From IMG/VR virus record IMGVR_UViG_3300001528_000360, positions 1 through 64,000 of that record: a stretch of 64,000 nucleotides of DNA, one strand, 5' to 3'. Below, in pieces: positions 1 to 64,000 of this stretch (its first letter is position 1; each line of letters opens with the position of its first letter). The position numbers were made by a program, and so were the translations under genes. The DNA is from a virus (lineage: Duplodnaviria; Caudoviricetes). The notes under the pieces are model-generated. The model had not been told where the DNA came from. It saw only the letters and a list, made by a program, of their open reading frames with translations, and made no database searches.

Positions 1-1
1 T

Positions 2-1972
2 GATACAGCAAAATCTGTATCCAAGTGGTGGAATGATGATGCTGTTGATGAAAATGGTAATCCCATTATAGATCCGATTACGAATAAACCTGTTAAGGCA
101 AATTCTATTCATAACTTCTTTAGTAATTCACTTCCTGGAATGGGTAAAAAAATATCTACATTTATGTCAAGTATCAATAAATCCATTTCTGACTGGTGGA
201 ATTCTGATCTTAAAGATGAAGATGGTAATGTTGTAATAGATCCAGTCACTAATAAACCTGTTAAAGCCAGAAAAATTAAAAATTTCTTTAGTAATACTAT
301 ACCAAAAATTGGTAATTTCTTTGGAAATTTAGTTGGTGGAGTAAGTGATTGGATTAATGGTGTTATTAAAACTGGCGAAAATGCTGGAAAAGGTGGACCT
401 CTTCCTGGAATGGGTGGTCCTATTGAATTATTTAGTAAATATAAAGTAACCAGTAATTATAATGATTCTGATGTTTTTGGAATTAGACAGGGTCGTACTC
501 ATAAGGGTATGGACTTAGTAAACTACAAAGATGCTCCTATTGAAAGTTTTACAGACGGAACTGTTGATAAAGTAATGAATCAATTCTCTCCGAATACTGG
601 TAGAGTTGGTAGTAAAGATGGTGGTGGTTATGGTAACTATGTCTTTATTAAAGATAAGAATGGTTATTATCATCGCTATGCACATTTAAATGCAGTTAAT
701 GTAAGACCTGGACAGAGAGTTTCTGAAGGAACCATTATTGGTAGACAGGGTCATACTGGAAGTAGTACTGGTTCTCATTTACATTATGAAGTTAGGAAAC
801 CTGATAATACTACTCAGGTTAATCCTAAGTCTTATCTCGAAGCATATACAAGTAATAGTGTTGATACATCTGCAGGTTCTAGTAGTTATTCAACTACTTC
901 AACTTTGAGTGGACTTACTGGAGTTGCAACCCAACTCTCTACAGCATTTAATGAAATGCTTAGTCCTATTTCTAATCTGACAAGTACTATTACAAATGAT
1001 TTTAATAGTCTTTTAGGAATTTCTTCTGCTGGTATTCAAGATAATATTTCTGCAACCTCAACAGAAGCAAGTACATTAACAGGAAATTCAACAACTGCTA
1101 AGGTATGGAATTACTTTAAGAGTAAAGGATTATCTGATTATGCAATTGCTGGTATTCTTGGTAATCTACAAGCTGAATCTGGAATTAATCCCAATAATCT
1201 TGAGAATACTTATAATAAGAAATTCGGATTAACTGATGAACAATACACTTCAGGTGTTGACAAGGGTACTTATACAAACTTTGTTAATGATAGAGGTGGA
1301 TATGGTCTTGCACAATGGACATCTGCCGGTCGTAAACAAAAGTTATTAGACCTTGTTAAATCTAGAAAAGTTTCTATTGCTGATCTTGCTACTCAGCTTG
1401 ATCATTTATGGAATGAACTTAATGGTAGCTATAAGAGCAGTGTTCTTGATCCTATGAAATCTGCTAATTCTGTTCTTGATGCTTCTAAGATTTTCTTACA
1501 GAAATTTGAAATTCCGCAAGGAAGATTTGATCAATCTGTAATCAATAAACGTGCAGGTATGTCACAAAATTATTATAATCTTTATGCTAATAAAGATGTT
1601 AGTGGTATGGGTGGACCTGTTACTCTTGGTGAAAGAACATCAATGTTTAAATCTACACCTGTCAGAAGAAAATCTATTAAAGATATTCTTCCTATGGGTG
1701 ATGGCGGTAGTAATATTGATACTAATAAACTCTTTGAATATCTTGCAGAAATGGTTAAATCTCTTAATGCAATTACAACTAATACACAAAATACTACTGA
1801 GAAGATTGAAGAACTTAAGACTGCAGAGTCTGAAAAATCTAATAATGTTACAGTAGTTGATAATTCTAAGAAAACAACTAATTCACCAATGTATGACATT
1901 GCTTCTAATAGAAGAAATGCTACACGAAATAAAGGTTATCAGACAGCTAAAGCAATAGCTGCCGGTGGTTAA
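2..1972 (+). CDS. Tape-measure/tail-associated lysin, C-terminal part (M23 peptidase + phage tail lysozyme domain); 5' partial
   Basis: Frame is open from position 2, upstream of the listed ATG at 140. M23 motifs HKGMD and HLHYEV; tail-lysozyme motif AIAGILGNLQAESG...GYGLAQWT; N-terminal WWN..D..GN..IDP.TNKPVKA repeat. Confidence 0.8.
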   Translation, partial: DTAKSVSKWWNDDAVDENGNPIIDPITNKPVKANSIHNFFSNSLPGMGKKISTFMSSINKSISDWWNSDLKDEDGNVVIDPVTNKPVKARKIKNFFSNTIPKIGNFFGNLVGGVSDWINGVIKTGENAGKGGPLPGMGGPIELFSKYKVTSNYNDSDVFGIRQGRTHKGMDLVNYKDAPIESFTDGTVDKVMNQFSPNTGRVGSKDGGGYGNYVFIKDKNGYYHRYAHLNAVNVRPGQRVSEGTIIGRQGHTGSSTGSHLHYEVRKPDNTTQVNPKSYLEAYTSNSVDTSAGSSSYSTTSTLSGLTGVATQLSTAFNEMLSPISNLTSTITNDFNSLLGISSAGIQDNISATSTEASTLTGNSTTAKVWNYFKSKGLSDYAIAGILGNLQAESGINPNNLENTYNKKFGLTDEQYTSGVDKGTYTNFVNDRGGYGLAQWTSAGRKQKLLDLVKSRKVSIADLATQLDHLWNELNGSYKSSVLDPMKSANSVLDASKIFLQKFEIPQGRFDQSVINKRAGMSQNYYNLYANKDVSGMGGPVTLGERTSMFKSTPVRRKSIKDILPMGDGGSNIDTNKLFEYLAEMVKSLNAITTNTQNTTEKIEELKTAESEKSNNVTVVDNSKKTTNSPMYDIASNRRNATRNKGYQTAKAIAAGG

Positions 1973-1981
1973 TAATAAAAA

Positions 1982-2009
1982 TGGAGATACGAGGAAACTC
2001 GTATCTCCA
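1982..2009. terminator. Intrinsic terminator hairpin
   Basis: tggagatacgag-gaaa-ctcgtatctcca perfect stem flanked by A/T runs. Confidence 0.8.
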
Positions 2010-2035
2010 ATCTTTTAAGTACTTAAAATACTAAA

Positions 2036-2048
2036 AACATTTCTTTAA
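2036..2048 (+). promoter_or_regulatory. Late promoter motif AACA-N6-TAA
   Basis: Same motif at + 4642, 10909, 11116, 13504, 15738, 22180, 29398, 35655, 37089, 39524, 39566, 39667, 43212, 50175, 52054, 52877 and - 6490, 10709, 19243, 27982, 35579, 58653, mostly just upstream of structural genes; resembles the AR9 late consensus AACA-N6-TA. Confidence 0.75.
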
Positions 2049-2083
2049 AGAAAACTATATTCTATATACAAAGAGGTGATTTT

Positions 2084-3958
2084 ATGAGTATAGTAACATG
2101 TGAATTTAACTCCGTTAATGGTGAAAATACCGGTAGTGTAACTAGATCTGGTATGGGAAAATCATACCCTTCTACTGGTACTTTACTTAAGAAAAATTGT
2201 CCTGGTGGTAAGTTTCAAATTGATACATCAGACGGTGGTACAAATAATTATTATAGATTAGTAAATCCTCAAAGTTATAAAGGAATAACTGGTAGTAAAG
2301 TGTATGTATGGATTAGTACTACTTATTTAAAGTATCCTAGTCCTTCTAGTTTAAAATCAAATACTGCAACTACTAATAATTCCAATTTAAGTGATTTATC
2401 AACATCGACTATTCAAAATAATGCTTCAAAAGTTACTATTGAAAATAATAAAAGTTCATCATATAGTCAAGATTTAGATAATAAGATCTATGATATGTTG
2501 AATAGTTTTAATCTTCAAGATGAGTTTAAAACAAATACAAGAATTTTTGGTACACCATTTCAATTTACAAATGAAACAGATTATCGTCCATTTGTAAATC
2601 AAGATTTAAATTATGGTAGAAAATATTTAGAAAATATTGTTGCAGAAGCACCTGTTGTGTATTTAACTCCTGGACTTCCTGAATATATGCCTGACGCAGA
2701 TAAAAATGTAAAGGAATCAATGGATTCATTTATTAAAGCAAGAAGTTCTGGTACTGGTGTTAGTAATGAGGCGATGGAAAGCATTCTTTCTACAGAATTA
2801 AGATATTATGATTTCGTATCTGCATATGCAGAGTATATGAGATATGTAAATTTATTATGTCGTGTATGTGCAAAATATATGGGATTAGATGGAACTAATC
2901 CTAGTACAGGAAAGAAATATACTGTTCCAGGAACTACGACTTCCTATGTAGAGTATGATTGGGGTAAATGGACGAATTTAAATTATTCTACTCCTGATGC
3001 TGATGATACTAATCTTGGAAAAAATAAAGGAATTTTTGAATCTTTTGGAACAGCAATGTCCGAAGCTTTTTCAAAGATCAAAGATGATATTTTTGGTGAT
3101 TATAAATATTTAAAAATTTATGTTGATCCTAGTTCTTCTTTTTCAGAATCTGGTAGTAATAGTTCACAGCAATCACAAATTGCAGGATTATTTGATACAT
3201 TAGAAGGAATTGTTAAAGAAGTTGGATTTTTTAGTAATGGTAGTGGTATTCTTGATGGAGCTTTGAGCGGATTAACAAGCACGGCTTCATCTTCAGCAGA
3301 AGCTATTACAAGTACATTAGATGCTAATACTAGTGCAGGACTTAGTAAAGTTATTGGTCAAGCATCACATGTTATCCAAGGATCTAATGTTATATTCCCT
3401 GAACTTTGGGGAGACTCATCTTATAGTAAATCTTATAGTTTTACTATTAATCTTATTTCTCCATATGGTGATCCAGAATCAGTATATCTAAATGTCATTG
3501 TTCCGATGATGCATTTATTAGCATTATCAATGCCTAGACAAACATCAGCTAATAGTTTTGGTTCTCCATTTCTTGTGAAAGCATTTTGTAAAGGATGGTT
3601 TTCATGTGATTTAGGAATTGTCGATTCTATTAGAATAGAAAAAGAGCCTACATCATGGAATGTATATGGTCTTCCTAATGAGGTTAAGGTTTATATGGAT
3701 ATCAGGGATCTTTATTCTAACTTAATGGTTTCTAAATCATCTGCACCTCAATTATTCTTTACAAATCAAGGATTAATTGAATTCTTAGCAGTTACATGTG
3801 GTGTTAATATTAGTCAAGGTAATATTGCATTAAAAATTCAAACCATTATTTCTACATTTTCTAATACATTATTCGATATTCCTAGTAATGCATATGATAA
3901 TATCGTTCAAGGTATTCGTAAATCTATTGAACCTTGGTACAAGATAACCAATTTCTAA
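2084..3958 (+). CDS. Putative baseplate/tail-tube initiator structural protein
   Basis: Follows tape measure, has a late promoter; C-terminal tube-like segment (PELWGDSSYSKSYSFTINL...SPFLVKA); N-terminal domain shared with 9197..10672. Confidence 0.55.
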   Translation: MSIVTCEFNSVNGENTGSVTRSGMGKSYPSTGTLLKKNCPGGKFQIDTSDGGTNNYYRLVNPQSYKGITGSKVYVWISTTYLKYPSPSSLKSNTATTNNSNLSDLSTSTIQNNASKVTIENNKSSSYSQDLDNKIYDMLNSFNLQDEFKTNTRIFGTPFQFTNETDYRPFVNQDLNYGRKYLENIVAEAPVVYLTPGLPEYMPDADKNVKESMDSFIKARSSGTGVSNEAMESILSTELRYYDFVSAYAEYMRYVNLLCRVCAKYMGLDGTNPSTGKKYTVPGTTTSYVEYDWGKWTNLNYSTPDADDTNLGKNKGIFESFGTAMSEAFSKIKDDIFGDYKYLKIYVDPSSSFSESGSNSSQQSQIAGLFDTLEGIVKEVGFFSNGSGILDGALSGLTSTASSSAEAITSTLDANTSAGLSKVIGQASHVIQGSNVIFPELWGDSSYSKSYSFTINLISPYGDPESVYLNVIVPMMHLLALSMPRQTSANSFGSPFLVKAFCKGWFSCDLGIVDSIRIEKEPTSWNVYGLPNEVKVYMDIRDLYSNLMVSKSSAPQLFFTNQGLIEFLAVTCGVNISQGNIALKIQTIISTFSNTLFDIPSNAYDNIVQGIRKSIEPWYKITNF

Positions 3959-3976
3959 TATATAAGGAATGATTCA

Positions 3977-4624
3977 ATGAAGAAAAACAAAAAGGTTACT
4001 GAGTATTTAGAAAAGTATGGTGAAATTCCAAAAGATTATTATGAACGATTTGCTTATATTATTTCAGAGTTAAATCTGAAATTACCAGAGATTGAAAAAA
4101 TTAAAAAATCTATTAAAAAGATTTTAAGAATACAATATGAAGAAGTTTCTTTTGTATTTTATTTTTTTCCTCAAGCTACTCCAAGACCAAGATATTCTAG
4201 ATTTACAAAATCTTTTTATGTAAAAAATGCCTTAGATTACAATAAGGTATTTAAAGAATTTCTTGATACTTGTGAAGAGATTAATTATAAAATAGTAACT
4301 CCTTGTGAATTACATTGTGTAACATACTCTCCTATTCCATCTTCTATGAATAGAGTTGAGAGTATTTTAGCAGAATTAGGATTAATAAAAAATATTTCTA
4401 AACCTGATGCAGATAATTTATTGAAATCATACTCAGATATGATCCAGAAAAATTTGATTGTAGATGATGCATTATTCTACAAAATGTCATTAGAGAAATT
4501 ATATTCTTTCAAACCAAGAATTGAAATTACTGTTAGATATATGACAGATTTTGATTCTAAATATAATAAAAAGAAAATTGAAAAATATAAAGATGTTAAA
4601 ATGGAAATAGAAAAGATGGAATGA
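3977..4624 (+). CDS. rusA: RusA-like Holliday junction resolvase
   Basis: PRPR motif, KPDADNLLKSYSD and DD catalytic motifs, PRIEI. Confidence 0.75.
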   Translation: MKKNKKVTEYLEKYGEIPKDYYERFAYIISELNLKLPEIEKIKKSIKKILRIQYEEVSFVFYFFPQATPRPRYSRFTKSFYVKNALDYNKVFKEFLDTCEEINYKIVTPCELHCVTYSPIPSSMNRVESILAELGLIKNISKPDADNLLKSYSDMIQKNLIVDDALFYKMSLEKLYSFKPRIEITVRYMTDFDSKYNKKKIEKYKDVKMEIEKME

Positions 4625-4694
4625 AAAAATATATCCTCTGATACATTTATGTAAGAATATAGTCTACATGAATTGTAAAGTGAGGTGAAAATAT

Positions 4695-5018
4695 ATGGAA
4701 CTTAATTCCATCATTAATGATAATGATATCAGCATGAAAATGCGAGATATATATAAATATATTTCAAAGAATGAAGATAAGTTCAATGAAATCTTTAATT
4801 TAACATTTGATGATTTAAAAAATATGTATTCTGATGTAACAAAGGAAGAAGATACTATTACTATTATTTCTGACAATATTGTAGTTGATAGAAATAAAGT
4901 TCATAGTACAATGCAATATCATGCTAATCAGTTATTAGGTGATAATGATTATATTACTCCTTATGCATTTAGGATTAATACTGGTGATAATACAATTAAA
5001 CTCATTAAAAAGCATTAA
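4695..5018 (+). CDS. Hypothetical protein
   Basis: SD GAGGTG, late motif at 4642, terminator downstream. Confidence 0.6.
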   Translation: MELNSIINDNDISMKMRDIYKYISKNEDKFNEIFNLTFDDLKNMYSDVTKEEDTITIISDNIVVDRNKVHSTMQYHANQLLGDNDYITPYAFRINTGDNTIKLIKKH

Positions 5019-5021
5019 TAA

Positions 5022-5055
5022 ATGGAGAGTACGGATTAATTTCCGTACTCTCCAT
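5022..5055. terminator. Bidirectional terminator
   Basis: atggagagtacgga...tccgtactctccat between convergent genes. Confidence 0.8.
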
Positions 5056-5062
5056 ATTTTTT

Positions 5063-6466
5063 TTATTTTACAAGATCTTCAATGAAAGATGCGAGATCTT
5101 CATAAGATTCTTTCATCTTAGGATTTTTCTCGATAATATCATCAATCTGAGATTTAGCAATTTTAACAAATCCAGTGCATTCCTTCTTTTCATCTTCTTT
5201 ATCACAGATACTAGACATCCATGTAGAGAATTTCTCTCTAAGAGATTCATTAGAAGGATCGTCCTTTAACTTATTAAAATGCTTAAAGAATTCAGAACGA
5301 TTCTTTGCAAAGTCTTCACTTTCTGTGACAACTGCTGATTCACGAACGGGATTCAGCATTCTCTCAGTAAGCTTTCTGATATTTTCATGAGTATAATTCT
5401 CAAAACCCAGGGTATACAGGGTTTCCATGAGAGTATACTTAGTAATAGCCTCAGTGAGAATGAGATCCATATTTACTTCTTTATCTTCAACAGGATCTTC
5501 ATCACTAATAGCATCAGTAAGATCCATTTCAGTATCATAATTGCGAGCCATTTCCTTATCTTCATCAATATTGTGCTTATCAGTAGAAATAATGGCAACA
5601 TTCTCAAGAATATAATCCTGATAAGCATCTCTGAATAAAGCATCAAATAAAGTAGACTGTTCAATAACAGACTTCTGTAAAACAATTTTACTCATAGCCT
5701 CATCTAAAGACTTTTCATCAGTAACTTCCTCATTATCCTTGAGATCATTTTCAATGTTCTCAATAAGTTCAGCATTCTCTTCCTGACGAAGTTTTTCATC
5801 CTTAACAACGGTAAGGACCTTATCCTTCACAAGCTCGCTAATGCGATCAATATTAAGATCATCTTTCTTCATGCAATCAAGCTCGCATTTCTCATCTTCA
5901 GTCATATCAAAGTCAATGGTATCAATAGAGCATTCCTTAGAATCCTTTAATTTTCTAGAGCAGACTTCTAAAGCAACACTCTCACAAACAGACTTAATTT
6001 TCTTTAAAAGCATATCATCAACACTATTGACAATAGCCTTATTAAGAACTTCAAATCCACCATTATCATCGACATACTTATCAGTAAGAGCCTTAATGCA
6101 ATCGCAATTCTCTTCTAAGAAATCTTTATCCATAAGAAGAGAATTATAAAAAACTTCAAAAAGGATATCTTTTAAAATAGCAGTCTTAGCAAGATTAGAA
6201 ATCCTATTAATATTATTAGGAATCTGGGATTCCTTAACATAATGCTTAACAACATTTTCACTCAGATTATCATAATACTTATGCTTTTCAAAATTGATCA
6301 TCTCAGACTCCATAAGAGCTTCCTGTTCCTGAGCTTTTTTCTTACGAAAAGTAGAACTGATAGCTGCGGCATCAGTCATCTGATCAATTTTTCTATCTAA
6401 ATTCTTTTTAAACGAGTATGACTCAACCACTCGATTCGCATTCGAAAACGGATTAGACATCATCAT
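5063..6466 (-). CDS. Putative head/internal virion protein
   Basis: Late motif at 6490-6502; acidic; several [VL]xES sites (VVES, LMES, VRES, VTES). Confidence 0.5.
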   Translation of the reverse strand: MMMSNPFSNANRVVESYSFKKNLDRKIDQMTDAAAISSTFRKKKAQEQEALMESEMINFEKHKYYDNLSENVVKHYVKESQIPNNINRISNLAKTAILKDILFEVFYNSLLMDKDFLEENCDCIKALTDKYVDDNGGFEVLNKAIVNSVDDMLLKKIKSVCESVALEVCSRKLKDSKECSIDTIDFDMTEDEKCELDCMKKDDLNIDRISELVKDKVLTVVKDEKLRQEENAELIENIENDLKDNEEVTDEKSLDEAMSKIVLQKSVIEQSTLFDALFRDAYQDYILENVAIISTDKHNIDEDKEMARNYDTEMDLTDAISDEDPVEDKEVNMDLILTEAITKYTLMETLYTLGFENYTHENIRKLTERMLNPVRESAVVTESEDFAKNRSEFFKHFNKLKDDPSNESLREKFSTWMSSICDKEDEKKECTGFVKIAKSQIDDIIEKNPKMKESYEDLASFIEDLVK

Positions 6467-6507
6467 TCACAACCTTTCTCAAAAATATATTACAATAATG
6501 TTTTCTA

Positions 6508-9180
6508 TTAGAAAATTTCGATAATAACATCATCGAGATTTAAAGTTAAATACTCAGGGACATAATTAATACGTTCAGACTTTGTAAGAGTATCCAAATC
6601 TGTAGTAAGATTGACGATAGCCTGAATATCTGTACTATAATCATTGATACCCATAAACTTTAAATACTCAATTTCTTTAAAGTTAGTTTCTAGTTCTGTA
6701 ATGAGGTTTGATACATAGAATGTATTTGTACCACTATCGTTAATATTTTCAATATAATCTTTAATAAATATTTTAACATCTCTAATCAAATCATCTTCAA
6801 CTGTACCAAAAACAGGATGAATCTTAAATTTAATAGAAATATTAACTTTATTAAGAAGAATATTACCAGTATCTCCAATATAGAAGTTCTTAGACTTACC
6901 ATATGTGTTATAGAACTTTAAATCAATAGAGTAATTATTTGTGATCACATTCAAAATACTATCAATATAATTATATTGAGTAGTGATAATATTATATAAC
7001 TCTCTTGCCTTAGTATCATTATTCAATACAGATGCTCTAAGTAATGGAGAAGATCCTATTTTTATTCTATAAGTACCGTTTTCAATAATACCATCAGAAT
7101 TAACAGTTCCATCACCGTTATAAATATAATCTGAATTACTACGAATCATCTGCATAGGTTTAATAAACGTGATAGGATTAGATTCAGTTTTATATTCATT
7201 TGTTAACATGGTTACTCCATCAGCATCAGTATATGATGTCTGAACCTTTAAAATTGAATCCATCATCGGGATAAGATGATTACCATCAATTAAATTTGTA
7301 CTAGTATCATACATATTAATTACTCTGAATTTATTACTAATCATAATATAGTCATCGGTTTCAATTTCACAACCGAATGTATAAATATTAGAATCTAAAT
7401 CCCAAGATTCTAGTTTCATATCTAGATAGCAAGCATCAATATTACCATCAGTAGCAATTAATCTTACTTTAATACTATTAGTAATATCAGTACTAGTTAC
7501 ATTACCATTCTCATCTTTATTTTCAATAACCATCGGATTATCTAAATCCGTAGTAGGTGTAATTGATAATAAGATTTTATATTTATCAGACCCGGAAAAT
7601 CCATTTCTTGTAACAGATAATTTATTGCAAATAAATTGATATAATGAGATATTATTAACATATGAATAGTCAACAACATATTTATCATCCACTGTAGTTA
7701 AATAATAACTAGTTCCAACAGGACTCTTTGAAAAATAAATTAAGAAAGGATTAGTATATAAGAAAGGTTCATCAATAGTTTCATAATCTTCTACTCTTAC
7801 ATTAGGAATAATTTCAGCAGCATCCAATACACTATCTTTATATTTAAAGAGATGACCAGGTTTTAAGATATACATATCACTTTGTGAAAATTCTTCATCA
7901 AAATCATCAGGTGTTAACTCTAACTGCAATGTATTGGTACTATAGATTTCACCAGAATTATCTTTTAGCAATATAAATGCACTAAATAACCTTTCAAAAA
8001 TATCATCTCTCTTTTTAATAAAGAGAATATTTGAATTAAACTTATAATTGAAATTATCAAAATATAACTGTAAGTCATTTTCATTGGTATATGAACCGAC
8101 AGTAGAAAATTTTTCAATAACCATATTTTTTAACTGATCAAGAGTTAACGGATTAGCACCATTATATGCACCAGAAAGAGGAATAGCAAATAATGTTAAT
8201 CCATTATTATAATCATATTCAGTAGAGGTTGGATTCACAGTAATAGAAGTTCCAGTATATTCTACAAAGTTACCTGCTTCTCCAAGTGTAGTAAAGTAAC
8301 TAATATTAATTTCTGAGTTATAATCAGGCTGGAAGAAATTATCTCTTGATGTGAAAGAAATTTCTATACGATTATCATCAATAGATTTATAATAACAGAA
8401 AGGCTCTTTACTGGGACTTGAGCCTAACATTTTCTTTGCTAATTGTGTATAAGAATTAGATCCAGGTGCCTTATAAAATACTTCAAAATTAGCAATATAA
8501 TCATCAAACTCAATTGTATATTTAGGAAGATTAATGATAGTACTATCGACAACATTGTCATTGATATCATATCTATCTACTTGATGAGTTTGAATTTCTA
8601 ACTGTAAGTATTTAGTATGCTCAAAATTAATACGCTTTAATTTAATATAAGGATTCGTAATATCACTGATTGTATTGGAATATGGACCATTATATTGAGT
8701 CATATCATACATTGCAGTGAAAATATAATCATTACGATATTTTTTATAATTGATCTTAATATCATAATCAGGGCGGAACCGTATATCTTCAATAGAGATA
8801 ACCATATCACTATCAAGATAAAATTCATATAAATCAGTACTATTAGTTACCTTAGTAGCATATTTGATAATAGCTTCTTCAGGAACAAATAAAATTACAT
8901 CACATTTTGAAGCTTTAGCCAATGCACTATCAATTTGAAATAGTGCGCCATAGTTATAGATACTTTCCGGAATAATTGCTAAATTCGGAAAGATTTCATT
9001 CATATAAGTTGTAATAGTATTAAAAGCATCTTCAGTTACAGTACCAATCATTTCAGTAGTATAACCGAGTAAACCAAGGTTAAGATCATTAACCTCTTCC
9101 ATATTAAAATATTTTGGTGCAATTTCATCTATAGCAAATTCTTTAATAGAATTGATACTTGAATAATTTTTAGTAGACAA
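6508..9180 (-). CDS. Putative baseplate wedge protein
   Basis: 890 aa, TTG start with SD; ESIYNYGA...ALA N-terminal pattern and YFTTLGEAGN motif reminiscent of T4 gp6-like wedge proteins. Confidence 0.6.
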   Translation of the reverse strand: MSTKNYSSINSIKEFAIDEIAPKYFNMEEVNDLNLGLLGYTTEMIGTVTEDAFNTITTYMNEIFPNLAIIPESIYNYGALFQIDSALAKASKCDVILFVPEEAIIKYATKVTNSTDLYEFYLDSDMVISIEDIRFRPDYDIKINYKKYRNDYIFTAMYDMTQYNGPYSNTISDITNPYIKLKRINFEHTKYLQLEIQTHQVDRYDINDNVVDSTIINLPKYTIEFDDYIANFEVFYKAPGSNSYTQLAKKMLGSSPSKEPFCYYKSIDDNRIEISFTSRDNFFQPDYNSEINISYFTTLGEAGNFVEYTGTSITVNPTSTEYDYNNGLTLFAIPLSGAYNGANPLTLDQLKNMVIEKFSTVGSYTNENDLQLYFDNFNYKFNSNILFIKKRDDIFERLFSAFILLKDNSGEIYSTNTLQLELTPDDFDEEFSQSDMYILKPGHLFKYKDSVLDAAEIIPNVRVEDYETIDEPFLYTNPFLIYFSKSPVGTSYYLTTVDDKYVVDYSYVNNISLYQFICNKLSVTRNGFSGSDKYKILLSITPTTDLDNPMVIENKDENGNVTSTDITNSIKVRLIATDGNIDACYLDMKLESWDLDSNIYTFGCEIETDDYIMISNKFRVINMYDTSTNLIDGNHLIPMMDSILKVQTSYTDADGVTMLTNEYKTESNPITFIKPMQMIRSNSDYIYNGDGTVNSDGIIENGTYRIKIGSSPLLRASVLNNDTKARELYNIITTQYNYIDSILNVITNNYSIDLKFYNTYGKSKNFYIGDTGNILLNKVNISIKFKIHPVFGTVEDDLIRDVKIFIKDYIENINDSGTNTFYVSNLITELETNFKEIEYLKFMGINDYSTDIQAIVNLTTDLDTLTKSERINYVPEYLTLNLDDVIIEIF

Positions 9181-9196
9181 TTATCTCACCTCTCTT

Positions 9197-10672
9197 TTAA
9201 TTAGGTGCTCTAAATCTAAGTTTATATTCATATCCTCCAACTTTATCAAATGTAGTAGTGATAAATGGAGCATCAACAAATGTTTTACCAGTACCTAAGT
9301 TATTAGGTTCATAAATATTAGCATGTAAATATCTGCTTTGTCTCGAACTATTGAGGTTGAATTCTGCTAATGAAGTAGGACTCATATCCTCTTTCCATGA
9401 GTATTCATATTGAATAGCATACTCAGGCATTTTTACAATATTTCCTTTAGTCCAAGCAAATGCATTGGAAGGAATATTTGTAGGAAATACTCCTGTATAT
9501 TTTGACCAGAATAAAATAGTTTCTCCATCAGGACCACACAGGAAATAATATACAGAACAAGCATAATCTAAAGTATGGCTAGTAATACTTGATCTTTTTA
9601 CATCAAATTCACCACGATATACTCTAGAAATATATTCTACCCAAGCCTTATGAATTTTATATACATTAAGATTACTATCATCTGTATATGTAATATCAAA
9701 TTCACCAGCATTTTTTGAATTAATATTATGCTTACCATATTTAATTTTCCATCCTGTGTAAGTAGCTCCATACTCACCAGTATCAATATATTCGTCTTTA
9801 TTTCCGAAGCTTGCAGCTACGTTAGAAAGATAAGGATTAAAATCATGAGTACTTGAAAAACTCATAGTTAATGATTTTAATAAATCAGGACTATTCTTAT
9901 TTAAGAAATAGTAGAAAGAGTCATTACTAATTTTATCTAATAATGCTCCAGTTGACTCATTATATAGATTTAAGTCTGGACGTGTAAAAAACACATGTGC
10001 AAATGTTTTTGGTAAAGATGTTTCAGGGAATGCTATTAAGAAACGATTAAATTTATTTAAAAGATTATTCTTAACAGCAGATACAGCATCAGCATTTAAA
10101 CCGATATTTAAGTTATTCTCAATTTTATTGATATCATTTATTACAAATGAGTAGTCATTAAAATACTTATCTTTTTTTACATTAGATTTAACTCTATCTA
10201 CTGTAGTATATGATACATAGTTTGTAATATCATCATTTAATAATTCACCAGATGTAGAGTAAATAACCCCACCACTAGATGCAGAACCAAATGAAATATA
10301 ATCACTATTCTTTTCAAGATTTTTAGCATTAACAGTAGGAGCTACATATGTAGATACAATAGGTTCAGGTTCAGGTGTTTTTACCTCAGAAGGATCATCA
10401 ACCAATTCCCAACTGGTTAAAAAAGATTTATTTAACCATACATACACAGTACCTGATGCATTAATTTTATACTTTTGAGGATCAATTAATTTATAATAAT
10501 TATTGGTTCCGCCAACATCAGGATCAGCATAAAAATAAGGTCCTTCAGGACAATTCTTTCTATATAAAATACCAGGAGATGGTGAATTTTTAGTCATAGC
10601 TGTTCTGGTAAATACACCTGTATTATCACCATTTACATAATTGAAATTACATTTATAAATCTTTTTAGCCAT
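9197..10672 (-). CDS. Putative baseplate/tail-tube initiator (tube-like fold)
   Basis: Late motif at 10709; HVFFTRPDLN and YTGVFPTNIP tube-like motifs; N-terminal domain shared with 2084..3958. Confidence 0.55.
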   Translation of the reverse strand: MAKKIYKCNFNYVNGDNTGVFTRTAMTKNSPSPGILYRKNCPEGPYFYADPDVGGTNNYYKLIDPQKYKINASGTVYVWLNKSFLTSWELVDDPSEVKTPEPEPIVSTYVAPTVNAKNLEKNSDYISFGSASSGGVIYSTSGELLNDDITNYVSYTTVDRVKSNVKKDKYFNDYSFVINDINKIENNLNIGLNADAVSAVKNNLLNKFNRFLIAFPETSLPKTFAHVFFTRPDLNLYNESTGALLDKISNDSFYYFLNKNSPDLLKSLTMSFSSTHDFNPYLSNVAASFGNKDEYIDTGEYGATYTGWKIKYGKHNINSKNAGEFDITYTDDSNLNVYKIHKAWVEYISRVYRGEFDVKRSSITSHTLDYACSVYYFLCGPDGETILFWSKYTGVFPTNIPSNAFAWTKGNIVKMPEYAIQYEYSWKEDMSPTSLAEFNLNSSRQSRYLHANIYEPNNLGTGKTFVDAPFITTTFDKVGGYEYKLRFRAPN

Positions 10673-10771
10673 CTATCATCACCTCTTTATATAAGGCTAG
10701 TTTTTATCTTATAATCTTGTTTTTTCGAGTAAGAATTATTGAGCATAAGAGAAATCAAAAGAAAAATGAAG

Positions 10772-10781
10772 TATATATTAT
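10772..10781 (+). promoter_or_regulatory. Early promoter motif TATATATTAT
   Basis: Same motif at + 20714 and - 19689, 20660, 28316, 28750, 29351, 34409, 50119, 57051, 61518, each in front of small non-structural genes or the tRNA; similar to phiKZ/AR9 early TATATTA motifs. Confidence 0.7.
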
Positions 10782-10964
10782 TAACATAGCACGTAAATTA
10801 ATATAGTAATTTTTATGCCGTAGATATTCTATGTGACATAATATTTTTAATATACTAAAACGTGCATATTAATGGTGTCACCCTCGACATATTGTGATTA
10901 AACAGGTCAACATTTCTGTAAAGACCATTTAATGAGATTATACATCTAAGGAGTGACAGCATAT

Positions 10965-11045
10965 ATGGACTTTTTGCTGAATATTTTGTATTATGCGTTA
11001 GGAATTGATGTACTTACGAAAAACCTTGATAATGTTGAAGAATAA
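10965..11045 (+). CDS. 26-aa small peptide MDFLLNILYYALGIDVLTKNLDNVEE in a structured transcript
   Basis: SD AAGGAG at 10948, own late motif at 10909, hydrophobic N-half; too short for the ORF track. Confidence 0.55.
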   Translation: MDFLLNILYYALGIDVLTKNLDNVEE

Positions 11046-11155
11046 TACCTAAAATAAATCTTTAAAATTATCATAGAATTTTCTACGGTATATTTTTTTT
11101 GTTTTCTCTGTGATGTACATATTATTAATATTACAGAAAGGATGGTGTATTTTAA

Positions 11156-12466
11156 ATGGGAATTCTCCTTGATATTGTGAATACAACCAAAGATATAAAA
11201 GCTGCTGCTAATTCTGGTTTATTAGACAATGATCTTGCTAATAAGTTCCAGAAGGCTGGTAAACAATATAGTTCCATTTCGAAGAGAGCTTCTGAAGGAA
11301 CTTTACAATTTCCTGTTTTGGTGAGCCGTGCAATTGATATTGAAACGGCTCAGAATATTTCTAAGGCACTTGAACGTAATTATACTACTTTTGCACAGAT
11401 TGCATTTAGTCACACTCCTACAGATCTGTATACTAAGAATTGGACAGCTAATGACTATATCAAGAATTTCCACCAGAATATGGGTGGAAGGACTGATAGA
11501 AATGATATTCTTCGTGCTGTTAATGCTGTCATTGATTCTTATAATGTGTTAGAGGATAATGGGCTTACGATCATGTATGCTTCTTATGAATCTGCTACTA
11601 CTAAGATTCAGGGTTGTAATAAGGAACAGTTATTCGATGTTATGGAACATCTTAGACATGATATTTTGAATAATAAATATGCTCCTAAGTCTGAAGTTAT
11701 TTATAATTTTAATAAGCCTGAACTGAATCAGAAGTATAATAATCATCATATCGTTAGTGAAGCTGTTGATGATAACAAAAAGCTTAATTACTCTTTACCT
11801 AGAGATATTCTGAAAGATAATGATGTTAAGAAAGCAAATGAATTAGTATCTACTACTCTTCATATTAAGATTCGTCTTGTGAATAAGAATGATGAAGATA
11901 TGGGTACTGTTGATTTTATTGTTGGTGTTAAATGTATTATGCATCCTGTTAATAGTGAGGATATGATCACTAATATGGTTAATGGATGCCGTAATAATAA
12001 TAAGATGTTTAACTTCCTTCGTTGGACTACTGGTGAAATTTCTTTCTTTAAGGATTTCCTTCTTAATATGAATGAAATTAAGGATGATGTTACTGCTTAC
12101 AAGACTGGTTCTTCTCCTTGGTGGTTAAGTCTTAAGAGACGTAAGTCCCTTGCTAATATGAAGGATAGTGCTTTCCTTGGTAAGAAAATTCTTCCTAATG
12201 CTTCCATTGTCATTTCTGCAGAAGAAGTTGAATTAATTAAATCTGAATTTGGATTTGACCTCTATAATCCTATTTTCTTTAATAAGATTATGAATGAGTA
12301 TTTCCTGCTTGGATTTGTTATTGTTGATAACTCTTCACAGGTTGCACATTTCTTATTTGAAGATCAGACTAATTTCCAGACAGTTACTTTCTCTGCTCTT
12401 GAGAAATCTGCTGTTAATGATGAACGTAAGTTTAAAGAAATGCTTAAACTTGTTAATAGAATGTAA
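11156..12466 (+). CDS. Putative virion structural protein
   Basis: Late motif at 11116, strong SD, first gene of a structural cluster. Confidence 0.6.
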   Translation: MGILLDIVNTTKDIKAAANSGLLDNDLANKFQKAGKQYSSISKRASEGTLQFPVLVSRAIDIETAQNISKALERNYTTFAQIAFSHTPTDLYTKNWTANDYIKNFHQNMGGRTDRNDILRAVNAVIDSYNVLEDNGLTIMYASYESATTKIQGCNKEQLFDVMEHLRHDILNNKYAPKSEVIYNFNKPELNQKYNNHHIVSEAVDDNKKLNYSLPRDILKDNDVKKANELVSTTLHIKIRLVNKNDEDMGTVDFIVGVKCIMHPVNSEDMITNMVNGCRNNNKMFNFLRWTTGEISFFKDFLLNMNEIKDDVTAYKTGSSPWWLSLKRRKSLANMKDSAFLGKKILPNASIVISAEEVELIKSEFGFDLYNPIFFNKIMNEYFLLGFVIVDNSSQVAHFLFEDQTNFQTVTFSALEKSAVNDERKFKEMLKLVNRM

Positions 12467-12495
12467 TTTTTTTGTGGAAATGAGGTGAATTAGAT

Positions 12496-13488
12496 ATGTT
12501 TGAACAGAATCCCATTACTCATATTCTGCTTGAGAATTGCAAGAGTTTTTCTGAGAGACGTGAATTATTTGCTCTCTCTGAAGCAGATATGAATTCTGTT
12601 AATAACAATATGGTTAGTCGTTTATTTAAATCTGCCATTGAAAAGTCCCATATTGATTATGATGATATTCCTAAGTCTAAGGGCGATATCACTAAGTATG
12701 ATGGATATAAATCTATGGTTGAATCTCTTGGTCTTTTAAGACAGATTGCTTTAAAGTCTTCTTATAAGATTCCTGAGATTGATATTGTTGAACGCGCTCT
12801 TGATAATATTGTCGGTTATCGTAATTTATTTGAGCGTGGTATTAAGCTTAATAAGGATTATGTAGTTCTTCAGTATAACACTTTAGTTATGTCTTGTGTT
12901 ATTGCTACTAGTTCTTTGATTAGTTCTTATGTTGATTTTATCAAGAAGATTGATACTATTGAATTTACCATTACAAATCCTAAGTCTAATCCTGGTAAGA
13001 TTTGTATTGATAATTTAGCTAAGTTTAATAAGTCTGTTGCTTCTGGTGATTTCTCTAAGGTTATGAATAATGTAATTACCAATGATTCTAAGCCTGTTAA
13101 TGAGTCTGTTACTGTTATTGCAGCAACTGTTATTATGGGTGCTATTCTTGGTGTTACTTTTATGCGTGATATTGTATTCTATGTATATTACTCTCGTGTA
13201 AAGATTGCTGAATATCTTAGAGTTCAGGCTTTATTCCTTGAGTTGAATAAGAATACTATCAATTCTAATAGTTATAATGCTTCTGCTGATAAGAAGGAAA
13301 AGATTATTAAGAAGCAGTCTGAATTAATTACAAAGTTGAAGTCTATCGCTGATAAGATTGATGTTTCTGATAGACTTGCTACGAATAATATGAAGGTTGA
13401 AATCAAGAAAGAGAATTCTGGATGGAAATTAGATGATGTTAAATCTGATATTGCCAGTAAGGATTCCAATGGTTTTCAACTAATTTAA
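12496..13488 (+). CDS. Putative virion protein with a hydrophobic segment
   Basis: SD GAGGTG; VNES site followed by hydrophobic VTVIAATVIMGAILGVTFM. Confidence 0.55.
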   Translation: MFEQNPITHILLENCKSFSERRELFALSEADMNSVNNNMVSRLFKSAIEKSHIDYDDIPKSKGDITKYDGYKSMVESLGLLRQIALKSSYKIPEIDIVERALDNIVGYRNLFERGIKLNKDYVVLQYNTLVMSCVIATSSLISSYVDFIKKIDTIEFTITNPKSNPGKICIDNLAKFNKSVASGDFSKVMNNVITNDSKPVNESVTVIAATVIMGAILGVTFMRDIVFYVYYSRVKIAEYLRVQALFLELNKNTINSNSYNASADKKEKIIKKQSELITKLKSIADKIDVSDRLATNNMKVEIKKENSGWKLDDVKSDIASKDSNGFQLI

Positions 13489-13585
13489 TAAAGTATATAA
13501 ATAAACAAATATTTAATAGCAAAACCGTTAAAAAGAATATTTTATACCTTAAATTATAATATTTTATAGAAAGGATGATAATACA

Positions 13586-14602
13586 ATGGCTATTTTTACT
13601 TCTAATAAATTAACTGAGAGCATTGATGAAATCATTGCCTGCGAGGGCTATAGCTATGCTCTTGGCGGTAACTACGATGCTATTATGGAATCCTATGATG
13701 ATGACTTTGCTGTCATCGAAGCTATGCATGCGTTCGACCTTGCTGAGCTTGAAGCTATGAAGGAGTCTGCTGGTGAGACTGTTGAGTCTCCTGTTCTTGA
13801 GGCTAATCTTAAGGATATTTGGGACAAGATTAAGGCTTTCTTTGTGAATCTTGGCAAGCGTCTGCTCGCTTTCTTTAAGAGTGTGTATGATTTTGTTGTT
13901 ACTATCGTTTCTTCTGGTGAGACTTTCGCTAAGAAGTACAAGGAGCGTCTTTCTAAGCTGAATCTCAATGGCTTTACTTATGAGATGTATGAGTATGCTA
14001 TTAAGGACAACTTTAAGGCTGGTACTGCTGATATGAAGGCTGCTTCCAAGGCTGCTGATGCTGGTGTTGAGGCTATTAAGGGTATTCAGATCAAGGGTCA
14101 GAATGCTATGGTTAAGCTCACTAAGATTAGTGAAGAGATGGATTCTGGTAATGATAAGGCTCTTGCTGCTCTTCGTCAGAAGCTATCCGGCACTGCTGAG
14201 GCTGATAAGTATACCACTGCTCTCTTCAACAAGTTCCGTAAGGGTGGCAAGAAGAAGAGCATGTCTATTTCCAGTGTTAGCTCTTATGTTGAGTTCCTTG
14301 AGAAGTCTACTGAGCTGATGAAGTCCGTTAAGGATGCTGAGAAGCTTGTTAAGGATACCATTAATTCTATTAATGGTAAGATCAATCAGGCTGCTAAGGA
14401 AGCCGAGACTGATGCTAAGACTACTGATTATGCGTCTGTTGGTGCTAAGAAGGCTGCTCTTATGCGTAAGCAGATTAACTTCTTCTCCTCTATTCAGACT
14501 ATTTATACCCGCTATATTAATGCTTGGTCTTCTGCTACTAAGGAAGCTACTGCTACTTATAAGAACGTCTGCTACAAGGCGATGCAGTATAAGAAGGCGT
14601 AA
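13586..14602 (+). CDS. Abundant internal head protein, paralog family
   Basis: Strong high-expression codon bias; acidic propeptide-like N-terminus ending VLEA, then a basic amphipathic helix (DKIKAFF...LLAFFK). Confidence 0.6.
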   Translation: MAIFTSNKLTESIDEIIACEGYSYALGGNYDAIMESYDDDFAVIEAMHAFDLAELEAMKESAGETVESPVLEANLKDIWDKIKAFFVNLGKRLLAFFKSVYDFVVTIVSSGETFAKKYKERLSKLNLNGFTYEMYEYAIKDNFKAGTADMKAASKAADAGVEAIKGIQIKGQNAMVKLTKISEEMDSGNDKALAALRQKLSGTAEADKYTTALFNKFRKGGKKKSMSISSVSSYVEFLEKSTELMKSVKDAEKLVKDTINSINGKINQAAKEAETDAKTTDYASVGAKKAALMRKQINFFSSIQTIYTRYINAWSSATKEATATYKNVCYKAMQYKKA

Positions 14603-14651
14603 TAGTATTTACACACTATATCAAAATCTAAAATGAAAGGATGATATTACA

Positions 14652-15671
14652 ATGGCGATTTTTACTAAATCTAATATTGCACCTGTTGAAGAACAGTTCG
14701 ATGTTAATGTTGAAGATTATCCCTATATCATGCCTACGATCGAGTCTGCTTATGAGATCGCTTGTGAGGGTTATCATGATATGTATAAGCTGCTTGGTGG
14801 CCTCTATGCTTCTGATATTATGATTGAGGAAGCTGTTAAGGAGGGTGCCGAGGCTGAGCCTCTTATTGAGAGCAATGTTAAGGAGTTCATCAATAAGGCT
14901 GTTGCTAAGTTCACTGAGATTCGCAATCGTATTGTTGCTTGGTTCAAGAAGATTGTTGATAATCTGAAGATCAAGTTTGCTTCCAGCAAAGATTTCGTGA
15001 CTAAGTATGAGTCTCGTATTCTTGAGAAGGTTGATGTTGCTAAGGATTATAAGCCTGCACGTCATGACTTTAATGATACTAAGATTCGTGATACTATTGG
15101 TAAGGCTATGGCTGAGATTACTGCCTATGCTAAGGCTGATAGTGAGAAGAAGTCCGGTAAGAGTGATAACTTTGTTGCTCAGATGGTTAAGAAGGCCGAT
15201 CCTAAGGCTACTACCATTGGTGAGCTCAAGGGTAATATCACTAAGACCATTACTGGTGCTGAGGTCTCTACTCAGGTCAGCAAGTCTGAGGTCACTAACA
15301 TGATCAAGTATTGCAAGAATATTGCTACTTCTCTTGCTGCTATCGAGGATCTTAAGAATAAGAATGTTAGCACCATCAACAATATTATCAAGGATCTGAA
15401 TGGTTCTGGTAAGGAAGTTGAGGTTATTCATGCTAAGGTTCGTAATTACAATGCTGCTGTTAGCGCTATTCAGCAGCTGAACACTGTTGGTGTTAGCCTG
15501 GTTAACCAGATTAACAAGGAGTATATTGCTACTATGCGTGGCCTTATGCTTTATAAGGTTCCTACTAAGGAGTCTGTTACTTCTGATGAGGAGCTTATGG
15601 GTGATGACAAGGCTGATGAGAAGGTCGAAGAGTCCACTTCTATCTTTGAGTCTGCTCTGAACATGATCTAA
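14652..15671 (+). CDS. Abundant internal head protein, paralog family
   Basis: MAIFT start as in 13586; acidic N-terminus ending LIES, then IVAWFKKI helix; strong codon bias. Confidence 0.6.
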   Translation: MAIFTKSNIAPVEEQFDVNVEDYPYIMPTIESAYEIACEGYHDMYKLLGGLYASDIMIEEAVKEGAEAEPLIESNVKEFINKAVAKFTEIRNRIVAWFKKIVDNLKIKFASSKDFVTKYESRILEKVDVAKDYKPARHDFNDTKIRDTIGKAMAEITAYAKADSEKKSGKSDNFVAQMVKKADPKATTIGELKGNITKTITGAEVSTQVSKSEVTNMIKYCKNIATSLAAIEDLKNKNVSTINNIIKDLNGSGKEVEVIHAKVRNYNAAVSAIQQLNTVGVSLVNQINKEYIATMRGLMLYKVPTKESVTSDEELMGDDKADEKVEESTSIFESALNMI

Positions 15672-15680
15672 ATTATTATA

Positions 15681-15716
15681 AAGAATCAGTACATGTTTTT
15701 ACATGTACTGATTCTT
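15681..15716 (+). terminator. Intrinsic terminator
   Basis: aagaatcagtacatgt...acatgtactgattctt + T run. Confidence 0.8.
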
Positions 15717-15783
15717 TTTTTATCTTTATTTATTGGGTACAATAATGTAAAGATTATATTAGAGAAAGGTTGTGAATTTTAAT

Positions 15784-16833
15784 ATGAGTATTTTTAATTC
15801 AAAGACTCCTGTTACAAAGATTCCTATTGTAGAATCTCTTGATATTGGTTTAGATTCATATTCTTTCGTTAAGGATATTGAAGAAGAAGGATTTAATATT
15901 TCTGTAGAATTTAATAAAACTGCATATGTGGGATTAAAAGAAAATAATTATGATATTCTTGAAGAAGGCTTTAGTGAATTCTTCAAAGATGCTGCTGAAT
16001 GGTTTAAAAAGATTGCACATAAGATCGTTGAATTTACTAAGAATGCTATGAAATATTTTGTATCTTATTTTCAAGATTTTAGTAAGTTCTTAGAAAAAAA
16101 TGAAGATTATTTAAAATCTTTAGATATTGCCTTTACATATAAAGGTTATGAATATAATTTTCCTAAGAATACTCCTGTATTAACTAAGGTGCATGATATT
16201 ATTGGTTCTTATAATATTGAAATTAATAGAATTAATGATATGAAATATGCCGATATTACAAAACTCCGTAATGAGTTTGCCAATGAAACTTATAAGAATA
16301 AACTTAGAGCTAATATCTTAGGTGATGGATCTAATGAAGTCACAGCAGATAATTTTAGTAAAGCTTCTAAGAGATTATTTAGAAGTACTGATGAAAAAAT
16401 TAATATTAATATTAATAATAGTTACATTAGTAATATTATTAAAGATTATAGTAAGATGAAGGCTCTCTTAAATGAGACTGAAACGAATAAGGCTAAGATT
16501 GTTAGAATGCTTAATGATCTTGAAGTATTTTTCCAGAAGAAAGCTTCTGTTGTCTATAACAATACTGTTAAAGAAATTCAGACTACTTCTTTAAGAGATG
16601 ATGAAGATAAGCTTTCTCGTGGTGATACTTATAGTGCAGCTTATGATGAAAATAAATTAAAGAATCTTAATATTTATTTTGATCTTAAGTATAGAGAGGC
16701 TAAGCTTGTCAGTAATTGTGTCATTACAATTTATATTGATAAAGTGAATGCTATTAAAGACTGTATGACTCAGTATAGAGATATTATTAGAAGTGCATTA
16801 ATGAAGAAGAAAGAATCTTCTAATAGTAAGTGA
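15784..16833 (+). CDS. Internal head protein, paralog family
   Basis: Late motif at 15738; MSIFN start; ILEEG followed by AAEWFKKI helix. Confidence 0.55.
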   Translation: MSIFNSKTPVTKIPIVESLDIGLDSYSFVKDIEEEGFNISVEFNKTAYVGLKENNYDILEEGFSEFFKDAAEWFKKIAHKIVEFTKNAMKYFVSYFQDFSKFLEKNEDYLKSLDIAFTYKGYEYNFPKNTPVLTKVHDIIGSYNIEINRINDMKYADITKLRNEFANETYKNKLRANILGDGSNEVTADNFSKASKRLFRSTDEKINININNSYISNIIKDYSKMKALLNETETNKAKIVRMLNDLEVFFQKKASVVYNNTVKEIQTTSLRDDEDKLSRGDTYSAAYDENKLKNLNIYFDLKYREAKLVSNCVITIYIDKVNAIKDCMTQYRDIIRSALMKKKESSNSK

Positions 16834-16843
16834 GGTGTAAACT

Positions 16844-17941
16844 ATGAATTATATTGAAGAAGCTTTACATAGCAATTTATTCTCTGATCAACTGTTCTAT
16901 GAAGAAGTATTGGAACAGTTAGAAGTTGAAAGAGAATTTATGATTTCATGTCTTGAGAATAACATTATTCTCGAAGCTGAAGCACCTGCAAGTGAGAAAA
17001 AGGGTAGTTGGATTCAAACTATTCGTGATGCTATTAAGAAAATTTTTGATAAGTTTGTATCTGTATTAGAAGATTTAGTTAAGACTGATGATGCTTGGAT
17101 TAAATCAAATATTCCTAAACTTCAAGGTCTTAATTATGATGGTCTTAGTGTTAATACTTTAGAATATTGGAAAGTTCAACCTGGAGATATTAATAATATC
17201 TTAAGTGAATTACAGAAAGAAATTAATAATGTTGGACCTAAAGATTCTAGATTAAAGAATCTTCAGACCAGAGAACAAGTTGAAGATTTTGGTGCTTTTA
17301 AGAAGTATAAAAAGAGAAATAAAAACTTTACTGAATCTATTAAAATTAGATTTAAAGTTGGCGATGATAATGAACCTAATCCTGTTCCTTTATCAGGTGA
17401 TGCTTTAAAGAAACAGTGTATTGGTGAAATGTCTAAGTATGTTGTTGCTTATAAAGCAACTATTCTTCCTACATTAAAAACATCTTATAATAACTTTAAT
17501 AATATGCTTAATAATGTGGAAAGAAAAATGAATGTTACTAAGTCTGTTAAAGAAGCATATTGTTTAATTGAGAATGCATATTATTCTGATACAGAATTAT
17601 CTTTATGCAGTAATTATGATAAAGTATTTGAAGCTGATGAACAGACTAATACTACAAATAAGACAACCGTAACTACTACTAAATCTATTGAAGATAATAA
17701 GCCTGTAATGAATAAGGTTCAGGATACTTCTAAAGGTAATGAAAATAAAACTGATACTTCTACTGGACAGAATGCAAAGGCTAATACCCAGGATGAAACT
17801 ACTGAATATTATACTTACTTACGCAATGCTATTCAGTTGAATCAGATTGCTCTTGCTGCAGCTATGACTGCTTGTGAGGAAAAATATCGTGCATATATGA
17901 GTATTCTTAAGGGTGTTGTCGCTGCTAGAGCTAAAAAATAA
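16844..17941 (+). CDS. Internal head protein, paralog family
   Basis: ILEAE followed by IKKIFDKF helix; C-terminal helix similar to neighbours. Confidence 0.55.
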   Translation: MNYIEEALHSNLFSDQLFYEEVLEQLEVEREFMISCLENNIILEAEAPASEKKGSWIQTIRDAIKKIFDKFVSVLEDLVKTDDAWIKSNIPKLQGLNYDGLSVNTLEYWKVQPGDINNILSELQKEINNVGPKDSRLKNLQTREQVEDFGAFKKYKKRNKNFTESIKIRFKVGDDNEPNPVPLSGDALKKQCIGEMSKYVVAYKATILPTLKTSYNNFNNMLNNVERKMNVTKSVKEAYCLIENAYYSDTELSLCSNYDKVFEADEQTNTTNKTTVTTTKSIEDNKPVMNKVQDTSKGNENKTDTSTGQNAKANTQDETTEYYTYLRNAIQLNQIALAAAMTACEEKYRAYMSILKGVVAARAKK

Positions 17942-17947
17942 AAAAAT

Positions 17948-17977
17948 AGGATATACGAGGATTTCCTCGTATATCCT
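17948..17977. terminator. Bidirectional terminator
   Basis: aggatatacgagg-attt-cctcgtatatcct between convergent genes. Confidence 0.8.
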
Positions 17978-17983
17978 TATTAA

Positions 17984-19210
17984 TTAAGTTGTTTTCTTAA
18001 ATTGAACTTCTCCACTATTTATGAAATAATCACCATTTTTGATGAATGTAAATAATGAATAGCTTAATCTATAATTTCCTTTATATTTAGTATTTATTAC
18101 TTTGTCTTCAAATGACATTAAAAATTTTTTATTAGGTGTAAAGCATTCAATATCAACATCATATACATTCATATTTATTATATTATCATTTTCATATTTA
18201 TTATTCTGGATCATAGAATTTAAATATGAATTATTAAAATTATCTACAATATTAGTAGTTGTTTTATTTCTAGATTGTACTGATGGTGATACTGTAGATG
18301 AAGAATTTCCTGATGTATTAATGATATTAACATTTGTACCAACTAATTGATCATGTACTATTGCAGTAGTAATCATCTCAGTACTATCTCTAGGTACATG
18401 CAAAGTGTATGTTTTAGTTTTATTATCTTTAAAGTTACCCGGGGTTTGTGAATTAGAATTTAAAGTTTTGAAAACCTGTACAATAACCTCTTTAAATTCA
18501 CCTGTTCTATATGCAGTACATTCTGCACGTTTATTAATAAAATAAGTCGTATTAAAATCGTAGAAAAACAATGCACCATGTTTATAGAAACCATATCTCT
18601 TTTCAAGATATGCAATGTTTTGAATAACTGTAAATGGAGGTAAAATAATCTCATTGTAAGTAGTACTATTATCTAATGGAGTCATAAGTACATTACTTGA
18701 TCCAGATTTTGATAATAAGTACATTATACAATTGGTCATATTTGAAGAACTAATTACTCTATTGAAAATCTTTTTAGATGCAGTAATATCAGAATCTTTA
18801 AATAAATAAAAATCAAAAGTTGCTCTATTTTCAGCAGTACCTAAAGTTTTTAATGTAGTATTATATAAATCTTTATTTAAGAAGGCTGAATTATCATCAA
18901 TGAAAATAGAGAAGATTGTATCAAATACAACTTCTTTATAATTCATAGTTTCATTTTCATTATAAGCAAATTTTTCTATTTTAACTTTAAATTTAACAGT
19001 GGTTCTATTTTCTATAATAGTATAATATTGAGTATAACTAAGATTTAGTTGTAGATTAAATATAGGAAAATAATCATTATCAAAATCTTTCTCTATAGTA
19101 AATCCCAATATATTAGAATTTTCTAATTTTAATGGATCTTTATTAGGAATTAATATATCACAAGCTGTGACTAAATATCGGTAATAATAACTTCTATTTT
19201 CTGCAGCCAT
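17984..19210 (-). CDS. Putative baseplate hub/tail protein
   Basis: Late motif at 19243; beta-rich, overall pattern like gp27-type hub proteins. Confidence 0.45.
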   Translation of the reverse strand: MAAENRSYYYRYLVTACDILIPNKDPLKLENSNILGFTIEKDFDNDYFPIFNLQLNLSYTQYYTIIENRTTVKFKVKIEKFAYNENETMNYKEVVFDTIFSIFIDDNSAFLNKDLYNTTLKTLGTAENRATFDFYLFKDSDITASKKIFNRVISSSNMTNCIMYLLSKSGSSNVLMTPLDNSTTYNEIILPPFTVIQNIAYLEKRYGFYKHGALFFYDFNTTYFINKRAECTAYRTGEFKEVIVQVFKTLNSNSQTPGNFKDNKTKTYTLHVPRDSTEMITTAIVHDQLVGTNVNIINTSGNSSSTVSPSVQSRNKTTTNIVDNFNNSYLNSMIQNNKYENDNIINMNVYDVDIECFTPNKKFLMSFEDKVINTKYKGNYRLSYSLFTFIKNGDYFINSGEVQFKKTT

Positions 19211-19287
19211 ATATCATCACATCCTTTGGGAATGATTTTTCTTTATAAATATGTGGCAAATACTAAAAAAAATCGAATAGGAAAACC

Positions 19288-19647
19288 CTATTCGATTTCT
19301 TCTACTTTTTCTGTTTTAATATAAGTAGTTAATAAATTCTTTAATTGAATTTCATTTTCTTTATTTACAAGCACATTTACTAATTTATTAAACATATTCA
19401 AGTCACTAAATACTGCAATGATTTGAGTATCATTATTCTTAGTTCTTTCTTGAAGAATAACTGCTGAACCATCATGAATAGTATAATGCAGATTCTCATT
19501 CATTTTAAAAATATCAAATGTATGTAATAATACATTAACATATCCAACCTCTAATTGAATCGGGATTTTAATAAGACCTAATTTTTGATGTAATAATAAG
19601 GTTTTTAGAACTTGTCTAATTTCTGTAATTATATTATATAATCTCAT
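19288..19647 (-). CDS. Early hypothetical protein
   Basis: SD GGAGG, early motif at 19689. Confidence 0.6.
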   Translation of the reverse strand: MRLYNIITEIRQVLKTLLLHQKLGLIKIPIQLEVGYVNVLLHTFDIFKMNENLHYTIHDGSAVILQERTKNNDTQIIAVFSDLNMFNKLVNVLVNKENEIQLKNLLTTYIKTEKVEEIE

Positions 19648-19758
19648 TTTGATATTTTACCTCCAGTATTAATATTTGGTATACAGTAATAATATATATC
19701 TGAAAAAAATATTAAAAAAATAAGAGGATAACAAATCCTCTTATTTTTTTCTTACTGA

Positions 19759-20001
19759 TTACGCTTCAGATTCTACTTCAACATCATCAGCAGGCGTTTC
19801 CTTCTTGGAATTCTTCTTGACACCGGAGATTTTCTTCTTAACGGTGTCACAGGCGTATCCAACTTCAAAGTTGACTCCAACTGCAACACGAGCCAAAGGT
19901 TCACCGATACCTGCAACAACTCCATTCGGGAAAACTTCATTGTACGTACACTTGATATCATTCTTGATATCATTCATAACATTAGCGATAGTGTCAAACA
20001 T
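19759..20001 (-). CDS. Hypothetical protein
   Basis: SD GGAGG before ATG at 20001. Confidence 0.55.
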   Translation of the reverse strand: MFDTIANVMNDIKNDIKCTYNEVFPNGVVAGIGEPLARVAVGVNFEVGYACDTVKKKISGVKKNSKKETPADDVEVESEA

Positions 20002-20031
20002 TGTTTTATCCTCCAAAAATTTAATTTATTT

Positions 20032-20625
20032 TTATGATTGATGAAGTAATTTCATCAGATCATTATAACACTCATTGTATGTATCACCAGAAACTATACG
20101 TTTTCCATTTACAAAAGCTTCGTAGTGACCATACATGCTTACGATATCATAGTTAAGATTCTCGAATCTTCCAGATTCTTCAAATACTGGAAGGTCATTC
20201 TCTTCAATTTTTAAATCTGTATTATTGAGAACTTCTTTGTTCTTAATTCTGAAATTTCCAGAAATATTAACAGATCCGAATATATCAGAATCTTCAACTG
20301 TTACATCTCCATGAATTTTTGCTTTTCCGAAGATAAATGAATGCCCTGTAATATGTGCATTCTCGTATACACGAGCATTGCCATAAACTTTAGTACTACC
20401 ATCAATCAAAGCATTTCCAAAAATGTATGCAAGATCATACACTATAGCATTTTGAGTGATCCATGCAGTATGCCAAATAATCTGTGACAGATTGCATTCA
20501 GCTTCAACATAACCTCCAAGATCACCAGCCTTAACATTATGCATAGGAATATCTATTAATGCTTTGATTTGATACATGGTTTTACCGTTAATCTCTTTAG
20601 GATTAACAAGTTCATATCTTTTCAC
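20032..20625 (-). CDS. Phage protein with left-handed beta-helix hexapeptide repeats
   Basis: IKALID...VKAGDLGGYVE..NLS followed by xYGNAx repeats; early motif at 20660. Confidence 0.75.
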   Translation of the reverse strand: MKRYELVNPKEINGKTMYQIKALIDIPMHNVKAGDLGGYVEAECNLSQIIWHTAWITQNAIVYDLAYIFGNALIDGSTKVYGNARVYENAHITGHSFIFGKAKIHGDVTVEDSDIFGSVNISGNFRIKNKEVLNNTDLKIEENDLPVFEESGRFENLNYDIVSMYGHYEAFVNGKRIVSGDTYNECYNDLMKLLHQS

Positions 20626-20752
20626 CTCTAAAGGCTCCTTTCTTTTTTATTATACTATAATAATATATATCTCAAATCTTTGATTATACTATTTATTTTA
20701 ATCGGAAAATTAAATATATATTATAGTATTAACAAGTATATATAATAGGAGG

Positions 20753-22108
20753 ATGAAAACAATGCCTAACATTGACTTTAATAAAAAATTAGAAGAGGAT
20801 TTAATCTATCTTGCAACAGATTATTACAAAGATGAAATTAATGTTGAAATTGAAGAAGAAAAATATCAAAAAATTAGAATCAATCTATATGATAAAAATG
20901 TTTTAAAGGAGATATTAAAACATTTTAAATTGAAAGATTTAGGAAATGTTTTTGATTATCCTAATATCTTTACACTTCCTGAAGAGTTGGACGATACCAA
21001 TATGCGACAGGATTATAAACTACAATATAGAATCACTGCATCTGAAAAATATAATATTATTCTATATTATAGTGCGGATCTATATAGAACTCAGTGCTTC
21101 TTTATTGTAAATTCTAAGGATCTAAAGAAATTTTCTAATAAATTAAAAAAGATCCTTGCATCTAAATCTAAATTCAATGTATTTAAGAATATTGATTTAA
21201 CAACAAAAAAGAATGAGTATTTAGAGATTAATACAGACTTTGATGATGATGGAGAAAAAATGACATCGTCATCATATAATGTATATAGAAAGAAAATTAA
21301 AGATGAATTATTAGTATTTGATCCAGAATCTGAAATCTTTAAAGTAATGAACGATATTCAGCTATTCTTCAAAAAAGAAACTAAGAAAATGTATGAAGAT
21401 ATGAATATTGTATATAAACGTGGAATTATTCTTTATGGAGATCCTGGTAATGGAAAAAGTGCTATGATTCGAGAGATTATTAGACATCTTGATAAGCATA
21501 TTATTAAGATTATCATTAGTCCTAATATTAATGACTTCACAGTTGCATTATCATTATTACTTGAAGCACTTAATGGACGACAAGCTATTATCATTATTGA
21601 GGATATTGACTCTCTTATTACCAGTAGAAATAGATCTATGTTTCTTAATCTTCTTGATGGTGTAGATATTTCTTCAGGTATTTATTTTATTGGAACTACT
21701 AACTATCCTGATAGAATTGATAATGCTTTCATGAATAGATCTGGTAGATTTGATAAAACTGTAGAAATTGGAAATCCAACTGAAGAGATGAGAGAATTAT
21801 ATTTTAAGAGTAGAAATCTTAGCCATCATTTATCTAAATTTAAAGTATATAAAGATAAAGATACTAATAATACATTAGATGTAGTTCCATTATTTGTTAA
21901 ATATAGTGAAGGATTTTCAATGGCCAATCTTAAAGAATTACTGATTAGTACTCAATATATGTTAGCTGTTCATCCTGAGATGAGTATTGAAGAATCTTTA
22001 CAAATCAATTCACAATTCTTGAAAGATAATAAAGCTAAACATGAAGAATCTATGAAGAATAATAGAAATAGATATGTATCTCGTAATGATGATTACTTTG
22101 ATGATTAA
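20753..22108 (+). CDS. AAA+ ATPase
   Basis: Walker A GDPGNGKS, Walker B IIIIEDID, SRH TTNYPDRIDNAFMNRSGRFD; early motif at 20714. Confidence 0.9.
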   Translation: MKTMPNIDFNKKLEEDLIYLATDYYKDEINVEIEEEKYQKIRINLYDKNVLKEILKHFKLKDLGNVFDYPNIFTLPEELDDTNMRQDYKLQYRITASEKYNIILYYSADLYRTQCFFIVNSKDLKKFSNKLKKILASKSKFNVFKNIDLTTKKNEYLEINTDFDDDGEKMTSSSYNVYRKKIKDELLVFDPESEIFKVMNDIQLFFKKETKKMYEDMNIVYKRGIILYGDPGNGKSAMIREIIRHLDKHIIKIIISPNINDFTVALSLLLEALNGRQAIIIIEDIDSLITSRNRSMFLNLLDGVDISSGIYFIGTTNYPDRIDNAFMNRSGRFDKTVEIGNPTEEMRELYFKSRNLSHHLSKFKVYKDKDTNNTLDVVPLFVKYSEGFSMANLKELLISTQYMLAVHPEMSIEESLQINSQFLKDNKAKHEESMKNNRNRYVSRNDDYFDD

Positions 22109-22211
22109 TTAATATAAAAATAATCCTTGTTTTATTCAAGGATTATTTTTTTGTGTTTTTAGTCAAGATATACTGGTTCAACATTTATGTAAAGAAACGA
22201 GGTGATGTAGA

Positions 22212-22943
22212 ATGCCGATGAATCCTTCTCAGCTATTAACTTCTATTAAAATGGATCTTGGTATTTATGGACTTAGATTACCATTTGATAACCCTGATCA
22301 AGCAATGCTCGATGTTATCAAATTAAAAACTTTAAAAACTTTTAGTACATACCTTCCTCAGGTAAAGACTATTTCTGTTGATCTAACTAAAGAGTTAGAA
22401 TGTATCAAAGAGGAATATACTGAATCTATTTATATTATTCCTGATTTATTTGCAGGAAGAGAAATCATGTATGTGAGAAATATTAATTTAAAGAGTAAAC
22501 TTCTTGGCAATGGTTTTATTTCCCCTACATTTGATGGTTCAATTGAAACTTATAATATGTTAATGATGACACAAGCAAATGCAAATCTTGCATCTATTGC
22601 TGCTCCTGCTATTACATTTAAATTTGAACCTCCGAATAAATTATATTTATACAATGTGGCAACAGCTTATGGTGTAATTGATATTGAGTTTGGTATTGAA
22701 CATGCAGAGAATCTTTCTACGATTCCTATTACTGCATGGGAATCTTTCTATGAACTTGCTTTATTAGATATTAAAAGATTCTTATATAATATCATGAAGC
22801 ATTATAGTGAACTTCAGACTGCATATGGTACTCTTAATCTTAAAATTGATGATTGGGCTAATGCTGAGTCTGAACGTAGAGATGTTGTTGAAAAGATGAA
22901 GGATCTTTATCATCTTGAAGTTGAGCAATTCTTTATTATTTAA
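22212..22943 (+). CDS. Putative neck/head-tail connector protein
   Basis: Late motif at 22180; size and helical pattern like T4 gp13-type neck proteins. Confidence 0.45.
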   Translation: MPMNPSQLLTSIKMDLGIYGLRLPFDNPDQAMLDVIKLKTLKTFSTYLPQVKTISVDLTKELECIKEEYTESIYIIPDLFAGREIMYVRNINLKSKLLGNGFISPTFDGSIETYNMLMMTQANANLASIAAPAITFKFEPPNKLYLYNVATAYGVIDIEFGIEHAENLSTIPITAWESFYELALLDIKRFLYNIMKHYSELQTAYGTLNLKIDDWANAESERRDVVEKMKDLYHLEVEQFFII

Positions 22944-22962
22944 ATTAATGGAGGTATATATT

Positions 22963-23397
22963 ATGGAAAAGCTTAATGAGTTATTTGCTGCTCTTGTGGT
23001 TTATAGACATAATTTTCATATTCTTCATTGGAAGGTTAAGTCTTGTGACTTTGATTGTGTCCATAAGTTATTTGATGATTATGTTGATAAGTTTAATACC
23101 ATGATTGATGAAGTTGCTGAAGTTATGCTCTCTGTTGGTATGAATCCTCTTTGTCTTCAGGGTTGTATTGATCAGTTAGTAAGATCTGGTACTGAGTTTG
23201 TTGTATTAGATCCTGTTGATGACTATGATCCTAAGAAGGCTTTTGAAATTACTAATACTATGTTAACTAAATTAATGGATGTATACTGTGAAGTTTGTAA
23301 AAATGATATTCCTTCTGATATTATTAGTAAGTTAGATGAGCATAAGTATTGGCTTCGTATTGAAGCATTCTATAAGAATGGTCGTAGATTAATGTAA
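22963..23397 (+). CDS. dps: Dps/ferritin-like protein
   Basis: HWKVK...FDCVHKLFDD...IDEVAE ferroxidase motif; C-terminal HKYWL; SD GGAGG before ATG 22963. Confidence 0.8.
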   Translation: MEKLNELFAALVVYRHNFHILHWKVKSCDFDCVHKLFDDYVDKFNTMIDEVAEVMLSVGMNPLCLQGCIDQLVRSGTEFVVLDPVDDYDPKKAFEITNTMLTKLMDVYCEVCKNDIPSDIISKLDEHKYWLRIEAFYKNGRRLM

Positions 23398-23418
23398 TAA
23401 TAAAAAACATATATAACT

Positions 23419-23449
23419 ACCCCTATACGGTTAAATTCCGTATAGGGGT
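23419..23449. terminator. Bidirectional terminator
   Basis: acccctatacgg...ccgtataggggt between convergent genes. Confidence 0.8.
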
Positions 23450-23473
23450 TATTTTAAAACTCATATCGTCAAG

Positions 23474-25287
23474 TTATTCGAATTTCGTTAACATGTAAAG
23501 GGTCTGCACGCCCTCATTAGTTGTAGTACGCATATTCTGTCCTTGAATATTTAAAATATGACTCTTACTCATCATTAATCGTCTAGCTTCATCATTAGCC
23601 TCCTGAGTAAATAAACCTCTAATAGAGATCTGATCTCCCGTTTATGTTCATATAAGATCGTTAATCTTATATCGTTCATTTAAGAACAGCTTTATATTAC
23701 TATAAAGGCCAGACTATATCATCATCTTTTTAAGATGCTCTCTATTTCCACTCACTTGAGTGTACTAATAGTCGTTGAACCTTACTTCATAAGAAGTCTT
23801 GGCTGCTGATTATCTTATAAAAGATTTTCCAGCAATTAAGAGAGTTATTCGACATATATTTCTATATGAAGCGACTATATTTAATCGTAATCACCGCCTA
23901 ATCCTTTTAGCATAAGGTTAGACATAGTGATAGTATCATGGAAACTAATTTCAACTTGAGATTTTGATTGACTAAGATCAATATAAGGATAGTTATTATA
24001 TACTGTACCATTAACAAATACAGGAATAGTTTTAGTTGTACTAAGAACTGTTACCTGTGAAGGGAATGTAGAAAAGTAGTCAGTAATAGGATATCGAGTT
24101 ACATATACCATTTTATCTTTAGTCACATCAACAGCAGCCTGATAAAGAATATCACACCAAGTTGCAGGTCTATTTAAAGAAGAACCTTCCTCAGGGTGAT
24201 TCTTATCATAAAGTCGTCCTGTAAATTGTAAATAAACTTTTTCTTTCATATTCTTAACAGGAAGTTGAATAGGAACAAATCTGTCAGTGTGAGAAAAGAT
24301 AAATTGATCAATCTGTTTCTTAATATACTCATCATTAAAGTATAATTCAGGATTATCTAATTCAACAAAGATAATCTCACCATTTTTATCTTTAACAGGA
24401 TATTTCTTTCCTGATTGCTCAAATTCTCTTCTAAAGAATCCTTTTACCCAACTAATAATAAAAGGTGTAAAAAGAGAACAGCACTGAGCAAGCGGAACAC
24501 CAACGTGATAGAAATCTATGTTCATTTCACTCCATTTATTAACATGGAATGTAGGAGCAGAAATAACTGATCTTGCACCATAATCAATTGATTTACCAAG
24601 TAAGTTTCTACGAATAAGACCCTGTTTCTTTTCTAATTTTCCTTTAAGTAAATCATATATTTCAACTAAAGTTTCTTGAATTTTAGCTTTAGTATTAATC
24701 AATGTCATTTCAAAGGAATTATTATCTCTAACAATAGAGCATAGGCGAATTAATCGACTATACTTATCATTAATTTCATGATGGGATAATTTTCCTTTTT
24801 CAATATTTTGAAGATTTACATCTCGATAAAATGCAGGAATAACAATCCAATATTTTGTAAAAATTACATTCTTTTTATAAGCATGTAATAGATCAACTCT
24901 TTCATTACGTGCTAAACTATTATTCTTTTCAAAATTGATTTTCTCCCAATTGTCGTAAAGAAAACGAATGCCGGTTTTTCCAGACTCATCATTTTCCACT
25001 AATACTCCATTCTCAATAACATATTTTTTTGTGCCATGTACGATATGTTTAAAATTACGATTTAATCGTAAGATCAATTTATAGATAAAGGGATGAATAA
25101 AATAATCATGTAGATCAATATATGCATAAGTATTTTTTCTATCATTAATTGATACACCAAAGATATCAGTTGATAATAAACCAGTAGATGAAGGAATACC
25201 TCCACGAACAAATAACATTGGATCAGTTATTTCTTCAAGTTTATTAACATCAATAAATTCTTTAGTATCAAACAAATCTACTATCAT
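23474..25287 (-). CDS. Phage RNA polymerase beta' subunit, N-terminal part; spliced join(25287..23884, 23638..23474), 522 aa
   Basis: GLIRRNLLGKSIDYGARSVIS and TRYP motifs; splicing restores catalytic GGDYD|GDQ; exon 2 encodes EANDEARRLM...GVQTLYMLT as in beta'. Confidence 0.9.
23639..23883 (-). mobile_element. Group I intron (subgroup IA-like, ORF-less, 245 nt) in RNAP beta'
   Basis: P AATTGCTGGAAA, Q AATCAGCAGC, R GTTCAACGACTA, S GATATAGTCT; exon ends in T, intron ends in G; P1 CGAU|UA pairs with UAGUCG. Confidence 0.93.
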
Positions 25288-25645
25288 ATATATCCCCCTC
25301 CTTTTTATTATTTTTTGTACTAATCTCTACAAGAAGATAGTTTTTACTTTCAACTAAATTTAATTTGAAATGTTTGGAGAATATATAATCATCCCTATTA
25401 GAATTGATTTTAAATACAATGTCATTGATATATGTAATATCATGTGGTTCTATAATGACTCTTAGTGCATTTTTATTTGCTTTACAATAAATTTGCTCAA
25501 TTTTATTTAAATTAATATCTTCTATTAATGAGTAGAAATATTTAAATTTTTCATAATGGTTTTCTAAAATGTCAGAAAATAAATTACAATCGACTAACTG
25601 GGAATCAGTTAGTCGATTGAATACATTAATCAAATCTGTTTTCAT
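25268..25645 (-). CDS. Hypothetical protein overlapping the RNAP start
   Basis: SD AAAGGG before ATG 25645 (MKTDLIN). Confidence 0.55.
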   Translation of the reverse strand: MKTDLINVFNRLTDSQLVDCNLFSDILENHYEKFKYFYSLIEDINLNKIEQIYCKANKNALRVIIEPHDITYINDIVFKINSNRDDYIFSKHFKLNLVESKNYLLVEISTKNNKKEGDIYDSRFV

Positions 25646-25730
25646 AAGAACACGCCCTTTCTTGTTGTTTAGTTTTACCATCGACAGGTGTGCGGGCGTT
25701 TTCTTTAACGAATAGGAGAAATAAAAAAAA

Positions 25731-25970
25731 TTATCGACCACTTAATGCATCTTCGAGATCATCCTGATCTAAACCACCAGAACCTTCTTTATATTCTCGT
25801 TCAAGTCGTTTATTTCTAGTATCTCGCATTAATAATGCTTCTTTATAGGAAATTTTATATTTAAGATCATCTAAAGATATCTGATTCTTAAATAAAGCTA
25901 AGAATTCATCAATAAATGTATAAAATCCCCTTATTCGATCACGGTACTGAGCGCCTGTCGATACCGATAA
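25731..25970 (-). CDS. -1 frameshift extension of the 25931..27514 protein (79 aa)
   Basis: Frame with no usable start that opens two codons before the slippery CCTTTTTTA (25976-25968). Confidence 0.6.
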   Translation of the reverse strand, partial: LSVSTGAQYRDRIRGFYTFIDEFLALFKNQISLDDLKYKISYKEALLMRDTRNKRLEREYKEGSGGLDQDDLEDALSGR

Positions 25971-27514
25971 AAAAGGATATTCTCAAGCTCCATTTCAATG
26001 AACGGGACATAATTACCACAATGCGGGCAAGTAATATCCATCAGACCATAAGAAACAGACATATCATTCAGAAGGTCTTCACCCATCTTACGAATAACAA
26101 GAATATCAATTTCATTCAAAGTGTACAGTGTCTTAGAAATATCAGCACCACTGTCAACTTCAAAGTAACTGCCGGGCTCATCAGGATCGGGAACATAGAA
26201 TTTATTAATTAATGTAGAAAGTACAGCGGTCTGTGCGTACTTTTCATCAGTATTATCAGTTAAATCCTTAATAGACTTATTAATAAGATCATAAGCAGAC
26301 TGAACATAAATTTCAGCAATAATTCCACTATGAGGAAGCTTAATACGCTTAACATAAGAAATGAGAGAATCCTCATGAACCTTCTTAGCGGATTCCTCAG
26401 TAACAGAATTATCAACGATATTCATAAATGTATCCTGAAGCTTTTCACTCATAGCCTCTGCACGAATCAGAGAACGAACAGAATACTTATGGTTGAACGG
26501 CTTCTTGCACTTTTCACAAGTAAGAGGAATTTCATCATCATCAGGATAAGTAGAACACAGAAGGCCATAAATAAAAGTATTATAATCACTTGCCGCAGTA
26601 TTCATCAGGAACTCATTAAAGTCCATCTTACCAAGGCTTGTGCTTTCAATCTTATTATGAATCAAAGACCACTTATTCTGTGCATTCAGAAGAGCGTTGT
26701 CATTACCATCAATCAATGAAATAAGTTCATATGCAGAACAACCCTTCATCTCGGCAGTATAACCAGAAATAGGGAGAACGATATTCGTTGTAGCAATGCT
26801 AGTAACACGCTTAATAATCTTATCAATATCCTTCTTCTTAGGCTTCTTAGTCTTGATAGTATCAAGAGAAACCGTTTCAACTTCCTCTAACTTAATCTTC
26901 TTAACCTTTTCGAGCTTTTCATGCTCTTCATCAGTGAAATTGATAACACGACCAAAGCCGGACTTATCAATAACAACAACAGCTTCATTATACTTCTCAT
27001 GGAACTCATCCTTGGTCATACCAGGATTCTCTTCATCTTCAGTTTCCTCAGAATCAGAAGACTCAGTTTCAGCCTTCTTCTCTTCAGCATAAGCCTTAGC
27101 CTCTTCGATATCATTATCCATATCAGCAAGATAAGCTTCAAAGCTGCTCTGAGTACTAGGAGTTACACCAGTATATACAGGAGTTTCCTCTTCTTTTTCA
27201 ACAAGATCCTCGTTATTAATAACAAGACCAGGACCTTCATATGTTTCTTTCTTTTGTTCAGGAATATATGTGATAGATGTATCAACACTATCTTCCTTAG
27301 TTACAGTATTCTCATAGGACTGCTTGACAACTGCAGATTCAGTAGTTTCACCCCTCAAACGAGAAGCAAAATCACCACCAACAGTTACAGTCTCTTCATC
27401 ACCAGGAGTAGCAGCAGTAGGAGCTACTCGTGTAGATTCAAACTGTTTCTTGAGGGAATCAAGATCAATAGTATTATCTAAATGATTATTGTTGCTCATA
27501 GTTTTCTCCTCCAT
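25931..27514 (-). CDS. Baseplate hub/tail assembly chaperone (T4 gp26/gp51-like)
   Basis: IVLPISG, CEKC and CPHC zinc pairs, duplicated LP.SG domain; follows a gp25-like gene. Confidence 0.65.
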   Translation of the reverse strand: MEEKTMSNNNHLDNTIDLDSLKKQFESTRVAPTAATPGDEETVTVGGDFASRLRGETTESAVVKQSYENTVTKEDSVDTSITYIPEQKKETYEGPGLVINNEDLVEKEEETPVYTGVTPSTQSSFEAYLADMDNDIEEAKAYAEEKKAETESSDSEETEDEENPGMTKDEFHEKYNEAVVVIDKSGFGRVINFTDEEHEKLEKVKKIKLEEVETVSLDTIKTKKPKKKDIDKIIKRVTSIATTNIVLPISGYTAEMKGCSAYELISLIDGNDNALLNAQNKWSLIHNKIESTSLGKMDFNEFLMNTAASDYNTFIYGLLCSTYPDDDEIPLTCEKCKKPFNHKYSVRSLIRAEAMSEKLQDTFMNIVDNSVTEESAKKVHEDSLISYVKRIKLPHSGIIAEIYVQSAYDLINKSIKDLTDNTDEKYAQTAVLSTLINKFYVPDPDEPGSYFEVDSGADISKTLYTLNEIDILVIRKMGEDLLNDMSVSYGLMDITCPHCGNYVPFIEMELENILFYRYRQALSTVIE

Positions 27515-27522
27515 TTAAAAAA

Positions 27523-27942
27523 TTAGGTATCTAAAGAATTGTTGATTTTATAGTTAAAAGTGACTTCATTAGATTTATTATTTCTTTTAAATCCAATCAC
27601 TATAGTTTCACCTTCAACAGATAATGGAATATATATAAATAAAATAGATTCATTTTCATAAGGAAATAATAACATTTGCATTGATGATAAATCAATATAT
27701 GGTAATAATGCTGAGCATTGAGATGAAATTTGAGCTTTTATATATGACACATCAATGTCTTCTTCAAATTTATAAAGATACTGTTTAATATTAATTCCAA
27801 GATGAGGTAAAGATGGCATCTGTCCAGGTCGCATTAATAAAAGATTAATTAATACCTGTGCAACAGATTGAGCCTGTGTTAACATCTTTTGTTTTCCAAA
27901 ATTATCTATACCAAAATTTAATTCATTTTTTATCTCAGCCAA
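27523..27942 (-). CDS. Baseplate wedge subunit, gp25-like
   Basis: LINLLLMRPGQMPSLPHLGINIKQYLY matches the gp25/GPW pattern; late motif at 27982. Confidence 0.75.
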   Translation of the reverse strand: MAEIKNELNFGIDNFGKQKMLTQAQSVAQVLINLLLMRPGQMPSLPHLGINIKQYLYKFEEDIDVSYIKAQISSQCSALLPYIDLSSMQMLLFPYENESILFIYIPLSVEGETIVIGFKRNNKSNEVTFNYKINNSLDT

Positions 27943-28050
27943 GCAAAATCACCTCTCTTTCATTATAATGTAGGTATATCTTTATCTATATGTGAATACT
28001 ATAAAAAATAAAAAAAAAGAAGAGGATATAATATCCTCTTCTTTTTCAGG

Positions 28051-28254
28051 TTAATCCCAAGTCTCGTCATTAATATCAGGGGCACCATTATTCTTTCCAC
28101 CCCAACCTTCAAAAAGGCTCTCATATGAACCAGATTCTAAAGGTTTTTCAGTTCTGGTTTTATGTATTTCATTTCTTTGTTTTTTCTCAGTAAGATTTTT
28201 ACAATGTTTAACAAATCCCTCTTCCCGAACGATCATCTTGACGTGATAAGACAT
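28051..28254 (-). CDS. Early hypothetical protein
   Basis: SD AAAGGA, early motif at 28316. Confidence 0.5.
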   Translation of the reverse strand: MSYHVKMIVREEGFVKHCKNLTEKKQRNEIHKTRTEKPLESGSYESLFEGWGGKNNGAPDINDETWD

Positions 28255-28351
28255 GGTTATATTCCTTTCTGGTTTTATGAGTTTTCCTTCTCATTAATTT
28301 TACTTTATTATAGATATAATATATATTTATAAGTATTAAAAATACGATTTC

Positions 28352-28717
28352 TTAATGTATTGCAAATAAACTTATGAATAATTTATTTGCAACCTTATCA
28401 AGAATTTCTAAATAATCATTATCAGTTACTCTGTTTGTTTTCTTATTATATAATGCTAATAAATCTTTATGAACTTTAACTATAGCCCAAGGTAGTAATA
28501 TGTCTACAGGAACATCTTCTGAAGATATTTCAAATGTTGCATGAAGATGAGCTGTAACAGTTTCAATAATATCAAGTTCAATTACATCATGAAATGAAAC
28601 AGGTTTTTCTTGTAATGATTGAATTTTTTCAGTGTGTAACAATTCTAGTCTTAGCATAACTTCCTGTTGCATTTCTTTTACTGATGAGATTAATTTTGTT
28701 TTCAAAGTAATTACCAC
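28352..28717 (-). CDS. Early hypothetical protein
   Basis: Early motif at 28750; start uncertain. Confidence 0.5.
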   Translation of the reverse strand: MVITLKTKLISSVKEMQQEVMLRLELLHTEKIQSLQEKPVSFHDVIELDIIETVTAHLHATFEISSEDVPVDILLPWAIVKVHKDLLALYNKKTNRVTDNDYLEILDKVANKLFISLFAIH

Positions 28718-28814
28718 CTTTAGGTTATATTATTTACATATCTATTATTATAATATATACTTTAAAAAGATGATTATACGAAAAAAAAGATTGGGAAAAC
28801 CCAATCTTTTTTAT

Positions 28815-29087
28815 TTAACCGAAAGTTAATACTTTGCCGGTTTTGTTATTTCTAACTCCACCAACAAGCCAGCCAAAGCTATCCTTTTCAACAGGATAAA
28901 CCGTATATCTAAGTTCTTCCAATGTAGTAATGTTATTGTAGTTAACTCCACCATCATGTGTTATCAGCAACTCATTACATACTGAAGTTGCATGATCAAT
29001 TTCCGGATTAGATTCAAAATATATCCCATCGGCAGGATTATCTTGAATACTATCGAGTAATTCGGCAAATTCTTTTATGGTTATCAT
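28815..29087 (-). CDS. Early hypothetical protein
   Basis: Coupled to the upstream ORF. Confidence 0.6.
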   Translation of the reverse strand: MITIKEFAELLDSIQDNPADGIYFESNPEIDHATSVCNELLITHDGGVNYNNITTLEELRYTVYPVEKDSFGWLVGGVRNNKTGKVLTFG

Positions 29088-29088
29088 T

Positions 29089-29304
29089 TTACATATTTCC
29101 TCTCATTTTATCAATCACTTCATTAAGTTCTTTGTTAGTTGATTTAGCGAAATTTAATTCCTCCTTTAATCTTAAATTTTCTTCTTTTGCAGTTCTTAAC
29201 TGATTTTCAATATTGCTAATAATATTATTAGCAATAGAAACTGCTTCATTGTATCCTTTGCAATAGTCTGTAGATGTACACATACTCATTGTACGATACT
29301 CCAT
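29089..29304 (-). CDS. Early coiled-coil hypothetical protein
   Basis: SD AAGGAG, early motif at 29351. Confidence 0.6.
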   Translation of the reverse strand: MEYRTMSMCTSTDYCKGYNEAVSIANNIISNIENQLRTAKEENLRLKEELNFAKSTNKELNEVIDKMRGNM

Positions 29305-29436
29305 ATTAAATTTCTCCTTTTAAAATATATTTTATGATTTTACTATTATTATAATATATATTTATAAATCTCAACTTTACGGTAAAATAATACATTTAAC
29401 ATTTATGTAAGATAAGATAAATAGGAGGTATTCCTA

Positions 29437-29937
29437 ATGAATTCTGAAATGTTTAATAGTCTTTTAGAAGACGTTCAGTTTGTAGATATTATGAATGCTG
29501 ATATATTAAATGAATCTTCATTAAAGTCTGTTGTAAATGATAATTTTAAACATAAAGGAAATAAAAAATTATCTACATTCAGAAATGTTCATGTTGATAA
29601 ATCATATATTAATAAATATAACATCACATATAAATTTTTAAAACATGCTGATCTTAAAGATGATATTACTGTGTGGATGGATAAAGATAAAATTGTTTCA
29701 ATATTAATGATAGATCATAAATCTAATACTTCTCATTTTATAACCGGAATTGAAGTTACAAAAGAATATCAAGGTTATGGTTTAGGAAAACAAGTGTTAG
29801 ATTATGCTGTAAAACAAAAAGGCGCAAATGAGTTATCTGTTATGAAAGATAATAAAGTTGCTATTCGAATGTATGAAAAATATGGATTTAAAAAAGATAA
29901 AAAAGATCATGGACAGATGTATTTCATGCATATTTAA
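29437..29937 (+). CDS. GNAT acetyltransferase with N-terminal shared leader
   Basis: EYQGYGLGK motif A, NKVAIRMYEKYGF; late motif at 29398. Confidence 0.85.
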   Translation: MNSEMFNSLLEDVQFVDIMNADILNESSLKSVVNDNFKHKGNKKLSTFRNVHVDKSYINKYNITYKFLKHADLKDDITVWMDKDKIVSILMIDHKSNTSHFITGIEVTKEYQGYGLGKQVLDYAVKQKGANELSVMKDNKVAIRMYEKYGFKKDKKDHGQMYFMHI

Positions 29938-29953
29938 AAGGATGTGATTAATA

Positions 29954-30718
29954 ATGAAGAAAATTAATTGTCCTCTTTGTGATGAAAGATATACTACATT
30001 AGACGGTCTTTATGATCATATTGAAGAAGATCATAGTGATAATATTCCTAAGGATATGTCAATTCCTCAGTATTTATATTTTTTACGCACAGGAAAAGCT
30101 CATGGGTCTTGTGTTGTTTGTAAGAAAGATACAGAGTGGAATGACGTTACAGGAAAATATAAAAGATTCTGTAACAATCCTAAGTGTAAGGAAACTTACA
30201 GAAAACAATTTGAAAAACGTATGATTGATAAATACGGTAAAACTACACTTTTAAATGAACCTGATCAACAGAGAAAAATGTTAGCACATAGAAGTATTTC
30301 TGGTGAGTATACTTGGTCTGATGGTACTAAGAAGACTTATACAGGAACTTATGAATTAGATTTCTTAAAGTTCTTAGATGCTTTTATGAACTTTGATTCT
30401 GATGATGTATTTGCACCTTCTCCTCATACGTATTATTATATGTATAAAGGAGAAAAGAAATTTTATATTCCTGATTTCTGGATTCCTTCTTTAAATCTTG
30501 AAATCGAAATCAAAGAAAGTGATAATAAACATACTCATATGCAGGTTGACAGAGAAAAAGAAAGATTAAAAGATAATGTAATGAATGGATTTAAAAATAT
30601 CGGATATTTAAAAATCGTTGATAAAAATTATGATGGGTTTTTTAAATATCTTGCAGATAAAAAGGATAAATTTGTTAATGCTAAGAATATTGATTTCTCT
30701 GGTGTTGTTAAAGAATGA
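29954..30718 (+). CDS. C2H2 zinc-finger + TnsA-like PD-(D/E)xK endonuclease
   Basis: CPLC..H...H; CVVC...C...C; YIPDFW...EIEIK. Confidence 0.7.
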   Translation: MKKINCPLCDERYTTLDGLYDHIEEDHSDNIPKDMSIPQYLYFLRTGKAHGSCVVCKKDTEWNDVTGKYKRFCNNPKCKETYRKQFEKRMIDKYGKTTLLNEPDQQRKMLAHRSISGEYTWSDGTKKTYTGTYELDFLKFLDAFMNFDSDDVFAPSPHTYYYMYKGEKKFYIPDFWIPSLNLEIEIKESDNKHTHMQVDREKERLKDNVMNGFKNIGYLKIVDKNYDGFFKYLADKKDKFVNAKNIDFSGVVKE

Positions 30719-30727
30719 GGTGTTTAT

Positions 30728-31336
30728 ATGAATTCTGAGATGTTTAATAGTCTTTTAGAAGACGTTCAATTTGTAGATATTATGAATAATGATATTTTAT
30801 CAGAATCAGTATATCGTAGGAAAACAAATCTTTATATAATTTATCCAGAATCTATGAATGATAATTTTGCACAGCCTGGGGTTTCATTTGGAGCTGATAT
30901 TAATACTGCTGTTTATAATTATAAGCAAAAATTACATACGCATAATAATATTAAAAATCCTCCTGAAAAAGTATATGTTTATATACCAGATGCAGGGCAC
31001 TATGATTTTCGTATGTCTTATGAAAATTTCAATTCTTGGTGGTCACTAGATAAAGTCTACCTTAGGATGATTGGAATAATTAAATTTAATGAAGATTGGT
31101 CTTGGGAGTGGATTGAGAAAGTTGATGAATCATATTGTAATGATTATCAGAATAGTGAATTTGATATTTTAACAGAATCTAAGATTGAATTTGTAAATGA
31201 TAAAGGTGAAGAAGTTCCAAAAGTTTGTCCAAAATGTGGTTCTAAAGTAGGTATATTCCTTAGAGGAGAACCCGTTTTCCTATGTACTAATAAGAAATGT
31301 GGAAAATATTTTGGAACTGTTCCTTGTAAAGATTAA
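30728..31336 (+). CDS. Hypothetical protein with shared leader and C-terminal zinc ribbon
   Basis: First 20 aa identical to 29437; CPKC...CTNKKC. Confidence 0.65.
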   Translation: MNSEMFNSLLEDVQFVDIMNNDILSESVYRRKTNLYIIYPESMNDNFAQPGVSFGADINTAVYNYKQKLHTHNNIKNPPEKVYVYIPDAGHYDFRMSYENFNSWWSLDKVYLRMIGIIKFNEDWSWEWIEKVDESYCNDYQNSEFDILTESKIEFVNDKGEEVPKVCPKCGSKVGIFLRGEPVFLCTNKKCGKYFGTVPCKD

Positions 31337-31352
31337 TAAATGAGGTGACTAT

Positions 31353-32468
31353 ATGAATAAGAATGATTTATATCCTGTGTATATTATTCTCTTTTCTAAT
31401 GATACTGATTTCGGTAAGTTAATTAGAAAAGCTACTGGATCAGAATATTCTCATGCAGTTATTGCATTAGATAGTACTATGAATACTATGTACTCATTTT
31501 CTGATATTCCTTTCTCTCATGCAGGATTTACTGGAGCAGGTTTTGTTAGAGAATCTCTTTGGTCTCCAATGTTTAAGAAGAATAGATATTTTACTATTCT
31601 TGTAACTTTTGTTACAAAAGAACAACGTGACACAATTCAGAATAAGATTGATTATTTCTGTGAAAATTATAGAAAGTTTAAATATAATGATATTGGTCTT
31701 GTTCAGTATTATCTGAATTTTAAGGAAACCAAGGGTCATAGTGAAGACAAGAAGAAACGTTGGTTCTGTTCTGAGTTTGTTTCTTATATGGCTAAGGCTG
31801 GTAACATTAGTGGATTTAATGATATCATGCTTGCACCTGAAGATATCAAGAATCTTAATAATCCTAATGTTATTAATCTTGGTGATTTTACCATTTCTAA
31901 ATTTAAAGAATCCGATTTAATTCGAAAAACTGAAGCAGCTAAGAATACATTTATTAAAAATATGGAAGGTACCATTGTACATGAATCTTTCTATTTTAAT
32001 TATGTAGATGCTGTCAGAGAATCAGGAATTAAGGACATTATTAAGTTAAAAAAGAAAGAATTTAAAGAATCTGAGATCCATGCCTATACTTCCCTTATTG
32101 ACTGGAAGTATTTGTATGATGAGTATATCAAACTATTTCCTAATAGTGATCCTAATAGTAGATTTGATTTATTTGAGTTGATTGTAAGAAAAGTTCTTGT
32201 TCCTTTCCATCGAGATGCTAAACGAGCAACTCAGGAAATTGATGCTGAACTTAGAAATATCTTTAAAATTATTGGAAATTCAGTTATTAAAGCTGTAGAT
32301 GTAGTAAAGGGATTTATTTATACCAACAATGTTGGATATTCATATCCTGAAATGATAAAGTTTGCAACTATTCATGAAGGATTTGAGGAATTTGAAGTAT
32401 TAGTAAATCCTACTCCTACTTTAGCAAATGGACTTAAGAATGATAAGTTTGAAACTTTCTTTGAATAA
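31353..32468 (+). CDS. Permuted papain-like (YiiX/NlpC-P60) enzyme
   Basis: YSHAVI...YN...WFCSEFV. Confidence 0.7.
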   Translation: MNKNDLYPVYIILFSNDTDFGKLIRKATGSEYSHAVIALDSTMNTMYSFSDIPFSHAGFTGAGFVRESLWSPMFKKNRYFTILVTFVTKEQRDTIQNKIDYFCENYRKFKYNDIGLVQYYLNFKETKGHSEDKKKRWFCSEFVSYMAKAGNISGFNDIMLAPEDIKNLNNPNVINLGDFTISKFKESDLIRKTEAAKNTFIKNMEGTIVHESFYFNYVDAVRESGIKDIIKLKKKEFKESEIHAYTSLIDWKYLYDEYIKLFPNSDPNSRFDLFELIVRKVLVPFHRDAKRATQEIDAELRNIFKIIGNSVIKAVDVVKGFIYTNNVGYSYPEMIKFATIHEGFEEFEVLVNPTPTLANGLKNDKFETFFE

Positions 32469-32517
32469 AAAAAATAAGAACTGTATGAGATTAATTTCTC
32501 ATACAGTTCTTTATTAC

Positions 32518-33189
32518 TTATTTGATGAAAGTTGCTACTGGAATACAACTATTATAATCATCATAACGAGATATTTCCATAATAGTTCCTTCAACTTTTT
32601 CATCATCTAATGCATATGATGAATATGCATAATATATATCATGATTCAATACTACAGGTTTATTCATTAAATCAATAAAGAAATCATTATATACTTGAAT
32701 ATTCAATATACCTATATAATCACTAATAAAGTGATTATATTCTTTTTCAAAATATGTAGTTTTTATTTTTTCGCCATTTTCAAATAATTTGTAATTACCA
32801 TATAACAAACCATAATCAAAGCAATAATTATAAACACCATCATTACATATTTTATTATCTGCAGATTCCCCTAAACTAAATACTTCAGTATAAATTTGAT
32901 CTAATGATGGTGATAGAAATATAGTTCGATGATATGTATTTTTTACTAATTTATTTTTTGCATCAATTATAGAATCAGCATTATCAACTATAATTTTATT
33001 ATCGCACATATCTGGATTATATATAGATAATCTAACAAATCCTCGTTTATCTGTATATTTAGTTCCAATCTTATTCAGCATTTCCTGAAAATTTTCTGTT
33101 ACTGTTCGTAAAGGACTAATTTCATCATCTTCAATAACAATATAATTTTCTGGTAAATATAATTTATCTAAATACTTAGGTAATATCAC
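32518..33189 (-). CDS. Hypothetical protein, paralog of 33693..34370
   Basis: Shared KYL.KLYLPE.YI, SLDQIY.E.F, DYGLLY, IPVATF. Confidence 0.65.
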   Translation of the reverse strand: MILPKYLDKLYLPENYIVIEDDEISPLRTVTENFQEMLNKIGTKYTDKRGFVRLSIYNPDMCDNKIIVDNADSIIDAKNKLVKNTYHRTIFLSPSLDQIYTEVFSLGESADNKICNDGVYNYCFDYGLLYGNYKLFENGEKIKTTYFEKEYNHFISDYIGILNIQVYNDFFIDLMNKPVVLNHDIYYAYSSYALDDEKVEGTIMEISRYDDYNSCIPVATFIK

Positions 33190-33661
33190 TTTTTCATCAT
33201 CCTACCTTTTATAATATACTTTTTCTTTTCTTCATCTGATAGATTATCAAACTCTTTAATTTTATCTTGTAATTTCTTTAATTTAGTGGTAGATCCATCA
33301 CTAATTGAATACTTATATATGTCCTTTCCGCAAAATCCAGATAACCCATAAATATAATTATTAAGATCTGAAAAATGTGATAAGGTTTTCATATTAGTAC
33401 ATTTAACTTTACTATATATTACAGATCCGTCTGATGATATTGGATATGAAACATCAGTATTTTTATAGTGTACTTTTATTCTCGGACCATGTTTAGACTG
33501 TTCATGTGATTTAGGCATAATATTCATTTTATCAATTATTCCACTATCACTTATAAATGTATCTTCTTTAACGGGAATTAAAGAATCTAAAAGATCATCA
33601 TCTATCATATTTAATTCATCAATGCTAAAATCATTATATATATATATATATTATTTTCCAT
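33186..33661 (-). CDS. Hypothetical protein (weak DUF4160-like HGPRIKV motif), out of frame at a (TA)8 tract
   Basis: SD AAGGAG before ATG 33661; in frame with the 33608 ORF at (TA)7 or (TA)10. Confidence 0.5.
33635..33650. repeat. (TA)8 simple sequence repeat in the 5' coding region
   Basis: tatatatatatatata seen directly. Confidence 0.85.
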
Positions 33662-33692
33662 AATAATTTCTCCTTATAATTTTAATAATTTA

Positions 33693-34370
33693 TTATATCT
33701 TAGACTTTAAAAATGTTGCTACCGGGATAAACCAATTACCATTATATAAGTCACTATTTAAAATGATTTTTTCTGTTCTTATGCTATCTAAACTAGTAGT
33801 ATTGTAGCAAAATCTGATATCTTCATTTAAATTTACACTAGAATCATGATCTTTTATAAAATCCTGATTATGAAGTGATACATTTAAACAACCTATATAA
33901 TTATCAATGTTATCATTCCAGACATATCTAAGATAATTTGTTCGAACATGTTCATTTTCATGATATAACTCATGTTTACTATACAGTAATCCATAGTCAT
34001 AACAATATTTACGAATATTTGGAGAGTTATAGTCATTGATATTGTCCTGATTCGTCCATAGACAGAAAGATTCTCCATAAATTTGATCTAACGAAAATGA
34101 CATAAATACATATCTATGATAAGCATGTTTAGCTAATTCATCCTTAGATTCTTTAATAGAAGATTTACTATTAATTACTAAATTATCAGCAGAATTGTTA
34201 TAAATGGATAATACTAAAATTCCATCTCTATGCTTAATTGGTATTTTAGGAATCATTGACAATAATTTAGTAATATCTGTACTTGCATTCAAGCAACCTC
34301 CATCAACAGTATTTAGTACTATTATATATTTTTCAGGCAAATATAATTTATTTAAATATTTAGTTTTCAT
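33693..34370 (-). CDS. Early hypothetical protein, paralog of 32518..33189
   Basis: SD AAGGGG before ATG 34370; early motif at 34409. Confidence 0.65.
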   Translation of the reverse strand: MKTKYLNKLYLPEKYIIVLNTVDGGCLNASTDITKLLSMIPKIPIKHRDGILVLSIYNNSADNLVINSKSSIKESKDELAKHAYHRYVFMSFSLDQIYGESFCLWTNQDNINDYNSPNIRKYCYDYGLLYSKHELYHENEHVRTNYLRYVWNDNIDNYIGCLNVSLHNQDFIKDHDSSVNLNEDIRFCYNTTSLDSIRTEKIILNSDLYNGNWFIPVATFLKSKI

Positions 34371-34482
34371 ATATAAATATCCCCTTTTAAATATCATTAT
34401 ATACATTAATAATATATATTTAATTTTAGTTTTGAAAAAATAAATAGAGAAGTATGGTTTTCCATACTTCTCTATTTTTATA

Positions 34483-35550
34483 TTAAATATAATCAATTGC
34501 TTTTAATTTATTTGGAGACCATTCAAAGAGCATAAATCTTTTATTAGCTCCAACAAAGCCTTCTTCTTCAGACCAATTATCTGTAGGAACGCCTGAAGAA
34601 AGTCTACGAACCATTACACCATAGAGGTCTCCCTCTTTTTCATGATGAAGATGACCACAATGAACTTCTCTAACCTTTGCATTTGCAAATTCTATAGGAA
34701 ATTCTATTGTAAATTGTCCTCTCATATCATTAGGACTATTCTTAATATTACTACCATGAGTTATTCCAATAAAGCATCCTTCCCAGGAAATGCATTTTCT
34801 AGGTTTTAAAGAATCATCAATATTTAATTTAGGAAATGCAATATTTAACATTTGAACAAATGCCCAGCTCATGCTTTCGTCATGGTTTCCTTTAGAATAG
34901 TATAAATTAACTTTATCTGAATATTTAAAGGACATTTTAATTATATTAAACCAGAATGTTTTAGCGAGATTCCAAGCTTCTCCGAGATCAATTTTTTCAA
35001 TCGGCCTACCAGAAGAAGTCCTTCCTCTAAAGTCATCATTATGGAATAAATCTTGTCCAATAATGATGTTAATTTCTTTCCAATGTTGTTTTGTAATAAT
35101 AGCTAAAATATTCTTTGCCTGCTCAGTATAATTAGAAAATGGAAAATGCATATCAAATAAAGGAATCTCTAGCATATCATGTGAATTATCACACTCACAA
35201 GGTTCAATATCTACAGGTTGAGTGTTTTCACAAATAGTTGCTAAAAGTTTCTCCATTTGAAAATCTGAAACATGTTGTTTTATCCACGCTTGTACAATTT
35301 CTCCATTTTTATCTACTTGGACAGTTGCATCATGAGGAACAAAGTTGGGGTATGTGCCAGCGTATAAAGTAGAATTATCAGCCCAAGTTTTCTTTTTCCA
35401 TCTATGAAGACTCTTTCTAAAAGTTTCCATAGATGTCTCAGGGAATAATGCTCCATAATATTCTGTATAGATTTCTTTATATGTCTTACCCATATTCAGC
35501 ATATCAATGCATTTTCTCTTAATCTTAACATCTATTATAGAAGCAGCCAC
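34483..35550 (-). CDS. Calcineurin-like metallophosphoesterase
   Basis: DMH, QDLFH, GNHD, THG, GHLHH; late motif at 35579. Confidence 0.85.
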   Translation of the reverse strand: MAASIIDVKIKRKCIDMLNMGKTYKEIYTEYYGALFPETSMETFRKSLHRWKKKTWADNSTLYAGTYPNFVPHDATVQVDKNGEIVQAWIKQHVSDFQMEKLLATICENTQPVDIEPCECDNSHDMLEIPLFDMHFPFSNYTEQAKNILAIITKQHWKEINIIIGQDLFHNDDFRGRTSSGRPIEKIDLGEAWNLAKTFWFNIIKMSFKYSDKVNLYYSKGNHDESMSWAFVQMLNIAFPKLNIDDSLKPRKCISWEGCFIGITHGSNIKNSPNDMRGQFTIEFPIEFANAKVREVHCGHLHHEKEGDLYGVMVRRLSSGVPTDNWSEEEGFVGANKRFMLFEWSPNKLKAIDYI

Positions 35551-35707
35551 TAGTTAATACCTCCAGTCATTTTAGACTTTACATCTATGTTCAAATTTAA
35601 CTCATACCCTCATTTTAAATCTTTTTATATAACGGTTTTCTAATACAAAATATGTACAATTATATAAGACTAAAACGTGTGAAAATTCTAGGAAAGGGAT
35701 GATTTTT

Positions 35708-36544
35708 ATGCGACTTAATAAAGAAGAAGTTATTGCGTATTGTATTATGGAAGAATCTTTAGAGCCTGTACAAGCTGATAATGTACAGGTGTTTGATAAA
35801 AATAGTATGTTTTATCTTCGTTTTAATGCTACATTACAAGATTTTAATGTGAAAAATCGTAATGGTCGTATTTATATGGGATCTGCTATGATTCCTTCAT
35901 TGACTGCTGATCATATTATGGAACTTCAGAGAAATGGTTCTTGGTTTGGTGAATGTGGTCATCCGATGTCTGATGATATTAAGCGTATCTTAACGATTGA
36001 TCCTAAGCTTATTTCTCATCGTATTGTTAAGCATGAGGTCAATAACTATAGATGCACTGGTACTATCGAAACTCTGGATACTGAGTTTGGTCGTCAGATG
36101 ACTAAGAGCATTCTTCAGGGTATGAATCCTGCATTTAGTTTAAGAGCTTTAGCTCCTCTGGTTAAAAAGCCTGATGGTACTGCTGTTGTTCAGTCTAAAT
36201 GTCATGCCGTTTGTTATGACTGGGTTATTCTTCCTAGTCATAGAGTAGCTTACAGAGATCAGTCTTCTCCTATTGAGAAGGTTGTTAAAAAACTTGTTGA
36301 AAATGGTAATGTTGTTAATGAAGGTTCTGTTGTTCCTGTAAATGAGAGTGCTATTAAGGACTTTATTTCTATGGAGTCTCAGAATGTTAAGTTAGTATCT
36401 AATCTTTGTGAAGTTGCTCTTGGTGATATGACTTTATCTAAGGATATGCGTCATGTTATTCTTAAAGAGGGTAATGATAGTTTTGTTGTTAAACTTGAAG
36501 ATAAGATCAAATATGATATCAATAATTATATGAGACAGCTCTAA
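35708..36544 (+). CDS. Prohead (capsid maturation) protease, T4 gp21-like
   Basis: KNRNGRIY, GECGHP, ISH, FSLRA; late motif at 35655. Confidence 0.85.
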   Translation: MRLNKEEVIAYCIMEESLEPVQADNVQVFDKNSMFYLRFNATLQDFNVKNRNGRIYMGSAMIPSLTADHIMELQRNGSWFGECGHPMSDDIKRILTIDPKLISHRIVKHEVNNYRCTGTIETLDTEFGRQMTKSILQGMNPAFSLRALAPLVKKPDGTAVVQSKCHAVCYDWVILPSHRVAYRDQSSPIEKVVKKLVENGNVVNEGSVVPVNESAIKDFISMESQNVKLVSNLCEVALGDMTLSKDMRHVILKEGNDSFVVKLEDKIKYDINNYMRQL

Positions 36545-36567
36545 TTTTTTAAGGAGGCTATTACATT

Positions 36568-37017
36568 ATGGATAATAAAATGTTATTTTCCTTAATGGAA
36601 GATGCTCAATTTGTTGATATCATGAATATTGATATTGTACAAGAAGGCTATTGGAAACAATTAGGCTGGGGTATGAAAAACATTTTAGGTAATTTAAAAG
36701 ATGGTGGGAGTCCATTATATACTGGTAATTTTTCAGGTTTACAGTCTAGACTATTGGGCTTTGTTAAGAGTTGTAAGAGTGTAAATGATTGTAATTATCT
36801 TTTAAATGATGCCCGAAGCGCTAAAACTATGATTAATAAATTAAAGGATAATCTTACTAAGTATATTAATAAAGATCCAAATGCTAAAATCAATAAAAAA
36901 GATATGGAAAAACGAGTAAAGATGGGTTTGACTCCTGCTAAGATTGACTCATATTTAAAATGGATTGATAATACATATATTCCGGCTATTAAGAAAAAGA
37001 AAGCTGAACTTAAATAA
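36568..37017 (+). CDS. Basic protein with shared N-terminal leader
   Basis: MDNKMLFSLMEDAQFVDIMNIDIVQEG leader; Lys-rich remainder. Confidence 0.65.
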   Translation: MDNKMLFSLMEDAQFVDIMNIDIVQEGYWKQLGWGMKNILGNLKDGGSPLYTGNFSGLQSRLLGFVKSCKSVNDCNYLLNDARSAKTMINKLKDNLTKYINKDPNAKINKKDMEKRVKMGLTPAKIDSYLKWIDNTYIPAIKKKKAELK

Positions 37018-37138
37018 TTATTATAAGTGAATGGTGATTAGTTTCACCATTCACTTTTTTATTTAATAATTTGATTTAATGCTTAGAAAACAATAATGTA
37101 AGGTTCAAAAGAAATTTCTCTGAAAGGAGTGATTATAT

Positions 37139-38749
37139 ATGTATTTGACAATTGATACTAAGAAAGTTTTAGATAGTAAAAAACCTAAAGTTGATGCTCT
37201 GACAGAATCATTTCATGTTGCTAAAGAGAATCAAACTCCTACAAATGTGATTAATTTCTTATCTTTATATAGAAATACTTCTAAAGATACTATTTTAGAG
37301 AATCTTTCTTCTCTTTGTGATATTGATTCAGATATGACTTTCTCATATTTTGAAAATGTATTAAACATTGCAGAATTGTCTGAAAGTACTTTAAATGAGT
37401 ATAAATCTCATATTCAGTCTTTAATGGAATCTTGTGAAGAAGATCTCTATAAAGATAAATTAACTAATGCTAATAGTAAAATTGATTCTGTCATTGAAAA
37501 TATGAATGATATGAATAACATTCATGATGAAATGATGATGAATCTTGCTGTTAGCAGAATTAGAAAATCTTGCATGTTTGAATCTTATTTAGCAGATGAT
37601 TTAGAGGTTTTAATTTATAATATTAATAGTTCTCCAGAGGTTATTTATGATTATGAACAGATTATCAGAAAAATTAAAACTGATAAGTCAGGAATGTATC
37701 AATCAAGTTATGGTATGCTTCTTATTAAGAATACTGAAATGATTCGTAATTTACAGATTGTTGTTACTGGTGACGTTCTTGAACTGTTAACTAGTATGCC
37801 TAATGTAATTGCTGATAAAATCATTTCTTCTAATATGTCACCTAGTGTTATCAGGAACTTTATTAAGATCTATGATAAACAGATTGTTACTCTGTATTCT
37901 GATTTAAAACGTAATGAACCTAAACAGTATATTTTATATTCAACTTATGTAAGAAATCTTTCTGAAGCTAAGCAAAAAATTCTTGATTCTTTAAAGACTC
38001 CTTTAAAAGAAAATATTGCAGAAATGTCTCCTGATATTATTCTTTATGATGAAGGAGTTATTGAAGATTTTATTGCTGAGATGGAAGATTCTCTTGCAGA
38101 TATTATTTTTGATCCAGGCAAAGAATTAAATGAAACTAAGCTTGAAAATTTTGCTAAATTATATCGTACATATGAAGCTACTAGTAAGCTTCAGAAAGGT
38201 ATGATTTCTGCAGGACATAAAGCTGGAAATACTGCACAGAAAGCTGTTTCTAAGATGAAGTCTAATATGACTGATGCTAAGAGAGCTACTCTTCCTGTTA
38301 AGAAGGCTTTAGATCCTTTTTTTAATTTATTTAGTGATACCATCAATAAATTAAAAGATATGGATAAAAAGGAAAGAACCGAACGTATTATTACAGGAAA
38401 TTATCGTGCTAAATTAGTTAATTTTATTAAACGCGGTATTGTAGGTATTGCTGCTATTGGTGCTGCTGGTGCTGGCGCAAAGGTTGCTGCTGGTATTGTA
38501 TTTTCACCTAAGATTGTTGGATTAATTCTTGCCGCTATTACTATTCTTGTCGGTACAGCCATTGACAAGAAAATTGATAAGAAACATCGTCAGGCTATTC
38601 TTGTTGATCTTAAAAATGAACTTACTCTTGTTGAAGAAAAGATCGAAGATGCTAAGGGTGATGGTGCTCGTGATAAGAAGTATCAATTAATGCGTATTCA
38701 GCAGAAATTGAAGAAAGATATTGAAAGAATTGAATATAATCTGGATTAA
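37139..38749 (+). CDS. Putative head core/internal protein with a hydrophobic hairpin
   Basis: Late motif at 37089; acidic N-part with xES sites, basic C-part with a Gly/Ala-rich hydrophobic stretch. Confidence 0.5.
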   Translation: MYLTIDTKKVLDSKKPKVDALTESFHVAKENQTPTNVINFLSLYRNTSKDTILENLSSLCDIDSDMTFSYFENVLNIAELSESTLNEYKSHIQSLMESCEEDLYKDKLTNANSKIDSVIENMNDMNNIHDEMMMNLAVSRIRKSCMFESYLADDLEVLIYNINSSPEVIYDYEQIIRKIKTDKSGMYQSSYGMLLIKNTEMIRNLQIVVTGDVLELLTSMPNVIADKIISSNMSPSVIRNFIKIYDKQIVTLYSDLKRNEPKQYILYSTYVRNLSEAKQKILDSLKTPLKENIAEMSPDIILYDEGVIEDFIAEMEDSLADIIFDPGKELNETKLENFAKLYRTYEATSKLQKGMISAGHKAGNTAQKAVSKMKSNMTDAKRATLPVKKALDPFFNLFSDTINKLKDMDKKERTERIITGNYRAKLVNFIKRGIVGIAAIGAAGAGAKVAAGIVFSPKIVGLILAAITILVGTAIDKKIDKKHRQAILVDLKNELTLVEEKIEDAKGDGARDKKYQLMRIQQKLKKDIERIEYNLD

Positions 38750-38764
38750 AGGAGATGAATAATT

Positions 38765-39514
38765 ATGGATATATTTGATATTTTAAAAGAAGCAAAGAAT
38801 CCATCTCCTGCTAAAAAAGTTATTAGAGTTAGTACTAATGATAATACTGACTATACTGAGGAATTAGATGATGCTTCTCCTCAGGCAGATGAGAATATTG
38901 ATGCTACTAGTCAAGAAGATTCAGTTGATTATACTTCTGATATTGAAGAGGTAGAGCCTGGATCTAATGAAGAAACTAATACAGATGAATCTGAAGATGA
39001 TGCTTCTGATAATGACGATGAATCGAATGATTATACTGATAATTTAGATCAGGATGAAGATAATCCTGATCAAGATACTGATGAAACTACTGATGATGGT
39101 GCTCCTGAATCAACAGATTATACTGAAGATGCTGGTGATACCGGAGATGAAACTCAGGATGATGGAATGGGTGATGATACCCAGGATGATCAATCTCAGG
39201 AAGAAGCTAATCCTGAGCAAGAATTAGAGAATAAACAAAACATGGAATTATTAAATCGAACTGTCGAATTATATAATTCCGTATGTGGTATTTGTAATAA
39301 ACTTGATGCTATTACTCATATGAATATTTTAGCAAATAAAGTTAATATTCAAGTAAAACGTAACTTTAATAATCTTTGTAGTTATATCTATAAATTTATT
39401 ACAGGACCGTTTTTGACAAATTCTTATGTTAAGAATCTCTATATTTATAATTTTATCATTCAGACCTATAGAATTAATCTAGAGATGCTTAAGAAAATAA
39501 ATACATTAGAGTGA
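38765..39514 (+). CDS. Highly acidic putative scaffold/core protein
   Basis: D/E-rich with four DYT repeats; directly before the capsid gene. Confidence 0.5.
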   Translation: MDIFDILKEAKNPSPAKKVIRVSTNDNTDYTEELDDASPQADENIDATSQEDSVDYTSDIEEVEPGSNEETNTDESEDDASDNDDESNDYTDNLDQDEDNPDQDTDETTDDGAPESTDYTEDAGDTGDETQDDGMGDDTQDDQSQEEANPEQELENKQNMELLNRTVELYNSVCGICNKLDAITHMNILANKVNIQVKRNFNNLCSYIYKFITGPFLTNSYVKNLYIYNFIIQTYRINLEMLKKINTLE

Positions 39515-39523
39515 TTTTATCTG

Positions 39524-39679
39524 TACATTACTATAAAAGGTAGGCAGAATCATTCTATTAAACTAAACATTAATTTAAAATAAGCAAAACCTTATATTAA
39601 GTTGTCTTATTTATTTCCATGGCGAATTTGTCTCTTAAAAGTGACAAATAATTTTATTTTAAGAAGTACAAATATATAA
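39524..39679 (+). promoter_or_regulatory. Three tandem late promoter motifs upstream of the major capsid gene
   Basis: TACA-N6-TAA 39524, AACA-N6-TAA 39566, TACA-N6-TAA 39667. Confidence 0.65.
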
Positions 39680-39708
39680 TTTAATTAAGAAAGGATGTGC
39701 TCTTTATT

Positions 39709-41661
39709 ATGTACGAGTATTTAGATACTGAAAACACTAGCAAAGTTATTGGTTCTTTTTCTCATGATAAAAATGCCGAGTTTAAGGATAGCGTGAAGCA
39801 CCTGTTTGAGAGCTTCCAGAGCTCTTATCAGATGGATGCTATTTCTGATATCTCGAAGATTCTGCGCGTCGACACTCTTAAGGAGGCTTATAAGAATGAG
39901 CTTCTTTCTGACGTTGCCGAGAGCCAGCTTAATGATGAATATTATGCTATGATGCCTGAGAAGCTTGAGCAGCTGTTTGAGAACTCTTCTCTGGAGATGC
40001 TCCAGGAGTCCGGTGTTGCCGCTCTTGCTCCTATCGTTGGTATTACTCTGCCTATCTTGAAGAAGTCCTACATTGAGGGTCATTCTAAGGATATCGTTAT
40101 GACTGAGGTTCCTAGCAAGCCCATTATCAAGGCTGCTTATGAGCGTCGTTTCCTGAAGGATGCCCAGGGTAACAAGCATTACATCCCTGACATTTTCTAT
40201 GATGATTCTTATAAGACCATCATGGCTATGGGTCGTGGTAAGGCTGTGTCTTCCAAATGGTATCCCGAGGGTTCTGAGAAGGTTCCTTTCCAGGATCTTG
40301 ACATTCTTGGCGAATCCGGTGGTTCTATTGCCCGTCGTGATTCTCTTGCTCTCGACTTCTGCATTAAGGCTGTTCAGATTGATGTTAACGGCACTCTTGT
40401 GAATGTTCCTGTTAACATTACTCCGAATCTTGCTGCTAATAGCTCCTTCACTGCTGAGGTTAAGGCCTCTAAGGATGGTACTACTGTTAAGGATCTGGTC
40501 ATTGGTCAGGTTGACTTCTATAATGGTACTGTTTCCGTTGGTTGCACTGGTGGTAAGGTTGCTAAGGTTCAGTTTGGCGGTCATCTGTCTAACGAGAACA
40601 ACAATGAGACCATTGAGCTCGATCGTGAGCGTGAGCTGATGGAGTGGAAGATTCCTGATGGTGTTCGCATCAACACGGGTCTCACTCTTGAAAAGATTAA
40701 GGATTACAAGGCTCTGTTTGATTTCGATATTACTACCGAGATCATTGCTGATATGTCTACCGTTCTCTCCCAGACTGAGGATAGCGATATTCTTGGCTTC
40801 CTGAACGATAGCTATGATACTTGGAAGACTCGCACTGAGCTGCCGTTTGGTTACAGTGATGGCTTCACTGCTGAGGGTTACTTCTCCTGCGAGCCTCCTG
40901 CCAATAAGTTCGTCACTCGTTCTCAGTGGATTGATAGCGAGCTTAAGTATGACCTCAACCGCTTCATTGATGAGCTGAAGGTCAAGCTCCGCAATCAGGA
41001 TCTGATGTTTGTGGTGTATGGTCATCCCAATGTCATCACTCTCATTCAGGATAACGTCCGCTGGGTCATCGACGAGGATACCAAGATTGGTGGCATCCAG
41101 CTCGATTATCGTTTTGGTGTTATGACTGCTAACAAGAATCGTATCCACGTTATCAGCACTATGAAGTGCCCGAAGAGCCGTGGTCTGCGTGTTGTTGCTT
41201 ATCCTCTCACTAAGGAAATCATTACGTTCAAGCACTATAAGTATAGTCTGAACATTGAGAACGCTTATCGTAACGCTCTCACTCCGCTTACTCCGAACGT
41301 CATGGGTACGTCTCGTTACATTACTACCGAGGTTCTGCCTGTTCAGGGTGAGTTCCATGTTATGGATAACCAGTTTGCTCTTAAGGATCCGACTGCTCCC
41401 GCTACTGCACAGGTTGCTACTCCTGTGATTAGCCTGGCTTCCGGTACTTATTCCGCTGCTCAGACTGTTACCGTTGATTGCGCTACTCCTGGCGTGAACA
41501 TCTATTATACCGTTGATGGTTCTGATCCTGTTGTCGGTACTTCTCCTCTGATGAATGCTTCCATTAGCATTGCTGCTACCTCCACTCTGAAGGTTATCGC
41601 TGCTAAGGCTGGTATGATCCAGAGCAATATCGTTACCGCTGAGTACACCATCAATCCGTAA
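39709..41661 (+). CDS. Major capsid protein with C-terminal Fn3-associated/CHB_HEX_C Ig-like domain
   Basis: Strongest codon bias in the window; position after protease/scaffold; acidic propeptide ending LQES; C-terminal VATPVISLASGTY...IYYTVDGSDP. Confidence 0.8.
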   Translation: MYEYLDTENTSKVIGSFSHDKNAEFKDSVKHLFESFQSSYQMDAISDISKILRVDTLKEAYKNELLSDVAESQLNDEYYAMMPEKLEQLFENSSLEMLQESGVAALAPIVGITLPILKKSYIEGHSKDIVMTEVPSKPIIKAAYERRFLKDAQGNKHYIPDIFYDDSYKTIMAMGRGKAVSSKWYPEGSEKVPFQDLDILGESGGSIARRDSLALDFCIKAVQIDVNGTLVNVPVNITPNLAANSSFTAEVKASKDGTTVKDLVIGQVDFYNGTVSVGCTGGKVAKVQFGGHLSNENNNETIELDRERELMEWKIPDGVRINTGLTLEKIKDYKALFDFDITTEIIADMSTVLSQTEDSDILGFLNDSYDTWKTRTELPFGYSDGFTAEGYFSCEPPANKFVTRSQWIDSELKYDLNRFIDELKVKLRNQDLMFVVYGHPNVITLIQDNVRWVIDEDTKIGGIQLDYRFGVMTANKNRIHVISTMKCPKSRGLRVVAYPLTKEIITFKHYKYSLNIENAYRNALTPLTPNVMGTSRYITTEVLPVQGEFHVMDNQFALKDPTAPATAQVATPVISLASGTYSAAQTVTVDCATPGVNIYYTVDGSDPVVGTSPLMNASISIAATSTLKVIAAKAGMIQSNIVTAEYTINP

Positions 41662-41695
41662 TTGATTACAATTACTAATTAATAATTAACTTTAT

Positions 41696-41727
41696 GCCCT
41701 AGTATCAGAAATGATACTAGGGCTTTT
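41696..41727 (+). terminator. Intrinsic terminator after the capsid gene
   Basis: gccctagtatca-gaaa-tgatactagggc + T run. Confidence 0.85.
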
Positions 41728-41820
41728 ATTTATAGTTTTCGTAAGTTTTCTCTAAAACACATTGAACTTTTATATAAGAAGTATTTCAAATGCATAATAT
41801 ATAAGGAAAGGTGTGTTATT

Positions 41821-43113
41821 ATGGAAGTTAAAAAGTCTGAAGACCTTTTATATATTGACAAGTGTTTTATGTCTATTAAAAATAAAGTCGCTGTTGCTGA
41901 AAATCTGAATAAGATTAGTTTAGCATTAAAGCGTATTTTTGATGTTAATTTCACTCTTAAAGTTGTTGATAATACCTCAAATACTTTCTTTGGTATGAAT
42001 ATCTATCCTACGGTTTCTACTATGGATATTATGGTTGATTCTATTATTAATAAGAAATCTTCCTTAAATGATATTCTTGCTATTTGGGAAAAGAATGAAG
42101 ATTGGTATGTTGAAATTGATAGTCTTCTTTTATATGATATTGGTTTAAATGCTAATCCTCCTGAGATTACTTCTGTTCTTCTTCATGAGATTGGTCATGT
42201 CGTTTATGCCAATACAATCCCCCAGAGATTACATAAGTTAATTCGTTTTAAAATTATGAAGTTAAATTATCAGATGAAACAGTTAATTTCTACTGAGAAG
42301 ATTCGTAAATTATTTAATATTGCTATCATTGAATCTTGTTCTTCTAAGAATTATGATTATATTGATAATGATGTTGAAAAAGTTGCTGATAGATTTGTTC
42401 TTCAGTATGGTTATGGTGAGGAATTAAATTCCTTTATTAATAAACTGATCAAGACTCAGGGTAATTCTATGGTCAATCGTAGTGATAGTGATATGGATAG
42501 AGACATTACTACTGTTGTGAATTGGACAGTTTTAAATATTAAGGAATTAGAGTTTAGAAAGAAATCTTTACGTCGGTCATTAAAGGTTGAGATCTTGAAA
42601 AATCCGAGTGAACTTTCTAAGAAAGTTATTCAGGATATTTATAATTCGTTCTTTGGTGAAGTTACTGACAAGTACAGATTACTGCTGTCTGAACAGGCTG
42701 GTTTATCAGAAGATACTTATAATGAGCTTCGTACTGACCAACTACTCGATGAGTTTGTTGCTAGAGTATTGACAGAAGCTTCTAATAATATTTTTGATAA
42801 GAAGGGTAAGTTAAAGAAGATTACTCAGAATGATATTGATATTCTTACTGTTGAAGCAGAAAGAATTGATACTATTGATGATAAGATTTATCTTTTAGAT
42901 AAATTATATTCTCAGATGGAATTAATTAATATGGGTCTTGATTATATTGAAAGTAATGAAAAGGGAATGAAAGAAAAAGTTCTTCAGTCTAAGAGTACAT
43001 TACTTAGTATGAAAGATCAGTTAAATGATCTTAGATCTCAAATTCTTGCTACTAAGATTATTGATCGCCAGATGGGTATTTGGCTTAAAATGCCCAAGGG
43101 ATATGAAGGGTAA
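41821..43113 (+). CDS. Putative virion protein with HExxH zincin motif
   Basis: LLHEIGH...E..AD.F...GYG. Confidence 0.55.
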   Translation: MEVKKSEDLLYIDKCFMSIKNKVAVAENLNKISLALKRIFDVNFTLKVVDNTSNTFFGMNIYPTVSTMDIMVDSIINKKSSLNDILAIWEKNEDWYVEIDSLLLYDIGLNANPPEITSVLLHEIGHVVYANTIPQRLHKLIRFKIMKLNYQMKQLISTEKIRKLFNIAIIESCSSKNYDYIDNDVEKVADRFVLQYGYGEELNSFINKLIKTQGNSMVNRSDSDMDRDITTVVNWTVLNIKELEFRKKSLRRSLKVEILKNPSELSKKVIQDIYNSFFGEVTDKYRLLLSEQAGLSEDTYNELRTDQLLDEFVARVLTEASNNIFDKKGKLKKITQNDIDILTVEAERIDTIDDKIYLLDKLYSQMELINMGLDYIESNEKGMKEKVLQSKSTLLSMKDQLNDLRSQILATKIIDRQMGIWLKMPKGYEG

Positions 43114-43259
43114 GTGACTGAGAAATCTCGACTACAGAGGATTTTTATAAAAAATAAATATATTGGACTATACAGGGTTTTCCTGTATAGTCCTTATTTT
43201 ATTATCATTTTAACAAAATTATAATCATAATATAAAAGAGGAAGGAGGAATTTCTCCTT

Positions 43260-46245
43260 ATGGGAAAATCATTTATTTATGATGTAAATACAGCAAATAT
43301 TTCTTTTGTACAAACTGCAGTAGACTTAAAGAAATTAGGGATTAAAAATAATATGTTCTTTTTAAAATTGTATGATCCATCATTAAAAGGAGTAGATCCG
43401 CATTCTCCTTTCCTTACTAATGATCAGATCATTAGAATTATTAATGAGTGTATTATTAATCCCTGGTATTATTTAAGAGAAGTTGCAAGAATTCCTGACC
43501 AGGGTAATGTAAAAGGTGTTCCTTATCTTTTAAATAGAGCTAACTTAGCAGCAACATGGTGTTTTCTAAATGGTATTGATCATTATGAAGTTATTCCTAG
43601 ACAGATTGGTAAAACTGAATCCACCATTGCTATAATCACATGGGCTTTCTTATTTGGAACAACGAACTCAGAAATGATGTTCTTAAATATTACAGCCGAT
43701 CGTGCCTATGCTAACCTAGCTAAAGTAAAAGATCAGAGAGCATTATTACCCCCATATTTACAGTTTAAAGTTGCATTTGATGATGAAGGAAAAGAAATTA
43801 AAGCTACAGATAATACAAAATCTTTAAAGAATGCAACTAATGGAAATTCAATTGTAACAAAACCTTCTGCTCGTGGTATTGAATCTGCTGAAAGAATTGG
43901 TCGTGGTTCTTCTCAGGTTATTCAGTATTATGATGAGTTTGAGTTTATTTCTTATATCAAAACTATTATGGAAGCCGCGGGTCAATTGGCTCTCATGTTT
44001 TTACAACATGATAACTCCTTTAATTGCTGGAAACTCTCGTTAGGTTATCAGTACTTATAGTAACATAAGTGACAATCTGATAAATAGAGACAATCAGCAG
44101 CCAAGCCTTATATGTCTTTATATAAGGAAGGTTCAACGACTATCGAAAAGGTACTATAAGAGAAATACTTATAGGAGTAACTGAGTAGAGTACACTTAAA
44201 TGTGGAAATGGGGAGCATTTTATATATGGTAATAGTATATAAGATGAAGATATAGTCTATATTCTATAGAGATATAGAATAATAAAATGCCGGCTTATAA
44301 TACTGCTGCAGAGAATGCTAAAAGAAATAATGCTATACATTGTCGTTAAAGTAAGCGACATATACATAGTAATATGTATTGGAAACTCTCTTAATTGCTG
44401 GAAAGTCTTTTTATAAGATAATCAGCAGCCAAGGCTCGAAAGAGTAAGGTTCAACGACTATTAAGTACACTCAAGTGGGTGGAAATGGAGAGCTCCTTAT
44501 TATTTAAGGATGAAGATATAGTCTGGTCTCTATAGTGATATAGAGCAGTTCTTAAATGAACGATATAAGATTAACGATCTTATATGAACGAGAAATACGA
44601 TCTTTACAAGCACGCCAGGTGACTTAGATTCACAGCCTGGTGAAGATGCATTACAAATTGTTGAAAAAACTTGCAAGTGGTCAGAAAGTCTTTACGATAA
44701 ACCTATTGAAGATGTTCTTGACTATATTGCAATGAACTCTGAAAATAATATAGTATATATTGAATATCAATATCAGCAACTTGGTAAAGATGAAACTTGG
44801 TTTAATAAAGTTTGTGCATTATTGAATAATAATAAGCTTAAAATTCAACGAGAAATATTCTTAAGACGTATGCATGGTAGCTCTCAGTCTCCTTATGATC
44901 CTGAAGATCTTGATGCTATTCAGGATAAAAAAGGAACGATTAAAGAAGAGCTATTTATTAATAGAATTTTTAAGCTTGATATTTATGAAACTCTTGTAAA
45001 AAATAGAATTTACTTTATTGGTGTTGACGTTTCAAATGGTTATGGTTTGGATAATTCAGCAGTTACAATTTTTGATCCTTATGCACTTAAAGTTGTTGCA
45101 GAATTTAAATCTCCGCATATTGGTGTAAAGGACTTAATCAAGTTCTTATATATCCTAGTTAGAAAATATCTACCTAATTCTATCTTAGCAATTGAGCGAA
45201 ATGCAAATGGTGAAGCAGTGCTTGATCATTTAAGAGATAGTGAAATTAGAGGAAACTTATACTTTGATAATTCTAAAGAAATTAATGTTGATGATAAGTT
45301 AGACGGACAAGGTTTTATTCGTAAGGAAGCCGCACGTAGACAATTATATGGTAAACAAATGCCTTATAATATAGTAATATATTATACAGATTTCTTTAAT
45401 TGCTGGAAAGTCTTTTATAAGATAATCAGCAGCCAAGACTCTTATATAAGAGTAAGGTTCAACGACTAGTCTTTATGACGTACACTCAAGTGAGTGGAAA
45501 TAAGAAATATCCTATATAGGATAAAGATATAGTCTCATCTCTATAGTGATATAGAGCAGTTCATAAAAGAACGATATAAGAGTAACGATCTTATATGAAG
45601 ATATTGATTTGGACAGGCGGTAAATCTCGTGAGATTATGTTCTCTCTGTTGGATGAATATGTAAAAGAACACAAAGATGCTTTTGTTGGTCATTATGTTA
45701 TTGATGACTTGATGAAACTTGTTCGTGTTAATTCTAAGATACAAGCTGTAACAGGACAGCATGATGATAATATTATGTCGTTCTTAATGTGCTTGTATTT
45801 ATATTATTATGGTAATAATCTTGCTCGTTATGGTTTTACTAGAGGATCTCTTCCTGATGAAGAAGATCAGAATAAAGGAATGGATTATGGTGAAATCGTT
45901 AATGCTTTATCTGATACTGATAAAGAATTCTTTGGAATTGATAGTAATACACCGATTGATCAACCATTAAACATTGATATGATGTCAATGATAAATAATG
46001 GAAGAGGATTGATTTCTAAAGAGGAATTAAGAAGTGGAATTAATGATAATTCTATGAAAAAAATAAGACAACCTACAATGGATGCTTATTCAGCAAAGGT
46101 TTATAATGAAATGATGCAAGCTCAGAGAGAATCTGAAGCATTTAATAATAGAGTCGGATTCACTAATGGATATAGAAATATGGATGAAAGTGGAGAAGAT
46201 GACTATAGTTATAATTTAGATGTTTTTGATGAGCTAAATAGTTAA
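43260..46245 (+). CDS. terL: Terminase large subunit; spliced join(43260..43982, 44290..44346, 44600..45352, 45607..46245), 723 aa
   Basis: Walker A PRQIGKT, Walker B YYDEF, coupling motif IFTSTPG, nuclease IGVDVSNG, IERN, HDD; three introns remove in frame. Confidence 0.92.
43983..44289 (+). mobile_element. Group I intron 1 of terL (307 nt, ORF-less)
   Basis: P/Q/R/S core motifs; GGT|caa 5' site with P1 GGGU|C : GGCUC; terminal G before CCG. Confidence 0.9.
44347..44599 (+). mobile_element. Group I intron 2 of terL (253 nt, ORF-less)
   Basis: P/Q/R/S motifs; P1 UGUCGU|U : AGCGACA; terminal G before ATC TTT ACA AGC ACG CCA. Confidence 0.93.
45353..45606 (+). mobile_element. Group I intron 3 of terL (254 nt, ORF-less)
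   Basis: P/Q/R/S motifs; P1 GGU|A : UGCC; terminal G before ATT TGG. Confidence 0.9.
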
Positions 46246-46247
46246 AA

Positions 46248-46279
46248 AAAGAGACTAGGGATAAAACCCTAGTCTCTTT
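46248..46279. terminator. Bidirectional terminator
   Basis: aaagagactaggg...ccctagtctcttt. Confidence 0.8.
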
Positions 46280-46290
46280 CTTATTTTTAT

Positions 46291-47535
46291 TTATGCAACG
46301 TGATCAATGGTATGCTCATAGTCCCTCATATAGATATAATAGGAACCATCATCTCGAAGTTCAATGACAAAATTATCTTCTGCCTGAGCATAATAATTAT
46401 CCTGTACAAACAGAGAAAACACTGCATAATTTCCATATATATGATAATCACCATGATAATAATTACCCTCATAATAAAACTCATTATCCGGAAGAGTAGT
46501 GAAACTATAAGTTGCAAGATAATCATCAGTAGGGACTGTATTGAAGTTACCCTCAAACTTAGAAGGATCAGTATCAGGAGTATTATTTGCCATATAAGTA
46601 TTCAAATACTTACAATACTTATTGATTTCATTAAAGTATGTAGAACTCAGCTTATTATAAATACGCTGATATTCATTGAGATTATTCTCATACTCAATGA
46701 CTTCATCACTGGTCAAAAGATCATATGCATCATAGCTCTGCTTGAATCCAGTATAAATGTTTTCAAATGCTCTAACTCCTTTTTCTCTAAGATAAGAATT
46801 GGAGTCAAGATATCCTTCCTGAACAATACTAGATGTATAGATTACAATTTCTTCAAATCCATTAATGGTGTCAATTTCAGCAAGATATGCATCAATAAAT
46901 CCACCTTCAGTAGTATTATGAATACGGGATTTGATATAAGGAGCTTCTACCATTTCATCACTTACAGAGATAATTCCATCAATACTATTGGACAGTTCAT
47001 AATAACGATCCAAGTCAGTATAATAAGTGTAGAGAGATTTAATGATATTGTAAGCTTTAACGGATTCATACTCAGCAGGGATATTAGCAAGAAGCTTATC
47101 CAGATATTCATACTTAGTGAGGATGTTTACAATATCATCAGAACTCCTGATATTTAAAACTTCATACTGATCCAGAGCAAGCTCTTTTACTACAGTCTTA
47201 TTAACTGCATCATAATAGTATTCCTTTACATCATTAGGAACCTTTTTAAAGAGCTTAGTCATCTGCTTGATATCATACTCTTCACAAGCAGTATCAATTT
47301 TCTCTTTGATCTTAGAATAATCCTTTTCATCAATAATGATGATTTCTTCTTCAGTATCTTCAATGATTGTTTCAGGTTCTTTATTTTCAGAATGACTAAC
47401 GACAGTATTGTTTGTATTATTAGATGCTTCGGTTGATTCGCCAGAATCAAAGAAACTGACAATGATACCTAAAAGCATCATGCCTCCCATAATGCAAAGG
47501 AAAATCTTCAAAAGTTTAGAGCCCTTCTTATTCAT
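46291..47535 (-). CDS. Membrane-anchored acidic protein
   Basis: Basic N-terminus + one TM helix, S/T/N/E linker, large acidic domain. Confidence 0.65.
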   Translation of the reverse strand: MNKKGSKLLKIFLCIMGGMMLLGIIVSFFDSGESTEASNNTNNTVVSHSENKEPETIIEDTEEEIIIIDEKDYSKIKEKIDTACEEYDIKQMTKLFKKVPNDVKEYYYDAVNKTVVKELALDQYEVLNIRSSDDIVNILTKYEYLDKLLANIPAEYESVKAYNIIKSLYTYYTDLDRYYELSNSIDGIISVSDEMVEAPYIKSRIHNTTEGGFIDAYLAEIDTINGFEEIVIYTSSIVQEGYLDSNSYLREKGVRAFENIYTGFKQSYDAYDLLTSDEVIEYENNLNEYQRIYNKLSSTYFNEINKYCKYLNTYMANNTPDTDPSKFEGNFNTVPTDDYLATYSFTTLPDNEFYYEGNYYHGDYHIYGNYAVFSLFVQDNYYAQAEDNFVIELRDDGSYYIYMRDYEHTIDHVA

Positions 47536-47610
47536 AATTGCAAATTCCTTTCTTTAAATTCAAAAAATTTTAAGGGGTAGGATGATCATTCATCCTACCC
47601 CTTATGTGTA

Positions 47611-48129
47611 TTACATCTTTACAGTATCTTCAGTCATATGTGCCTTAAATACATCATAAAACTCAAAGTATTTAAAATTTGTAATGCGATCACAAGTAAT
47701 TGCAAGCTGTTCACACATCTTAACAGCACTGTCCTTAATATTAATAATAAGATTATCCAGTGCACTCTGATATGCAATGTTATACTGATTATAGAGACGA
47801 CGACGAGCAATCTGCTTTCCACGTTCAACAGAAAACTCATTAGGATCATTAGGATCATACTTTGCAGTTGCTGTGAGTGTATCAGGAAGCATATACTTAC
47901 TACACGTTGTCATCGGGGACTCGATGATGGATGTAGTATCCGGGTTAAACTCACCATCCTCATCACGAAGCATCTCGACCATAACATCCTTGTCACTCAA
48001 GATCAAATTAAACTTCCGAAAACTCTTGAGCATTGTTTCAATTGCATCATACTTTACTCCGGAGACAGAAGCAGTTACAACCTTAGTCTCCTCATTCACC
48101 TGGTACTGAATCATGTTAGCAGTAAACAT
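47611..48129 (-). CDS. Hypothetical phage protein
   Basis: SD AAGGAG; ATAK...D.F..E.GK.IAR.R pattern. Confidence 0.6.
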   Translation of the reverse strand: MFTANMIQYQVNEETKVVTASVSGVKYDAIETMLKSFRKFNLILSDKDVMVEMLRDEDGEFNPDTTSIIESPMTTCSKYMLPDTLTATAKYDPNDPNEFSVERGKQIARRRLYNQYNIAYQSALDNLIINIKDSAVKMCEQLAITCDRITNFKYFEFYDVFKAHMTEDTVKM

Positions 48130-48182
48130 AACAATTATACTCCTTTATTTTTTTAGAAAATTTGATATTTATTATAAGGGAA

Positions 48183-48932
48183 TTAACCCTCATAATTTAA
48201 GTTAGTTGGCTTCTTCTGCCAAAAATGATATTTCCTTAGATCTGGTGTACATTTTGATGAATATGGATAGATCCAACGGATATAGATATTATAGAAACTT
48301 AGAGGAATTTTGAAACAATGACCAATGTCTTTTCCATAAAGAAAATGTCCATTTTCATCTCTTTCATAATCCATGATTTCAAGATATCTATCTTTTCTCA
48401 TATTTTTTACCCCATATCCAAAACAGATATGAGAAATTACAATATGATGATTCTTTGTATTGATCTTCTTTACCCAACGCTGCCAATCATATAAACCACC
48501 ACGAGCTTTACGTCTTTTTTCAGCTTCAATAGCAAGACGTTCCAACTCTTCTAATTGATAGATATGCAAACTTTTTTTCGGATCATTATCAATCTCATCT
48601 TTAGGCCAATACATGCAATGAGGTTTATAATCAGAACATGTTGGACATTTCAGATTGGGATCATAACGTTCATCATCACCTGAGAAAATTACAGTTCCGC
48701 ACTTTTTACACCGATACACAACATCAAGAGATATATGCTCACTGTAAACAACCTCAAAATCACAATTAAGCTTTTCTCTCATGAAAGATACATATGTATC
48801 AATATCACATAAAACTTCACCAGTTTCAGCAGAGATGATATTCTGTTCATCTTCACTTAAACCAAGTTCTAGTTTATCGCCTCTTTCTTTTGCAAGATTA
48901 AAGGCTTTGATAACATCATATCTACTGACCAT
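48183..48932 (-). CDS. Hypothetical protein with zinc ribbon
   Basis: CKKC...CPTC. Confidence 0.6.
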   Translation of the reverse strand: MVSRYDVIKAFNLAKERGDKLELGLSEDEQNIISAETGEVLCDIDTYVSFMREKLNCDFEVVYSEHISLDVVYRCKKCGTVIFSGDDERYDPNLKCPTCSDYKPHCMYWPKDEIDNDPKKSLHIYQLEELERLAIEAEKRRKARGGLYDWQRWVKKINTKNHHIVISHICFGYGVKNMRKDRYLEIMDYERDENGHFLYGKDIGHCFKIPLSFYNIYIRWIYPYSSKCTPDLRKYHFWQKKPTNLNYEG

Positions 48933-48934
48933 GT

Positions 48935-50064
48935 TTATCCTTTCTGATTAATAAAATCATTCAATTGATCACGCAAATATTTAGCCTGATCTTTTGTTAA
49001 TTCGATATTTCTACTCTGTTTGTTTAATCTACTCGGTTTATTTGATCCCTCATATGTAATTAACTCTATCCGAAATTTGTTGTTATTCTCATATGTACAG
49101 AGATCAGTACGAGAATTTTTCTCAATGATATGCTGATGTTTTGTCATGTTATTTTTTCTCCTTATCTTTATTCAGTTTTTCAAGTTCATCAGCAATTCGT
49201 TTTAATTGCTTAGGAACATCAATAAAGAAACTGATAAATTCTACTATGAAATACATCACGAAGGCAATAATAATGCCAACTAAGATTGAAGCCCAAACAC
49301 TATTCATTGTAAATCCTTTCTTACTCCAGAACTGCAAAATCCTGTTTCTCCAGGATCTCTTTTGTTGATCACACAATAATGACACTTAATATCCTCATCA
49401 CTATCTCTATCATATTGATCATATTCTATATAACTATCACAATCTTTACAATGTACAACATCATCATTTTGATCGTCATTGTATGGAGAAATAGTTGTTC
49501 TACCTATGATAAACCCGAAGATGATAGAGATAAAGGAAATTACAAAATAAATGATGAAATCTTTCATAGTTATTAACCTTTCATTTTATATGTAGTATCA
49601 AGTGGATCACTATCAATGGAAATGCATTTATCCGAATGATCAAAATGAAGATATCCTTCATTTACACCATTAAAATAAATTGTATAGTCCTTATACTCAG
49701 GATTAGATAAAATTGTTGCAAGTTGACCTGCAGTCATTTCTTTGGAGATATGAATTCGACTTCGTTTTTCAGGCATTGATAATTCCTCCTTTTAGTTATC
49801 GGATAAGAAACTCATAAGTTCACGGGTACTGAATACCCATGCATCATTCTTTTCTTTGTCATACCCAGCAAATTCAATGCCTCCACGGGTTTCAGAATAA
49901 TGCTTTTGATTTTCAGTCAACAGACCAAGATATTCAAGACAAACAGCAAGTTTGCCTGACATCGTTAGATATCTACCCCAATCTTCTACCTTCTCCCTTT
50001 CAATATTATTGTCTTTGCAAAAATGATCAACAATGAAATTTGCATACTGCTTTTTGGTCATCAT
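48935..50064 (-). other. Early operon of five small hypothetical genes (48935..49147, ~49149..49307, 49304..49567, 49573..49776, 49792..50064)
   Basis: Tightly packed ORFs with SD sites; early motif at 50119; two have N-terminal TM helices. Confidence 0.6.
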
Positions 50065-50248
50065 GATGTTTATCCTCCATATGTTATTAAAAATTTATTC
50101 TTTTGCTTTGTTACTATAATAATATATATCTAAAATCTTTAATAAAACGATTTTTATATTTTAATTATTGTATTAACATTTTTGTAATTTAATAGGAAAT
50201 TTTTGGGAGAGATTTAAATAGAAAAATAATGGAAGGTTGTGTTGTTAT

Positions 50249-51013
50249 ATGTCCTTGTTTTATGATAAAAATGAATATGAACTTGCTGGATCATCAGATA
50301 CAGAATCTTTATTGGCTGAAGTGCCATTTGATTTAATTAAGGAAAGTATTCTTGCACAAATTGATGATCCTGTTAATTCTTCTACAAACTATGTGGATGT
50401 TATTATTGATAAATGTGATCTTTATCGAGAAGAGTATAAAGATAATCCTGAACTTATTAATGAATTAAATGAAAAATTAACGGATTTCTTTGTATTCATT
50501 ATGGAAAATATTAATAATAAATTTGATTTAGGATTAGATGTAAATGATATTGCATCTTATTCTAATGCAATTGAAATTGGTGAAGCACTTTATAAATATT
50601 TTATTTTGAGATATACTAAGAATATTACACGATTTTTTACAAAGTATATCTTTAATAATAAGAAAGTTATTTGTGATTATTATACAGACTCTACAGTACA
50701 GAAGAAAGATGTATCAACTTTAGCATATAAGAAAAAGATTAAGAATTCGGAAGATCTTTGTATTATTACAAATCTTCCTTCTATTATCAAGTACATCATT
50801 AGTTTAGATATTTCTTCTATTGACTTTTTAGAGTTTAGTGCTGGATCTGATAATTATGACGCTAATATTGTTAAAGGACTTATTGGATCTGGTAGATTAA
50901 TTGGTGATTTCTTTGATTCTTATATTAAGCTTTGTGTTGATTCTCATGATTATATTCTTGATGATCTCCAAACTGATATTAGATTAAAGATCATGAAAAA
51001 GATTGAAAAGTAA
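50249..51013 (+). CDS. Late hypothetical protein
   Basis: Late motif at 50175. Confidence 0.6.
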   Translation: MSLFYDKNEYELAGSSDTESLLAEVPFDLIKESILAQIDDPVNSSTNYVDVIIDKCDLYREEYKDNPELINELNEKLTDFFVFIMENINNKFDLGLDVNDIASYSNAIEIGEALYKYFILRYTKNITRFFTKYIFNNKKVICDYYTDSTVQKKDVSTLAYKKKIKNSEDLCIITNLPSIIKYIISLDISSIDFLEFSAGSDNYDANIVKGLIGSGRLIGDFFDSYIKLCVDSHDYILDDLQTDIRLKIMKKIEK

Positions 51014-51048
51014 ATAAAAAAAATATTTTATTTGGAGGAGAAACAAAA

Positions 51049-52047
51049 ATGAATCCTGAAACTGAAAATTCTGTAATTGAGCTTGAGAAGACCCCTGAGT
51101 ACACTGAAGTTGCAGAAAATATTGATGACACTGATTTTATTAATGATGAAAATGTAAATGCATTTAAGCTCCTTAATCTTAAGTCTAAGATGAAGGATAT
51201 TGAGTCAGTTATGACTAGTATTAATAACAGTCAGAAGAATCTTCTTGGTGATAATGAAGAGTTTGATCCTATTGATGAAGCTCTTAATAATGTTACTGAA
51301 GAAGAGCTTAATGAAATGACTCCTGAGCAGATTGATGAGTTCCTTATTGATGAAGAGGGTGATCCTGTTGAATTTGCCATTGACTTTGATGGTGATGAAG
51401 ATAAGATGAATGAATTTAAGAAGGAATTTATTATTCTTAGAAAGCAGGCTCTTACATCTTTTGAAAAGTTTGATGAAGAACTTGCTAAAATTAATGAGGA
51501 AATTGCTGCATCTCAGGAAGAGTTTGATAAATTTGTCAATATGTACGGTAATGTCACTAATCTCATTCGTCATAGAATTGAAGAGAGATTAGAGACTGCT
51601 GAGACTGATGAGAAGAAGGAACTTTTCACAAAGATTCTTACTTCTTTTAATAATGGTATGAATCTTGATAATATTAAGGCTTATTGCAAGTCTCCTAGAG
51701 GAAAGAATATCCTTGGTGATTTCTATAATGAAAAGAGATCTCATTACATTTATAGAAGTTATTTGAAGGTTGCTAAGTCTCTTGATATTAAGACTGATCT
51801 TACATCCTTTGTTGATCTTGAAAAGAAGTTCATTCCTGAGTATACAAAGAGACCTAATCTTTTTGTCTATACTATTATTCATTATATTGCATCTATGCAT
51901 AATAAGAATTATACTAAGGCTGACGGACTTTTCATTACACAGTTTACAGTTAATCTGAAAAATCTGTTTTATGATAAGTTTGATACTCCTGAGGATAAGG
52001 AAACCTTCATTAATAATATTATTGAAGTATTTAAGATTATAGGTTAA
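51049..52047 (+). CDS. Acidic coiled-coil hypothetical protein
   Basis: SD GGAGG; late operon context. Confidence 0.6.
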   Translation: MNPETENSVIELEKTPEYTEVAENIDDTDFINDENVNAFKLLNLKSKMKDIESVMTSINNSQKNLLGDNEEFDPIDEALNNVTEEELNEMTPEQIDEFLIDEEGDPVEFAIDFDGDEDKMNEFKKEFIILRKQALTSFEKFDEELAKINEEIAASQEEFDKFVNMYGNVTNLIRHRIEERLETAETDEKKELFTKILTSFNNGMNLDNIKAYCKSPRGKNILGDFYNEKRSHYIYRSYLKVAKSLDIKTDLTSFVDLEKKFIPEYTKRPNLFVYTIIHYIASMHNKNYTKADGLFITQFTVNLKNLFYDKFDTPEDKETFINNIIEVFKIIG

Positions 52048-52128
52048 AATCAAAACAAAACGATAAGGAGTAGTACGTTATGTGCTGTCTCCTTATCGTT
52101 TATTCTTTTTTATCATAGGGGGTTTTAT

Positions 52129-52863
52129 ATGGTAAATATGTTTTTTAAGGATGATGGTAATAACATTGTTTTTACTGGTCATCATATGAAAGTTTATGTC
52201 CCCGAATCCTATTTTGGAATTAAACTGGCTGAAATTGAAGGATCTTTATTAAAAGTTTTTGGATTATTAGAATATAAAGTGTATGATGAAAAAGATAGAA
52301 TGATACGCCAGTCTACGATGAATCTACCCACTATGATTGTATTACATTTTAATGACATTGAAACTACAAAAGAAACTTTATATGCGGTAGAAGGTGCTGA
52401 ACCTGAAGTATATCGTACACTGACATATTATAAGAATGATATCATTATGTCTAATGTTATACAGAAAGATTCTTCTAATGTAGAATTATTTGTCAATTTA
52501 ATGACAGCAGGTAGAATTAAAAATGTACCATATAATAAGATTTTAAATATATGGCAAAGAAATCTTGAATTGAATGGTATTGATTTAGGTGTACCCTCTT
52601 CAATTCTTGAGGTTATTATTTCAGAAATTTATCGTAATCCTAAAAATCCTAATGAAAAATTTTGTAAGTTTATTACAAAGAATCCTAAGGAATCTCAGTA
52701 TTATTACAGAGCTTCCAATATTAGAGAAATTTGTTCTAGGAACTCTACATTCTCTGCACTTACATTTGAAGATTTCGACTCCATGTTAACAGCATCTTTA
52801 AATATGAATAAATATAATAAGAAACAAGTGGAGTCTCCTATTGAAAAAGTTATCAAGATGTAG
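52129..52863 (+). CDS. Phage RNA polymerase beta' subunit, C-terminal fragment (probably virion RNAP)
   Basis: VPSSILEVIISEIYR resembles beta' HIEVIVRQM; STFSALTFED resembles SFISAASFQE; late motif at 52054. Confidence 0.7.
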   Translation: MVNMFFKDDGNNIVFTGHHMKVYVPESYFGIKLAEIEGSLLKVFGLLEYKVYDEKDRMIRQSTMNLPTMIVLHFNDIETTKETLYAVEGAEPEVYRTLTYYKNDIIMSNVIQKDSSNVELFVNLMTAGRIKNVPYNKILNIWQRNLELNGIDLGVPSSILEVIISEIYRNPKNPNEKFCKFITKNPKESQYYYRASNIREICSRNSTFSALTFEDFDSMLTASLNMNKYNKKQVESPIEKVIKM

Positions 52864-52915
52864 GGAATGCATTTAAAACATTATTATAAAATATATCCAA
52901 AGGAGGTCGGTTTTT

Positions 52916-54835
52916 ATGCCTAGAACTGGTCAGATTATTCCCAGTTATTTAGTTCCTCATGTTATGACCGTTATTAATGATAATTCAACGTTTACCGAAA
53001 CTACTGCCGTTCAGTCTGAAGACGGTGTTCGCCTTTTATGCGTGTTTGCATCTTCCAAGGGCGAAGATGGTGTTGTTAAAGCTATCACTAGCGCTGCTGA
53101 TTATATTGAAGAGTATGGTACGCCCAACTTTAATCTTTATGGTCAGCCCTGCTTTATGCCTTATGCGGCTCTTAGCTCTGGCAATGCCAAGTGCTATTGC
53201 ATGAGAGTTATGCCTGATGATGCTGCTTATGCAAATATTATTGTGTCTGCCTATGCTAAGGTTGACGCTAATACCAATTCTCTTACGGTGAAGTTTGTTG
53301 CCAATCCTGTTGGTTCCATTCCTCACATGCCTGCTGATACTGATCCGCTTATTGATAAGGCGGCTATGTATCTTAAGCTTCAGAGTGTTGCTAAGCTTGG
53401 TGCTGAGACTACGGATGATGGCTTTAATGTTTATCCTCTGTTCGCTGTCAATTCTAAGGGTCGTGGTGCTTATGGTAATGGTTATCGTATTCGTTTAGTA
53501 TCTGATGCTTTACTGAATGCTGATAATGAATACATGAACTACATTTTTGAAGTTCTTGATAGTACCACTGGTACTATTGTCAAGAAGGAGCAGCATCGTG
53601 GTGGATTTAATCCTGATGCTGTTGTTGACAATGTCTCTCTGTTAATTGATGATGTTTCTTCTGATCCTGATAAAGGTAGTGAGAAGATTGATATCGTCAG
53701 CTATGCTGAGGGCTTCCAGGCTCTGTATGATGCATATTCTACTCTTGTTGAGACTGCTGGTAATACTGTTGTTGAGTATAATCAGTGTGATTTCTTCACT
53801 GGTCTTGCTAAGGATGGTACTGCATTAACTAATTATACTATTGATACTGCGGCTACTGATCATGTTGCTCTTGATGCTACTCTTGGTGTTGCTCTTGCTT
53901 CTGGTACTGATGCAGAGTTTGCTGCTGATTATGTCTCTACTAATGTTGGTGGTGTTTCTACTCCTACTCGTGAAGAGGCTATGGATGATCTTTACATCAA
54001 GGCTTTCAGTGGTGAGATTGATCCTGCTGTTAAGAGCAAGAGATGCACTCCTTGTGAGTTAATTCTCGACGCAAATTACTCTGAGAATGTTAAGCTTAAG
54101 CTTGCTGAGCTTGCTCTCTATCGTTATGATGCTCGTTGCGTGATTGATGCCGGTATTCTTTCTACTGTGACTGCTGCTACCGCTTGGGTGCAGAAGCCTC
54201 AGATCAAGGCTATTGCTGATTTCATCATCAGTAAGGAGTGCCAGCACTATAAGATCCGTGATCCGTTTACTGGTCGTGCAATTCCTGTTACTGCTACTTA
54301 TTTCATTGCTGAGAATCTTCCTACTCATTATAAGACTTTCGGTAATCATATTCCGTTTGTTGGTGAGGGTTATGCTCAGCTGTCTGGTCATATCCGTGGC
54401 TCTCTTAAGCCTATGATTGATGCTGATAACCTTGATATTAAGGAAGTTCTGTATACTAATCGTTGCAACTTCTTTGAGTGCATTTCTGAGGACAATAATG
54501 TCCGTGCGGTTCAGGGTACTTCCCAGATTGTTTGGTCTGATCTCTCCGAAGAGAATAATGTTGCTGTTGTTCTTGAGATGAAGAGAATGCTGGAAGAGTT
54601 TGTTGGTGCTCGTCTCTATAACTTTGCTGAGGCTGAAGATCGTGTTCGTTTCACCGAAGATGCTACCCGTATGTTCTCTGATTACAGAGGCACCAAGGTT
54701 CGTAGCTATGAGGTGTATTTCGATATGAACTCCTTCGAGGAAGAGAGAAGCATTCTCCACTGCTATCTGGCAGTTGTATTTAGAACTATGGCTAAGCGTG
54801 GTATCATTGAAATTGATATCAACAAGCGTGTTTAA
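52916..54835 (+). CDS. Tail sheath protein
   Basis: YIEEYGTP N-terminal motif; C-terminal sheath pattern (LYNF...V.F...I.IDI); high-expression codons; precedes the tube gene. Confidence 0.85.
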   Translation: MPRTGQIIPSYLVPHVMTVINDNSTFTETTAVQSEDGVRLLCVFASSKGEDGVVKAITSAADYIEEYGTPNFNLYGQPCFMPYAALSSGNAKCYCMRVMPDDAAYANIIVSAYAKVDANTNSLTVKFVANPVGSIPHMPADTDPLIDKAAMYLKLQSVAKLGAETTDDGFNVYPLFAVNSKGRGAYGNGYRIRLVSDALLNADNEYMNYIFEVLDSTTGTIVKKEQHRGGFNPDAVVDNVSLLIDDVSSDPDKGSEKIDIVSYAEGFQALYDAYSTLVETAGNTVVEYNQCDFFTGLAKDGTALTNYTIDTAATDHVALDATLGVALASGTDAEFAADYVSTNVGGVSTPTREEAMDDLYIKAFSGEIDPAVKSKRCTPCELILDANYSENVKLKLAELALYRYDARCVIDAGILSTVTAATAWVQKPQIKAIADFIISKECQHYKIRDPFTGRAIPVTATYFIAENLPTHYKTFGNHIPFVGEGYAQLSGHIRGSLKPMIDADNLDIKEVLYTNRCNFFECISEDNNVRAVQGTSQIVWSDLSEENNVAVVLEMKRMLEEFVGARLYNFAEAEDRVRFTEDATRMFSDYRGTKVRSYEVYFDMNSFEEERSILHCYLAVVFRTMAKRGIIEIDINKRV

Positions 54836-54860
54836 TAAGGAAGAAAGGAGAGTGTAAATA

Positions 54861-55709
54861 ATGGCTGCTAATAATGTTACTACTCAGACTTTACAGTCTA
54901 ATATTAAGAAATATAATAGTGATTTTATTACTAATTACTCGCTGTTTTTAGGTGGCTTGAATGCTACGCAGAAGTCCCTTGAACAGTATGATCCCCTTAA
55001 GACAGGTTATTCTCGAATTTTCTTCATTAAGATGCCTGTTTTTATGGAAAAGATTATGCCTGCTGAAACCAAGAGATTTAGACATCTCATGGAGTATGGC
55101 TTTACTCGTATTGATGGTCTTGGCAATACCACTCTTGAAACTGAACAGGTTATGGGTGGTTATGCCGGTCGTCAGTTTGATGTTGGTACCGTGGCTAAGG
55201 ATGATACGAATACCGTTACCCTGTCTATGTATGAATTCGCCGGTTCTCCGGTGAGAGAGTATCTGGATATGTGGATGTCTGGTATTTCTGATCCTTATAC
55301 TGGCTTAGGTCATTATCATGGTGCTATGGATGTTGACCCGTCCATTAAGTATTCTCAGGCTAACCATGTTGCTGAAGCTATCTATGTGGCTACTGATCCT
55401 ACTGGTCGTTCCAGCGGTATTGAGTATGCCTGCCTGCTTTCTAACATGGTTCCTAAGACTGTTAAGTATGATCAGTTCAACTATGAATCTGGTCAGCATC
55501 AGTTAGTTACGGTTGATTGTGACTTTACTGCTGTTAAGTATCAGTCTCCTCAGATCAATGCCATTGCTAAGGCTCTGATTGATAAGTTCCAGGTTATGCG
55601 TGATTATCTTGACTTTGATAGCAAGTATACTCAGGCTGATGTGGATGCTAAGATCAAGAATAGAATGGTGAATTGGCCTGACAAATATAATCAGAATACC
55701 GTAGATTAA
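54861..55709 (+). CDS. Tail tube protein
   Basis: Directly after sheath; W...ISDPYTG tube motif; high-expression codons. Confidence 0.8.
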   Translation: MAANNVTTQTLQSNIKKYNSDFITNYSLFLGGLNATQKSLEQYDPLKTGYSRIFFIKMPVFMEKIMPAETKRFRHLMEYGFTRIDGLGNTTLETEQVMGGYAGRQFDVGTVAKDDTNTVTLSMYEFAGSPVREYLDMWMSGISDPYTGLGHYHGAMDVDPSIKYSQANHVAEAIYVATDPTGRSSGIEYACLLSNMVPKTVKYDQFNYESGQHQLVTVDCDFTAVKYQSPQINAIAKALIDKFQVMRDYLDFDSKYTQADVDAKIKNRMVNWPDKYNQNTVD

Positions 55710-55748
55710 CGAGTTTTTCTGATTACAGAAGAAAAAAATAATTATTAT

Positions 55749-55778
55749 TCCCCATACAGGATAATTCCTGTATGGGGA
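55749..55778. terminator. Bidirectional terminator
   Basis: tccccatacagg...cctgtatgggga. Confidence 0.8.
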
Positions 55779-55792
55779 TTTTTATTCAATTT

Positions 55793-56814
55793 TCAATCAA
55801 GATCTGCAGGATCTGCCCAAAAACCATATGGACACATGATATGTGTACATTCAATTTTGTCATCTTTAGGAATACCCATTTTGCATATATCTGTACATAC
55901 AAAATGAATTTCCTCAATTGAAAGATTGCCTTTCTTATACTCTTCTCGAATATTAATATTTGTTAAATCTTTCATTTTACTGAGCCTTCAGCAACTTATT
56001 CAACTGACGCTTAGCCTTCTTGATGAGCTTATCATTAATAACTTCACCCTTAGAAGTAAGCTTTGCAATACGATACTCGAAATGTTCCTTAGTTCTAAAA
56101 TTCATGATATATACCTCCTGAAATTTTTTATATAATTAACAAATATTTGTTAATTAATCATTTTTATCAGACTGATTTTCAAAAATATTCATAATATCAT
56201 CATAAACATTTTTTACAGTCTCTCCAACAATTTCCATGCGTTCATATGTAACATTCTGTGCAATAATCATTTTTTCAATTGTTTCTTTACTAGGGATAAA
56301 GATACTAAATAAAAAAGAAGTACATAATATAATTACAGATGTTTTAATTACTTTAATATATCCTTTTCTATTTAAGTTCTCATTATTTCCACAGCCAATA
56401 ATTATCCAACCGACAAATAAACCTATAGTACCTATACAAAATATAGGTATAATTAATGATAAAATATTTTTTATATTATTGCAAATATCAATTACATAAA
56501 AGATCCAAGGATTAATAATAGGAGTCATGAATATTTATTTCCTTTCTTTAATATAAATCTTCAGAATATAATTCTGTTTCATTTCTATCTTGTTTCATAT
56601 GTATTGCAGTTGCTGATAATTGACCACATTTTAGAGCATGCTCAAAAGCATCAATTCTATTGAGAAATACACATTCATTTGTAAGAAAACCTTGTTCAAT
56701 TCTGGTTAATCCAATATCAGGATTTAAAGATCTTACAGCAGCAAGACCATGTCCATGACGAATACAGCCAATTACTATTTCTTTATCTATACGAATAGCT
56801 GCACAAATAATCAT
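55793..56814 (-). other. Small hypothetical genes (55793..55975, 55977..56105, 56154..56528 membrane protein, 56548..56814)
   Basis: Packed ORFs with SD sites; 56548 has the IICAAI...RH...EQGFLT...LYSEDLY pattern common in phages. Confidence 0.6.
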
Positions 56815-56911
56815 ATAAGTAATTCCTTTCTTAAAAAATAAAAGTTATAGAGAGTATAACCAATTAAGGTTATACTCTCTATATAAATTCTCGATGTAAT
56901 CGAGAACTCCT

Positions 56912-56998
56912 TGGTAGGGGATATCAGATTTGAACTGATACGGTATTTCTACCGCGGGATTTTAAGTCCCGTGTGGCTGCCTGTTACACCAATCCCCC
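56912..56998 (-). tRNA. trnL: tRNA-Leu (anticodon TAA)
   Basis: Acceptor GGGGGAT/ATCCCCT + ACCA; anticodon arm CGGGA-CTTAAAA-TCCCG; long variable arm; T arm ATCAG-TTCAAAT-CTGAT; early motif at 57051. Confidence 0.95.
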
Positions 56999-57134
56999 AT
57001 ATCTAATAATATGTTAATAGTAAAATAATTTTTTATTATTTTACTATTTAATAATATATATCTATAAATAATTTTGATTTTATGAAAGTAAAAACCAGGA
57101 TAAGGATATTACTCCTTATCCTGGTCATAATATT

Positions 57135-58625
57135 TTATTTTACAGTAATCTTAGGTTTATTCTCATCAGTAAATGGCATATCATTAGCACCGCTATACAG
57201 ATAATATAACTGTAATTTATCAAAGTGTTTATTACCCTTTAATTCAATATTTACATTACTCATATTTGTAGTTTGTTTTCCATAAGGCTGGACTAATAAT
57301 AAACCTGCATACTCCGGAGTATTCGTACTGGTTTTATAATATGTATTATTTTCAATAATAATATTACATTTAGCATCACCTTTTGTACCAATACGAACAG
57401 CATTACAAGAATATTCAAAGATGTTATCATGGATATAAATATTAGCATTATCCTCAACATCGTAAATACAAATGATATTATTCTTACATACACTCTCTTC
57501 AAAATAGTTATTAGCAATCTCAGATCCATCTGCAAGCTTCTGATTATTCTCAAAGAGATTATAGTATGCAGAATCATTTTCAATGGTATTTTTACCAAAG
57601 TAGCAATTCTTTATTACAAGTTTAATAGGTTCAGTACCATTAATTAAACATCCATATGACTTCTTCTGATAAGGAGTTAAATCTTTAATGATACAATTTT
57701 CTAATGTTAATTCTTTTGAATCTTTTACAAGCTTAATATATGCATCAGTAGTAAGAGTAATACCCTTCATTTTAACAGATGCATCTTCAGCGATATTAAG
57801 ATTACCACTAAAGACAGTACCTGTATCTTTACCTTTAAACTTAGCTGAATTAACTTTTACATCAGGATTAGCACCGATAATGGAGACATCTTTTGTAATA
57901 CTTAAATCACTAGTAATATTACCGGAAGATAAATTTACAATACCGTCTTCATTTGTAGTTAATGCAGTATTCACATCATCTACATTCATTTCTGTAGATG
58001 TAATCTCTTTATTAACATTCTTTACTAATTTAATATCAATTTCTTTTACAATACCATCTTCAATAAACACAATTTTATTCGGATATAATGCTGAATTACA
58101 AGTGATTGCAGCTACTTTAACTTCTGATGTTTTATCAACACCATGTTCAAGATCAAGATAAGTAAATTCTTGATAAATGCTACCCTCATGAATATCAAAT
58201 ACATTAGTAGTTGTATCTGAGAGTTCAACCTCAAAATGAACACCATACTTTAATTTATAAGACATTCTCTTAACTTCATCACCATTAGGGATAAATTCAA
58301 TAATTTCATTTGCAGGAACATTTACTACTTTAGAATTATACTCTTTAGAGCAATCAATATTGATAGAAGATGCAGTAACATCTTCAGAAAAATAGCTCTT
58401 AGCATTATCAACTGAATTATAACGATGCTCAATTGTTTTCTTCTTATAATTGATTTTTGCTAATCTACCGGTAATAGTTTCAATGTCATTATTCAAAACA
58501 TATCGAAGATTCTCAATAAGATCTCCTTCTTTGAAGATATTATTTGAAACTTTCCCATTAGCATAATTTGTACTAATTACAAAATCAACAATAGGGGTTA
58601 AACGTGTCTCAATAATTCTTACCAT
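57135..58625 (-). CDS. Late protein with C-terminal right-handed beta-helix (pectin-lyase-like)
   Basis: I.NC.F / I.NN.F / IIENNTY repeats; late motif at 58653. Confidence 0.6.
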   Translation of the reverse strand: MVRIIETRLTPIVDFVISTNYANGKVSNNIFKEGDLIENLRYVLNNDIETITGRLAKINYKKKTIEHRYNSVDNAKSYFSEDVTASSINIDCSKEYNSKVVNVPANEIIEFIPNGDEVKRMSYKLKYGVHFEVELSDTTTNVFDIHEGSIYQEFTYLDLEHGVDKTSEVKVAAITCNSALYPNKIVFIEDGIVKEIDIKLVKNVNKEITSTEMNVDDVNTALTTNEDGIVNLSSGNITSDLSITKDVSIIGANPDVKVNSAKFKGKDTGTVFSGNLNIAEDASVKMKGITLTTDAYIKLVKDSKELTLENCIIKDLTPYQKKSYGCLINGTEPIKLVIKNCYFGKNTIENDSAYYNLFENNQKLADGSEIANNYFEESVCKNNIICIYDVEDNANIYIHDNIFEYSCNAVRIGTKGDAKCNIIIENNTYYKTSTNTPEYAGLLLVQPYGKQTTNMSNVNIELKGNKHFDKLQLYYLYSGANDMPFTDENKPKITVK

Positions 58626-58706
58626 GTGTTCATCATCCTTTCTATTGTTTTATTATCTATATGTACTATAAAAAAATAAAGGGGAGAAATATTTCTCCCC
58701 TTTATA

Positions 58707-59210
58707 TCACCAGATAAATTCAGGATGCTCTTTCATAAAAGGCATAATAATCTCATCAATAGCACGTTGAGCAATTTCAGAAGAATCGAACCAAGTGCAT
58801 CCATACTTAGTCCACCTGTAGTCTAAAATTTGAAATTTATGATTAACTGTTGGATCATGAATAATATAATAATGATATTCACAGGAATCCCAATTCATTG
58901 TACCGCCATTAATCATTCTAAAACGCCAAAGAAGACGATCAAGAATTTCATGAAGAGCTCTCTGTTTCATTAGTTCTTTATTGGTACAATAATTACCAAC
59001 ATTATAGCATTCTTTTTCTTCTCTACATGATGAATGTGCACGTGTTACAACTTCACCATTTGATACAATGGAATAATATATCTTATTATCTGGTGAATAT
59101 TCAAATGGGTTAGGTTTAGTTTCAACAGTTACCTTTTTATAAATTTCATTATATTGAATATCCGTTAATTCAATTTTTTGTCCGTCATCGAAAGTAATAA
59201 AATGATTCAT
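58707..59210 (-). CDS. Hypothetical phage protein
   Basis: Overlaps the upstream stop; F.S.EIAQRAI motif. Confidence 0.6.
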   Translation of the reverse strand: MNHFITFDDGQKIELTDIQYNEIYKKVTVETKPNPFEYSPDNKIYYSIVSNGEVVTRAHSSCREEKECYNVGNYCTNKELMKQRALHEILDRLLWRFRMINGGTMNWDSCEYHYYIIHDPTVNHKFQILDYRWTKYGCTWFDSSEIAQRAIDEIIMPFMKEHPEFIW

Positions 59211-59656
59211 TTATTCTCCTCCAATTTATTTGTTTCATCTGGTTCATATGTAAATGCATAAAATGGAAGTTGTATTGCACCTGTAGGTGTCAGAGAGGTA
59301 AATTGCATAATATATGGACGTAAATATCCAAGAAGTAATGCAGGACCATTTAACTGGAAGAAACAATCTAAAGTCTTCTTGTCACAATCATCCTCCCAAG
59401 TGAAATCTGCTCCAACTTCAGCACATAGATGATAAGGATAGAAATCAGACACCCCTCCAATATCAACACCAAACATCAGAAATGCAGTATTTGGTTTATC
59501 TTCATAATATTTAGGTTTAGTTAACATAAATTTTACGTGTAATTCTTTACCATACTTTTCAAAGATATTTTTATTAAAAATCTCATTAATTTTGAAATCC
59601 ATTCGATAAATTTTAGGATCCTTATAAAAGAATTTACTATTTGTAATCTGTAACAT
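59207..59656 (-). CDS. SecB-like chaperone
   Basis: NGPALLLGYLRPYIMQFTS...IQLP matches the SecB N.PA.LFPY.R..I...T....LP signature; 149 aa. Confidence 0.7.
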   Translation of the reverse strand: MLQITNSKFFYKDPKIYRMDFKINEIFNKNIFEKYGKELHVKFMLTKPKYYEDKPNTAFLMFGVDIGGVSDFYPYHLCAEVGADFTWEDDCDKKTLDCFFQLNGPALLLGYLRPYIMQFTSLTPTGAIQLPFYAFTYEPDETNKLEENK

Positions 59657-59674
59657 AATGTAATTCTCCTTAAA

Positions 59675-60052
59675 TTATTTTCGTATACGAAGCATTTTTA
59701 ACATCATTTCATTTGTAACTGGATCATAATTATTTTCAATAATTTTGAAACCGCAGTTAGTATAAATTTTAAGAGCAGGAATATTAGATGGACTGCAATA
59801 TAACCATAAGAATGGCTTTTTACTCCTTTTAATGATTAAATCCATCATCTTTTTTCAATATCCTTTATTACGAAACTGCTCAAAAATTGTTACACCATAT
59901 ACATACGTACCATTAGAATATGTTTCATACCCTTTTGGTAAATATATATGATCATAATCAAATCCGATATAAGCTACACCAATTTTAGTATCATCTTTGA
60001 AAAATTCATAATATCTTTCAGTGCCTTGTTTTTCTAATAATAGAATTTCCAT
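59675..60052 (-). pseudogene. GNAT acetyltransferase interrupted by in-frame TGA (59855-59857)
   Basis: FRNKGY*KKMM...NIPALKIYTNCGF; the frame continues past the stop. Confidence 0.75.
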
Positions 60053-60066
60053 TATAATTTTCCTTA

Positions 60067-61473
60067 TTATTTCCAATCATCTTTATAATTGGAGTTAGGA
60101 AATAGTGTAGTACACTGTTCTTTAAGTTCTTCTTTTACAGAAGATAACATATCCATGATCTTATCACAACGTTCAATAAGAAGTCGTTCAGCAGCTGTGT
60201 CAACACTTGCATTGTAGACTTCAATAAGCCTATCAATAAAATTCTGAAAATTAAGTTCAACACCATCAATGGTAAGAATAATGTCATGCTCTTCACCATG
60301 AGAGTAATCTAATTTACCAGCAATGTTATCAATATCTTTTCCAATAGCTTCACAGAGAGCCCACATAACAACCTCATTATTTCTGATATTAATTTTCATT
60401 TTTTAAAAATCACCATATTCCTTTCATCTTTTATTATTTAAATTAAAAAATTTCCATGGTCTATAGTTTCTTTTTTCTGTATTCTTTTTAACTCTTACAC
60501 AGAGTTCATTGTCATAGAAACCGAAAGAAACAACTTCCATGTTAAACAACTCATCATAATCCTTTACAAGATATAATTTCGGTATACAATCTATAATATC
60601 TACAGTTTTTGCACTGACAATTCTAAAAAGATCGTCATCAGTGATGGTGGTATCTCCATTTAAATTATCAAAAAGATTCAAGAAATCATGTAATTTCATT
60701 ATGTATTTCCTTCCTGATTCAATAAGTAATTTTCTGCTTTAGTACGTATGATATTGCCATGGTTAATATTATAGTCATAGAGTTCTTTTTGATATGCTTC
60801 CCAGACTTCTTTATCCTCTTCTGGAACTTTCCAATATTCTCCTCTTGGACATCTTCCACACCACATGCAACTATATCCATCACATACCTGTGAAAATTGA
60901 GGCATTGGAGAAGGAGGATATAATTTACTCCATTTTTCTTTTAATGGATTCTCAGGATAATCAACCATAGATGTGCCATCATTATTTAAAATTTCATTTA
61001 TTACATACATAATTATTATCTCCTTTTCTTACTTGTTATACACGCTCAGCTTTGAACGTTTCAACATAGATGCCATAATCAGCAGTTTTTTCTTCAAACT
61101 GTCTTGCTTCTTCAAGAGTATTAAACGATCTAACTTCACTAACGAAATCAGGTTCACCTTCCTGAGCTTCTCCAGCTACCCAAACAATAGAAAGATACAT
61201 AAAATATTTCCTTTCTTAATTTCTTATTTCATTTAACCAGTCATATACAGCTTTAATTTCATCTTCAGTTTCAACTCGAAAAGTTTTTCCTTCAGAGAAT
61301 CCAGGACAATCTCTAAAAGTAATTTGCCAGATATCTCCAAATCTGGTATCTAAACAAAAATCTACATACTTAGGACACTTATGCTTTTTTTCACATCCAT
61401 TTTCATATAGATTTTGCCAACTATTATTTTCCATGATATGCTTTAGTAATTCGATCAACTGTTCATAATTCAT
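60067..61473 (-). other. Early operon of small hypothetical genes (60067..60399, 60424..60699, 60699..61010, ~61036..61200, 61216..61473)
   Basis: Packed ORFs with SD sites; early motif at 61518. Confidence 0.6.
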
Positions 61474-61608
61474 AATTTATTATTCCTTTCATAATAAATA
61501 TTATATTTATTTATATAATAATATATATTTATAATTTTGATTAATACTATTAAAAAAAATATACAAGTAATGAAGAGATTATCTTCATTACTTGTATATT
61601 ATAATTAT

Positions 61609-62139
61609 TTACTTTTTATCGGTAGATCCAAATCCACCATCTCGTTTTTCTGTACAATCATCACTGTACGTAATACCAAAAGGAATAAAAATACCTTGAG
61701 CAAAACTTTCACCAGCATTAATACTGATAATCTTATTACCTGTATTAACCAACTTCAAAAAAATATGACCTTCATTACTACTATTATAATAATCAGCATC
61801 AATTACTCCCATAGTATTTGCTAATTTAACATGATACTTAAATCCAAGACCACTTCTAGGTAAGCAACCTAAGAACCAACCATCAGCAATCTTAACTCTA
61901 ATTCCTGTAGGAATCTTTAAAGAATCGCCAGGATAAATAGTAATAGCCATCGGAGCTTTAAAATCATATCCAGCAGATCCTGCAGTTGCTCTCTTAGGAA
62001 GTTGAATATTATCATAAATATTTTTAATTTCTTCATCACCATATTGAGCAATCATATCAGGACCAATATGAATTTCTCGATCAAAATCATTTAAAAACTG
62101 CTCATAACTAACTTTTTTAAATTCTCCTACTCTACTCAT
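61609..62139 (-). CDS. dut: Trimeric dUTPase
   Basis: SAGYDF, PRSG, GVIDADY, AQGIF, RDGGFGST. Confidence 0.95.
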   Translation of the reverse strand: MSRVGEFKKVSYEQFLNDFDREIHIGPDMIAQYGDEEIKNIYDNIQLPKRATAGSAGYDFKAPMAITIYPGDSLKIPTGIRVKIADGWFLGCLPRSGLGFKYHVKLANTMGVIDADYYNSSNEGHIFLKLVNTGNKIISINAGESFAQGIFIPFGITYSDDCTEKRDGGFGSTDKK

Positions 62140-62154
62140 AAATCTTTCTCCTTT

Positions 62155-62655
62155 TTAATGTAAAATAACTTTTTTCTCTTTTAATGATTTCTGTACGTCG
62201 ATAACTCTCTGATTTGTAGAACCACACCAAGGATAATTTACATCCTTTAATGATTCAACGAATAGTCCATCGACCAAAACATCTGATAACTTAACAGCTT
62301 CGATATCTTTAACTTCGTCCCAATTATATCCTGTATAAATCCAGATAGTTTTATTCTGAGATTTAATAATATCAGATAAATTCTTAATAATATTTGTAAT
62401 ATTATCTCTATTTGCAGGATGTAAAGGATCACCACCAGAAAAAGTAATTCCAGAAATATAAGGCTTTGATAATTCTTCTCGAAGTTCATTCATAGCAGAT
62501 TCATCAAATTCAATTCCAGAATTAACATCATGTGTCTGAGGATTCTGACAATTAGGACAATTATGATTACATCCAGAAACAAATAAAACTACACGGAGTC
62601 CATCTCCATTTAACATATCATCAGATTGAATATTATGATAATTCATAGTTTTCAA
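62155..62655 (-). CDS. nrdG: Anaerobic ribonucleotide reductase activase
   Basis: NGDGLRVVLFVSGCNHNCPNCQNP radical SAM motif; GSTNQRVID. Confidence 0.95.
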   Translation of the reverse strand: MKTMNYHNIQSDDMLNGDGLRVVLFVSGCNHNCPNCQNPQTHDVNSGIEFDESAMNELREELSKPYISGITFSGGDPLHPANRDNITNIIKNLSDIIKSQNKTIWIYTGYNWDEVKDIEAVKLSDVLVDGLFVESLKDVNYPWCGSTNQRVIDVQKSLKEKKVILH

Positions 62656-62662
62656 CCTCCTT

Positions 62663-64000
62663 TTACATACTTACTCTATCTTTAATCTCAGCATTCTTAG
62701 CATCATTATATCTTGTCTTACCATGAACTCGTGTGTAGCCGAGATATCCGTTCATCCTATCGATTTTAGTGATCAGATCACTTCCACACTTAGGACAAAT
62801 ATCCATATCAAGCTCTTCATGTCCACAATTTTCACAATATGCTAAACTAAGATTAATACCTTCATAAAAACCCTTATCCATTGCTCTACGAACAAGAGTT
62901 TTAATAGCTTCTTTATTATAAGATACTGGATATCTGCAATACTGAATCTTACCACCATTGAACAGATTCCAGAATCTTTCCTCATAATCCTGTTTCTGAA
63001 TAGGAGTAATATTCTCCCAAACACCACAATGGAAACTATTACTAACATATGGTCTATCAGAAACTTTATTAACAATACCATACTTTTTTCTAAATTGCTC
63101 AACCTGTAATCCAGCAAGAGATTCTGCCGGTGTTCCGTACACTGCGAAGAGTATATGGTCTTCTTGTTTAAATTCATTAATCTTTTTATTAATATACTCC
63201 ATAACTTCAAGAGCAAAACTACCATCTTCAATAATAGATTTACCATTATAAAGTTCCTGAAGTTCATTAAGAGCAGTAATTCCAAAACTCATGGTCATAG
63301 GAGCAAGTAAAGGACGAATCTTATCATCAGGTTTCAAATGACCACCATAGAAACCACCCTCGCAGAATCCAAGAGGATTCGTAGAAGCTTTCTTTTCTCC
63401 AAGGAAATCATAAGTCTTTTTATGTAATTTTCTAATAAGTTCAAGATAATAATCAAGAACTTCATAGAAATCTTTACTTTCTTGTCTAGCCTTAGCTAAA
63501 ATCATCGGTAAGTGTAAAGAAATAGCACCAAGGTTGAAGCGTCCTTCAAATACAGGAACATCATTTTCATCAGCAGGTTTCATTCCACCACGTTCATACC
63601 AAGGACTAAGGGAAGCTCTGCATCCCATTAGACTAATAACCTTACCATACTTCTTATAAATAGAGGGAATATAACCATTTCCTGTAAGACTAAGAAAATC
63701 AGGATACATCGCTTTACTACTACAATCAATACCAAGATCAAATAAGTACTCATAAGGAGCACCTTTACCATGTAAAGATTCATCATATAAGAATGTAAGT
63801 TTAGGGAACAATACGGGCTTCTTATGACCAGGAGCACCCTGTCCACCTTTTCTTACTTTGAGAATAGATTCAGTAGCCATAATACCAAATCTAGATGTAT
63901 CAATACCAAAACTAGTAGCAATAAAAGGATAGTCTCCTCTACTACTACCAACAGTATTAAATCGATATTCCCAACATTGGAAACCTTGATCAAAATCTCT
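62663..64000 (-). CDS. nrdD: Anaerobic ribonucleoside-triphosphate reductase, 5' partial
   Basis: MGCR, TPAESL, NSFH, CENC/CPKC, RMNGYLG glycyl-radical loop; frame open to the window edge. Confidence 0.95.
   Translation of the reverse strand, partial: RDFDQGFQCWEYRFNTVGSSRGDYPFIATSFGIDTSRFGIMATESILKVRKGGQGAPGHKKPVLFPKLTFLYDESLHGKGAPYEYLFDLGIDCSSKAMYPDFLSLTGNGYIPSIYKKYGKVISLMGCRASLSPWYERGGMKPADENDVPVFEGRFNLGAISLHLPMILAKARQESKDFYEVLDYYLELIRKLHKKTYDFLGEKKASTNPLGFCEGGFYGGHLKPDDKIRPLLAPMTMSFGITALNELQELYNGKSIIEDGSFALEVMEYINKKINEFKQEDHILFAVYGTPAESLAGLQVEQFRKKYGIVNKVSDRPYVSNSFHCGVWENITPIQKQDYEERFWNLFNGGKIQYCRYPVSYNKEAIKTLVRRAMDKGFYEGINLSLAYCENCGHEELDMDICPKCGSDLITKIDRMNGYLGYTRVHGKTRYNDAKNAEIKDRVSM

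Follow-up and report, generated by a model that had tools for sequence, protein, structure and literature searches.

In bacteriophage T4, the genes e (lysozyme) and soc are covered by an early read-through transcript in which the ribosome site is locked in a hairpin, and a late promoter lies inside this hairpin. Fold-back inhibition is also known from type I toxin mRNAs, such as those of hok/sok (plasmid R1) and aapA1/isoA1 (Helicobacter pylori). A further class of regulatory transcripts comprises the dual-function bacterial sRNAs SR1/SR1P of Bacillus subtilis, RNAIII/hld of Staphylococcus aureus and SgrS/SgrT of Escherichia coli. AR9-like jumbo phages run their entire programme via two polymerases of their own, and timing control beyond promoter choice is poorly understood in these phages. 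In the literature searched, no regulatory RNA is described for AR9-like phages.

Here we analyzed a gap that separates two divergent virion-gene operons (leftward, 9197-10672; rightward, 11156-12466) within a phage DNA stretch of 64,000 nucleotides, hereafter called the window. Taken from the beginning of a 152-kb IMG/VR phage record, the window belongs to an uncultivated, distant relative of AR9 and PBS1; AR9 itself is a Bacillus jumbo phage. We propose that the gap encodes a discrete early transcript with a masked small ORF, and that the two together form a two-promoter translational switch in the style of T4 e/soc. We give this reading a probability of roughly 55%. The e/soc analogy was already part of the original prediction for this locus, and it fits what we observe, namely a masked early RNA with a late promoter motif between the pairing strands. 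As in T4, the early start lies upstream, the ribosome site is paired to a segment 5' of it, the candidate late promoter is placed between the two strands and the shorter late RNA, judged from its sequence, would be unable to form the helix. Unlike in T4, the promoters are of the AR9 type and go with two phage-encoded multisubunit polymerases, and the early RNA would be a separate, terminated molecule of ~310 nt and not read-through from an upstream gene. In addition, an extra long-range helix joins both ends of the RNA at a U run, the ORF has 26 codons and encodes neither an enzyme nor a capsid protein, and the masking strand matches another mRNA too.

Results

Early and late phage promoter motifs in the gap

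The coordinates and sequences quoted in the original prediction were all found where it had placed them, and the features of the gap are collected in Table 1. We compared the locus with 11 close relatives, in which the flanking protein is 61-77% identical. The RNAalifold, antisense-promoter and accessibility comparisons used 10 relatives, and the comparisons of the ORF, the late promoter and hairpin P3 used 11. The core of the early promoter motif, TATATATTAT at 10772-10781, occurs in 37 copies in the 152-kb record, while about 7.5 would be expected, and the early motif is invariant among the relatives. The early consensus reported for AR9 is AAATATATATTAT-6N-G (PMC5312081). The relatives have predicted early RNAs of 298-328 nt that are built from the same blocks, and all of them keep the U run, at which we infer that the early RNA ends.

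Table 1. Features of the gap between the divergent virion operons, in window coordinates.
Feature	Coordinates	Strand	Remarks
Late promoter of leftward virion gene (9197-10672)	10710..10721	-	AACAAGATTATA on the minus strand
Early promoter motif (virion RNA polymerase type)	10769..10781	+	AAGTATATATTAT; predicted start A10788 or G10789
Predicted early RNA	10788..11100	+	~313 nt, early start to U run
P0 5' strand, GCACGU	10789..10794	+	at the extreme 5' end; pairs with 10860-10865
P1 5' arm, end-closing helix	10814..10832	+	18 bp in the window
P0 3' strand, ACGUGC	10860..10865	+	directly adjoins the masking strand
P2 masking strand (anti-AUG, anti-spacer, anti-SD)	10865..10885	+	pairs with 10949-10967; GUCACCCUC at 10877-10885
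Block ACATATTGTGATT	10887..10899	+	last 12 nt, CATATTGTGATT, conserved in close relatives; proposed trans seed
P3 hairpin	10897..10933	+	within the P2 loop; late promoter in apical part
Internal late promoter (non-virion RNA polymerase type)	10909..10920	+	AACATTTCTGTA, AACA-N6-TA; predicted start A10920
Shine-Dalgarno (SD) AAGGAG of small ORF	10948..10953	+	kept in every close relative; the start codon follows 8-11 nt later
Small ORF	10965..11045	+	ATG 10965 to TAA 11045; 26 codons + stop
P1 3' arm	11073..11092	+	immediately 5' of the U run
U run (T8)	11093..11100	+	directly 3' of the P1 3' arm; presumed 3' end of the early RNA
Late promoter of rightward virion gene 11156-12466	11116..11127	+	near-consensus TACATATTATTA

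The orthologous gap of AR9 holds an early start that was mapped by dRNA-seq at 181724 (Lavysh et al. 2017, PMC5312081), and KU878088.1 annotates an early promoter at the same site. The early promoter that had been proposed at 10772 is supported both by the genome-wide motif family and by this mapped start at the orthologous AR9 site. The experimental evidence for the start belongs to AR9, and the early start of the window is predicted from its motif. According to the published AR9 tables, no other early start of AR9 has a 'UTR' as long (340 nt) or a TEX enrichment as high (3.87) as the start at 181724, and a late start was mapped 53 nt before the downstream virion gene g214 (PMC5312081). The AR9 site shares with the window the homologous divergent virion genes, the early motif, the 5'-3' helix, the masked SD, the U run and a small ORF, which there has 15 codons (181843-181890) and is unannotated. 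With its U run near 181985, the early RNA of AR9 would be about 265 nt long. It differs from the window in that it is devoid of the internal late motif and that no trans target was found for it. The AR9 literature searched records this site as a promoter of g214 only and describes no RNA structure, ORF or function for it (PMC5312081).

Both flanking virion genes are preceded by late motifs. We scored these with a late-promoter matrix that was trained on 30 other gene-proximal sites; the late consensus of AR9 is AACA-6N-TA/G (PMC5312081). The late promoter of the leftward gene fits AACA-N6-TA, ranks 4th of 187 by this matrix and is conserved among the relatives, with a predicted start at 10710 and the ATG 38 nt further on. 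The rightward virion gene also has its own late promoter, at a position where most close relatives carry AACATTAATATA, and read-through from the gap is therefore not needed for this gene.

No match to the region came up when blastn was run on 50,697 phage records, and an Rfam 15 scan of 10400-11400 returned chance-level rows only (E = 2-10, far under the gathering scores). A composite motif scan of IMG/VR found one further phage, the same scan of JGI metagenomes yielded chance matches only, and the 15-mer by itself had more than 100 chance matches in IMG/VR. A sigma-70 promoter scan was equal to shuffle expectation, and the sole terminator-like site in a host-type terminator scan falls within the next gene.

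Two covarying long-range helices

RNAfold of 10785-11100 gave -70.3 kcal/mol compared to -52.2 +/- 4.8 for shuffled sequences (z = -3.8; 0 of 100 shuffles were as good), whereas the fragment 10920-11100 by itself has a structure that is not unusual (z = -1.3). In the long RNA, the minimum free energy (MFE) structure and the centroid both hold the 18-bp helix 10814-10832/11073-11092 (P1) and the helix 10865-10884/10949-10967 (P2). These are the two long-range helices of the original prediction, and their covariation among relatives agrees with the fold. RNAalifold on 10 relatives recovers both helices independently. Pair counting revealed 93.9% standard pairs, compared to 26-45% in slid registers, and double changes in 7 pairs, compared to 1.9 in shuffles. 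For the structure as a whole, the observed covariation was matched by 0 of 500 shuffles, and all 11 close relatives retain the whole anatomy.

P1 has a conserved 12-bp core with compensatory double changes in 6 of the 12 pairs. Its 3' arm adjoins the U run with zero gap in 9 of 14 lineages (z = -3 to -6). The claim that a 5'-3' helix closes the RNA just before a T run is confirmed by the MFE and centroid structures, by the covariation and by the T run at 11093-11100, and P1 is probably the stem of a terminator. In P2, 92.8% of the cells are paired among relatives. The masking complementarity, in which a C-rich upstream strand faces the SD, the spacer and the AUG, is kept down to ~40% flank identity, including AR9. 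In distant lineages the spacer sequence differs in each case and the masking complementarity is retained. A short helix at the 5' end, P0, was present in 9 of 10 relatives, among them one (L135) with a compensatory G-C to A-U change; in another relative (L007) both sides of P0 are lost together. Since P0 crosses P1, the two would form a pseudoknot or belong to alternative folds.

A small ORF with a masked start codon

The predicted product of the small ORF is a peptide of 26 aa, hydrophobic in its N-terminal half and acidic in its tail. In 11 of 11 relatives the ORF is open over 20-39 codons, and both alternative frames run into a stop after 3-20 codons. Conservation is strongest at codon position 2, the L007 sequence carries a 3-nt deletion that stays in frame, and in several relatives the ORF was called as a gene. 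By these comparative criteria the predicted small ORF is real. Across all lineages its length ranges from 15 to 81 codons. Comparison of the 26-39-aa ORFs with the ~56-aa ORFs by hhalign gave a probability of 5%, hence no detectable homology between sub-clades. Given the lack of detectable homology between the sub-clade ORFs and their varied length, selection may not act on the peptide itself. Pfam and PHROGs searches with the small ORFs gave nothing significant (no E-value <0.004; all below curated cut-offs), and the ESM Atlas held no usable match for the 57-aa peptide of a relative.

We computed the accessibility of the ribosome site in the thermodynamic ensemble of both RNAs. The AUG was unpaired with a median probability of ~0.02 in the early and ~0.37 in the late RNA; this probability stayed <0.06 in the early RNA of 8 of 10 relatives and was 0.09-0.71 in the late RNA. 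In this modeling the contrast between a masked early and an open late RNA, as originally proposed, holds. For the SD core (AGGAG) the unpaired probability was 0.22-0.58 in the early and 0.07-0.75 in the late RNA, without a consistent difference. Both the SD and the AUG had been thought to be buried. This stands firmly for the spacer and the AUG, but the SD core is only partly paired, and since its accessibility is alike in early and late RNA we do not claim its burial. From the modeled accessibility of the start codon, masking would be expected to affect translation.

A predicted internal late promoter between the pairing strands

By the matrix, the internal late motif comes 2nd of 187 genome-wide, and it is retained in 11 of 11 close relatives, one of them with a 6-nt insertion. 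The hairpin P3 that surrounds it folds in all 11 relatives with differing stem sequences, among them GGUC/GACC, CCC/GGG and CCAAUC/GAUUGG. The motif is absent in AR9 and in the lineages L139, L142, L143, L146, L147 and L149, all of which still mask the ORF. Among the promoter-table rows listed for AR9, no late start lies at the position of the internal motif (PMC5312081). The late promoter that had been predicted at 10909 is a good candidate in the window and its close relatives, but it is not a general property of the element. As AR9 and the other lineages mask the ORF without a late motif, the masking predates the late promoter, and in these phages the mask must be released in some other way or serve some other purpose.

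Taken together, the two-promoter switch would work as follows. The virion RNA polymerase would start at ~10788 and the RNA would terminate at the U run. P1 would close this early RNA ahead of the U run, and P2 would hide the AUG together with the spacer and a portion of the SD. For the non-virion polymerase, the predicted start is A10920; that it uses the internal promoter we infer from the motif and its retention. Since the late RNA would lack both 5' arms, its AUG would be open and the peptide would be made late. The late RNA would also lack the 5' half of the terminator helix. The terminator may then be promoter-specific, because only transcripts from the early promoter would carry the 5' half of its stem.

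Complementarity to the leader of an early gene

Next to the masking strand lies a block in which ATATTGTGATT is invariant in every close relative that covers it. The cis fold neither explains nor needs this conservation, and parts of the block are unpaired in the ensemble. The block can pair with an early-gene leader elsewhere in the record (111906-111933, minus strand), with the match beginning at +1. Together, masking strand GUCACCCUC and block AUAUUGUGAU are complementary to all 27 nt of this leader, the SD included. Outside the locus itself, the 152-kb record has a single copy of the 10-mer complement; it sits exactly at the +1 of this early transcript, and the 9-nt complement of the masking strand follows 5 nt after it. 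Among 37 early leaders the target reached -29.2 kcal/mol, compared to -18.6 for the next best and a median of -10.6. Similar matches were found at the leader of the orthologous gene in two further genomes, with a 15-nt perfect match from +1 in G001 and a match of 9 + 9 nt from +1 in the L139 genome. Where the seed has C in place of G (AUAUUGUGAU to AUUAUUGUC), the leader has G in place of C (AUCACAAUAU to GACAAUAAU), a compensatory difference between lineages with ~52% identity in the flanking protein. Cognate pairs of RNA and leader scored z = -5.7, -5.3 and -4.3 relative to shuffled leaders. The trans match was found in three genomes, which represent two independent lineages.

Three other lineages have an ortholog with its own early promoter and revealed no complementarity (z = -0.7, -0.9, +0.5). 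Among the 38 mapped early leaders of AR9 there was no clean target, and short SD-context matches to CCUUAAUAAA were the only ones found. About 8 of 20,318 random genome windows reached an equally low RNAduplex energy, via long loop-rich duplexes. Since this energy is not unique genome-wide, the argument for trans pairing rests on the +1 position, the block structure and the conservation.

The target gene encodes P0121, a protein of 213 aa with a C-terminal domain that weakly resembles XRE-type helix-turn-helix (HTH) domains. VIA-align gave Z scores of 3.3-5.5, mostly to XRE-type HTH domains, which we treat as a lead only. Foldseek with P0121 returned nothing at E <= 0.001, Pfam and PHROGs returned nothing significant (no E-value <0.004; all below curated cut-offs), and no homologue of P0121 was found in phage records.

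Discussion

Our data point to a discrete early RNA whose own 5' segment masks the start of a small ORF. That this early RNA could act as a non-coding RNA had been suggested before, and the predicted complementarity to an early leader lends support to this idea. The early RNA would then be a dual-function RNA that pairs in trans with the P0121 leader and blocks its translation or alters its stability. This reading is compatible with the two-promoter switch and can coexist with it, so that one early RNA may serve as a timed messenger and as a regulator alike. Like SR1, RNAIII and SgrS, the predicted transcript falls within 200-500 nt and combines an ORF for a small peptide with a complement of the start region of another mRNA. 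Unlike these sRNAs, it is phage-encoded and a product of the virion-borne polymerase, its pairing is predicted, the base-pairing region doubles as the cis mask of its own ORF, and an internal promoter would give a coding-only isoform. The match from +1, its z scores, the compensatory change and the invariance of a block that the cis fold does not need all speak for trans pairing. These are set against a sample of two independent lineages, the lineages and AR9 leaders where the complementarity is missing, and the random windows with equal duplex energy. Moreover, any strong SD would give part of the match, and accessibility of the masking strand is uncertain since it is occupied in cis. We regard trans pairing as tentative, at a little under even odds. 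Because the masking strand is the cis mask of the ORF, its engagement by the target would free the small ORF as well. A two-way RNA switch, made by the injected virion polymerase, can be envisioned on this basis, in which a 16S-like strand and an 11-nt seed either lock the RNA's own ORF or clamp the whole leader, from +1 to the SD, of the early HTH-like regulator gene. Silencing of the early gene and release of the peptide would be coupled, the internal late promoter would bypass the lock, and the terminator would be promoter-specific. This combined scheme is doubtful, with perhaps one chance in four.

The other explanations concern either the peptide or the transcript. The original prediction likened the locus to hok and aapA1 and considered a toxin mRNA or a lysis-timing peptide, that is, an RNA kept inert by fold-back whose peptide damages the membrane after processing or from a late start. 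The 5'-3' end pairing over a long distance and the sequestered ribosome site of the full-length RNA are indeed shared with hok and aapA1, and an ORF with a hydrophobic N-terminal half is present. Unlike in hok/sok and aapA1/isoA1, no antisense RNA gene was found and the acidic peptide lacks a stretch that could span a membrane, and in place of the 3' trimming that activates hok and aapA1, we propose activation via a second promoter or an RNA acting in trans. The net charge of the peptides ranges from 0 to -7, D/E residues interrupt them, and their longest stretch without D/E/K/R is 6-14 residues, too short for a membrane span. They also differ in sequence between sub-clades and have no Pfam or PHROGs match. 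The antisense RNA that such a toxin would have led one to look for did not appear: a search of the minus strand for phage-type motifs found neither an early nor a late promoter in 10 of 10 relatives, although a host-type promoter on this strand is still conceivable, and no antisense start for the AR9 gap is among the promoter-table rows listed (PMC5312081). With an acidic, non-spanning peptide and no antisense phage promoter, a hok/aapA-type toxin is not supported, and we consider it very improbable.

Just as improbable is the idea that the early RNA is simply the long 5' UTR of the rightward virion gene, which two promoters, one early and one late, would then keep 'continuously expressed'. 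Table S2 for AR9 does list the early start at 181724 under g214 with a 340-nt UTR, but at 5 min g214 reached 0.69 FPKM, where true early genes reach 30-67, and its behavior is that of a late gene (PMC5312081). Furthermore, in nearly all lineages a conserved helix and a U run separate the early start from the gene. The early silence of AR9 g214, in spite of the early start that precedes it (PMC5312081), would be expected of a transcriptional insulator, in which the long-range terminator keeps early transcription out of the late virion operon and the ORF and its masking are incidental or tolerated. The direct junction of P1 and the U run in 9 of 14 lineages and the poor conservation of the ORF in sequence and length would suit this explanation as well. 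It leaves unexplained, however, why the early promoter is retained here in every lineage, why the ORF is open in 11 of 11 relatives with a well-spaced SD, why the masking helix covaries, and why an invariant block exists that matches another leader. Insulation as the sole function is therefore improbable in our view, if somewhat less so than a toxin or a plain 5' UTR, and we favor the two-promoter switch.

The element is a candidate regulatory RNA for AR9-like jumbo phages, and it accounts for the odd AR9 early promoter with its 340-nt 'UTR' ahead of a late virion gene. A masked small ORF in a closed, terminated early RNA is conserved over a broad clade whose members are mostly uncultivated. 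Should the long-range helix serve as terminator stem, termination would depend on the promoter used. The early RNA and the P0121 leader make up a concrete, testable RNA-RNA pair; if the trans reading is true, leaders of the P0121 family would start with the complement of their own block, which for L003, L005 and L008 is AUCACAAUAUGAUG. As AR9 and PBS1 grow on Bacillus subtilis 168, the core claims are testable in a laboratory system.

Genomic context and relatives

The element lies in a 483-nt gap between two divergent virion genes (see table). The window covers the initial 64 kb of an IMG/VR record of 152,429 bp (here G000; G+C 29.7%, completeness ~62%). The rightward virion protein shares 28-29% identity with g214, a minor virion structural protein of the Bacillus phages AR9 and PBS1, which identifies the source, at the level of sequence, as an uncultivated, distant AR9-like jumbo phage. 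Transcription in such phages is carried out by two phage-encoded multisubunit RNA polymerases. A sequence check located every element quoted in the original prediction, a two-promoter switch with a masked ORF, where it had been placed.

Relatives were sought by a protein search with the rightward gene, which returned hundreds of matches. The close set comprised ten loci (61-77% identical protein) and one partial locus; an IMG/VR profile search added distant lineages, whose best aligned segments were 28-60% identical. All close relatives showed the same divergent synteny, with a gap of 445-530 nt, and a common order of blocks: TATATATTAT, (A)GCACGU, 5' arm, ACGUGC, a C-rich masking strand, CATATTGTGATT, TCAACA-N4-TGTAA, AAGGAG, the small ORF, 3' arm and T run.

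Features of the element, its flanking genes and further early loci (G000 coordinates)
Feature	Position	Strand	Remark
Leftward virion gene	9197-10672	minus	resembles Phage_TTP_15 and phrog_21400
Predicted early RNA	~10788-11100	plus	
P0	10789-10794 with 10860-10865		
P1	10814-10832 with 11073-11092		5'-3' closing helix
P2	10865-10885 with 10949-10967		masks ORF start
P3	10897-10933		hairpin
Internal late promoter	10909-10920		
Small ORF	10965-11045	plus	26 codons
U run (T8)	11093-11100		
Rightward virion gene	11156-12466	plus	phrog_23804
Early motif, long gene-free leader	~56800-57060	minus	in the window
Early motif, long gene-free leader	116555	minus	
Early motif, long gene-free leader	149279	plus	
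P0121 gene	111267-111949	minus	locus L161, outside the window; early promoter TATATATTAT at 111949, 27-nt leader, 213-aa ORF

A predicted early promoter and its probably short transcript

AR9 early promoters follow the consensus AAATATATATTAT-6N-G(+1) (PMC5312081). The motif TATATATTAT occurs 37 times in G000, compared to ~7.5 copies expected, and these copies have a purine-rich 5' extension in common. The orthologous AR9 gap (g213-g214) carries an annotated early promoter, and dRNA-seq mapped an early start there, at 181724; no other AR9 early start has a longer 'UTR' (340 nt) or a higher TEX enrichment (3.87) (PMC5312081). The motif family and the mapped AR9 start both speak for the early promoter that had been proposed. 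Expression of AR9 g214 was 0.69, 20.7 and 1427 FPKM at 5, 20 and 40 min, while AR9 early genes reached 30-67 FPKM at 5 min (PMC5312081). Consequently, the early RNA of AR9 stops short of g214.

Most of the 37 early motifs are found 18-84 nt upstream of a gene. Besides the element, three are followed by long gene-free leaders (~230, 475 and 376 nt), which could represent further early non-coding RNAs. One TATATATTAT copy, at 22955-22964, overlaps a ribosome site and start codon (GGAGGTATATATTATGG) and is probably a chance occurrence rather than an early promoter.

The early RNA folds into a conserved, end-closed structure

Folding of 10785-11100 with RNAfold gave an MFE of -70.3 kcal/mol, compared to -52.2 +/- 4.8 for dinucleotide shuffles (z = -3.8), and the two long-range helices of the original prediction, P1 and P2, were present in both the MFE and the centroid structure. 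The 3' part alone (10920-11100) was not unusual (z = -1.3). Rfam contained no family matching the element region. RNAalifold, applied to ten RNAs each running from the start site through the T run, independently predicted both helices. Across three helices, standard pairs filled 93.9% of cells, and only 26-45% when the partner was slid by 1-3 columns. Seven pairs showed double changes, a number reached in none of 500 shuffles (1.9 +/- 1.1). Six of these belong to P1, the end-closing helix.

Since P2 is too conserved within the close clade for double changes to appear, it is better tested in the distant lineages. The SD-to-AUG spacer differs there, and in each lineage the upstream strand has changed with it so as to remain complementary, as is clear in the lineages L145, L147, L142 and L140. 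In 9 of 14 lineages no gap separates the 3' arm of P1 from the U run (z = -3 to -6 versus shuffles); in the remaining ones, AR9 among them, a local terminator hairpin takes its place. P0 and P1 cross, though both are conserved. In one close relative (L007, ~2225-2250), a 6-nt tandem duplication (ATCAAC ATCAAC) directly precedes the internal late motif and leaves the AACA-N6-TA spacing intact; both P0 strands are lost together in this locus.

The 340-nt AR9 'UTR' contains a 15-codon ORF that is not annotated and is preceded by the ribosome site GGAGG (KU878088.1 181843-181890, plus; 2659-2706 in locus L156). It is flanked by a retained 12-bp 5'-3' helix (181746-181757 with 181909-181920), located upstream of the AR9 terminator hairpin and U run.

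According to partition function calculations in ten relatives, the AUG has an unpaired probability of at most 0.053 in eight of ten early RNAs (median ~0.02), compared to 0.09-0.71 (median ~0.37) in RNAs from the late site. A conserved GCCAUU following ACGUGC pairs with AAUGG(A/G)C. Burial of both SD and AUG had been predicted; the AUG is nearly always paired in the early RNA, but the SD core AGGAG showed no consistent difference between early and late RNAs of the ten relatives. This argues that the modelled mask acts chiefly on the spacer and the start codon.

A predicted internal late promoter is specific to part of the family

The AR9 late promoter consensus is AACA-6N-TA/G (PMC5312081). 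We built a matrix from 30 gene-proximal AACA-N6-T[AG] sites (consensus AACAnnnnTGTAAnG), leaving 10909-10920 out of the training. This site ranked 2 of 187, and its motif is found with exact spacing in all 11 close relatives, placed in the apical part of P3, whose stem sequences vary. AR9 has a non-consensus sequence at this position, and the rows consulted in its promoter table list no late start there (PMC5312081). Sequences read by eye lack the motif in L139, L142, L143, L146, L147 and L149, and contain it in L141 and L150. Judged by these sequences, the motif is not general across the family.

The late promoter of the rightward virion gene (11116-11127) reads TACA, compared to the consensus AACA in most close relatives, and could be weaker. 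In that case, transcripts reading through from the internal promoter at 10920 might count for more in this phage.

The small ORF is conserved as a frame, and a toxin role is not supported

The start codon is ATG in ten relatives and GTG in another (L159), always at the aligned position. Read from there, 11 of 11 sequences remain open for 20-39 codons; in either alternative frame a stop appears after 3-20 codons. Conservation is highest at codon position 2 (mean pairwise difference 0.29 versus 0.48 and 0.44), the lone N-terminal indel spans 3 nt, and gene callers called the ORF in six relatives. On comparative grounds the ORF is genuine.

A short hydrophobic peptide that times lysis or kills the host had been raised as one possibility. 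Its first half is hydrophobic; however, the tail is acidic, net charge ranges from 0 to -7 and the longest run without a charged residue is 6-14 residues, which argues against a membrane-spanning toxin or holin. An antisense RNA, which toxin-like control had suggested looking for, did not emerge: the opposite strand carries no early or late phage promoter motif in any of ten relatives, and the AR9 promoter-table rows consulted contain no antisense start for the gap (PMC5312081).

The peptide is fast-evolving. ORFs at the same place have 53-81 codons in more distant lineages and 15 in AR9. Profile comparison gave no sign that the two ORF groups are homologous (5% probability), and the small ORFs matched no Pfam or PHROG family. 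What is conserved family-wide is the presence of a masked ORF only, rather than a recognisable peptide.

The element is complementary to the leader of an early gene

The block CATATTGTGATT is conserved in close relatives (ATATTGTGATT invariant), yet nothing in the cis fold pairs strongly with it. The sole other copy of a 10-mer from this block in G000 lies on the opposite strand at ~111925, in the leader of the early gene for P0121. This leader complements AUAUUGUGAU from its nucleotide 1 and, 5 nt on, the masking strand GUCACCCUC. Its duplex is by a wide margin the strongest that any of the 37 G000 early leaders forms (-29.2 kcal/mol; next best -18.6, median -10.6). The P0121 ortholog in G001, a complete 264-kb relative genome, likewise has an early promoter and a leader matching the element over 15 nt from +1. 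In L139 (~52% flank identity) the element has the sequence AUUAUUGUC and the ortholog leader begins GACAAUAAU; after a 3-nt loop, AGGGUGGCA stands opposite UGUCACCCU. Here the element has changed from G to C, and the leader compensates with C to G. The cognate duplexes (z = -5.7, -5.3 and -4.3 versus shuffled leaders) all begin at target nucleotide 1, and in the cross-genome matrix none is surpassed within its own row or column.

The trans match rests on two independent lineages. Three others with their own early promoter showed no complementarity (z = -0.7 to +0.5), and AR9 lacks a P0121 homologue, its 38 mapped early leaders offering no clean target either. Genome-wide, the duplex energy is not unique when taken by itself. 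Short-repeat arrays (GATTCATTAT... / GATACTATTAG...) at G000 ~91320 (plus) and 149440 (minus) also came up in the duplex scans; they have no relation to the element.

The family of P0121 is conserved and unannotated, with no Pfam or PHROG match. The confident AlphaFold model (mean pLDDT 85.5) shows a beta domain at the N-terminus and, at the C-terminus, a helical domain of four to five helices (residues 126-195). The latter aligned weakly, mostly with XRE-type helix-turn-helix domains (VIA-align Z 3.3-5.5; Foldseek E > 1), which gives a lead rather than an assignment.

A model for the element

Comparison, backed by experiment in AR9, places the start of the virion polymerase at ~10788. Structure and covariation show that the RNA then folds as P0, P1, P2 and P3, masking the ORF start and joining the ends beside the U run. 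The P1 helix and U run would end the transcript and shield the late virion operon from early transcription. Later, the second polymerase would start at A10920 within the fold, as the high-ranking, conserved motif suggests, yielding an unmasked peptide mRNA from which the 5' half of the terminator stem is missing as well. Up to this point the model follows the principle of T4 e/soc in a new setting, as the original prediction had recognised. Finally, the conserved, co-varying complementarity in two lineages suggests that the masked early RNA may pair with the P0121 leader, which would block the P0121 gene and thereby free the small ORF. If this last step is true, the element would be a dual-function RNA.

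Follow-up and report, generated by a model that had tools for sequence, protein, structure and literature searches.

AR9-like phages have been reported to carry introns in the genes for polymerase, terL, DNA polymerase and gyrase, at exon boundaries that vary (bioRxiv 10.1101/2020.12.14.422802), and multi-intron terL and RNAP genes in this group are already described, both there and in the AR9 annotation. The terL gene of AR9 is annotated with five exons, and its four group I introns are confirmed by Rfam. In Twort, SPO1/SP82 and Bastille, IA-type introns lie in essential genes, several per gene, as they do here (context in PMC11878797 and PMC3984707), and I-HmuI-type HNH nicking endonucleases are encoded by an HNH_3/NUMOD4 gene in a peripheral loop. 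Jug phages carry a mean of 18.5 introns per genome, of ~206 nt each, and splicing was demonstrated by metatranscriptomes (PMC12880540). Related ORF-less introns at different sites are also known from eukaryotic rRNA, where the choice of site is ascribed to guide pairing (PMC1299323; PMC3984707). It has long been asked how group I introns without an ORF get to new sites, and no route has direct evidence (PMC3984707).

The window analyzed here, a stretch of 64,000 nucleotides, is part of a 152-kb contig (62% complete) of an uncultivated AR9/PBS1-like jumbo phage. This assignment is based on split multisubunit RNAP genes and on AR9/BpSp-related terL, portal and capsid genes, as identified with PHROG and tblastn. 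AR9/PBS1 and the Staphylococcus MarsHill group fall into one phage group with this phage, and the identity of host proteins is 30-38%. Two genes of the window, for virion RNAP beta-prime and for terL, comprise the following exons:

23884..25287, minus strand: RNAP beta-prime exon 1 (virion RNAP, N-terminal part); PHROG 2986, E=2.5e-85; tblastn to BpSp, LPJP1 and AR9 beta-prime
23474..23638, minus strand: RNAP beta-prime exon 2, 54 codons and stop, starting with GDQ
43260..43982, plus strand: terL exon 1, 241 codons; PHROG 32359 terminase large subunit, E=4.8e-50
44290..44346, plus strand: terL exon 2, 19 codons
44600..45352, plus strand: terL exon 3, 251 codons
45607..46245, plus strand: terL exon 4, 212 codons and stop

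The exons are separated by four elements:

23883..23639, minus strand: group I intron #1 (RNAP intron), 245 nt, ORF-less, phase 0; Rfam 91.8 bits
43983..44289, plus strand: group I intron #2 (terL-1), 307 nt, large core, short tail; Rfam 87.6 bits
44347..44599, plus strand: group I intron #3 (terL-2), 253 nt, compact core; Rfam 89.5 bits
45353..45606, plus strand: group I intron #4 (terL-3), 254 nt, compact core; Rfam 86.5 bits

A first-pass annotation had called these elements group I introns, with the junctions ACGAT/GGA, CGGGT/CCG, GTCGT/ATC and ATGGT/ATT. Both calls hold. The Rfam model RF00028 (gathering score 50) matches all four over their full length at 86.5-91.8 bits, covering model positions 1-253 (match spans 23690-23902(-), 43973-44279(+), 44336-44545(+) and 45343-45556(+)), and exact bounds set by frame continuity, a U at -1 and a terminal G fall on the same junctions. 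All four window introns are in phase 0. No ORF lies within any of them, in agreement with the claim that they encode no endonuclease; six sister introns elsewhere do carry one.

Intron #1 interrupts the catalytic motif of virion RNAP beta-prime (GGDYD / GDQ), and residues 6-533 of the spliced ORF align across the junction to BpSp gp212. The terL exon 2 stretch runs unbroken with its neighbours in AR9 and in two relatives, G002 and L097. Both spliced ORFs give single HSPs over every junction against the uninterrupted BpSp genes and against relatives. On the whole contig, removal of each intron (27/27) yields an ORF colinear with genes of BpSp and of the two nearest relatives, G001 and G002. A terminal G, and a U at the 5' splice site wobble-paired to a guide G, are present in 27/27 copies. 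An alignment of 19 copies revealed double-sided (compensatory) changes in 25 of 43 consensus pairs, in helices P3, P6, P7.1, P9 and P9.2, which confirms the compensatory changes first read from P3 and P9 and adds P6 and P9.2 to them; the intron family also has a covarying hairpin between P7 and P3'. Judged from structure and restored frames, from which we infer splicing, the four elements are genuine self-splicing-type, functional-looking group I ribozymes. They are predicted to be of the phage IA type, with P7 and P3' separated by a P7.1 hairpin, and kin to the T4 td, Twort and AR9 introns; blastn likeness to AR9, Herelleviridae and T4-like introns is 68-77%.

The four belong to a much larger set. 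The Rfam group I model, run on the contig as the first-pass annotation had suggested, gave 16 matches above cut-off together with the halves of ORF-split copies, and a motif scan brought the count to at least 27 copies of one intron family in 13 core genes, all 13 colinear with BpSp genes. The copies make up 8.1% of the contig DNA; 19 are ORF-less, and six, outside the window, carry NUMOD4+HNH_3 endonuclease genes, whose products are 26-48% identical to one another. Intron density is ~18 per 100 kb, compared with ~4-6 per 100 kb in BpSp and G001. BpSp holds at least 13 copies of group I introns that are unannotated.

What is distinctive here is this density, together with the modularity described below. 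AR9 and Internexus have introns of the same family, with 76-77% identity over 84-87% of terL-2 and with 9 and 14 matching places, respectively, and the virion beta-prime of AR9 is broken after GGDYD, just as in this phage. However, the AR9 intron at the polymerase site contains an endonuclease gene, which intron #1 lacks, the 5' ends of the two are unrelated, and none of the AR9 terL intron positions equals terL-1, terL-2 or terL-3. The six HNH-bearing copies resemble the introns of Twort, SPO1/SP82 and Bastille in the type and placement of their gene, but those genomes hold a handful of introns, whereas most copies here are ORF-less and give evidence of exchange between address and core. Many small ORF-less introns split terL, polymerase and nucleotide-metabolism genes in Jug and crAss-like huge gut phages as well; the Jug phages, however, are of an unrelated lineage and host, with genomes of 360-402 kb and a density ~4-fold below that of this phage, and an analysis of site turnover or modularity within one family is not reported in that work (PMC12880540). 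In contrast to the eukaryotic rRNA introns, the targets here are conserved protein-coding motifs, no reverse transcriptase was found, and the closest cores have unrelated guides.

The guides of the four window introns are:

23872..23875, minus strand: guide GTCG of intron #1, pairing with exon end CGAU; P1 is lengthened by two intron-intron pairs
43989..43992, plus strand: guide GCTC of terL-1, pairing with GGGU
44355..44360, plus strand: guide GCGACA of terL-2, pairing with UGUCGU
45361..45363, plus strand: guide GCC of terL-3, pairing with GGU

Each P1 guide had been said to fit its own exon with a U-G wobble. The pairing is indeed found, but the exon-guide helices are short (4, 4, 6 and 3 bp for the RNAP intron, terL-1, terL-2 and terL-3), and within the four the terL-2 guide alone discriminates its own exon. 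Over all 27 introns, pairing with the own exon averages 4.96 bp versus 2.86 bp with other exons (permutation p<1e-5), and the wider claim, one ORF-less family at unrelated sites with site-matched guides, is supported.

Full-length identity is 84% between the RNAP intron and terL-2, 79% between the RNAP intron and terL-3, 78% between terL-2 and terL-3, and 67-73% for any of these with terL-1. The earlier grouping of three similar introns with terL-1 apart stands, and the extra helix and shorter 3' end ascribed to terL-1 correspond to a longer P5 with P7.1/7.2 and a short 3' tail. The 42-nt identical run reported for the RNAP intron and terL-2 is present but not exceptional, as their cores are 92% identical and the pair ranks 10th of 351 by longest shared run. 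Outside P1-P2, nearest neighbours are 91-94% identical though in other genes (#1 with #8, #3 with #1, #4 with #20), and the terL-3 core is 91% identical to the core of the HNH-bearing intron #20. These closest cores carry unrelated guides and, as in the case of #8 and #9, even differ in the presence of P2. P1-P2 similarity shows almost no correlation with core similarity (r=0.11-0.22), nor is core identity associated with target-site identity (Mantel p=0.53). The copies combine the length variants of P5, P7.1/7.2 and the 3' tail in various ways, and identical runs of 38-52 nt are found in pairs with an overall identity of just 66-78%. The PHI recombination test on aligned cores, which is weakened by RNA covariation and high homoplasy, was not significant (p=0.24 and 0.59). 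Sharing of guide and target is seen in a few sister pairs, without any general trend; these have a common 5' exon target of 4-6 nt and different 3' exons: #3/#12 (TGTCGT), #15/#25 (TGGT), #9/#13 (TGGGT) and #23/#27 (GCAT).

Introns cluster by genome rather than by insertion site. In a tree of 58 cores, those of this phage require 8 changes versus 19.4 when shuffled, and the introns of BpSp, AR9 and G001 likewise group by genome; the compact copies make up a star-like clade whose branches are very short. G001 and G002 are both intron-free at 21 or more of the 27 sites, and each shares one exact site with this phage (terL-1 only in G001, helicase only in G002). Protein identity to the relatives with mostly empty sites is ~80%. 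At the terL-1 site, G001 has an intron that includes an HNH gene, L097 also has an intron, and G002 and P0054/55 have none. At the terL-3 site L097 has an intron and ~45 others lack one; at the RNAP site AR9 has one and ~10 relatives do not. Only the terL-2 site is empty in every relative examined, its intron being unique to this phage. The RNAP Mg-motif region bears introns in AR9 and many metagenomic relatives, at staggered positions within the motif, and throughout the AR9-like group the polymerase site is a hot spot for introns. As a parallel in the Twort, SPO1/SP82 and Bastille introns, Landthaler and Shub reportedly found related introns at staggered positions of the same conserved motif. 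In terL, relatives have other insertion positions at about 222-242, 275, 300, 358 and 519. The sites of this phage lie in conserved residues of core genes, with a BpSp identity of 48% around junctions versus 32.5% at random positions (p<2e-4).

The proposal of a recent transposition to four new sites is borne out as an expansion in this lineage, but not for terL-1 and terL-3, which are occupied elsewhere, nor for the RNAP region as a hot spot. Nor need the route be called uncharacterized, since reverse splicing, relaxed-specificity endonucleases and collaborative homing have already been proposed for ectopic spread (PMC3984707).

The account that we favor, and hold to be somewhat probable, is that the likeness across sites would stem mainly from exchange of cores between resident introns, combined with polymorphic homing, each copy keeping its site-specific guide module, and not from a novel mode of transposition. 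The copies are modular, a short 5' address module that matches the own exon (P1 with the guide, usually with P2) being joined to a generic catalytic core (P3 to P9.2). Sites would be gained and lost by homing-type gene conversion among co-infecting related phages, in part probably aided by the intron-borne I-HmuI-like HNH nicking endonucleases. Within a genome, recombination between copies may repeatedly exchange and homogenize cores while the address stays with the site; unrelated sites would in this way come to hold near-identical cores and unrelated guides. A smaller number of copies (#15/#25, #3/#12, #9/#13 and #23/#27) look like true duplicative jumps between sites that have the 4-6 nt guide target in common, and terL-2 may be one such jump.

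We prefer a core swap over guide retuning after a jump because L097 has the terL-3 exon/P1/P2 module on a different core: its intron at this site has the P1 loop, guide and P2 seen here and, from P4 on, a GCGGGG, long-P5 core of #19 type, a call made from the P4 type and P5 extension alone, as the L097 contig stops ~95 nt into the intron. In G001, the intron at the terL-1 site resembles #19 over the 5' half and #2 over the 3' half. Sites in conserved residues, NUMOD4+HNH_3 genes, staggered Mg-motif insertions and the lack of an RVT_1 match in the contig, G001 or G002 together form a signature of homing at the DNA level, which also counts in favor of this account. Against it, no donor phage was found whose introns occupy most of the 21+ lineage-specific sites, and a homing origin there is assumed; within-genome duplicative transposition would account for these sites with fewer unseen players; and any action of the six HNH proteins on the sites of ORF-less introns is putative. 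The non-significant PHI test, the 62% completeness of the contig, the identity of just 26-48% among the six HNH proteins and the lack of free-standing copies of them on the contig count against it as well.

Alternatively, whole ORF-less introns could have transposed recently inside this genome by reverse splicing into mRNA at short stretches complementary to the guide, reverse transcription and recombination into DNA, their guides being retuned later. The sites empty in both nearest relatives (at least 21/27), the star-like clade of compact copies, the absence of terL-2 from all relatives examined and the sister pairs that share a 5' exon target and not the 3' exon, among them #15/#25 with 87% identity including the address module, all speak for such events. 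Yet recent copies should then retain the parental guide, while the closest cores have unrelated ones and differ in P2 (#8, #9); the terL-1 and terL-3 sites are already occupied in relatives; RNA targeting does not predict the bias to conserved motifs of core genes; and the pathway is without direct experimental support (PMC3984707). The suggested search for a reverse transcriptase or free-standing endonuclease returned neither, with no RVT_1 in the contig (62% complete), in G001 (100% complete) or in G002, and no free-standing endonuclease gene of the HNH family on the contig. We regard this route as unlikely. Guide retuning after transposition is no more than partly supported, given the same module with another core in L097 and the pre-existing terL-1 and terL-3 sites.

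Still less credible is ectopic insertion at the DNA level, in which nicks or breaks by HNH enzymes, of the own family or of co-infecting phages, would be repaired illegitimately from a resident intron and splice-competent products selected. The six HNH-NUMOD4 genes in sister introns, the bias to conserved sequence, the staggered hot spots in the polymerase and terL genes of relatives and published precedents for cleavage of relaxed specificity and for homing where exon homology is limited (PMC3984707) are consistent with it. But donor flanks and new sites lack homology, exact junctions and a matching guide would be needed by chance at more than 20 sites, and the contig has no free-standing endonuclease gene of the family. 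Separate homing of each intron from other phages, the likeness reflecting a common, slowly evolving family and no intragenomic process, is very improbable, for although the family is widespread (AR9, PBS1, Internexus, BpSp, Herelleviridae and T4-like phages match at 68-77%) and some sites are common to relatives, within-genome identity of 91-94% is well above the ~72-83% to same-site/same-gene introns of relatives, and clustering by genome recurs in four phages.

This genome and its sequenced relatives provide a dense natural data set, in which one family has no fewer than 27 copies, mostly at sites empty in relatives, and in at least one clear instance a single site-specific guide module is seen on different cores. 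The data separate site colonization from core homogenization, two processes usually lumped, and likeness between introns is not readable as recent transposition. It is doubtful, but would be of consequence, that the compact ORF-less ribozyme is a guide-addressed modular mobile element whose core moves among P1-P2 cassettes while new addresses arise; if so, more than 20 new protein-coding sites would have been colonized fast without an endonuclease or reverse transcriptase of its own, a natural large-scale ectopic group I transposition by a mechanism still to be found. Such intron swarms break up terL, portal, polymerase and RNAP genes, and lead astray both gene calling and jumbo-phage phylogenies built on marker genes.

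The Rfam group I model returned four full-length matches in the window, scoring 86.5-91.8 bits where the gathering score is 50. Bounds were set by requiring a U preceding the 5' splice site, a G as the last intron nucleotide and an unbroken reading frame, which places one intron in the virion RNA polymerase beta-prime gene and three in the large terminase gene terL:

23883..23639, minus strand: RNAP intron (intron 1), 245 nt
43983..44289: terL-1 (intron 2), 307 nt
44347..44599: terL-2 (intron 3), 253 nt
45353..45606: terL-3 (intron 4), 254 nt

Each of them interrupts its gene in phase 0. The flanking ORFs were assigned by PHROGs to the large terminase and to a jumbo-phage RNA polymerase subunit, and the terL and RNAP exons gave no Pfam match. 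The RNAP intron cuts the catalytic Mg motif between GGDYD and GDQ. After predicted splicing, terL and beta-prime align in single HSPs over every junction with the uninterrupted genes of the Bacillus phage BpSp, and likewise with those of metagenomic relatives. The junctions and phase agree with those proposed in the first-pass annotation.

The consensus fold from a 19-copy alignment comprises P3, P4, P5, P6, P7.1, P9 and P9.2. Compensated double changes occur in 25 of its 43 pairs, in agreement with the compensatory helix changes seen at first pass, and the family members are, as judged from sequence, constrained ribozymes and not relics. The identical 42-nt run reported for the RNAP intron and terL-2 exists, but it is unremarkable, since two cores 92% identical would be expected to share such a run; it ranks 10th among 351 pairs by longest shared run. 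The window also carries a sole tRNA gene, tRNA-Leu(TAA), at 56912-56998 (minus strand), and a major head protein gene at 39697-41661 (plus strand; PHROG 20655), whose C-terminal chitobiase/Fn3-associated domain (PF13290, PF13287) suggests a decorated capsid.

The whole IMG/VR record, which opens with the 64 kb of the window, is 152,429 bp long, with an estimated completeness of 62%, and its proteins are 30-38% identical to those of the uracil-DNA jumbo phages BpSp, AR9/PBS1, LPJP1 and the Staphylococcus MarsHill group. Counting copies over the whole contig gave 16 full introns plus fragments by Rfam and 27 copies in a scan with the invariant core words of the family; a 28th probably starts close to the end of the contig, near 152,095. 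Beyond the window, 23 of these introns lie at contig positions 65409-151278 (loci L069-L073) in genes for the portal, two PolB, a gp281-like protein, further RNAP beta and beta-prime subunits, a helicase, a topoisomerase and gyrA. Bounds could be set for all 27, and each removal gives a frame colinear with a BpSp gene. Together they interrupt 13 genes: two beta-prime-like, three beta-like, terL, portal, two family-B DNA polymerase, helicase, topoisomerase/gyrB-like, gyrA and one conserved gene of unknown function. Phase 0 holds for 20 of the 27, and introns make up 8.1% of the contig. Assembly chimerism from dispersed repeats was rejected, as each of the 13 genes, once spliced, is colinear with G001, one of the two nearest relatives in IMG/VR.

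Nineteen introns are ORF-less (224-310 nt), and in six the P6 loop contains a NUMOD4+HNH_3 endonuclease gene. The remaining two hold small P6-loop ORFs without family matches, both in an RNAP beta-like gene:

L071:9281-9652, minus strand: ORF of intron 17, 124 aa, no Pfam match
L071:9960-10184, minus strand: ORF of intron 18, 75 aa, no Pfam match

These are possibly non-endonuclease passengers or decayed genes. A 30-aa match in intron 5 was considered as a relic endonuclease C-terminus, but since the endonuclease ORF of intron 26 runs over the conserved core, this reading was rejected and the match put down to homology at the ribozyme level.

Searching the phage collection for near-identical DNA returned no relative, nor did a first metagenome scan with terL exon 3; relatives of the contig had to be found by protein-mode searches. 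The two nearest, both from IMG/VR, are G001 (263,786 bp, complete; proteins 72-88% identical) and G002 (209,768 bp; 61-76% identical). At the Rfam gathering threshold no intron was detected in the terL loci of relatives, because ribozymes split by ORFs score low; their introns were recovered from tblastn breaks and nhmmer profiles. Of the 27 sites, only terL-1 is occupied at the identical position in G001, by an intron of 1.0 kb that carries an HNH gene; unrelated or offset introns of G001 lie near two others. In G002 only the helicase site is occupied at the identical position, and neither relative has an intron at 21 or more of the sites. In all, G001 carries about 11 superfamily introns, G002 about five and BpSp at least 13, all of them unannotated. 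Those in the published BpSp genome (KT895374) include L030:16841-18404, L031:41210-43432 and L031:7359-7589; five stand in a row adjoining an RNAP beta gene, and the pieces of its split RNAP and PolB genes each bear a CDS annotation of their own.

The first-pass annotation had all four window introns recently transposed to new sites. This may hold for terL-2, which is unique to this phage (its site is empty in L097, a Logan metagenome contig of another relative, in G001, G002, AR9 and BpSp, and in about 15 further proteins), and it agrees with the 21 or more sites empty in both nearest relatives, but not with the other three window sites. An intron occupies the terL-1 site in both G001 and L097. 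L097 and probably one further relative have an intron at the terL-3 site, which is empty in about 45 others. AR9 has an intron in the Mg-motif region at the same codon boundary as the RNAP intron; many metagenomic relatives have ORF-less or ORF-bearing introns there, staggered by 1-2 codons, and about 10 are intron-free. Three side observations concern these relatives. In the G002 lineage, an additional ORF (L043:2249-3196) with 30% identity to terL lies directly 5' of an uninterrupted terL. A gene call on L097 (SRR27608064) yields its database protein only if TAG is translated as Q, probably reflecting a gene caller reading through intron sequence rather than recoding. A terL relative 54% identical (P0021) is encoded on a 244-kb contig that was deposited under the name Romboutsia ilealis, which hints at Clostridia-type Firmicutes as hosts of the phage group.

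In every copy, P1 pairs the last 3-8 exon nucleotides with a guide whose initial G opposes the splice-site U. Allowing the guide position to float for each intron-exon combination, pairing averages 4.96 bp with the own exon versus 2.86 bp with other exons (27 introns, permutation p<1e-5). The match of guide to exon claimed at first pass holds across the family; among the four window introns alone, only terL-2 discriminates its own exon.

We compared the core (P3 to P9.2) with the address, i.e., P1 and guide, usually with P2. Outside P1-P2, the nearest intron usually sits in another gene (introns 1 and 8, 93%; 3 and 1, 92%; 4 and 20, 91%; 8 and 9, 94%). Core similarity showed no relation to target-word similarity (Mantel p=0.53) and almost no correlation with P1-P2 similarity. 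The closest cores can be wholly unlike in P1-P2, even in the presence or absence of P2 (intron 8 versus 9), a gap that did not arise by point mutation, given that the cores diverge by just a few percent. P5, P7.1/7.2 and the 3' tail each have variants, which combine in mixed ways among copies, and exact runs of 38-52 nt are common to some pairs only 66-78% identical; the PHI recombination test was not significant. In L097, the intron occupying the terL-3 site agrees with terL-3 in exon end, P1 loop, guide and P2, and from P4 on it has another type of core, marked by GCGGGG and a long extension of P5, both also seen in intron 19. One address thus occurs on different cores. Similarly, the G001 intron at the terL-1 site matches intron 19 in its 5' half and intron 2 in its 3' half. 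When 58 cores were placed in a tree, introns grouped by genome in all four phages; the compact copies of the contig, among them the RNAP intron and terL-2, appear as a near-star whose branches are very short, and terL-3 falls in the same clade, joined with intron 20 on a longer, well-supported branch. Genome clustering and the near-star point to a family expanded or homogenised in this lineage.

With somewhat better than even confidence, we favor a scenario in which sites would be gained by polymorphic homing among related phages and cores exchanged between copies separately from the address, with occasional guide-compatible jumps to new sites. Insertions fall preferentially at conserved residues of core genes (p<2e-4), a signature of DNA-level homing among related phages. 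Duplicative ectopic transposition, by whatever route, may also contribute: besides the uniqueness of terL-2 and the 21 or more lineage-specific sites without known donor, a few pairs have a common address and 5' target word with different 3' exons (15/25, with 87% identity across the entire intron and target TGGT; 3/12, target TGTCGT, intron 12 with an HNH gene; 9/13; 23/27). Transposition by reverse splicing appears rather unlikely, as no reverse transcriptase is encoded in the contig, G001 or G002. Transposition followed by guide retuning is not accepted as the main explanation, since it is opposed by that same result, by the occupancy of three of the four sites in relatives, the terL-3 address on another core, the closest cores differing entirely in P1-P2 and the concentration of sites at conserved residues. 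The original observation is confirmed, and its interpretation is partly supported.

Multi-intron terL and polymerase genes are already established in this phage group. AR9 terL is annotated with five exons (KU878088) and has four group I introns by Rfam, and AR9 beta-prime has one group II and one group I intron, with endonucleases (PMC12350094). For the MarsHill group, the repertoire of genes is the same and exon boundaries vary (bioRxiv 10.1101/2020.12.14.422802), and the Jug phages, intron-rich huge phages, average 18.5 introns per genome (PMC12880540). AR9/PBS1 introns match terL-2 at 76-77% identity, those of Herelleviridae and T4-like phages at 68-74%. What is unusual here is the intron density, about 18 per 100 kb or 3-4 times that of relatives, together with the evidence of address and core evolving separately.

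Follow-up and report, generated by a model that had tools for sequence, protein, structure and literature searches.

A portable N-terminal leader on unrelated proteins of an uncultured AR9-like jumbo phage resembles a capsid-targeting propeptide

Main finding

Three genes of an uncultured AR9-like giant (jumbo) phage open with the same acidic leader, which we regard as probably a capsid-targeting and processing propeptide of the kind known as the capsid-targeting sequence (CTS) in phage T4. The leader is modular, its peptide is conserved while the cargos behind it change, one copy keeps its place just behind the prohead protease gene, and the leader's terminal box recurs in head proteins. From these observations we infer docking, cleavage, packaging and ejection of the tagged proteins. 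A tagged GNAT, a zinc-ribbon protein and a small basic helical protein would be made late, and the leader core would dock them to part of the prohead core as it assembles. The Peptidase_S80 protease would then cut after Glu26, within the box D-I-L/V-x-E↓S/G (↓, proposed cut), so that the mature cargo is free in the head and can exit with the DNA at infection.

A common leader on unrelated proteins

The window, a stretch of 64,000 nucleotides from a 152-kb contig, contains the leader as codons 1–26 of three plus-strand open reading frames (29437–29937, 166 aa; 30728–31336, 202 aa; and 36568–37017, 149 aa; Table 1), each with a Shine–Dalgarno sequence 7–11 nt 5′ of its ATG. The original prediction, of an acidic leader of about 27 residues shared by three late genes, thus stands with a length of 26 residues and a net charge of −5 to −6. 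Like a T4-type CTS, the leader sits at the N terminus and is shared by otherwise unrelated proteins: an all-against-all BLASTP comparison of five cargos, three from the window and two from the relative G001, found no mutual similarity. The likeness ends exactly at Glu26↓Ser/Gly27, and codons 28–54 are at random level (25–37% nucleotide identity), in agreement with the predicted stop at an [LV]xE↓[SG] site with unrelated domains behind it.

When all six reading frames of the entire 152-kb contig were searched with a leader HMM, these three copies alone were returned (E 4e-19 to 2e-18); there was no fourth leader, the next-best match having an E value of 0.23. The leader is bipartite, comprising a conserved nine-residue core, E-D-x-Q-F-V-D-I-M, and a terminal D-I-L/V-x-E box. 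Invariant alignment columns mark the core, upstream of the cut box, as its most conserved part. In the predicted structure, the leader is flexible and separate from a confident helical domain.

Table 1 Features of the leader genes and the neighbouring head-assembly genes in the window
Feature	Position	Strand	Remarks
AR9-type late-promoter motif (AACA-N6-TA)	29398..29409	+	motif scan; 39 nt upstream of first leader gene
Leader copy 1	29437..29514	+	26 codons; final box D-I-L-N-E, followed by Ser
Cargo 1, GNAT acetyltransferase domain (RimI-like)	29515..29937	+	basic, pI 9.6
Leaderless zinc-finger nuclease-like gene	29954..30718	+	between leader genes 1 and 2; phrog_15137, E 1.4e-70
Leader copy 2	30728..30805	+	26 codons; final box D-I-L-S-E, followed by Ser
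Cargo 2, unknown middle domain and C-terminal zinc-ribbon module (from nt 31196)	30806..31336	+	pI 6.0, not basic
Leaderless operon-last gene (ORF371)	31353..32468	+	YiiX-like permuted papain fold, N-terminal
Prohead protease, Peptidase_S80 family	35699..36544	+	Pfam, PHROGs
Leader copy 3	36568..36645	+	26 codons, ending D-I-V-Q-E, then Gly; 23 nt past protease stop codon
Cargo 3, basic helical-bundle domain, ~100 residues	36646..37017	+	pI 9.9; directly behind prohead protease gene
Head-operon protein, 536 aa	37139..38749	+	candidate N-terminal propeptide ending A-L-T-E↓S (nt 37196–37213)
Acidic scaffold-like protein	38765..39514	+	first 9 residues end in D-I-L-K-E↓A (nt 38777–38794)
Major capsid protein	39697..41661	+	phrog_20655, E 9e-60

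The leader peptide is kept while cargos change

Copies 1 and 2 differ in their first 60 nt by exactly the two synonymous changes originally reported (GAA/GAG and CAG/CAA). They share 89% DNA identity over 81 nt, with the nuclease-like gene between them. This near-identity had been read as a sign of selection on the peptide, for which it is insufficient because a recent duplication would look alike; the case for selection itself stands because of copy 3 and the copies of relatives. Over the 20-codon core, 7 codons differ only synonymously between copies 1 and 3 and 6 differ non-synonymously, and leader codon comparisons gave dN/dS values of 0.2–0.5 (pS 0.3–0.76, with synonymous sites near saturation). 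Judged from these codon comparisons, purifying selection acts on the leader peptide, which is kept through many synonymous changes. Conservation as DNA or RNA alone, one of the findings that were to refute the original prediction, is therefore not what we see.

Extending the leader HMM to related phages, as originally proposed, bore out the diversity of cargos. In G001, a complete 264-kb relative whose protease is 84% identical, the leader opens two genes, and there too the cargos are unrelated; against the cargo 3 family they reach an hhalign probability of only 0.1. The two accessory cargos of the window (1 and 2) are absent from G001, the three-gene block at the first two leaders being an indel relative to that phage, and the 159-aa leader cargo of G001 was not found in the searched 62% of the window phage's genome. 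Comparing the slot after the protease in the two phages gives an alignment of the leader alone (31 residues, 58% identity), with nothing beyond it. Diverged leaders also stand at the N terminus of three metagenome proteins (HMM E 4e-8, 2e-7 and 1.5e-4), one of which is a cargo 3 homologue. The family is small, with 2–3 genes per genome, and AR9 has no leader of this shared kind.

Leaders are closer within one genome than between genomes; for example, position 20 is Asn in all three window leaders, and both G001 leaders have Thr in the same alignment column. Gene conversion and co-evolution with a receptor would explain this uniformity equally well. Overall, the comparisons point to a portable module under peptide-level selection while its cargos turn over.

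Cargo genes and their operon

The domain identities first proposed (GNAT, zinc ribbon and a basic protein after the prohead protease) hold. Cargo 1 matches the GNAT family in Pfam (PF00583, E 6.7e-11, 42.9 bits against a cut-off of 20.7) and has the acetyl-CoA motif Q-x-x-G-x-G as Q-G-Y-G-L-G. Its top NCBIfam match, RimI (E 6e-9), lies under that family's cut-off, hence we assign no subfamily, and no close homologue was found among 5.8 billion proteins. The zinc ribbon of cargo 2 has a weak Pfam match, but its CPKC...C..KC module is strongly conserved; just ahead of it lies a second box, D-I-L-T-E↓S (nt 31163–31180), and the middle domain returned no fold or feature match. Cargo 3 belongs to a family of 57 homologues that are either standalone, with short acidic N termini, or embedded in multi-enzyme polyproteins. 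Its AlphaFold2 (AF2) model has pLDDT values above 90 for residues 50–149 and no match to known folds.

Of the two leaderless genes, the nuclease-like one has homologues elsewhere that are fused to a zinc-ribbon module or stand first in polyproteins (fused forms P0007, P0008 and P0031). In the ORF371 product, His34 and Cys139 are invariant in the alignment, the AF2 model of the N-terminal domain has pLDDT values of mostly 65–90, and Foldseek matches it to 3kw0 and 2if6 (probability 0.99–1.0). This papain-fold protein is a C-terminal module of polyproteins in other phages, its family also takes in cell-wall amidases such as TseH, and it may itself be cargo. The promoter motif, which follows the AR9 late-promoter consensus (PMC5312081), is suggestive of late expression of the first cargo operon; such motifs number 0.61 per kb on each strand, and a matching promoter region also precedes the ORF371 homologue in G001.

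The leader ends in a box that recurs in head proteins

The gene ahead of leader copy 3 encodes an S80 protease by Pfam (PF20034, 33.2 bits against a gathering threshold of 23.4, residues 46–228) and a head maturation protease by PHROGs (E 3e-22). The slot between this gene and the head-assembly genes holds a leader copy in two phages. Sites like the hydrophobic-x-Glu↓Ser/Gly motif that ends the leader are also present in the scaffold-like protein, the capsid protein and the protease. Candidate self-cleavage sites in the C-terminal tail of the protease read V-V-N-E↓G (nt 36311–36328) and P-V-N-E↓S (nt 36335–36352), the latter kept in three phages. In G001, the N-terminal box of the scaffold-like protein is identical, and the site in the 536-aa head-operon protein is also kept. 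The candidate propeptide boundary of the capsid protein reads E-M-L-Q-E↓S (aa 100–105, nt 39994–40011), with equivalents I-L-Q-E↓S in AR9 and I-V-N-E↓A in G004; hydrophobic-x-Glu↓Ser/Ala is conserved at this boundary in AR9, G001 and G004.

The box D-I-[LVI]-x-E-[SGA] has 8 matches where 0.7 would be expected; half of these lie in the leaders and cargo 2, and the N terminus of the scaffold-like protein supplies another. The looser [ILVM]-x-E-[SGA] is not enriched at the N termini of open reading frames (21/197 against 21/152), and the weight therefore rests on the specific box only. Cleavage after Glu is common to relatives of the S80 protease family and to T4 gp21, and T4 CTS peptides are removed in this way (PMC5694885; PMC9026906). 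However, published S80-family sites in phiKZ and SPN3US have small P3 residues (S/A/G-x-E or A-x-E; PMC5694885), a preference that counts against the Leu/Val proposed here at P3.

By eye, the C-terminal part of the 536-aa head-operon protein resembles the AR9 virion protein g115.

Other explanations of the leader

The leader could be a propeptide that holds the cargo in an inactive or soluble state until it is clipped off, like that of a zymogen, or a mere protease-substrate mark, in either case with no capsid targeting. A cleavage-type terminal box and a flexible model would fit equally well, and an acidic leader could mask basic cargos, as two of the three are. Yet cargo 2 is not basic, a plain cleavage signal needs no conserved core of nine residues upstream, and in T4, too, targeting and processing determinants lie in different parts of the CTS (PMC9026906), which makes this reading improbable. 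We give a similarly low chance to an uncleaved docking or oligomerization tag for a shared non-capsid partner, for instance a protein of the host or a complex for replication or transcription of the phage. Cleavage is itself an inferred step, and the within-genome uniformity at position 20 fits co-evolution with any common partner; against this stand the fixed place of one copy behind the prohead protease in two phages, the late-type promoter motif, and the exact end of the likeness at a box that also opens the scaffold-like protein.

Cutting of the leader and of polyprotein joints by the papain-fold ORF371 product, rather than by the prohead protease, seems unlikelier still. Its invariant His and Cys residues and its fold match to the cysteine peptidase 3kw0 and YiiX would suit such a role, and a built-in peptidase has often been proposed as the processing enzyme in polyvalent phage proteins (PMC5512222). 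However, sites with P1 Glu and a hydrophobic residue at P3 are the hallmark of head proteases of the T4 and phiKZ types, the scaffold-like protein has the same box, and the capsid protein and protease have similar Glu sites. The amidases in its fold family raise the possibility of a cargo instead, and G001 carries the gene, yet its two leader genes lie elsewhere. Least of all do we expect the shared 5′ ends to lack a function as protein, being left over from duplication or recombination or serving as a translation or RNA-structure signal in the nucleic acid. The near-identity of copies 1 and 2 around the nuclease-like gene and the indel of the three-gene block would accord with such an origin, but copy 3 and the relatives keep the peptide despite synonymous change, the leader persists where the cargo is replaced, and no Rfam family matches at the leader sites.

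Relation to known packaging and processing signals

In T4, the CTS is found on IPI, IPII, IPIII and Alt and is removed by the prohead protease gp21 (Mullaney & Black 1996; reviewed in PMC9026906). The leader resembles it in being a short N-terminal peptide on proteins that are otherwise unrelated, most of them enzymes or small and basic, in ending in hydrophobic-x-Glu, a head-protease-type site, and in cargo sets that vary between related phages and place an enzyme (the ADP-ribosyltransferase Alt in T4, the GNAT here) beside small basic proteins. It differs in length (26 residues compared with 10–19), in its two parts and in belonging to an AR9-like jumbo phage; the T4 function has been demonstrated experimentally, whereas the one proposed here is predicted from sequence. 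We rejected membership of the T4 CTS sequence family with its gp21-type protease: by inspection only the hydrophobic-x-Glu end is shared with the 10-residue T4 CTS, and the protease matches Peptidase_S80 (phiKZ gp175) only.

Closer in protease are phiKZ, 201phi2-1 and SPN3US, whose propeptides are cut after Glu by an S80-type enzyme (PMC5694885, PMC10052503). The SPN3US ejection-protein paralogues gp53 and gp54 have identical 15-residue N termini that the authors called reminiscent of a CTS. There, however, the shared N termini are on paralogues, most propeptides exceed 100 residues and P3 is Ala, Ser or Gly, whereas here a short leader with Leu or Val at P3 precedes non-homologous cargos. The original reading, of a modular capsid-loading tag on injected proteins with a possible anti-defence role, is partly supported, by portability, peptide-level selection, the box in head proteins, the protease slot and the late motif. 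It is not new in kind, as the T4 CTS principle has already been discussed for giant phages (PMC5694885).

If correct, our reading would be an incremental gain on a long-known idea, carrying that principle beyond T4-like phages into the AR9/phiKZ supergroup, which has an S80 protease. The tag would mark accessory proteins carried in the head of an uncultured jumbo phage and delivered with its DNA, and so provide concrete, testable effector candidates. Among them, the RimI-like acetyltransferase would be a candidate early modifier of host proteins, like Alt in T4; RimI-like GNATs are among the domains predicted to be packaged in capsids and injected (PMC5512222). Such a short tag could also be tried for loading foreign proteins into these capsids.

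Fused forms in other phages

In other phages, genuine long open reading frames (for example, L063:8001–11264) join relatives of the cargo modules end to end, with GNAT, NUDIX, HAD, phosphoesterase, nuclease-like and papain-fold modules fused into proteins that reach about 2,200 residues. In this they resemble the polyvalent proteins of phages and conjugative elements (Iyer et al. 2017; PMC5512222). By contrast, the window's own genes encode single-module proteins, two with an N-terminal tag, and its tagged proteins carry a single cargo each, or one cargo and a zinc ribbon, rather than several effector domains. The joints of the fused forms, moreover, resemble head-protease sites (Glu↓Ser/Gly) and not sites of a built-in zincin peptidase.

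A broader reading, which we consider possible though doubtful, is that leader and Glu↓Ser/Gly joints form one readable 'cargo grammar' in this clade of AR9-like jumbo phages, in which enzymes are leader-tagged singly or lined up in polyproteins around a cargo-3-like domain, and all are cut by the S80 protease with a T4-like Leu/Val-x-Glu preference. The injected effectors of uncultured jumbo phages would then be predictable from their sequence alone. Of 31 distinct polyprotein boundaries behind the cargo-3-like domain, 28 have a joint of the form E↓S/G/A, compared with 28% of background windows, and free-standing genes start about where the polyprotein joints lie.

A common leader on unrelated cargos

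Three genes, each preceded by a good ribosome-binding site, start with the same acidic peptide of 26 residues (net charge −5 to −6). That they carry unrelated cargos (the protein parts after Glu26), as proposed from the sequence, was borne out by ORF translations, BLASTP and codon identity: codons 28–54 were at random-level identity, and BLASTP among the cargos returned nothing. Cargo 1 is a GNAT (PF00583, E 6.7e-11), with RimI as the closest NCBIfam model at a score under the family cut-off. Cargo 2 comprises a middle domain without assignment, for which an atlas search gave no usable match, and a C-terminal zinc ribbon. Cargo 3, which is basic (pI 9.9), comes from a gene that starts 23 nt past the stop codon of the Peptidase_S80 (S80) prohead protease gene. 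No fourth copy turned up when a leader profile was searched against all frames of the contig, whose first 64 kb make up the window. The contig is AT-rich (GC approximately 29%) and encodes a major capsid protein that shares approximately 25% identity with its counterparts in Bacillus phages AR9 and PBS1 and in related jumbo phages of Staphylococcus, Listeria and Yersinia.

When ORFs were screened systematically for likeness at the N terminus alone, the leader family stood out, together with one unrelated pair of virion structural proteins. The latter are approximately 55% identical over the first 36–40 residues compared; by eye, the likeness extends to about residue 85 and the rest of the sequence differs. 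Their common N terminus looks like a shuffled folded domain rather than a leader.

Coordinates of the leader genes and other features discussed
Feature	Position	Strand	Detail
Virion structural protein	2084-3958	+	phrog_20401
Virion structural protein	9197-10672	-	phrog_21400
Group I intron	23690-23902	-	
Early-promoter motif	28315-28328	-	leftward
Early-promoter motif	29350-29362	-	leftward
Leader gene 1	29437-29937	+	166 aa
Zinc-finger nuclease-like gene	29954-30718	+	phrog_15137; protein end V-V-K-E
Leader gene 2	30728-31336	+	202 aa
Zinc-ribbon module of cargo 2	31196-31333	+	~45 residues
Papain-fold protein gene (predicted)	31353-32468	+	last operon gene
Apparent third paralogue	32518-33189	-	
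Paralogue	33693-34496	-	
Early-promoter motif	34408-34421	-	leftward
S80 prohead protease gene	35699-36544	+	
Leader gene 3	36568-37017	+	149 aa
Group I intron	43973-44279	+	
Group I intron	44336-44545	+	
Group I intron	45343-45556	+	
Paralogue	105893-106561 (genome coordinates)	-	

The peptide is conserved while cargos turn over

The near-identity of copies 1 and 2 had been read as a sign of selection on the peptide. Alone it proves little, because DNA identity between the two copies is 89% over 81 nt; the matter is decided by copy 3 and by the relatives, which do bear out selection. Across a 19–20-codon core, copies 1 and 3 share 7 identical codons, 7 differ by synonymous changes only and 6 are non-synonymous. 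Over all leader pairs, dN/dS was 0.2–0.5, with synonymous divergence of up to 0.76, and the leader region matched no Rfam family. On this pattern, the conserved entity is the leader peptide, with cargos turning over behind it, and not the DNA or RNA, whose conservation alone would have spoken against the original prediction.

A group of IMG/VR contigs, from samples that include 3300032167 and 3300018878, encodes a protease 84% identical to that of the window; one member, G001, is 263.8 kb long and rated 100% complete. Three contigs of this group were searched over the whole record, and each carries the leader on exactly two genes, a 144-aa gene directly after the protease and a 159-aa gene approximately 1.2 kb away on the opposite strand. 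Thirteen leader columns are invariant across five copies (three from the window and two from G001). The genes in the post-protease slot of the window and of G001 align in the leader only (58% identity over 31 residues, nothing beyond). The G001 cargos were not detectable as cargo-3 family members, the GNAT and zinc-ribbon cargos are absent from G001, and the 152-kb contig, a virus record with an estimated completeness of 62%, yielded no counterpart of the 159-aa cargo.

Searches with the cargos led to three metagenome proteins with a diverged N-terminal leader. P0004 and P0005 (leader-profile E values of 1.5e-4 and 4e-8) combine a different middle domain with the same zinc ribbon as cargo 2; P0024 (2e-7) is a cargo-3 homologue, for which no related loci were found in IMG/VR. 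A scan for cargo diversity with a leader HMM had been suggested at the outset; unrelated cargos follow the leader in three copies here and two in G001, and the metagenome proteins add three diverged leaders. A word-indexed protein search with leader residues 1–40 retrieved the window's own proteins only. The leader profile matched nothing in the AR9 genome, where the N terminus of the phage's own g115 had no second copy either. Degenerate DNA patterns of the leader core, searched in IMG/VR, metagenome contigs and GTDB genomes, recovered G001-type contigs only, besides matches judged to be chance because they lay internally, in other contexts or in overlapping ORFs (L001–L012 and L033–L038). 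Among these, L038:3865-4797 (+), with an identical stretch in L037, lies on an unrelated phage contig and encodes a 310-aa protein starting with an E-D-A-Q-F-x-D-I-M-containing peptide, likewise judged a chance match; its gene adjoins that of a 1265-aa internal-virion-like protein.

Leaders are more alike within than between genomes. Position 20 is Asn in all three window copies and Thr at the aligned position in both G001 copies. Gene conversion could explain this uniformity, and so could co-evolution with a common partner.

The leader ends at a candidate head-protease site

The leader closes with a D-I-L/V-x-E box, after which comes Ser or Gly. In contig ORFs, D-I-[LVI]-x-E-[SGA] was observed eight times versus 0.7 expected: in the three leaders; in cargo 2, as a second site directly before the zinc ribbon; at residues 5–10 of an acidic scaffold-like protein whose gene lies shortly before that of the capsid protein (with the same residues in G001); at an internal capsid-protein site that is not conserved in G001; and in two other ORFs. 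The looser motif [ILVM]-x-E-[SGA] showed no general enrichment at ORF N termini. Hydrophobic-x-Glu followed by Ser or Ala is conserved at four further places, namely the likely propeptide boundary of the capsid protein (M-L-Q-E-S in the window and G001, I-L-Q-E-S in AR9 and I-V-N-E-A in G004, another phage contig), the linker preceding the protease C-terminal tail (kept in three phages), residue 23 of a 536-aa head-operon protein, and mid-protein in the papain-fold protein.

Cleavage after Glu is common to the head proteases of T4, phiKZ, 201phi2-1 and SPN3US, and in T4 it removes the capsid targeting sequence (CTS) peptides (PMC5694885, PMC9026906). At published S80-family sites, P3 is Ala, Ser or Gly, whereas the window leaders have Leu or Val. 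At the proposed prohead-protease-type site, the motif is thus present and recurs in head proteins, but its P3 residue is unlike published S80 sites.

Cargo modules in jointed polyproteins

The cargo-3 family comprised 57 matches among 1.8 billion representatives. Its domain is confidently predicted to be a helical bundle of approximately 100 residues, and fold searches with the model in PDB and BFVD yielded nothing with an E value of 0.001 or below. Where family members stand alone, their N termini are short, variable and acidic, and most of these end in hydrophobic-x-Glu and then Ser, Gly or Ala. Cargo-3-like domains are also embedded in long multi-module proteins of other phages, where partners include a phosphoesterase with two GNAT domains, NUDIX, HAD, a homologue of the window's nuclease-like protein and, as C-terminal module, a homologue of the papain-fold protein. 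Long multi-module ORFs are real under the standard code, as in L063:8001-11264, a relative of polyprotein P0035 without the cargo-3-like domain. Within 20 residues past the end of the cargo-3-like domain, a Glu-Ser, Glu-Gly or Glu-Ala pair occurred at 28 of 31 distinct boundaries versus 28% of background windows, and free-standing gene starts approximately coincide with the joint positions. This arrangement suggests that the joints may be head-protease sites. The leader HMM had no significant internal match in the polyproteins; a leader-like peptide before the papain-fold module (L063 and P0035) was a visual impression that the HMM did not support, and we discarded it.

The best-supported reading, and in our view a fairly probable one, is that the leader would serve as a T4-CTS-like tag for capsid targeting and processing, with cleavage, packaging and injection predicted from the sequence and by analogy with T4. 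The principle is that of the T4 CTS, previously discussed for giant phages. Differences from T4 are the AR9-like phage with its S80 protease and a longer, two-part leader; also distinctive are the cargo swapped in the post-protease slot and the tie to polyproteins jointed at Glu-Ser/Gly. The fused relatives of the cargo modules match the idea of polyvalent proteins, proposed capsid-delivered multi-effector proteins that include RimI-like GNATs (PMC5512222).

The papain-fold protein bears on who would do the cutting. Its predicted YiiX-like permuted papain fold (Foldseek 3kw0 and 2if6, probability 0.99–1.0) with invariant His34 and Cys139 could be that of a processing enzyme acting instead of the head protease. 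The protein also recurs as a polyprotein module and has an internal A-V-R-E-S site (I-L-K-E-A in G001), and we consider a processing role less likely than that it may itself be cargo.

The cargo operon and its neighbours

AACA-N6-TA, the AR9 late-promoter consensus (PMC5312081), stands 39 nt before leader gene 1, and a nearby AR9-type early-promoter motif is oriented opposite to it. Leftward early-promoter motifs (A-A-T-A-T-A-T-A-T-T-A-T) bracket the rightward late cargo operon. In G001, the same promoter region stands before the homologue of the conserved papain-fold gene; the block of GNAT, nuclease-like gene and cargo 2 is thus an indel between the promoter and the conserved last gene.

The zinc-ribbon module of cargo 2 is 66–81% identical to modules at the N or C termini of many otherwise different metagenome proteins, with partners including nuclease-like, GNAT and DUF-containing proteins; Glu-Ser joints usually flank it. 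The nuclease-like gene lies between the near-identical leaders 1 and 2. Its homologues either form fusions with the zinc ribbon (P0007 and P0008) or head polyproteins (P0031 and P0023), so its product may be a cargo module rather than a homing endonuclease.

The stretch from the cargo operon to the protease contains two leftward ORFs, neither with a PHROG match. One has a paralogue elsewhere in the contig (45% identity over 170 residues), and the other resembles both by eye. Four group I introns, at or above the Rfam gathering score, adjoin or interrupt RNA polymerase beta-like and large terminase genes, as judged by ORF coordinates, and leave the leader genes untouched.
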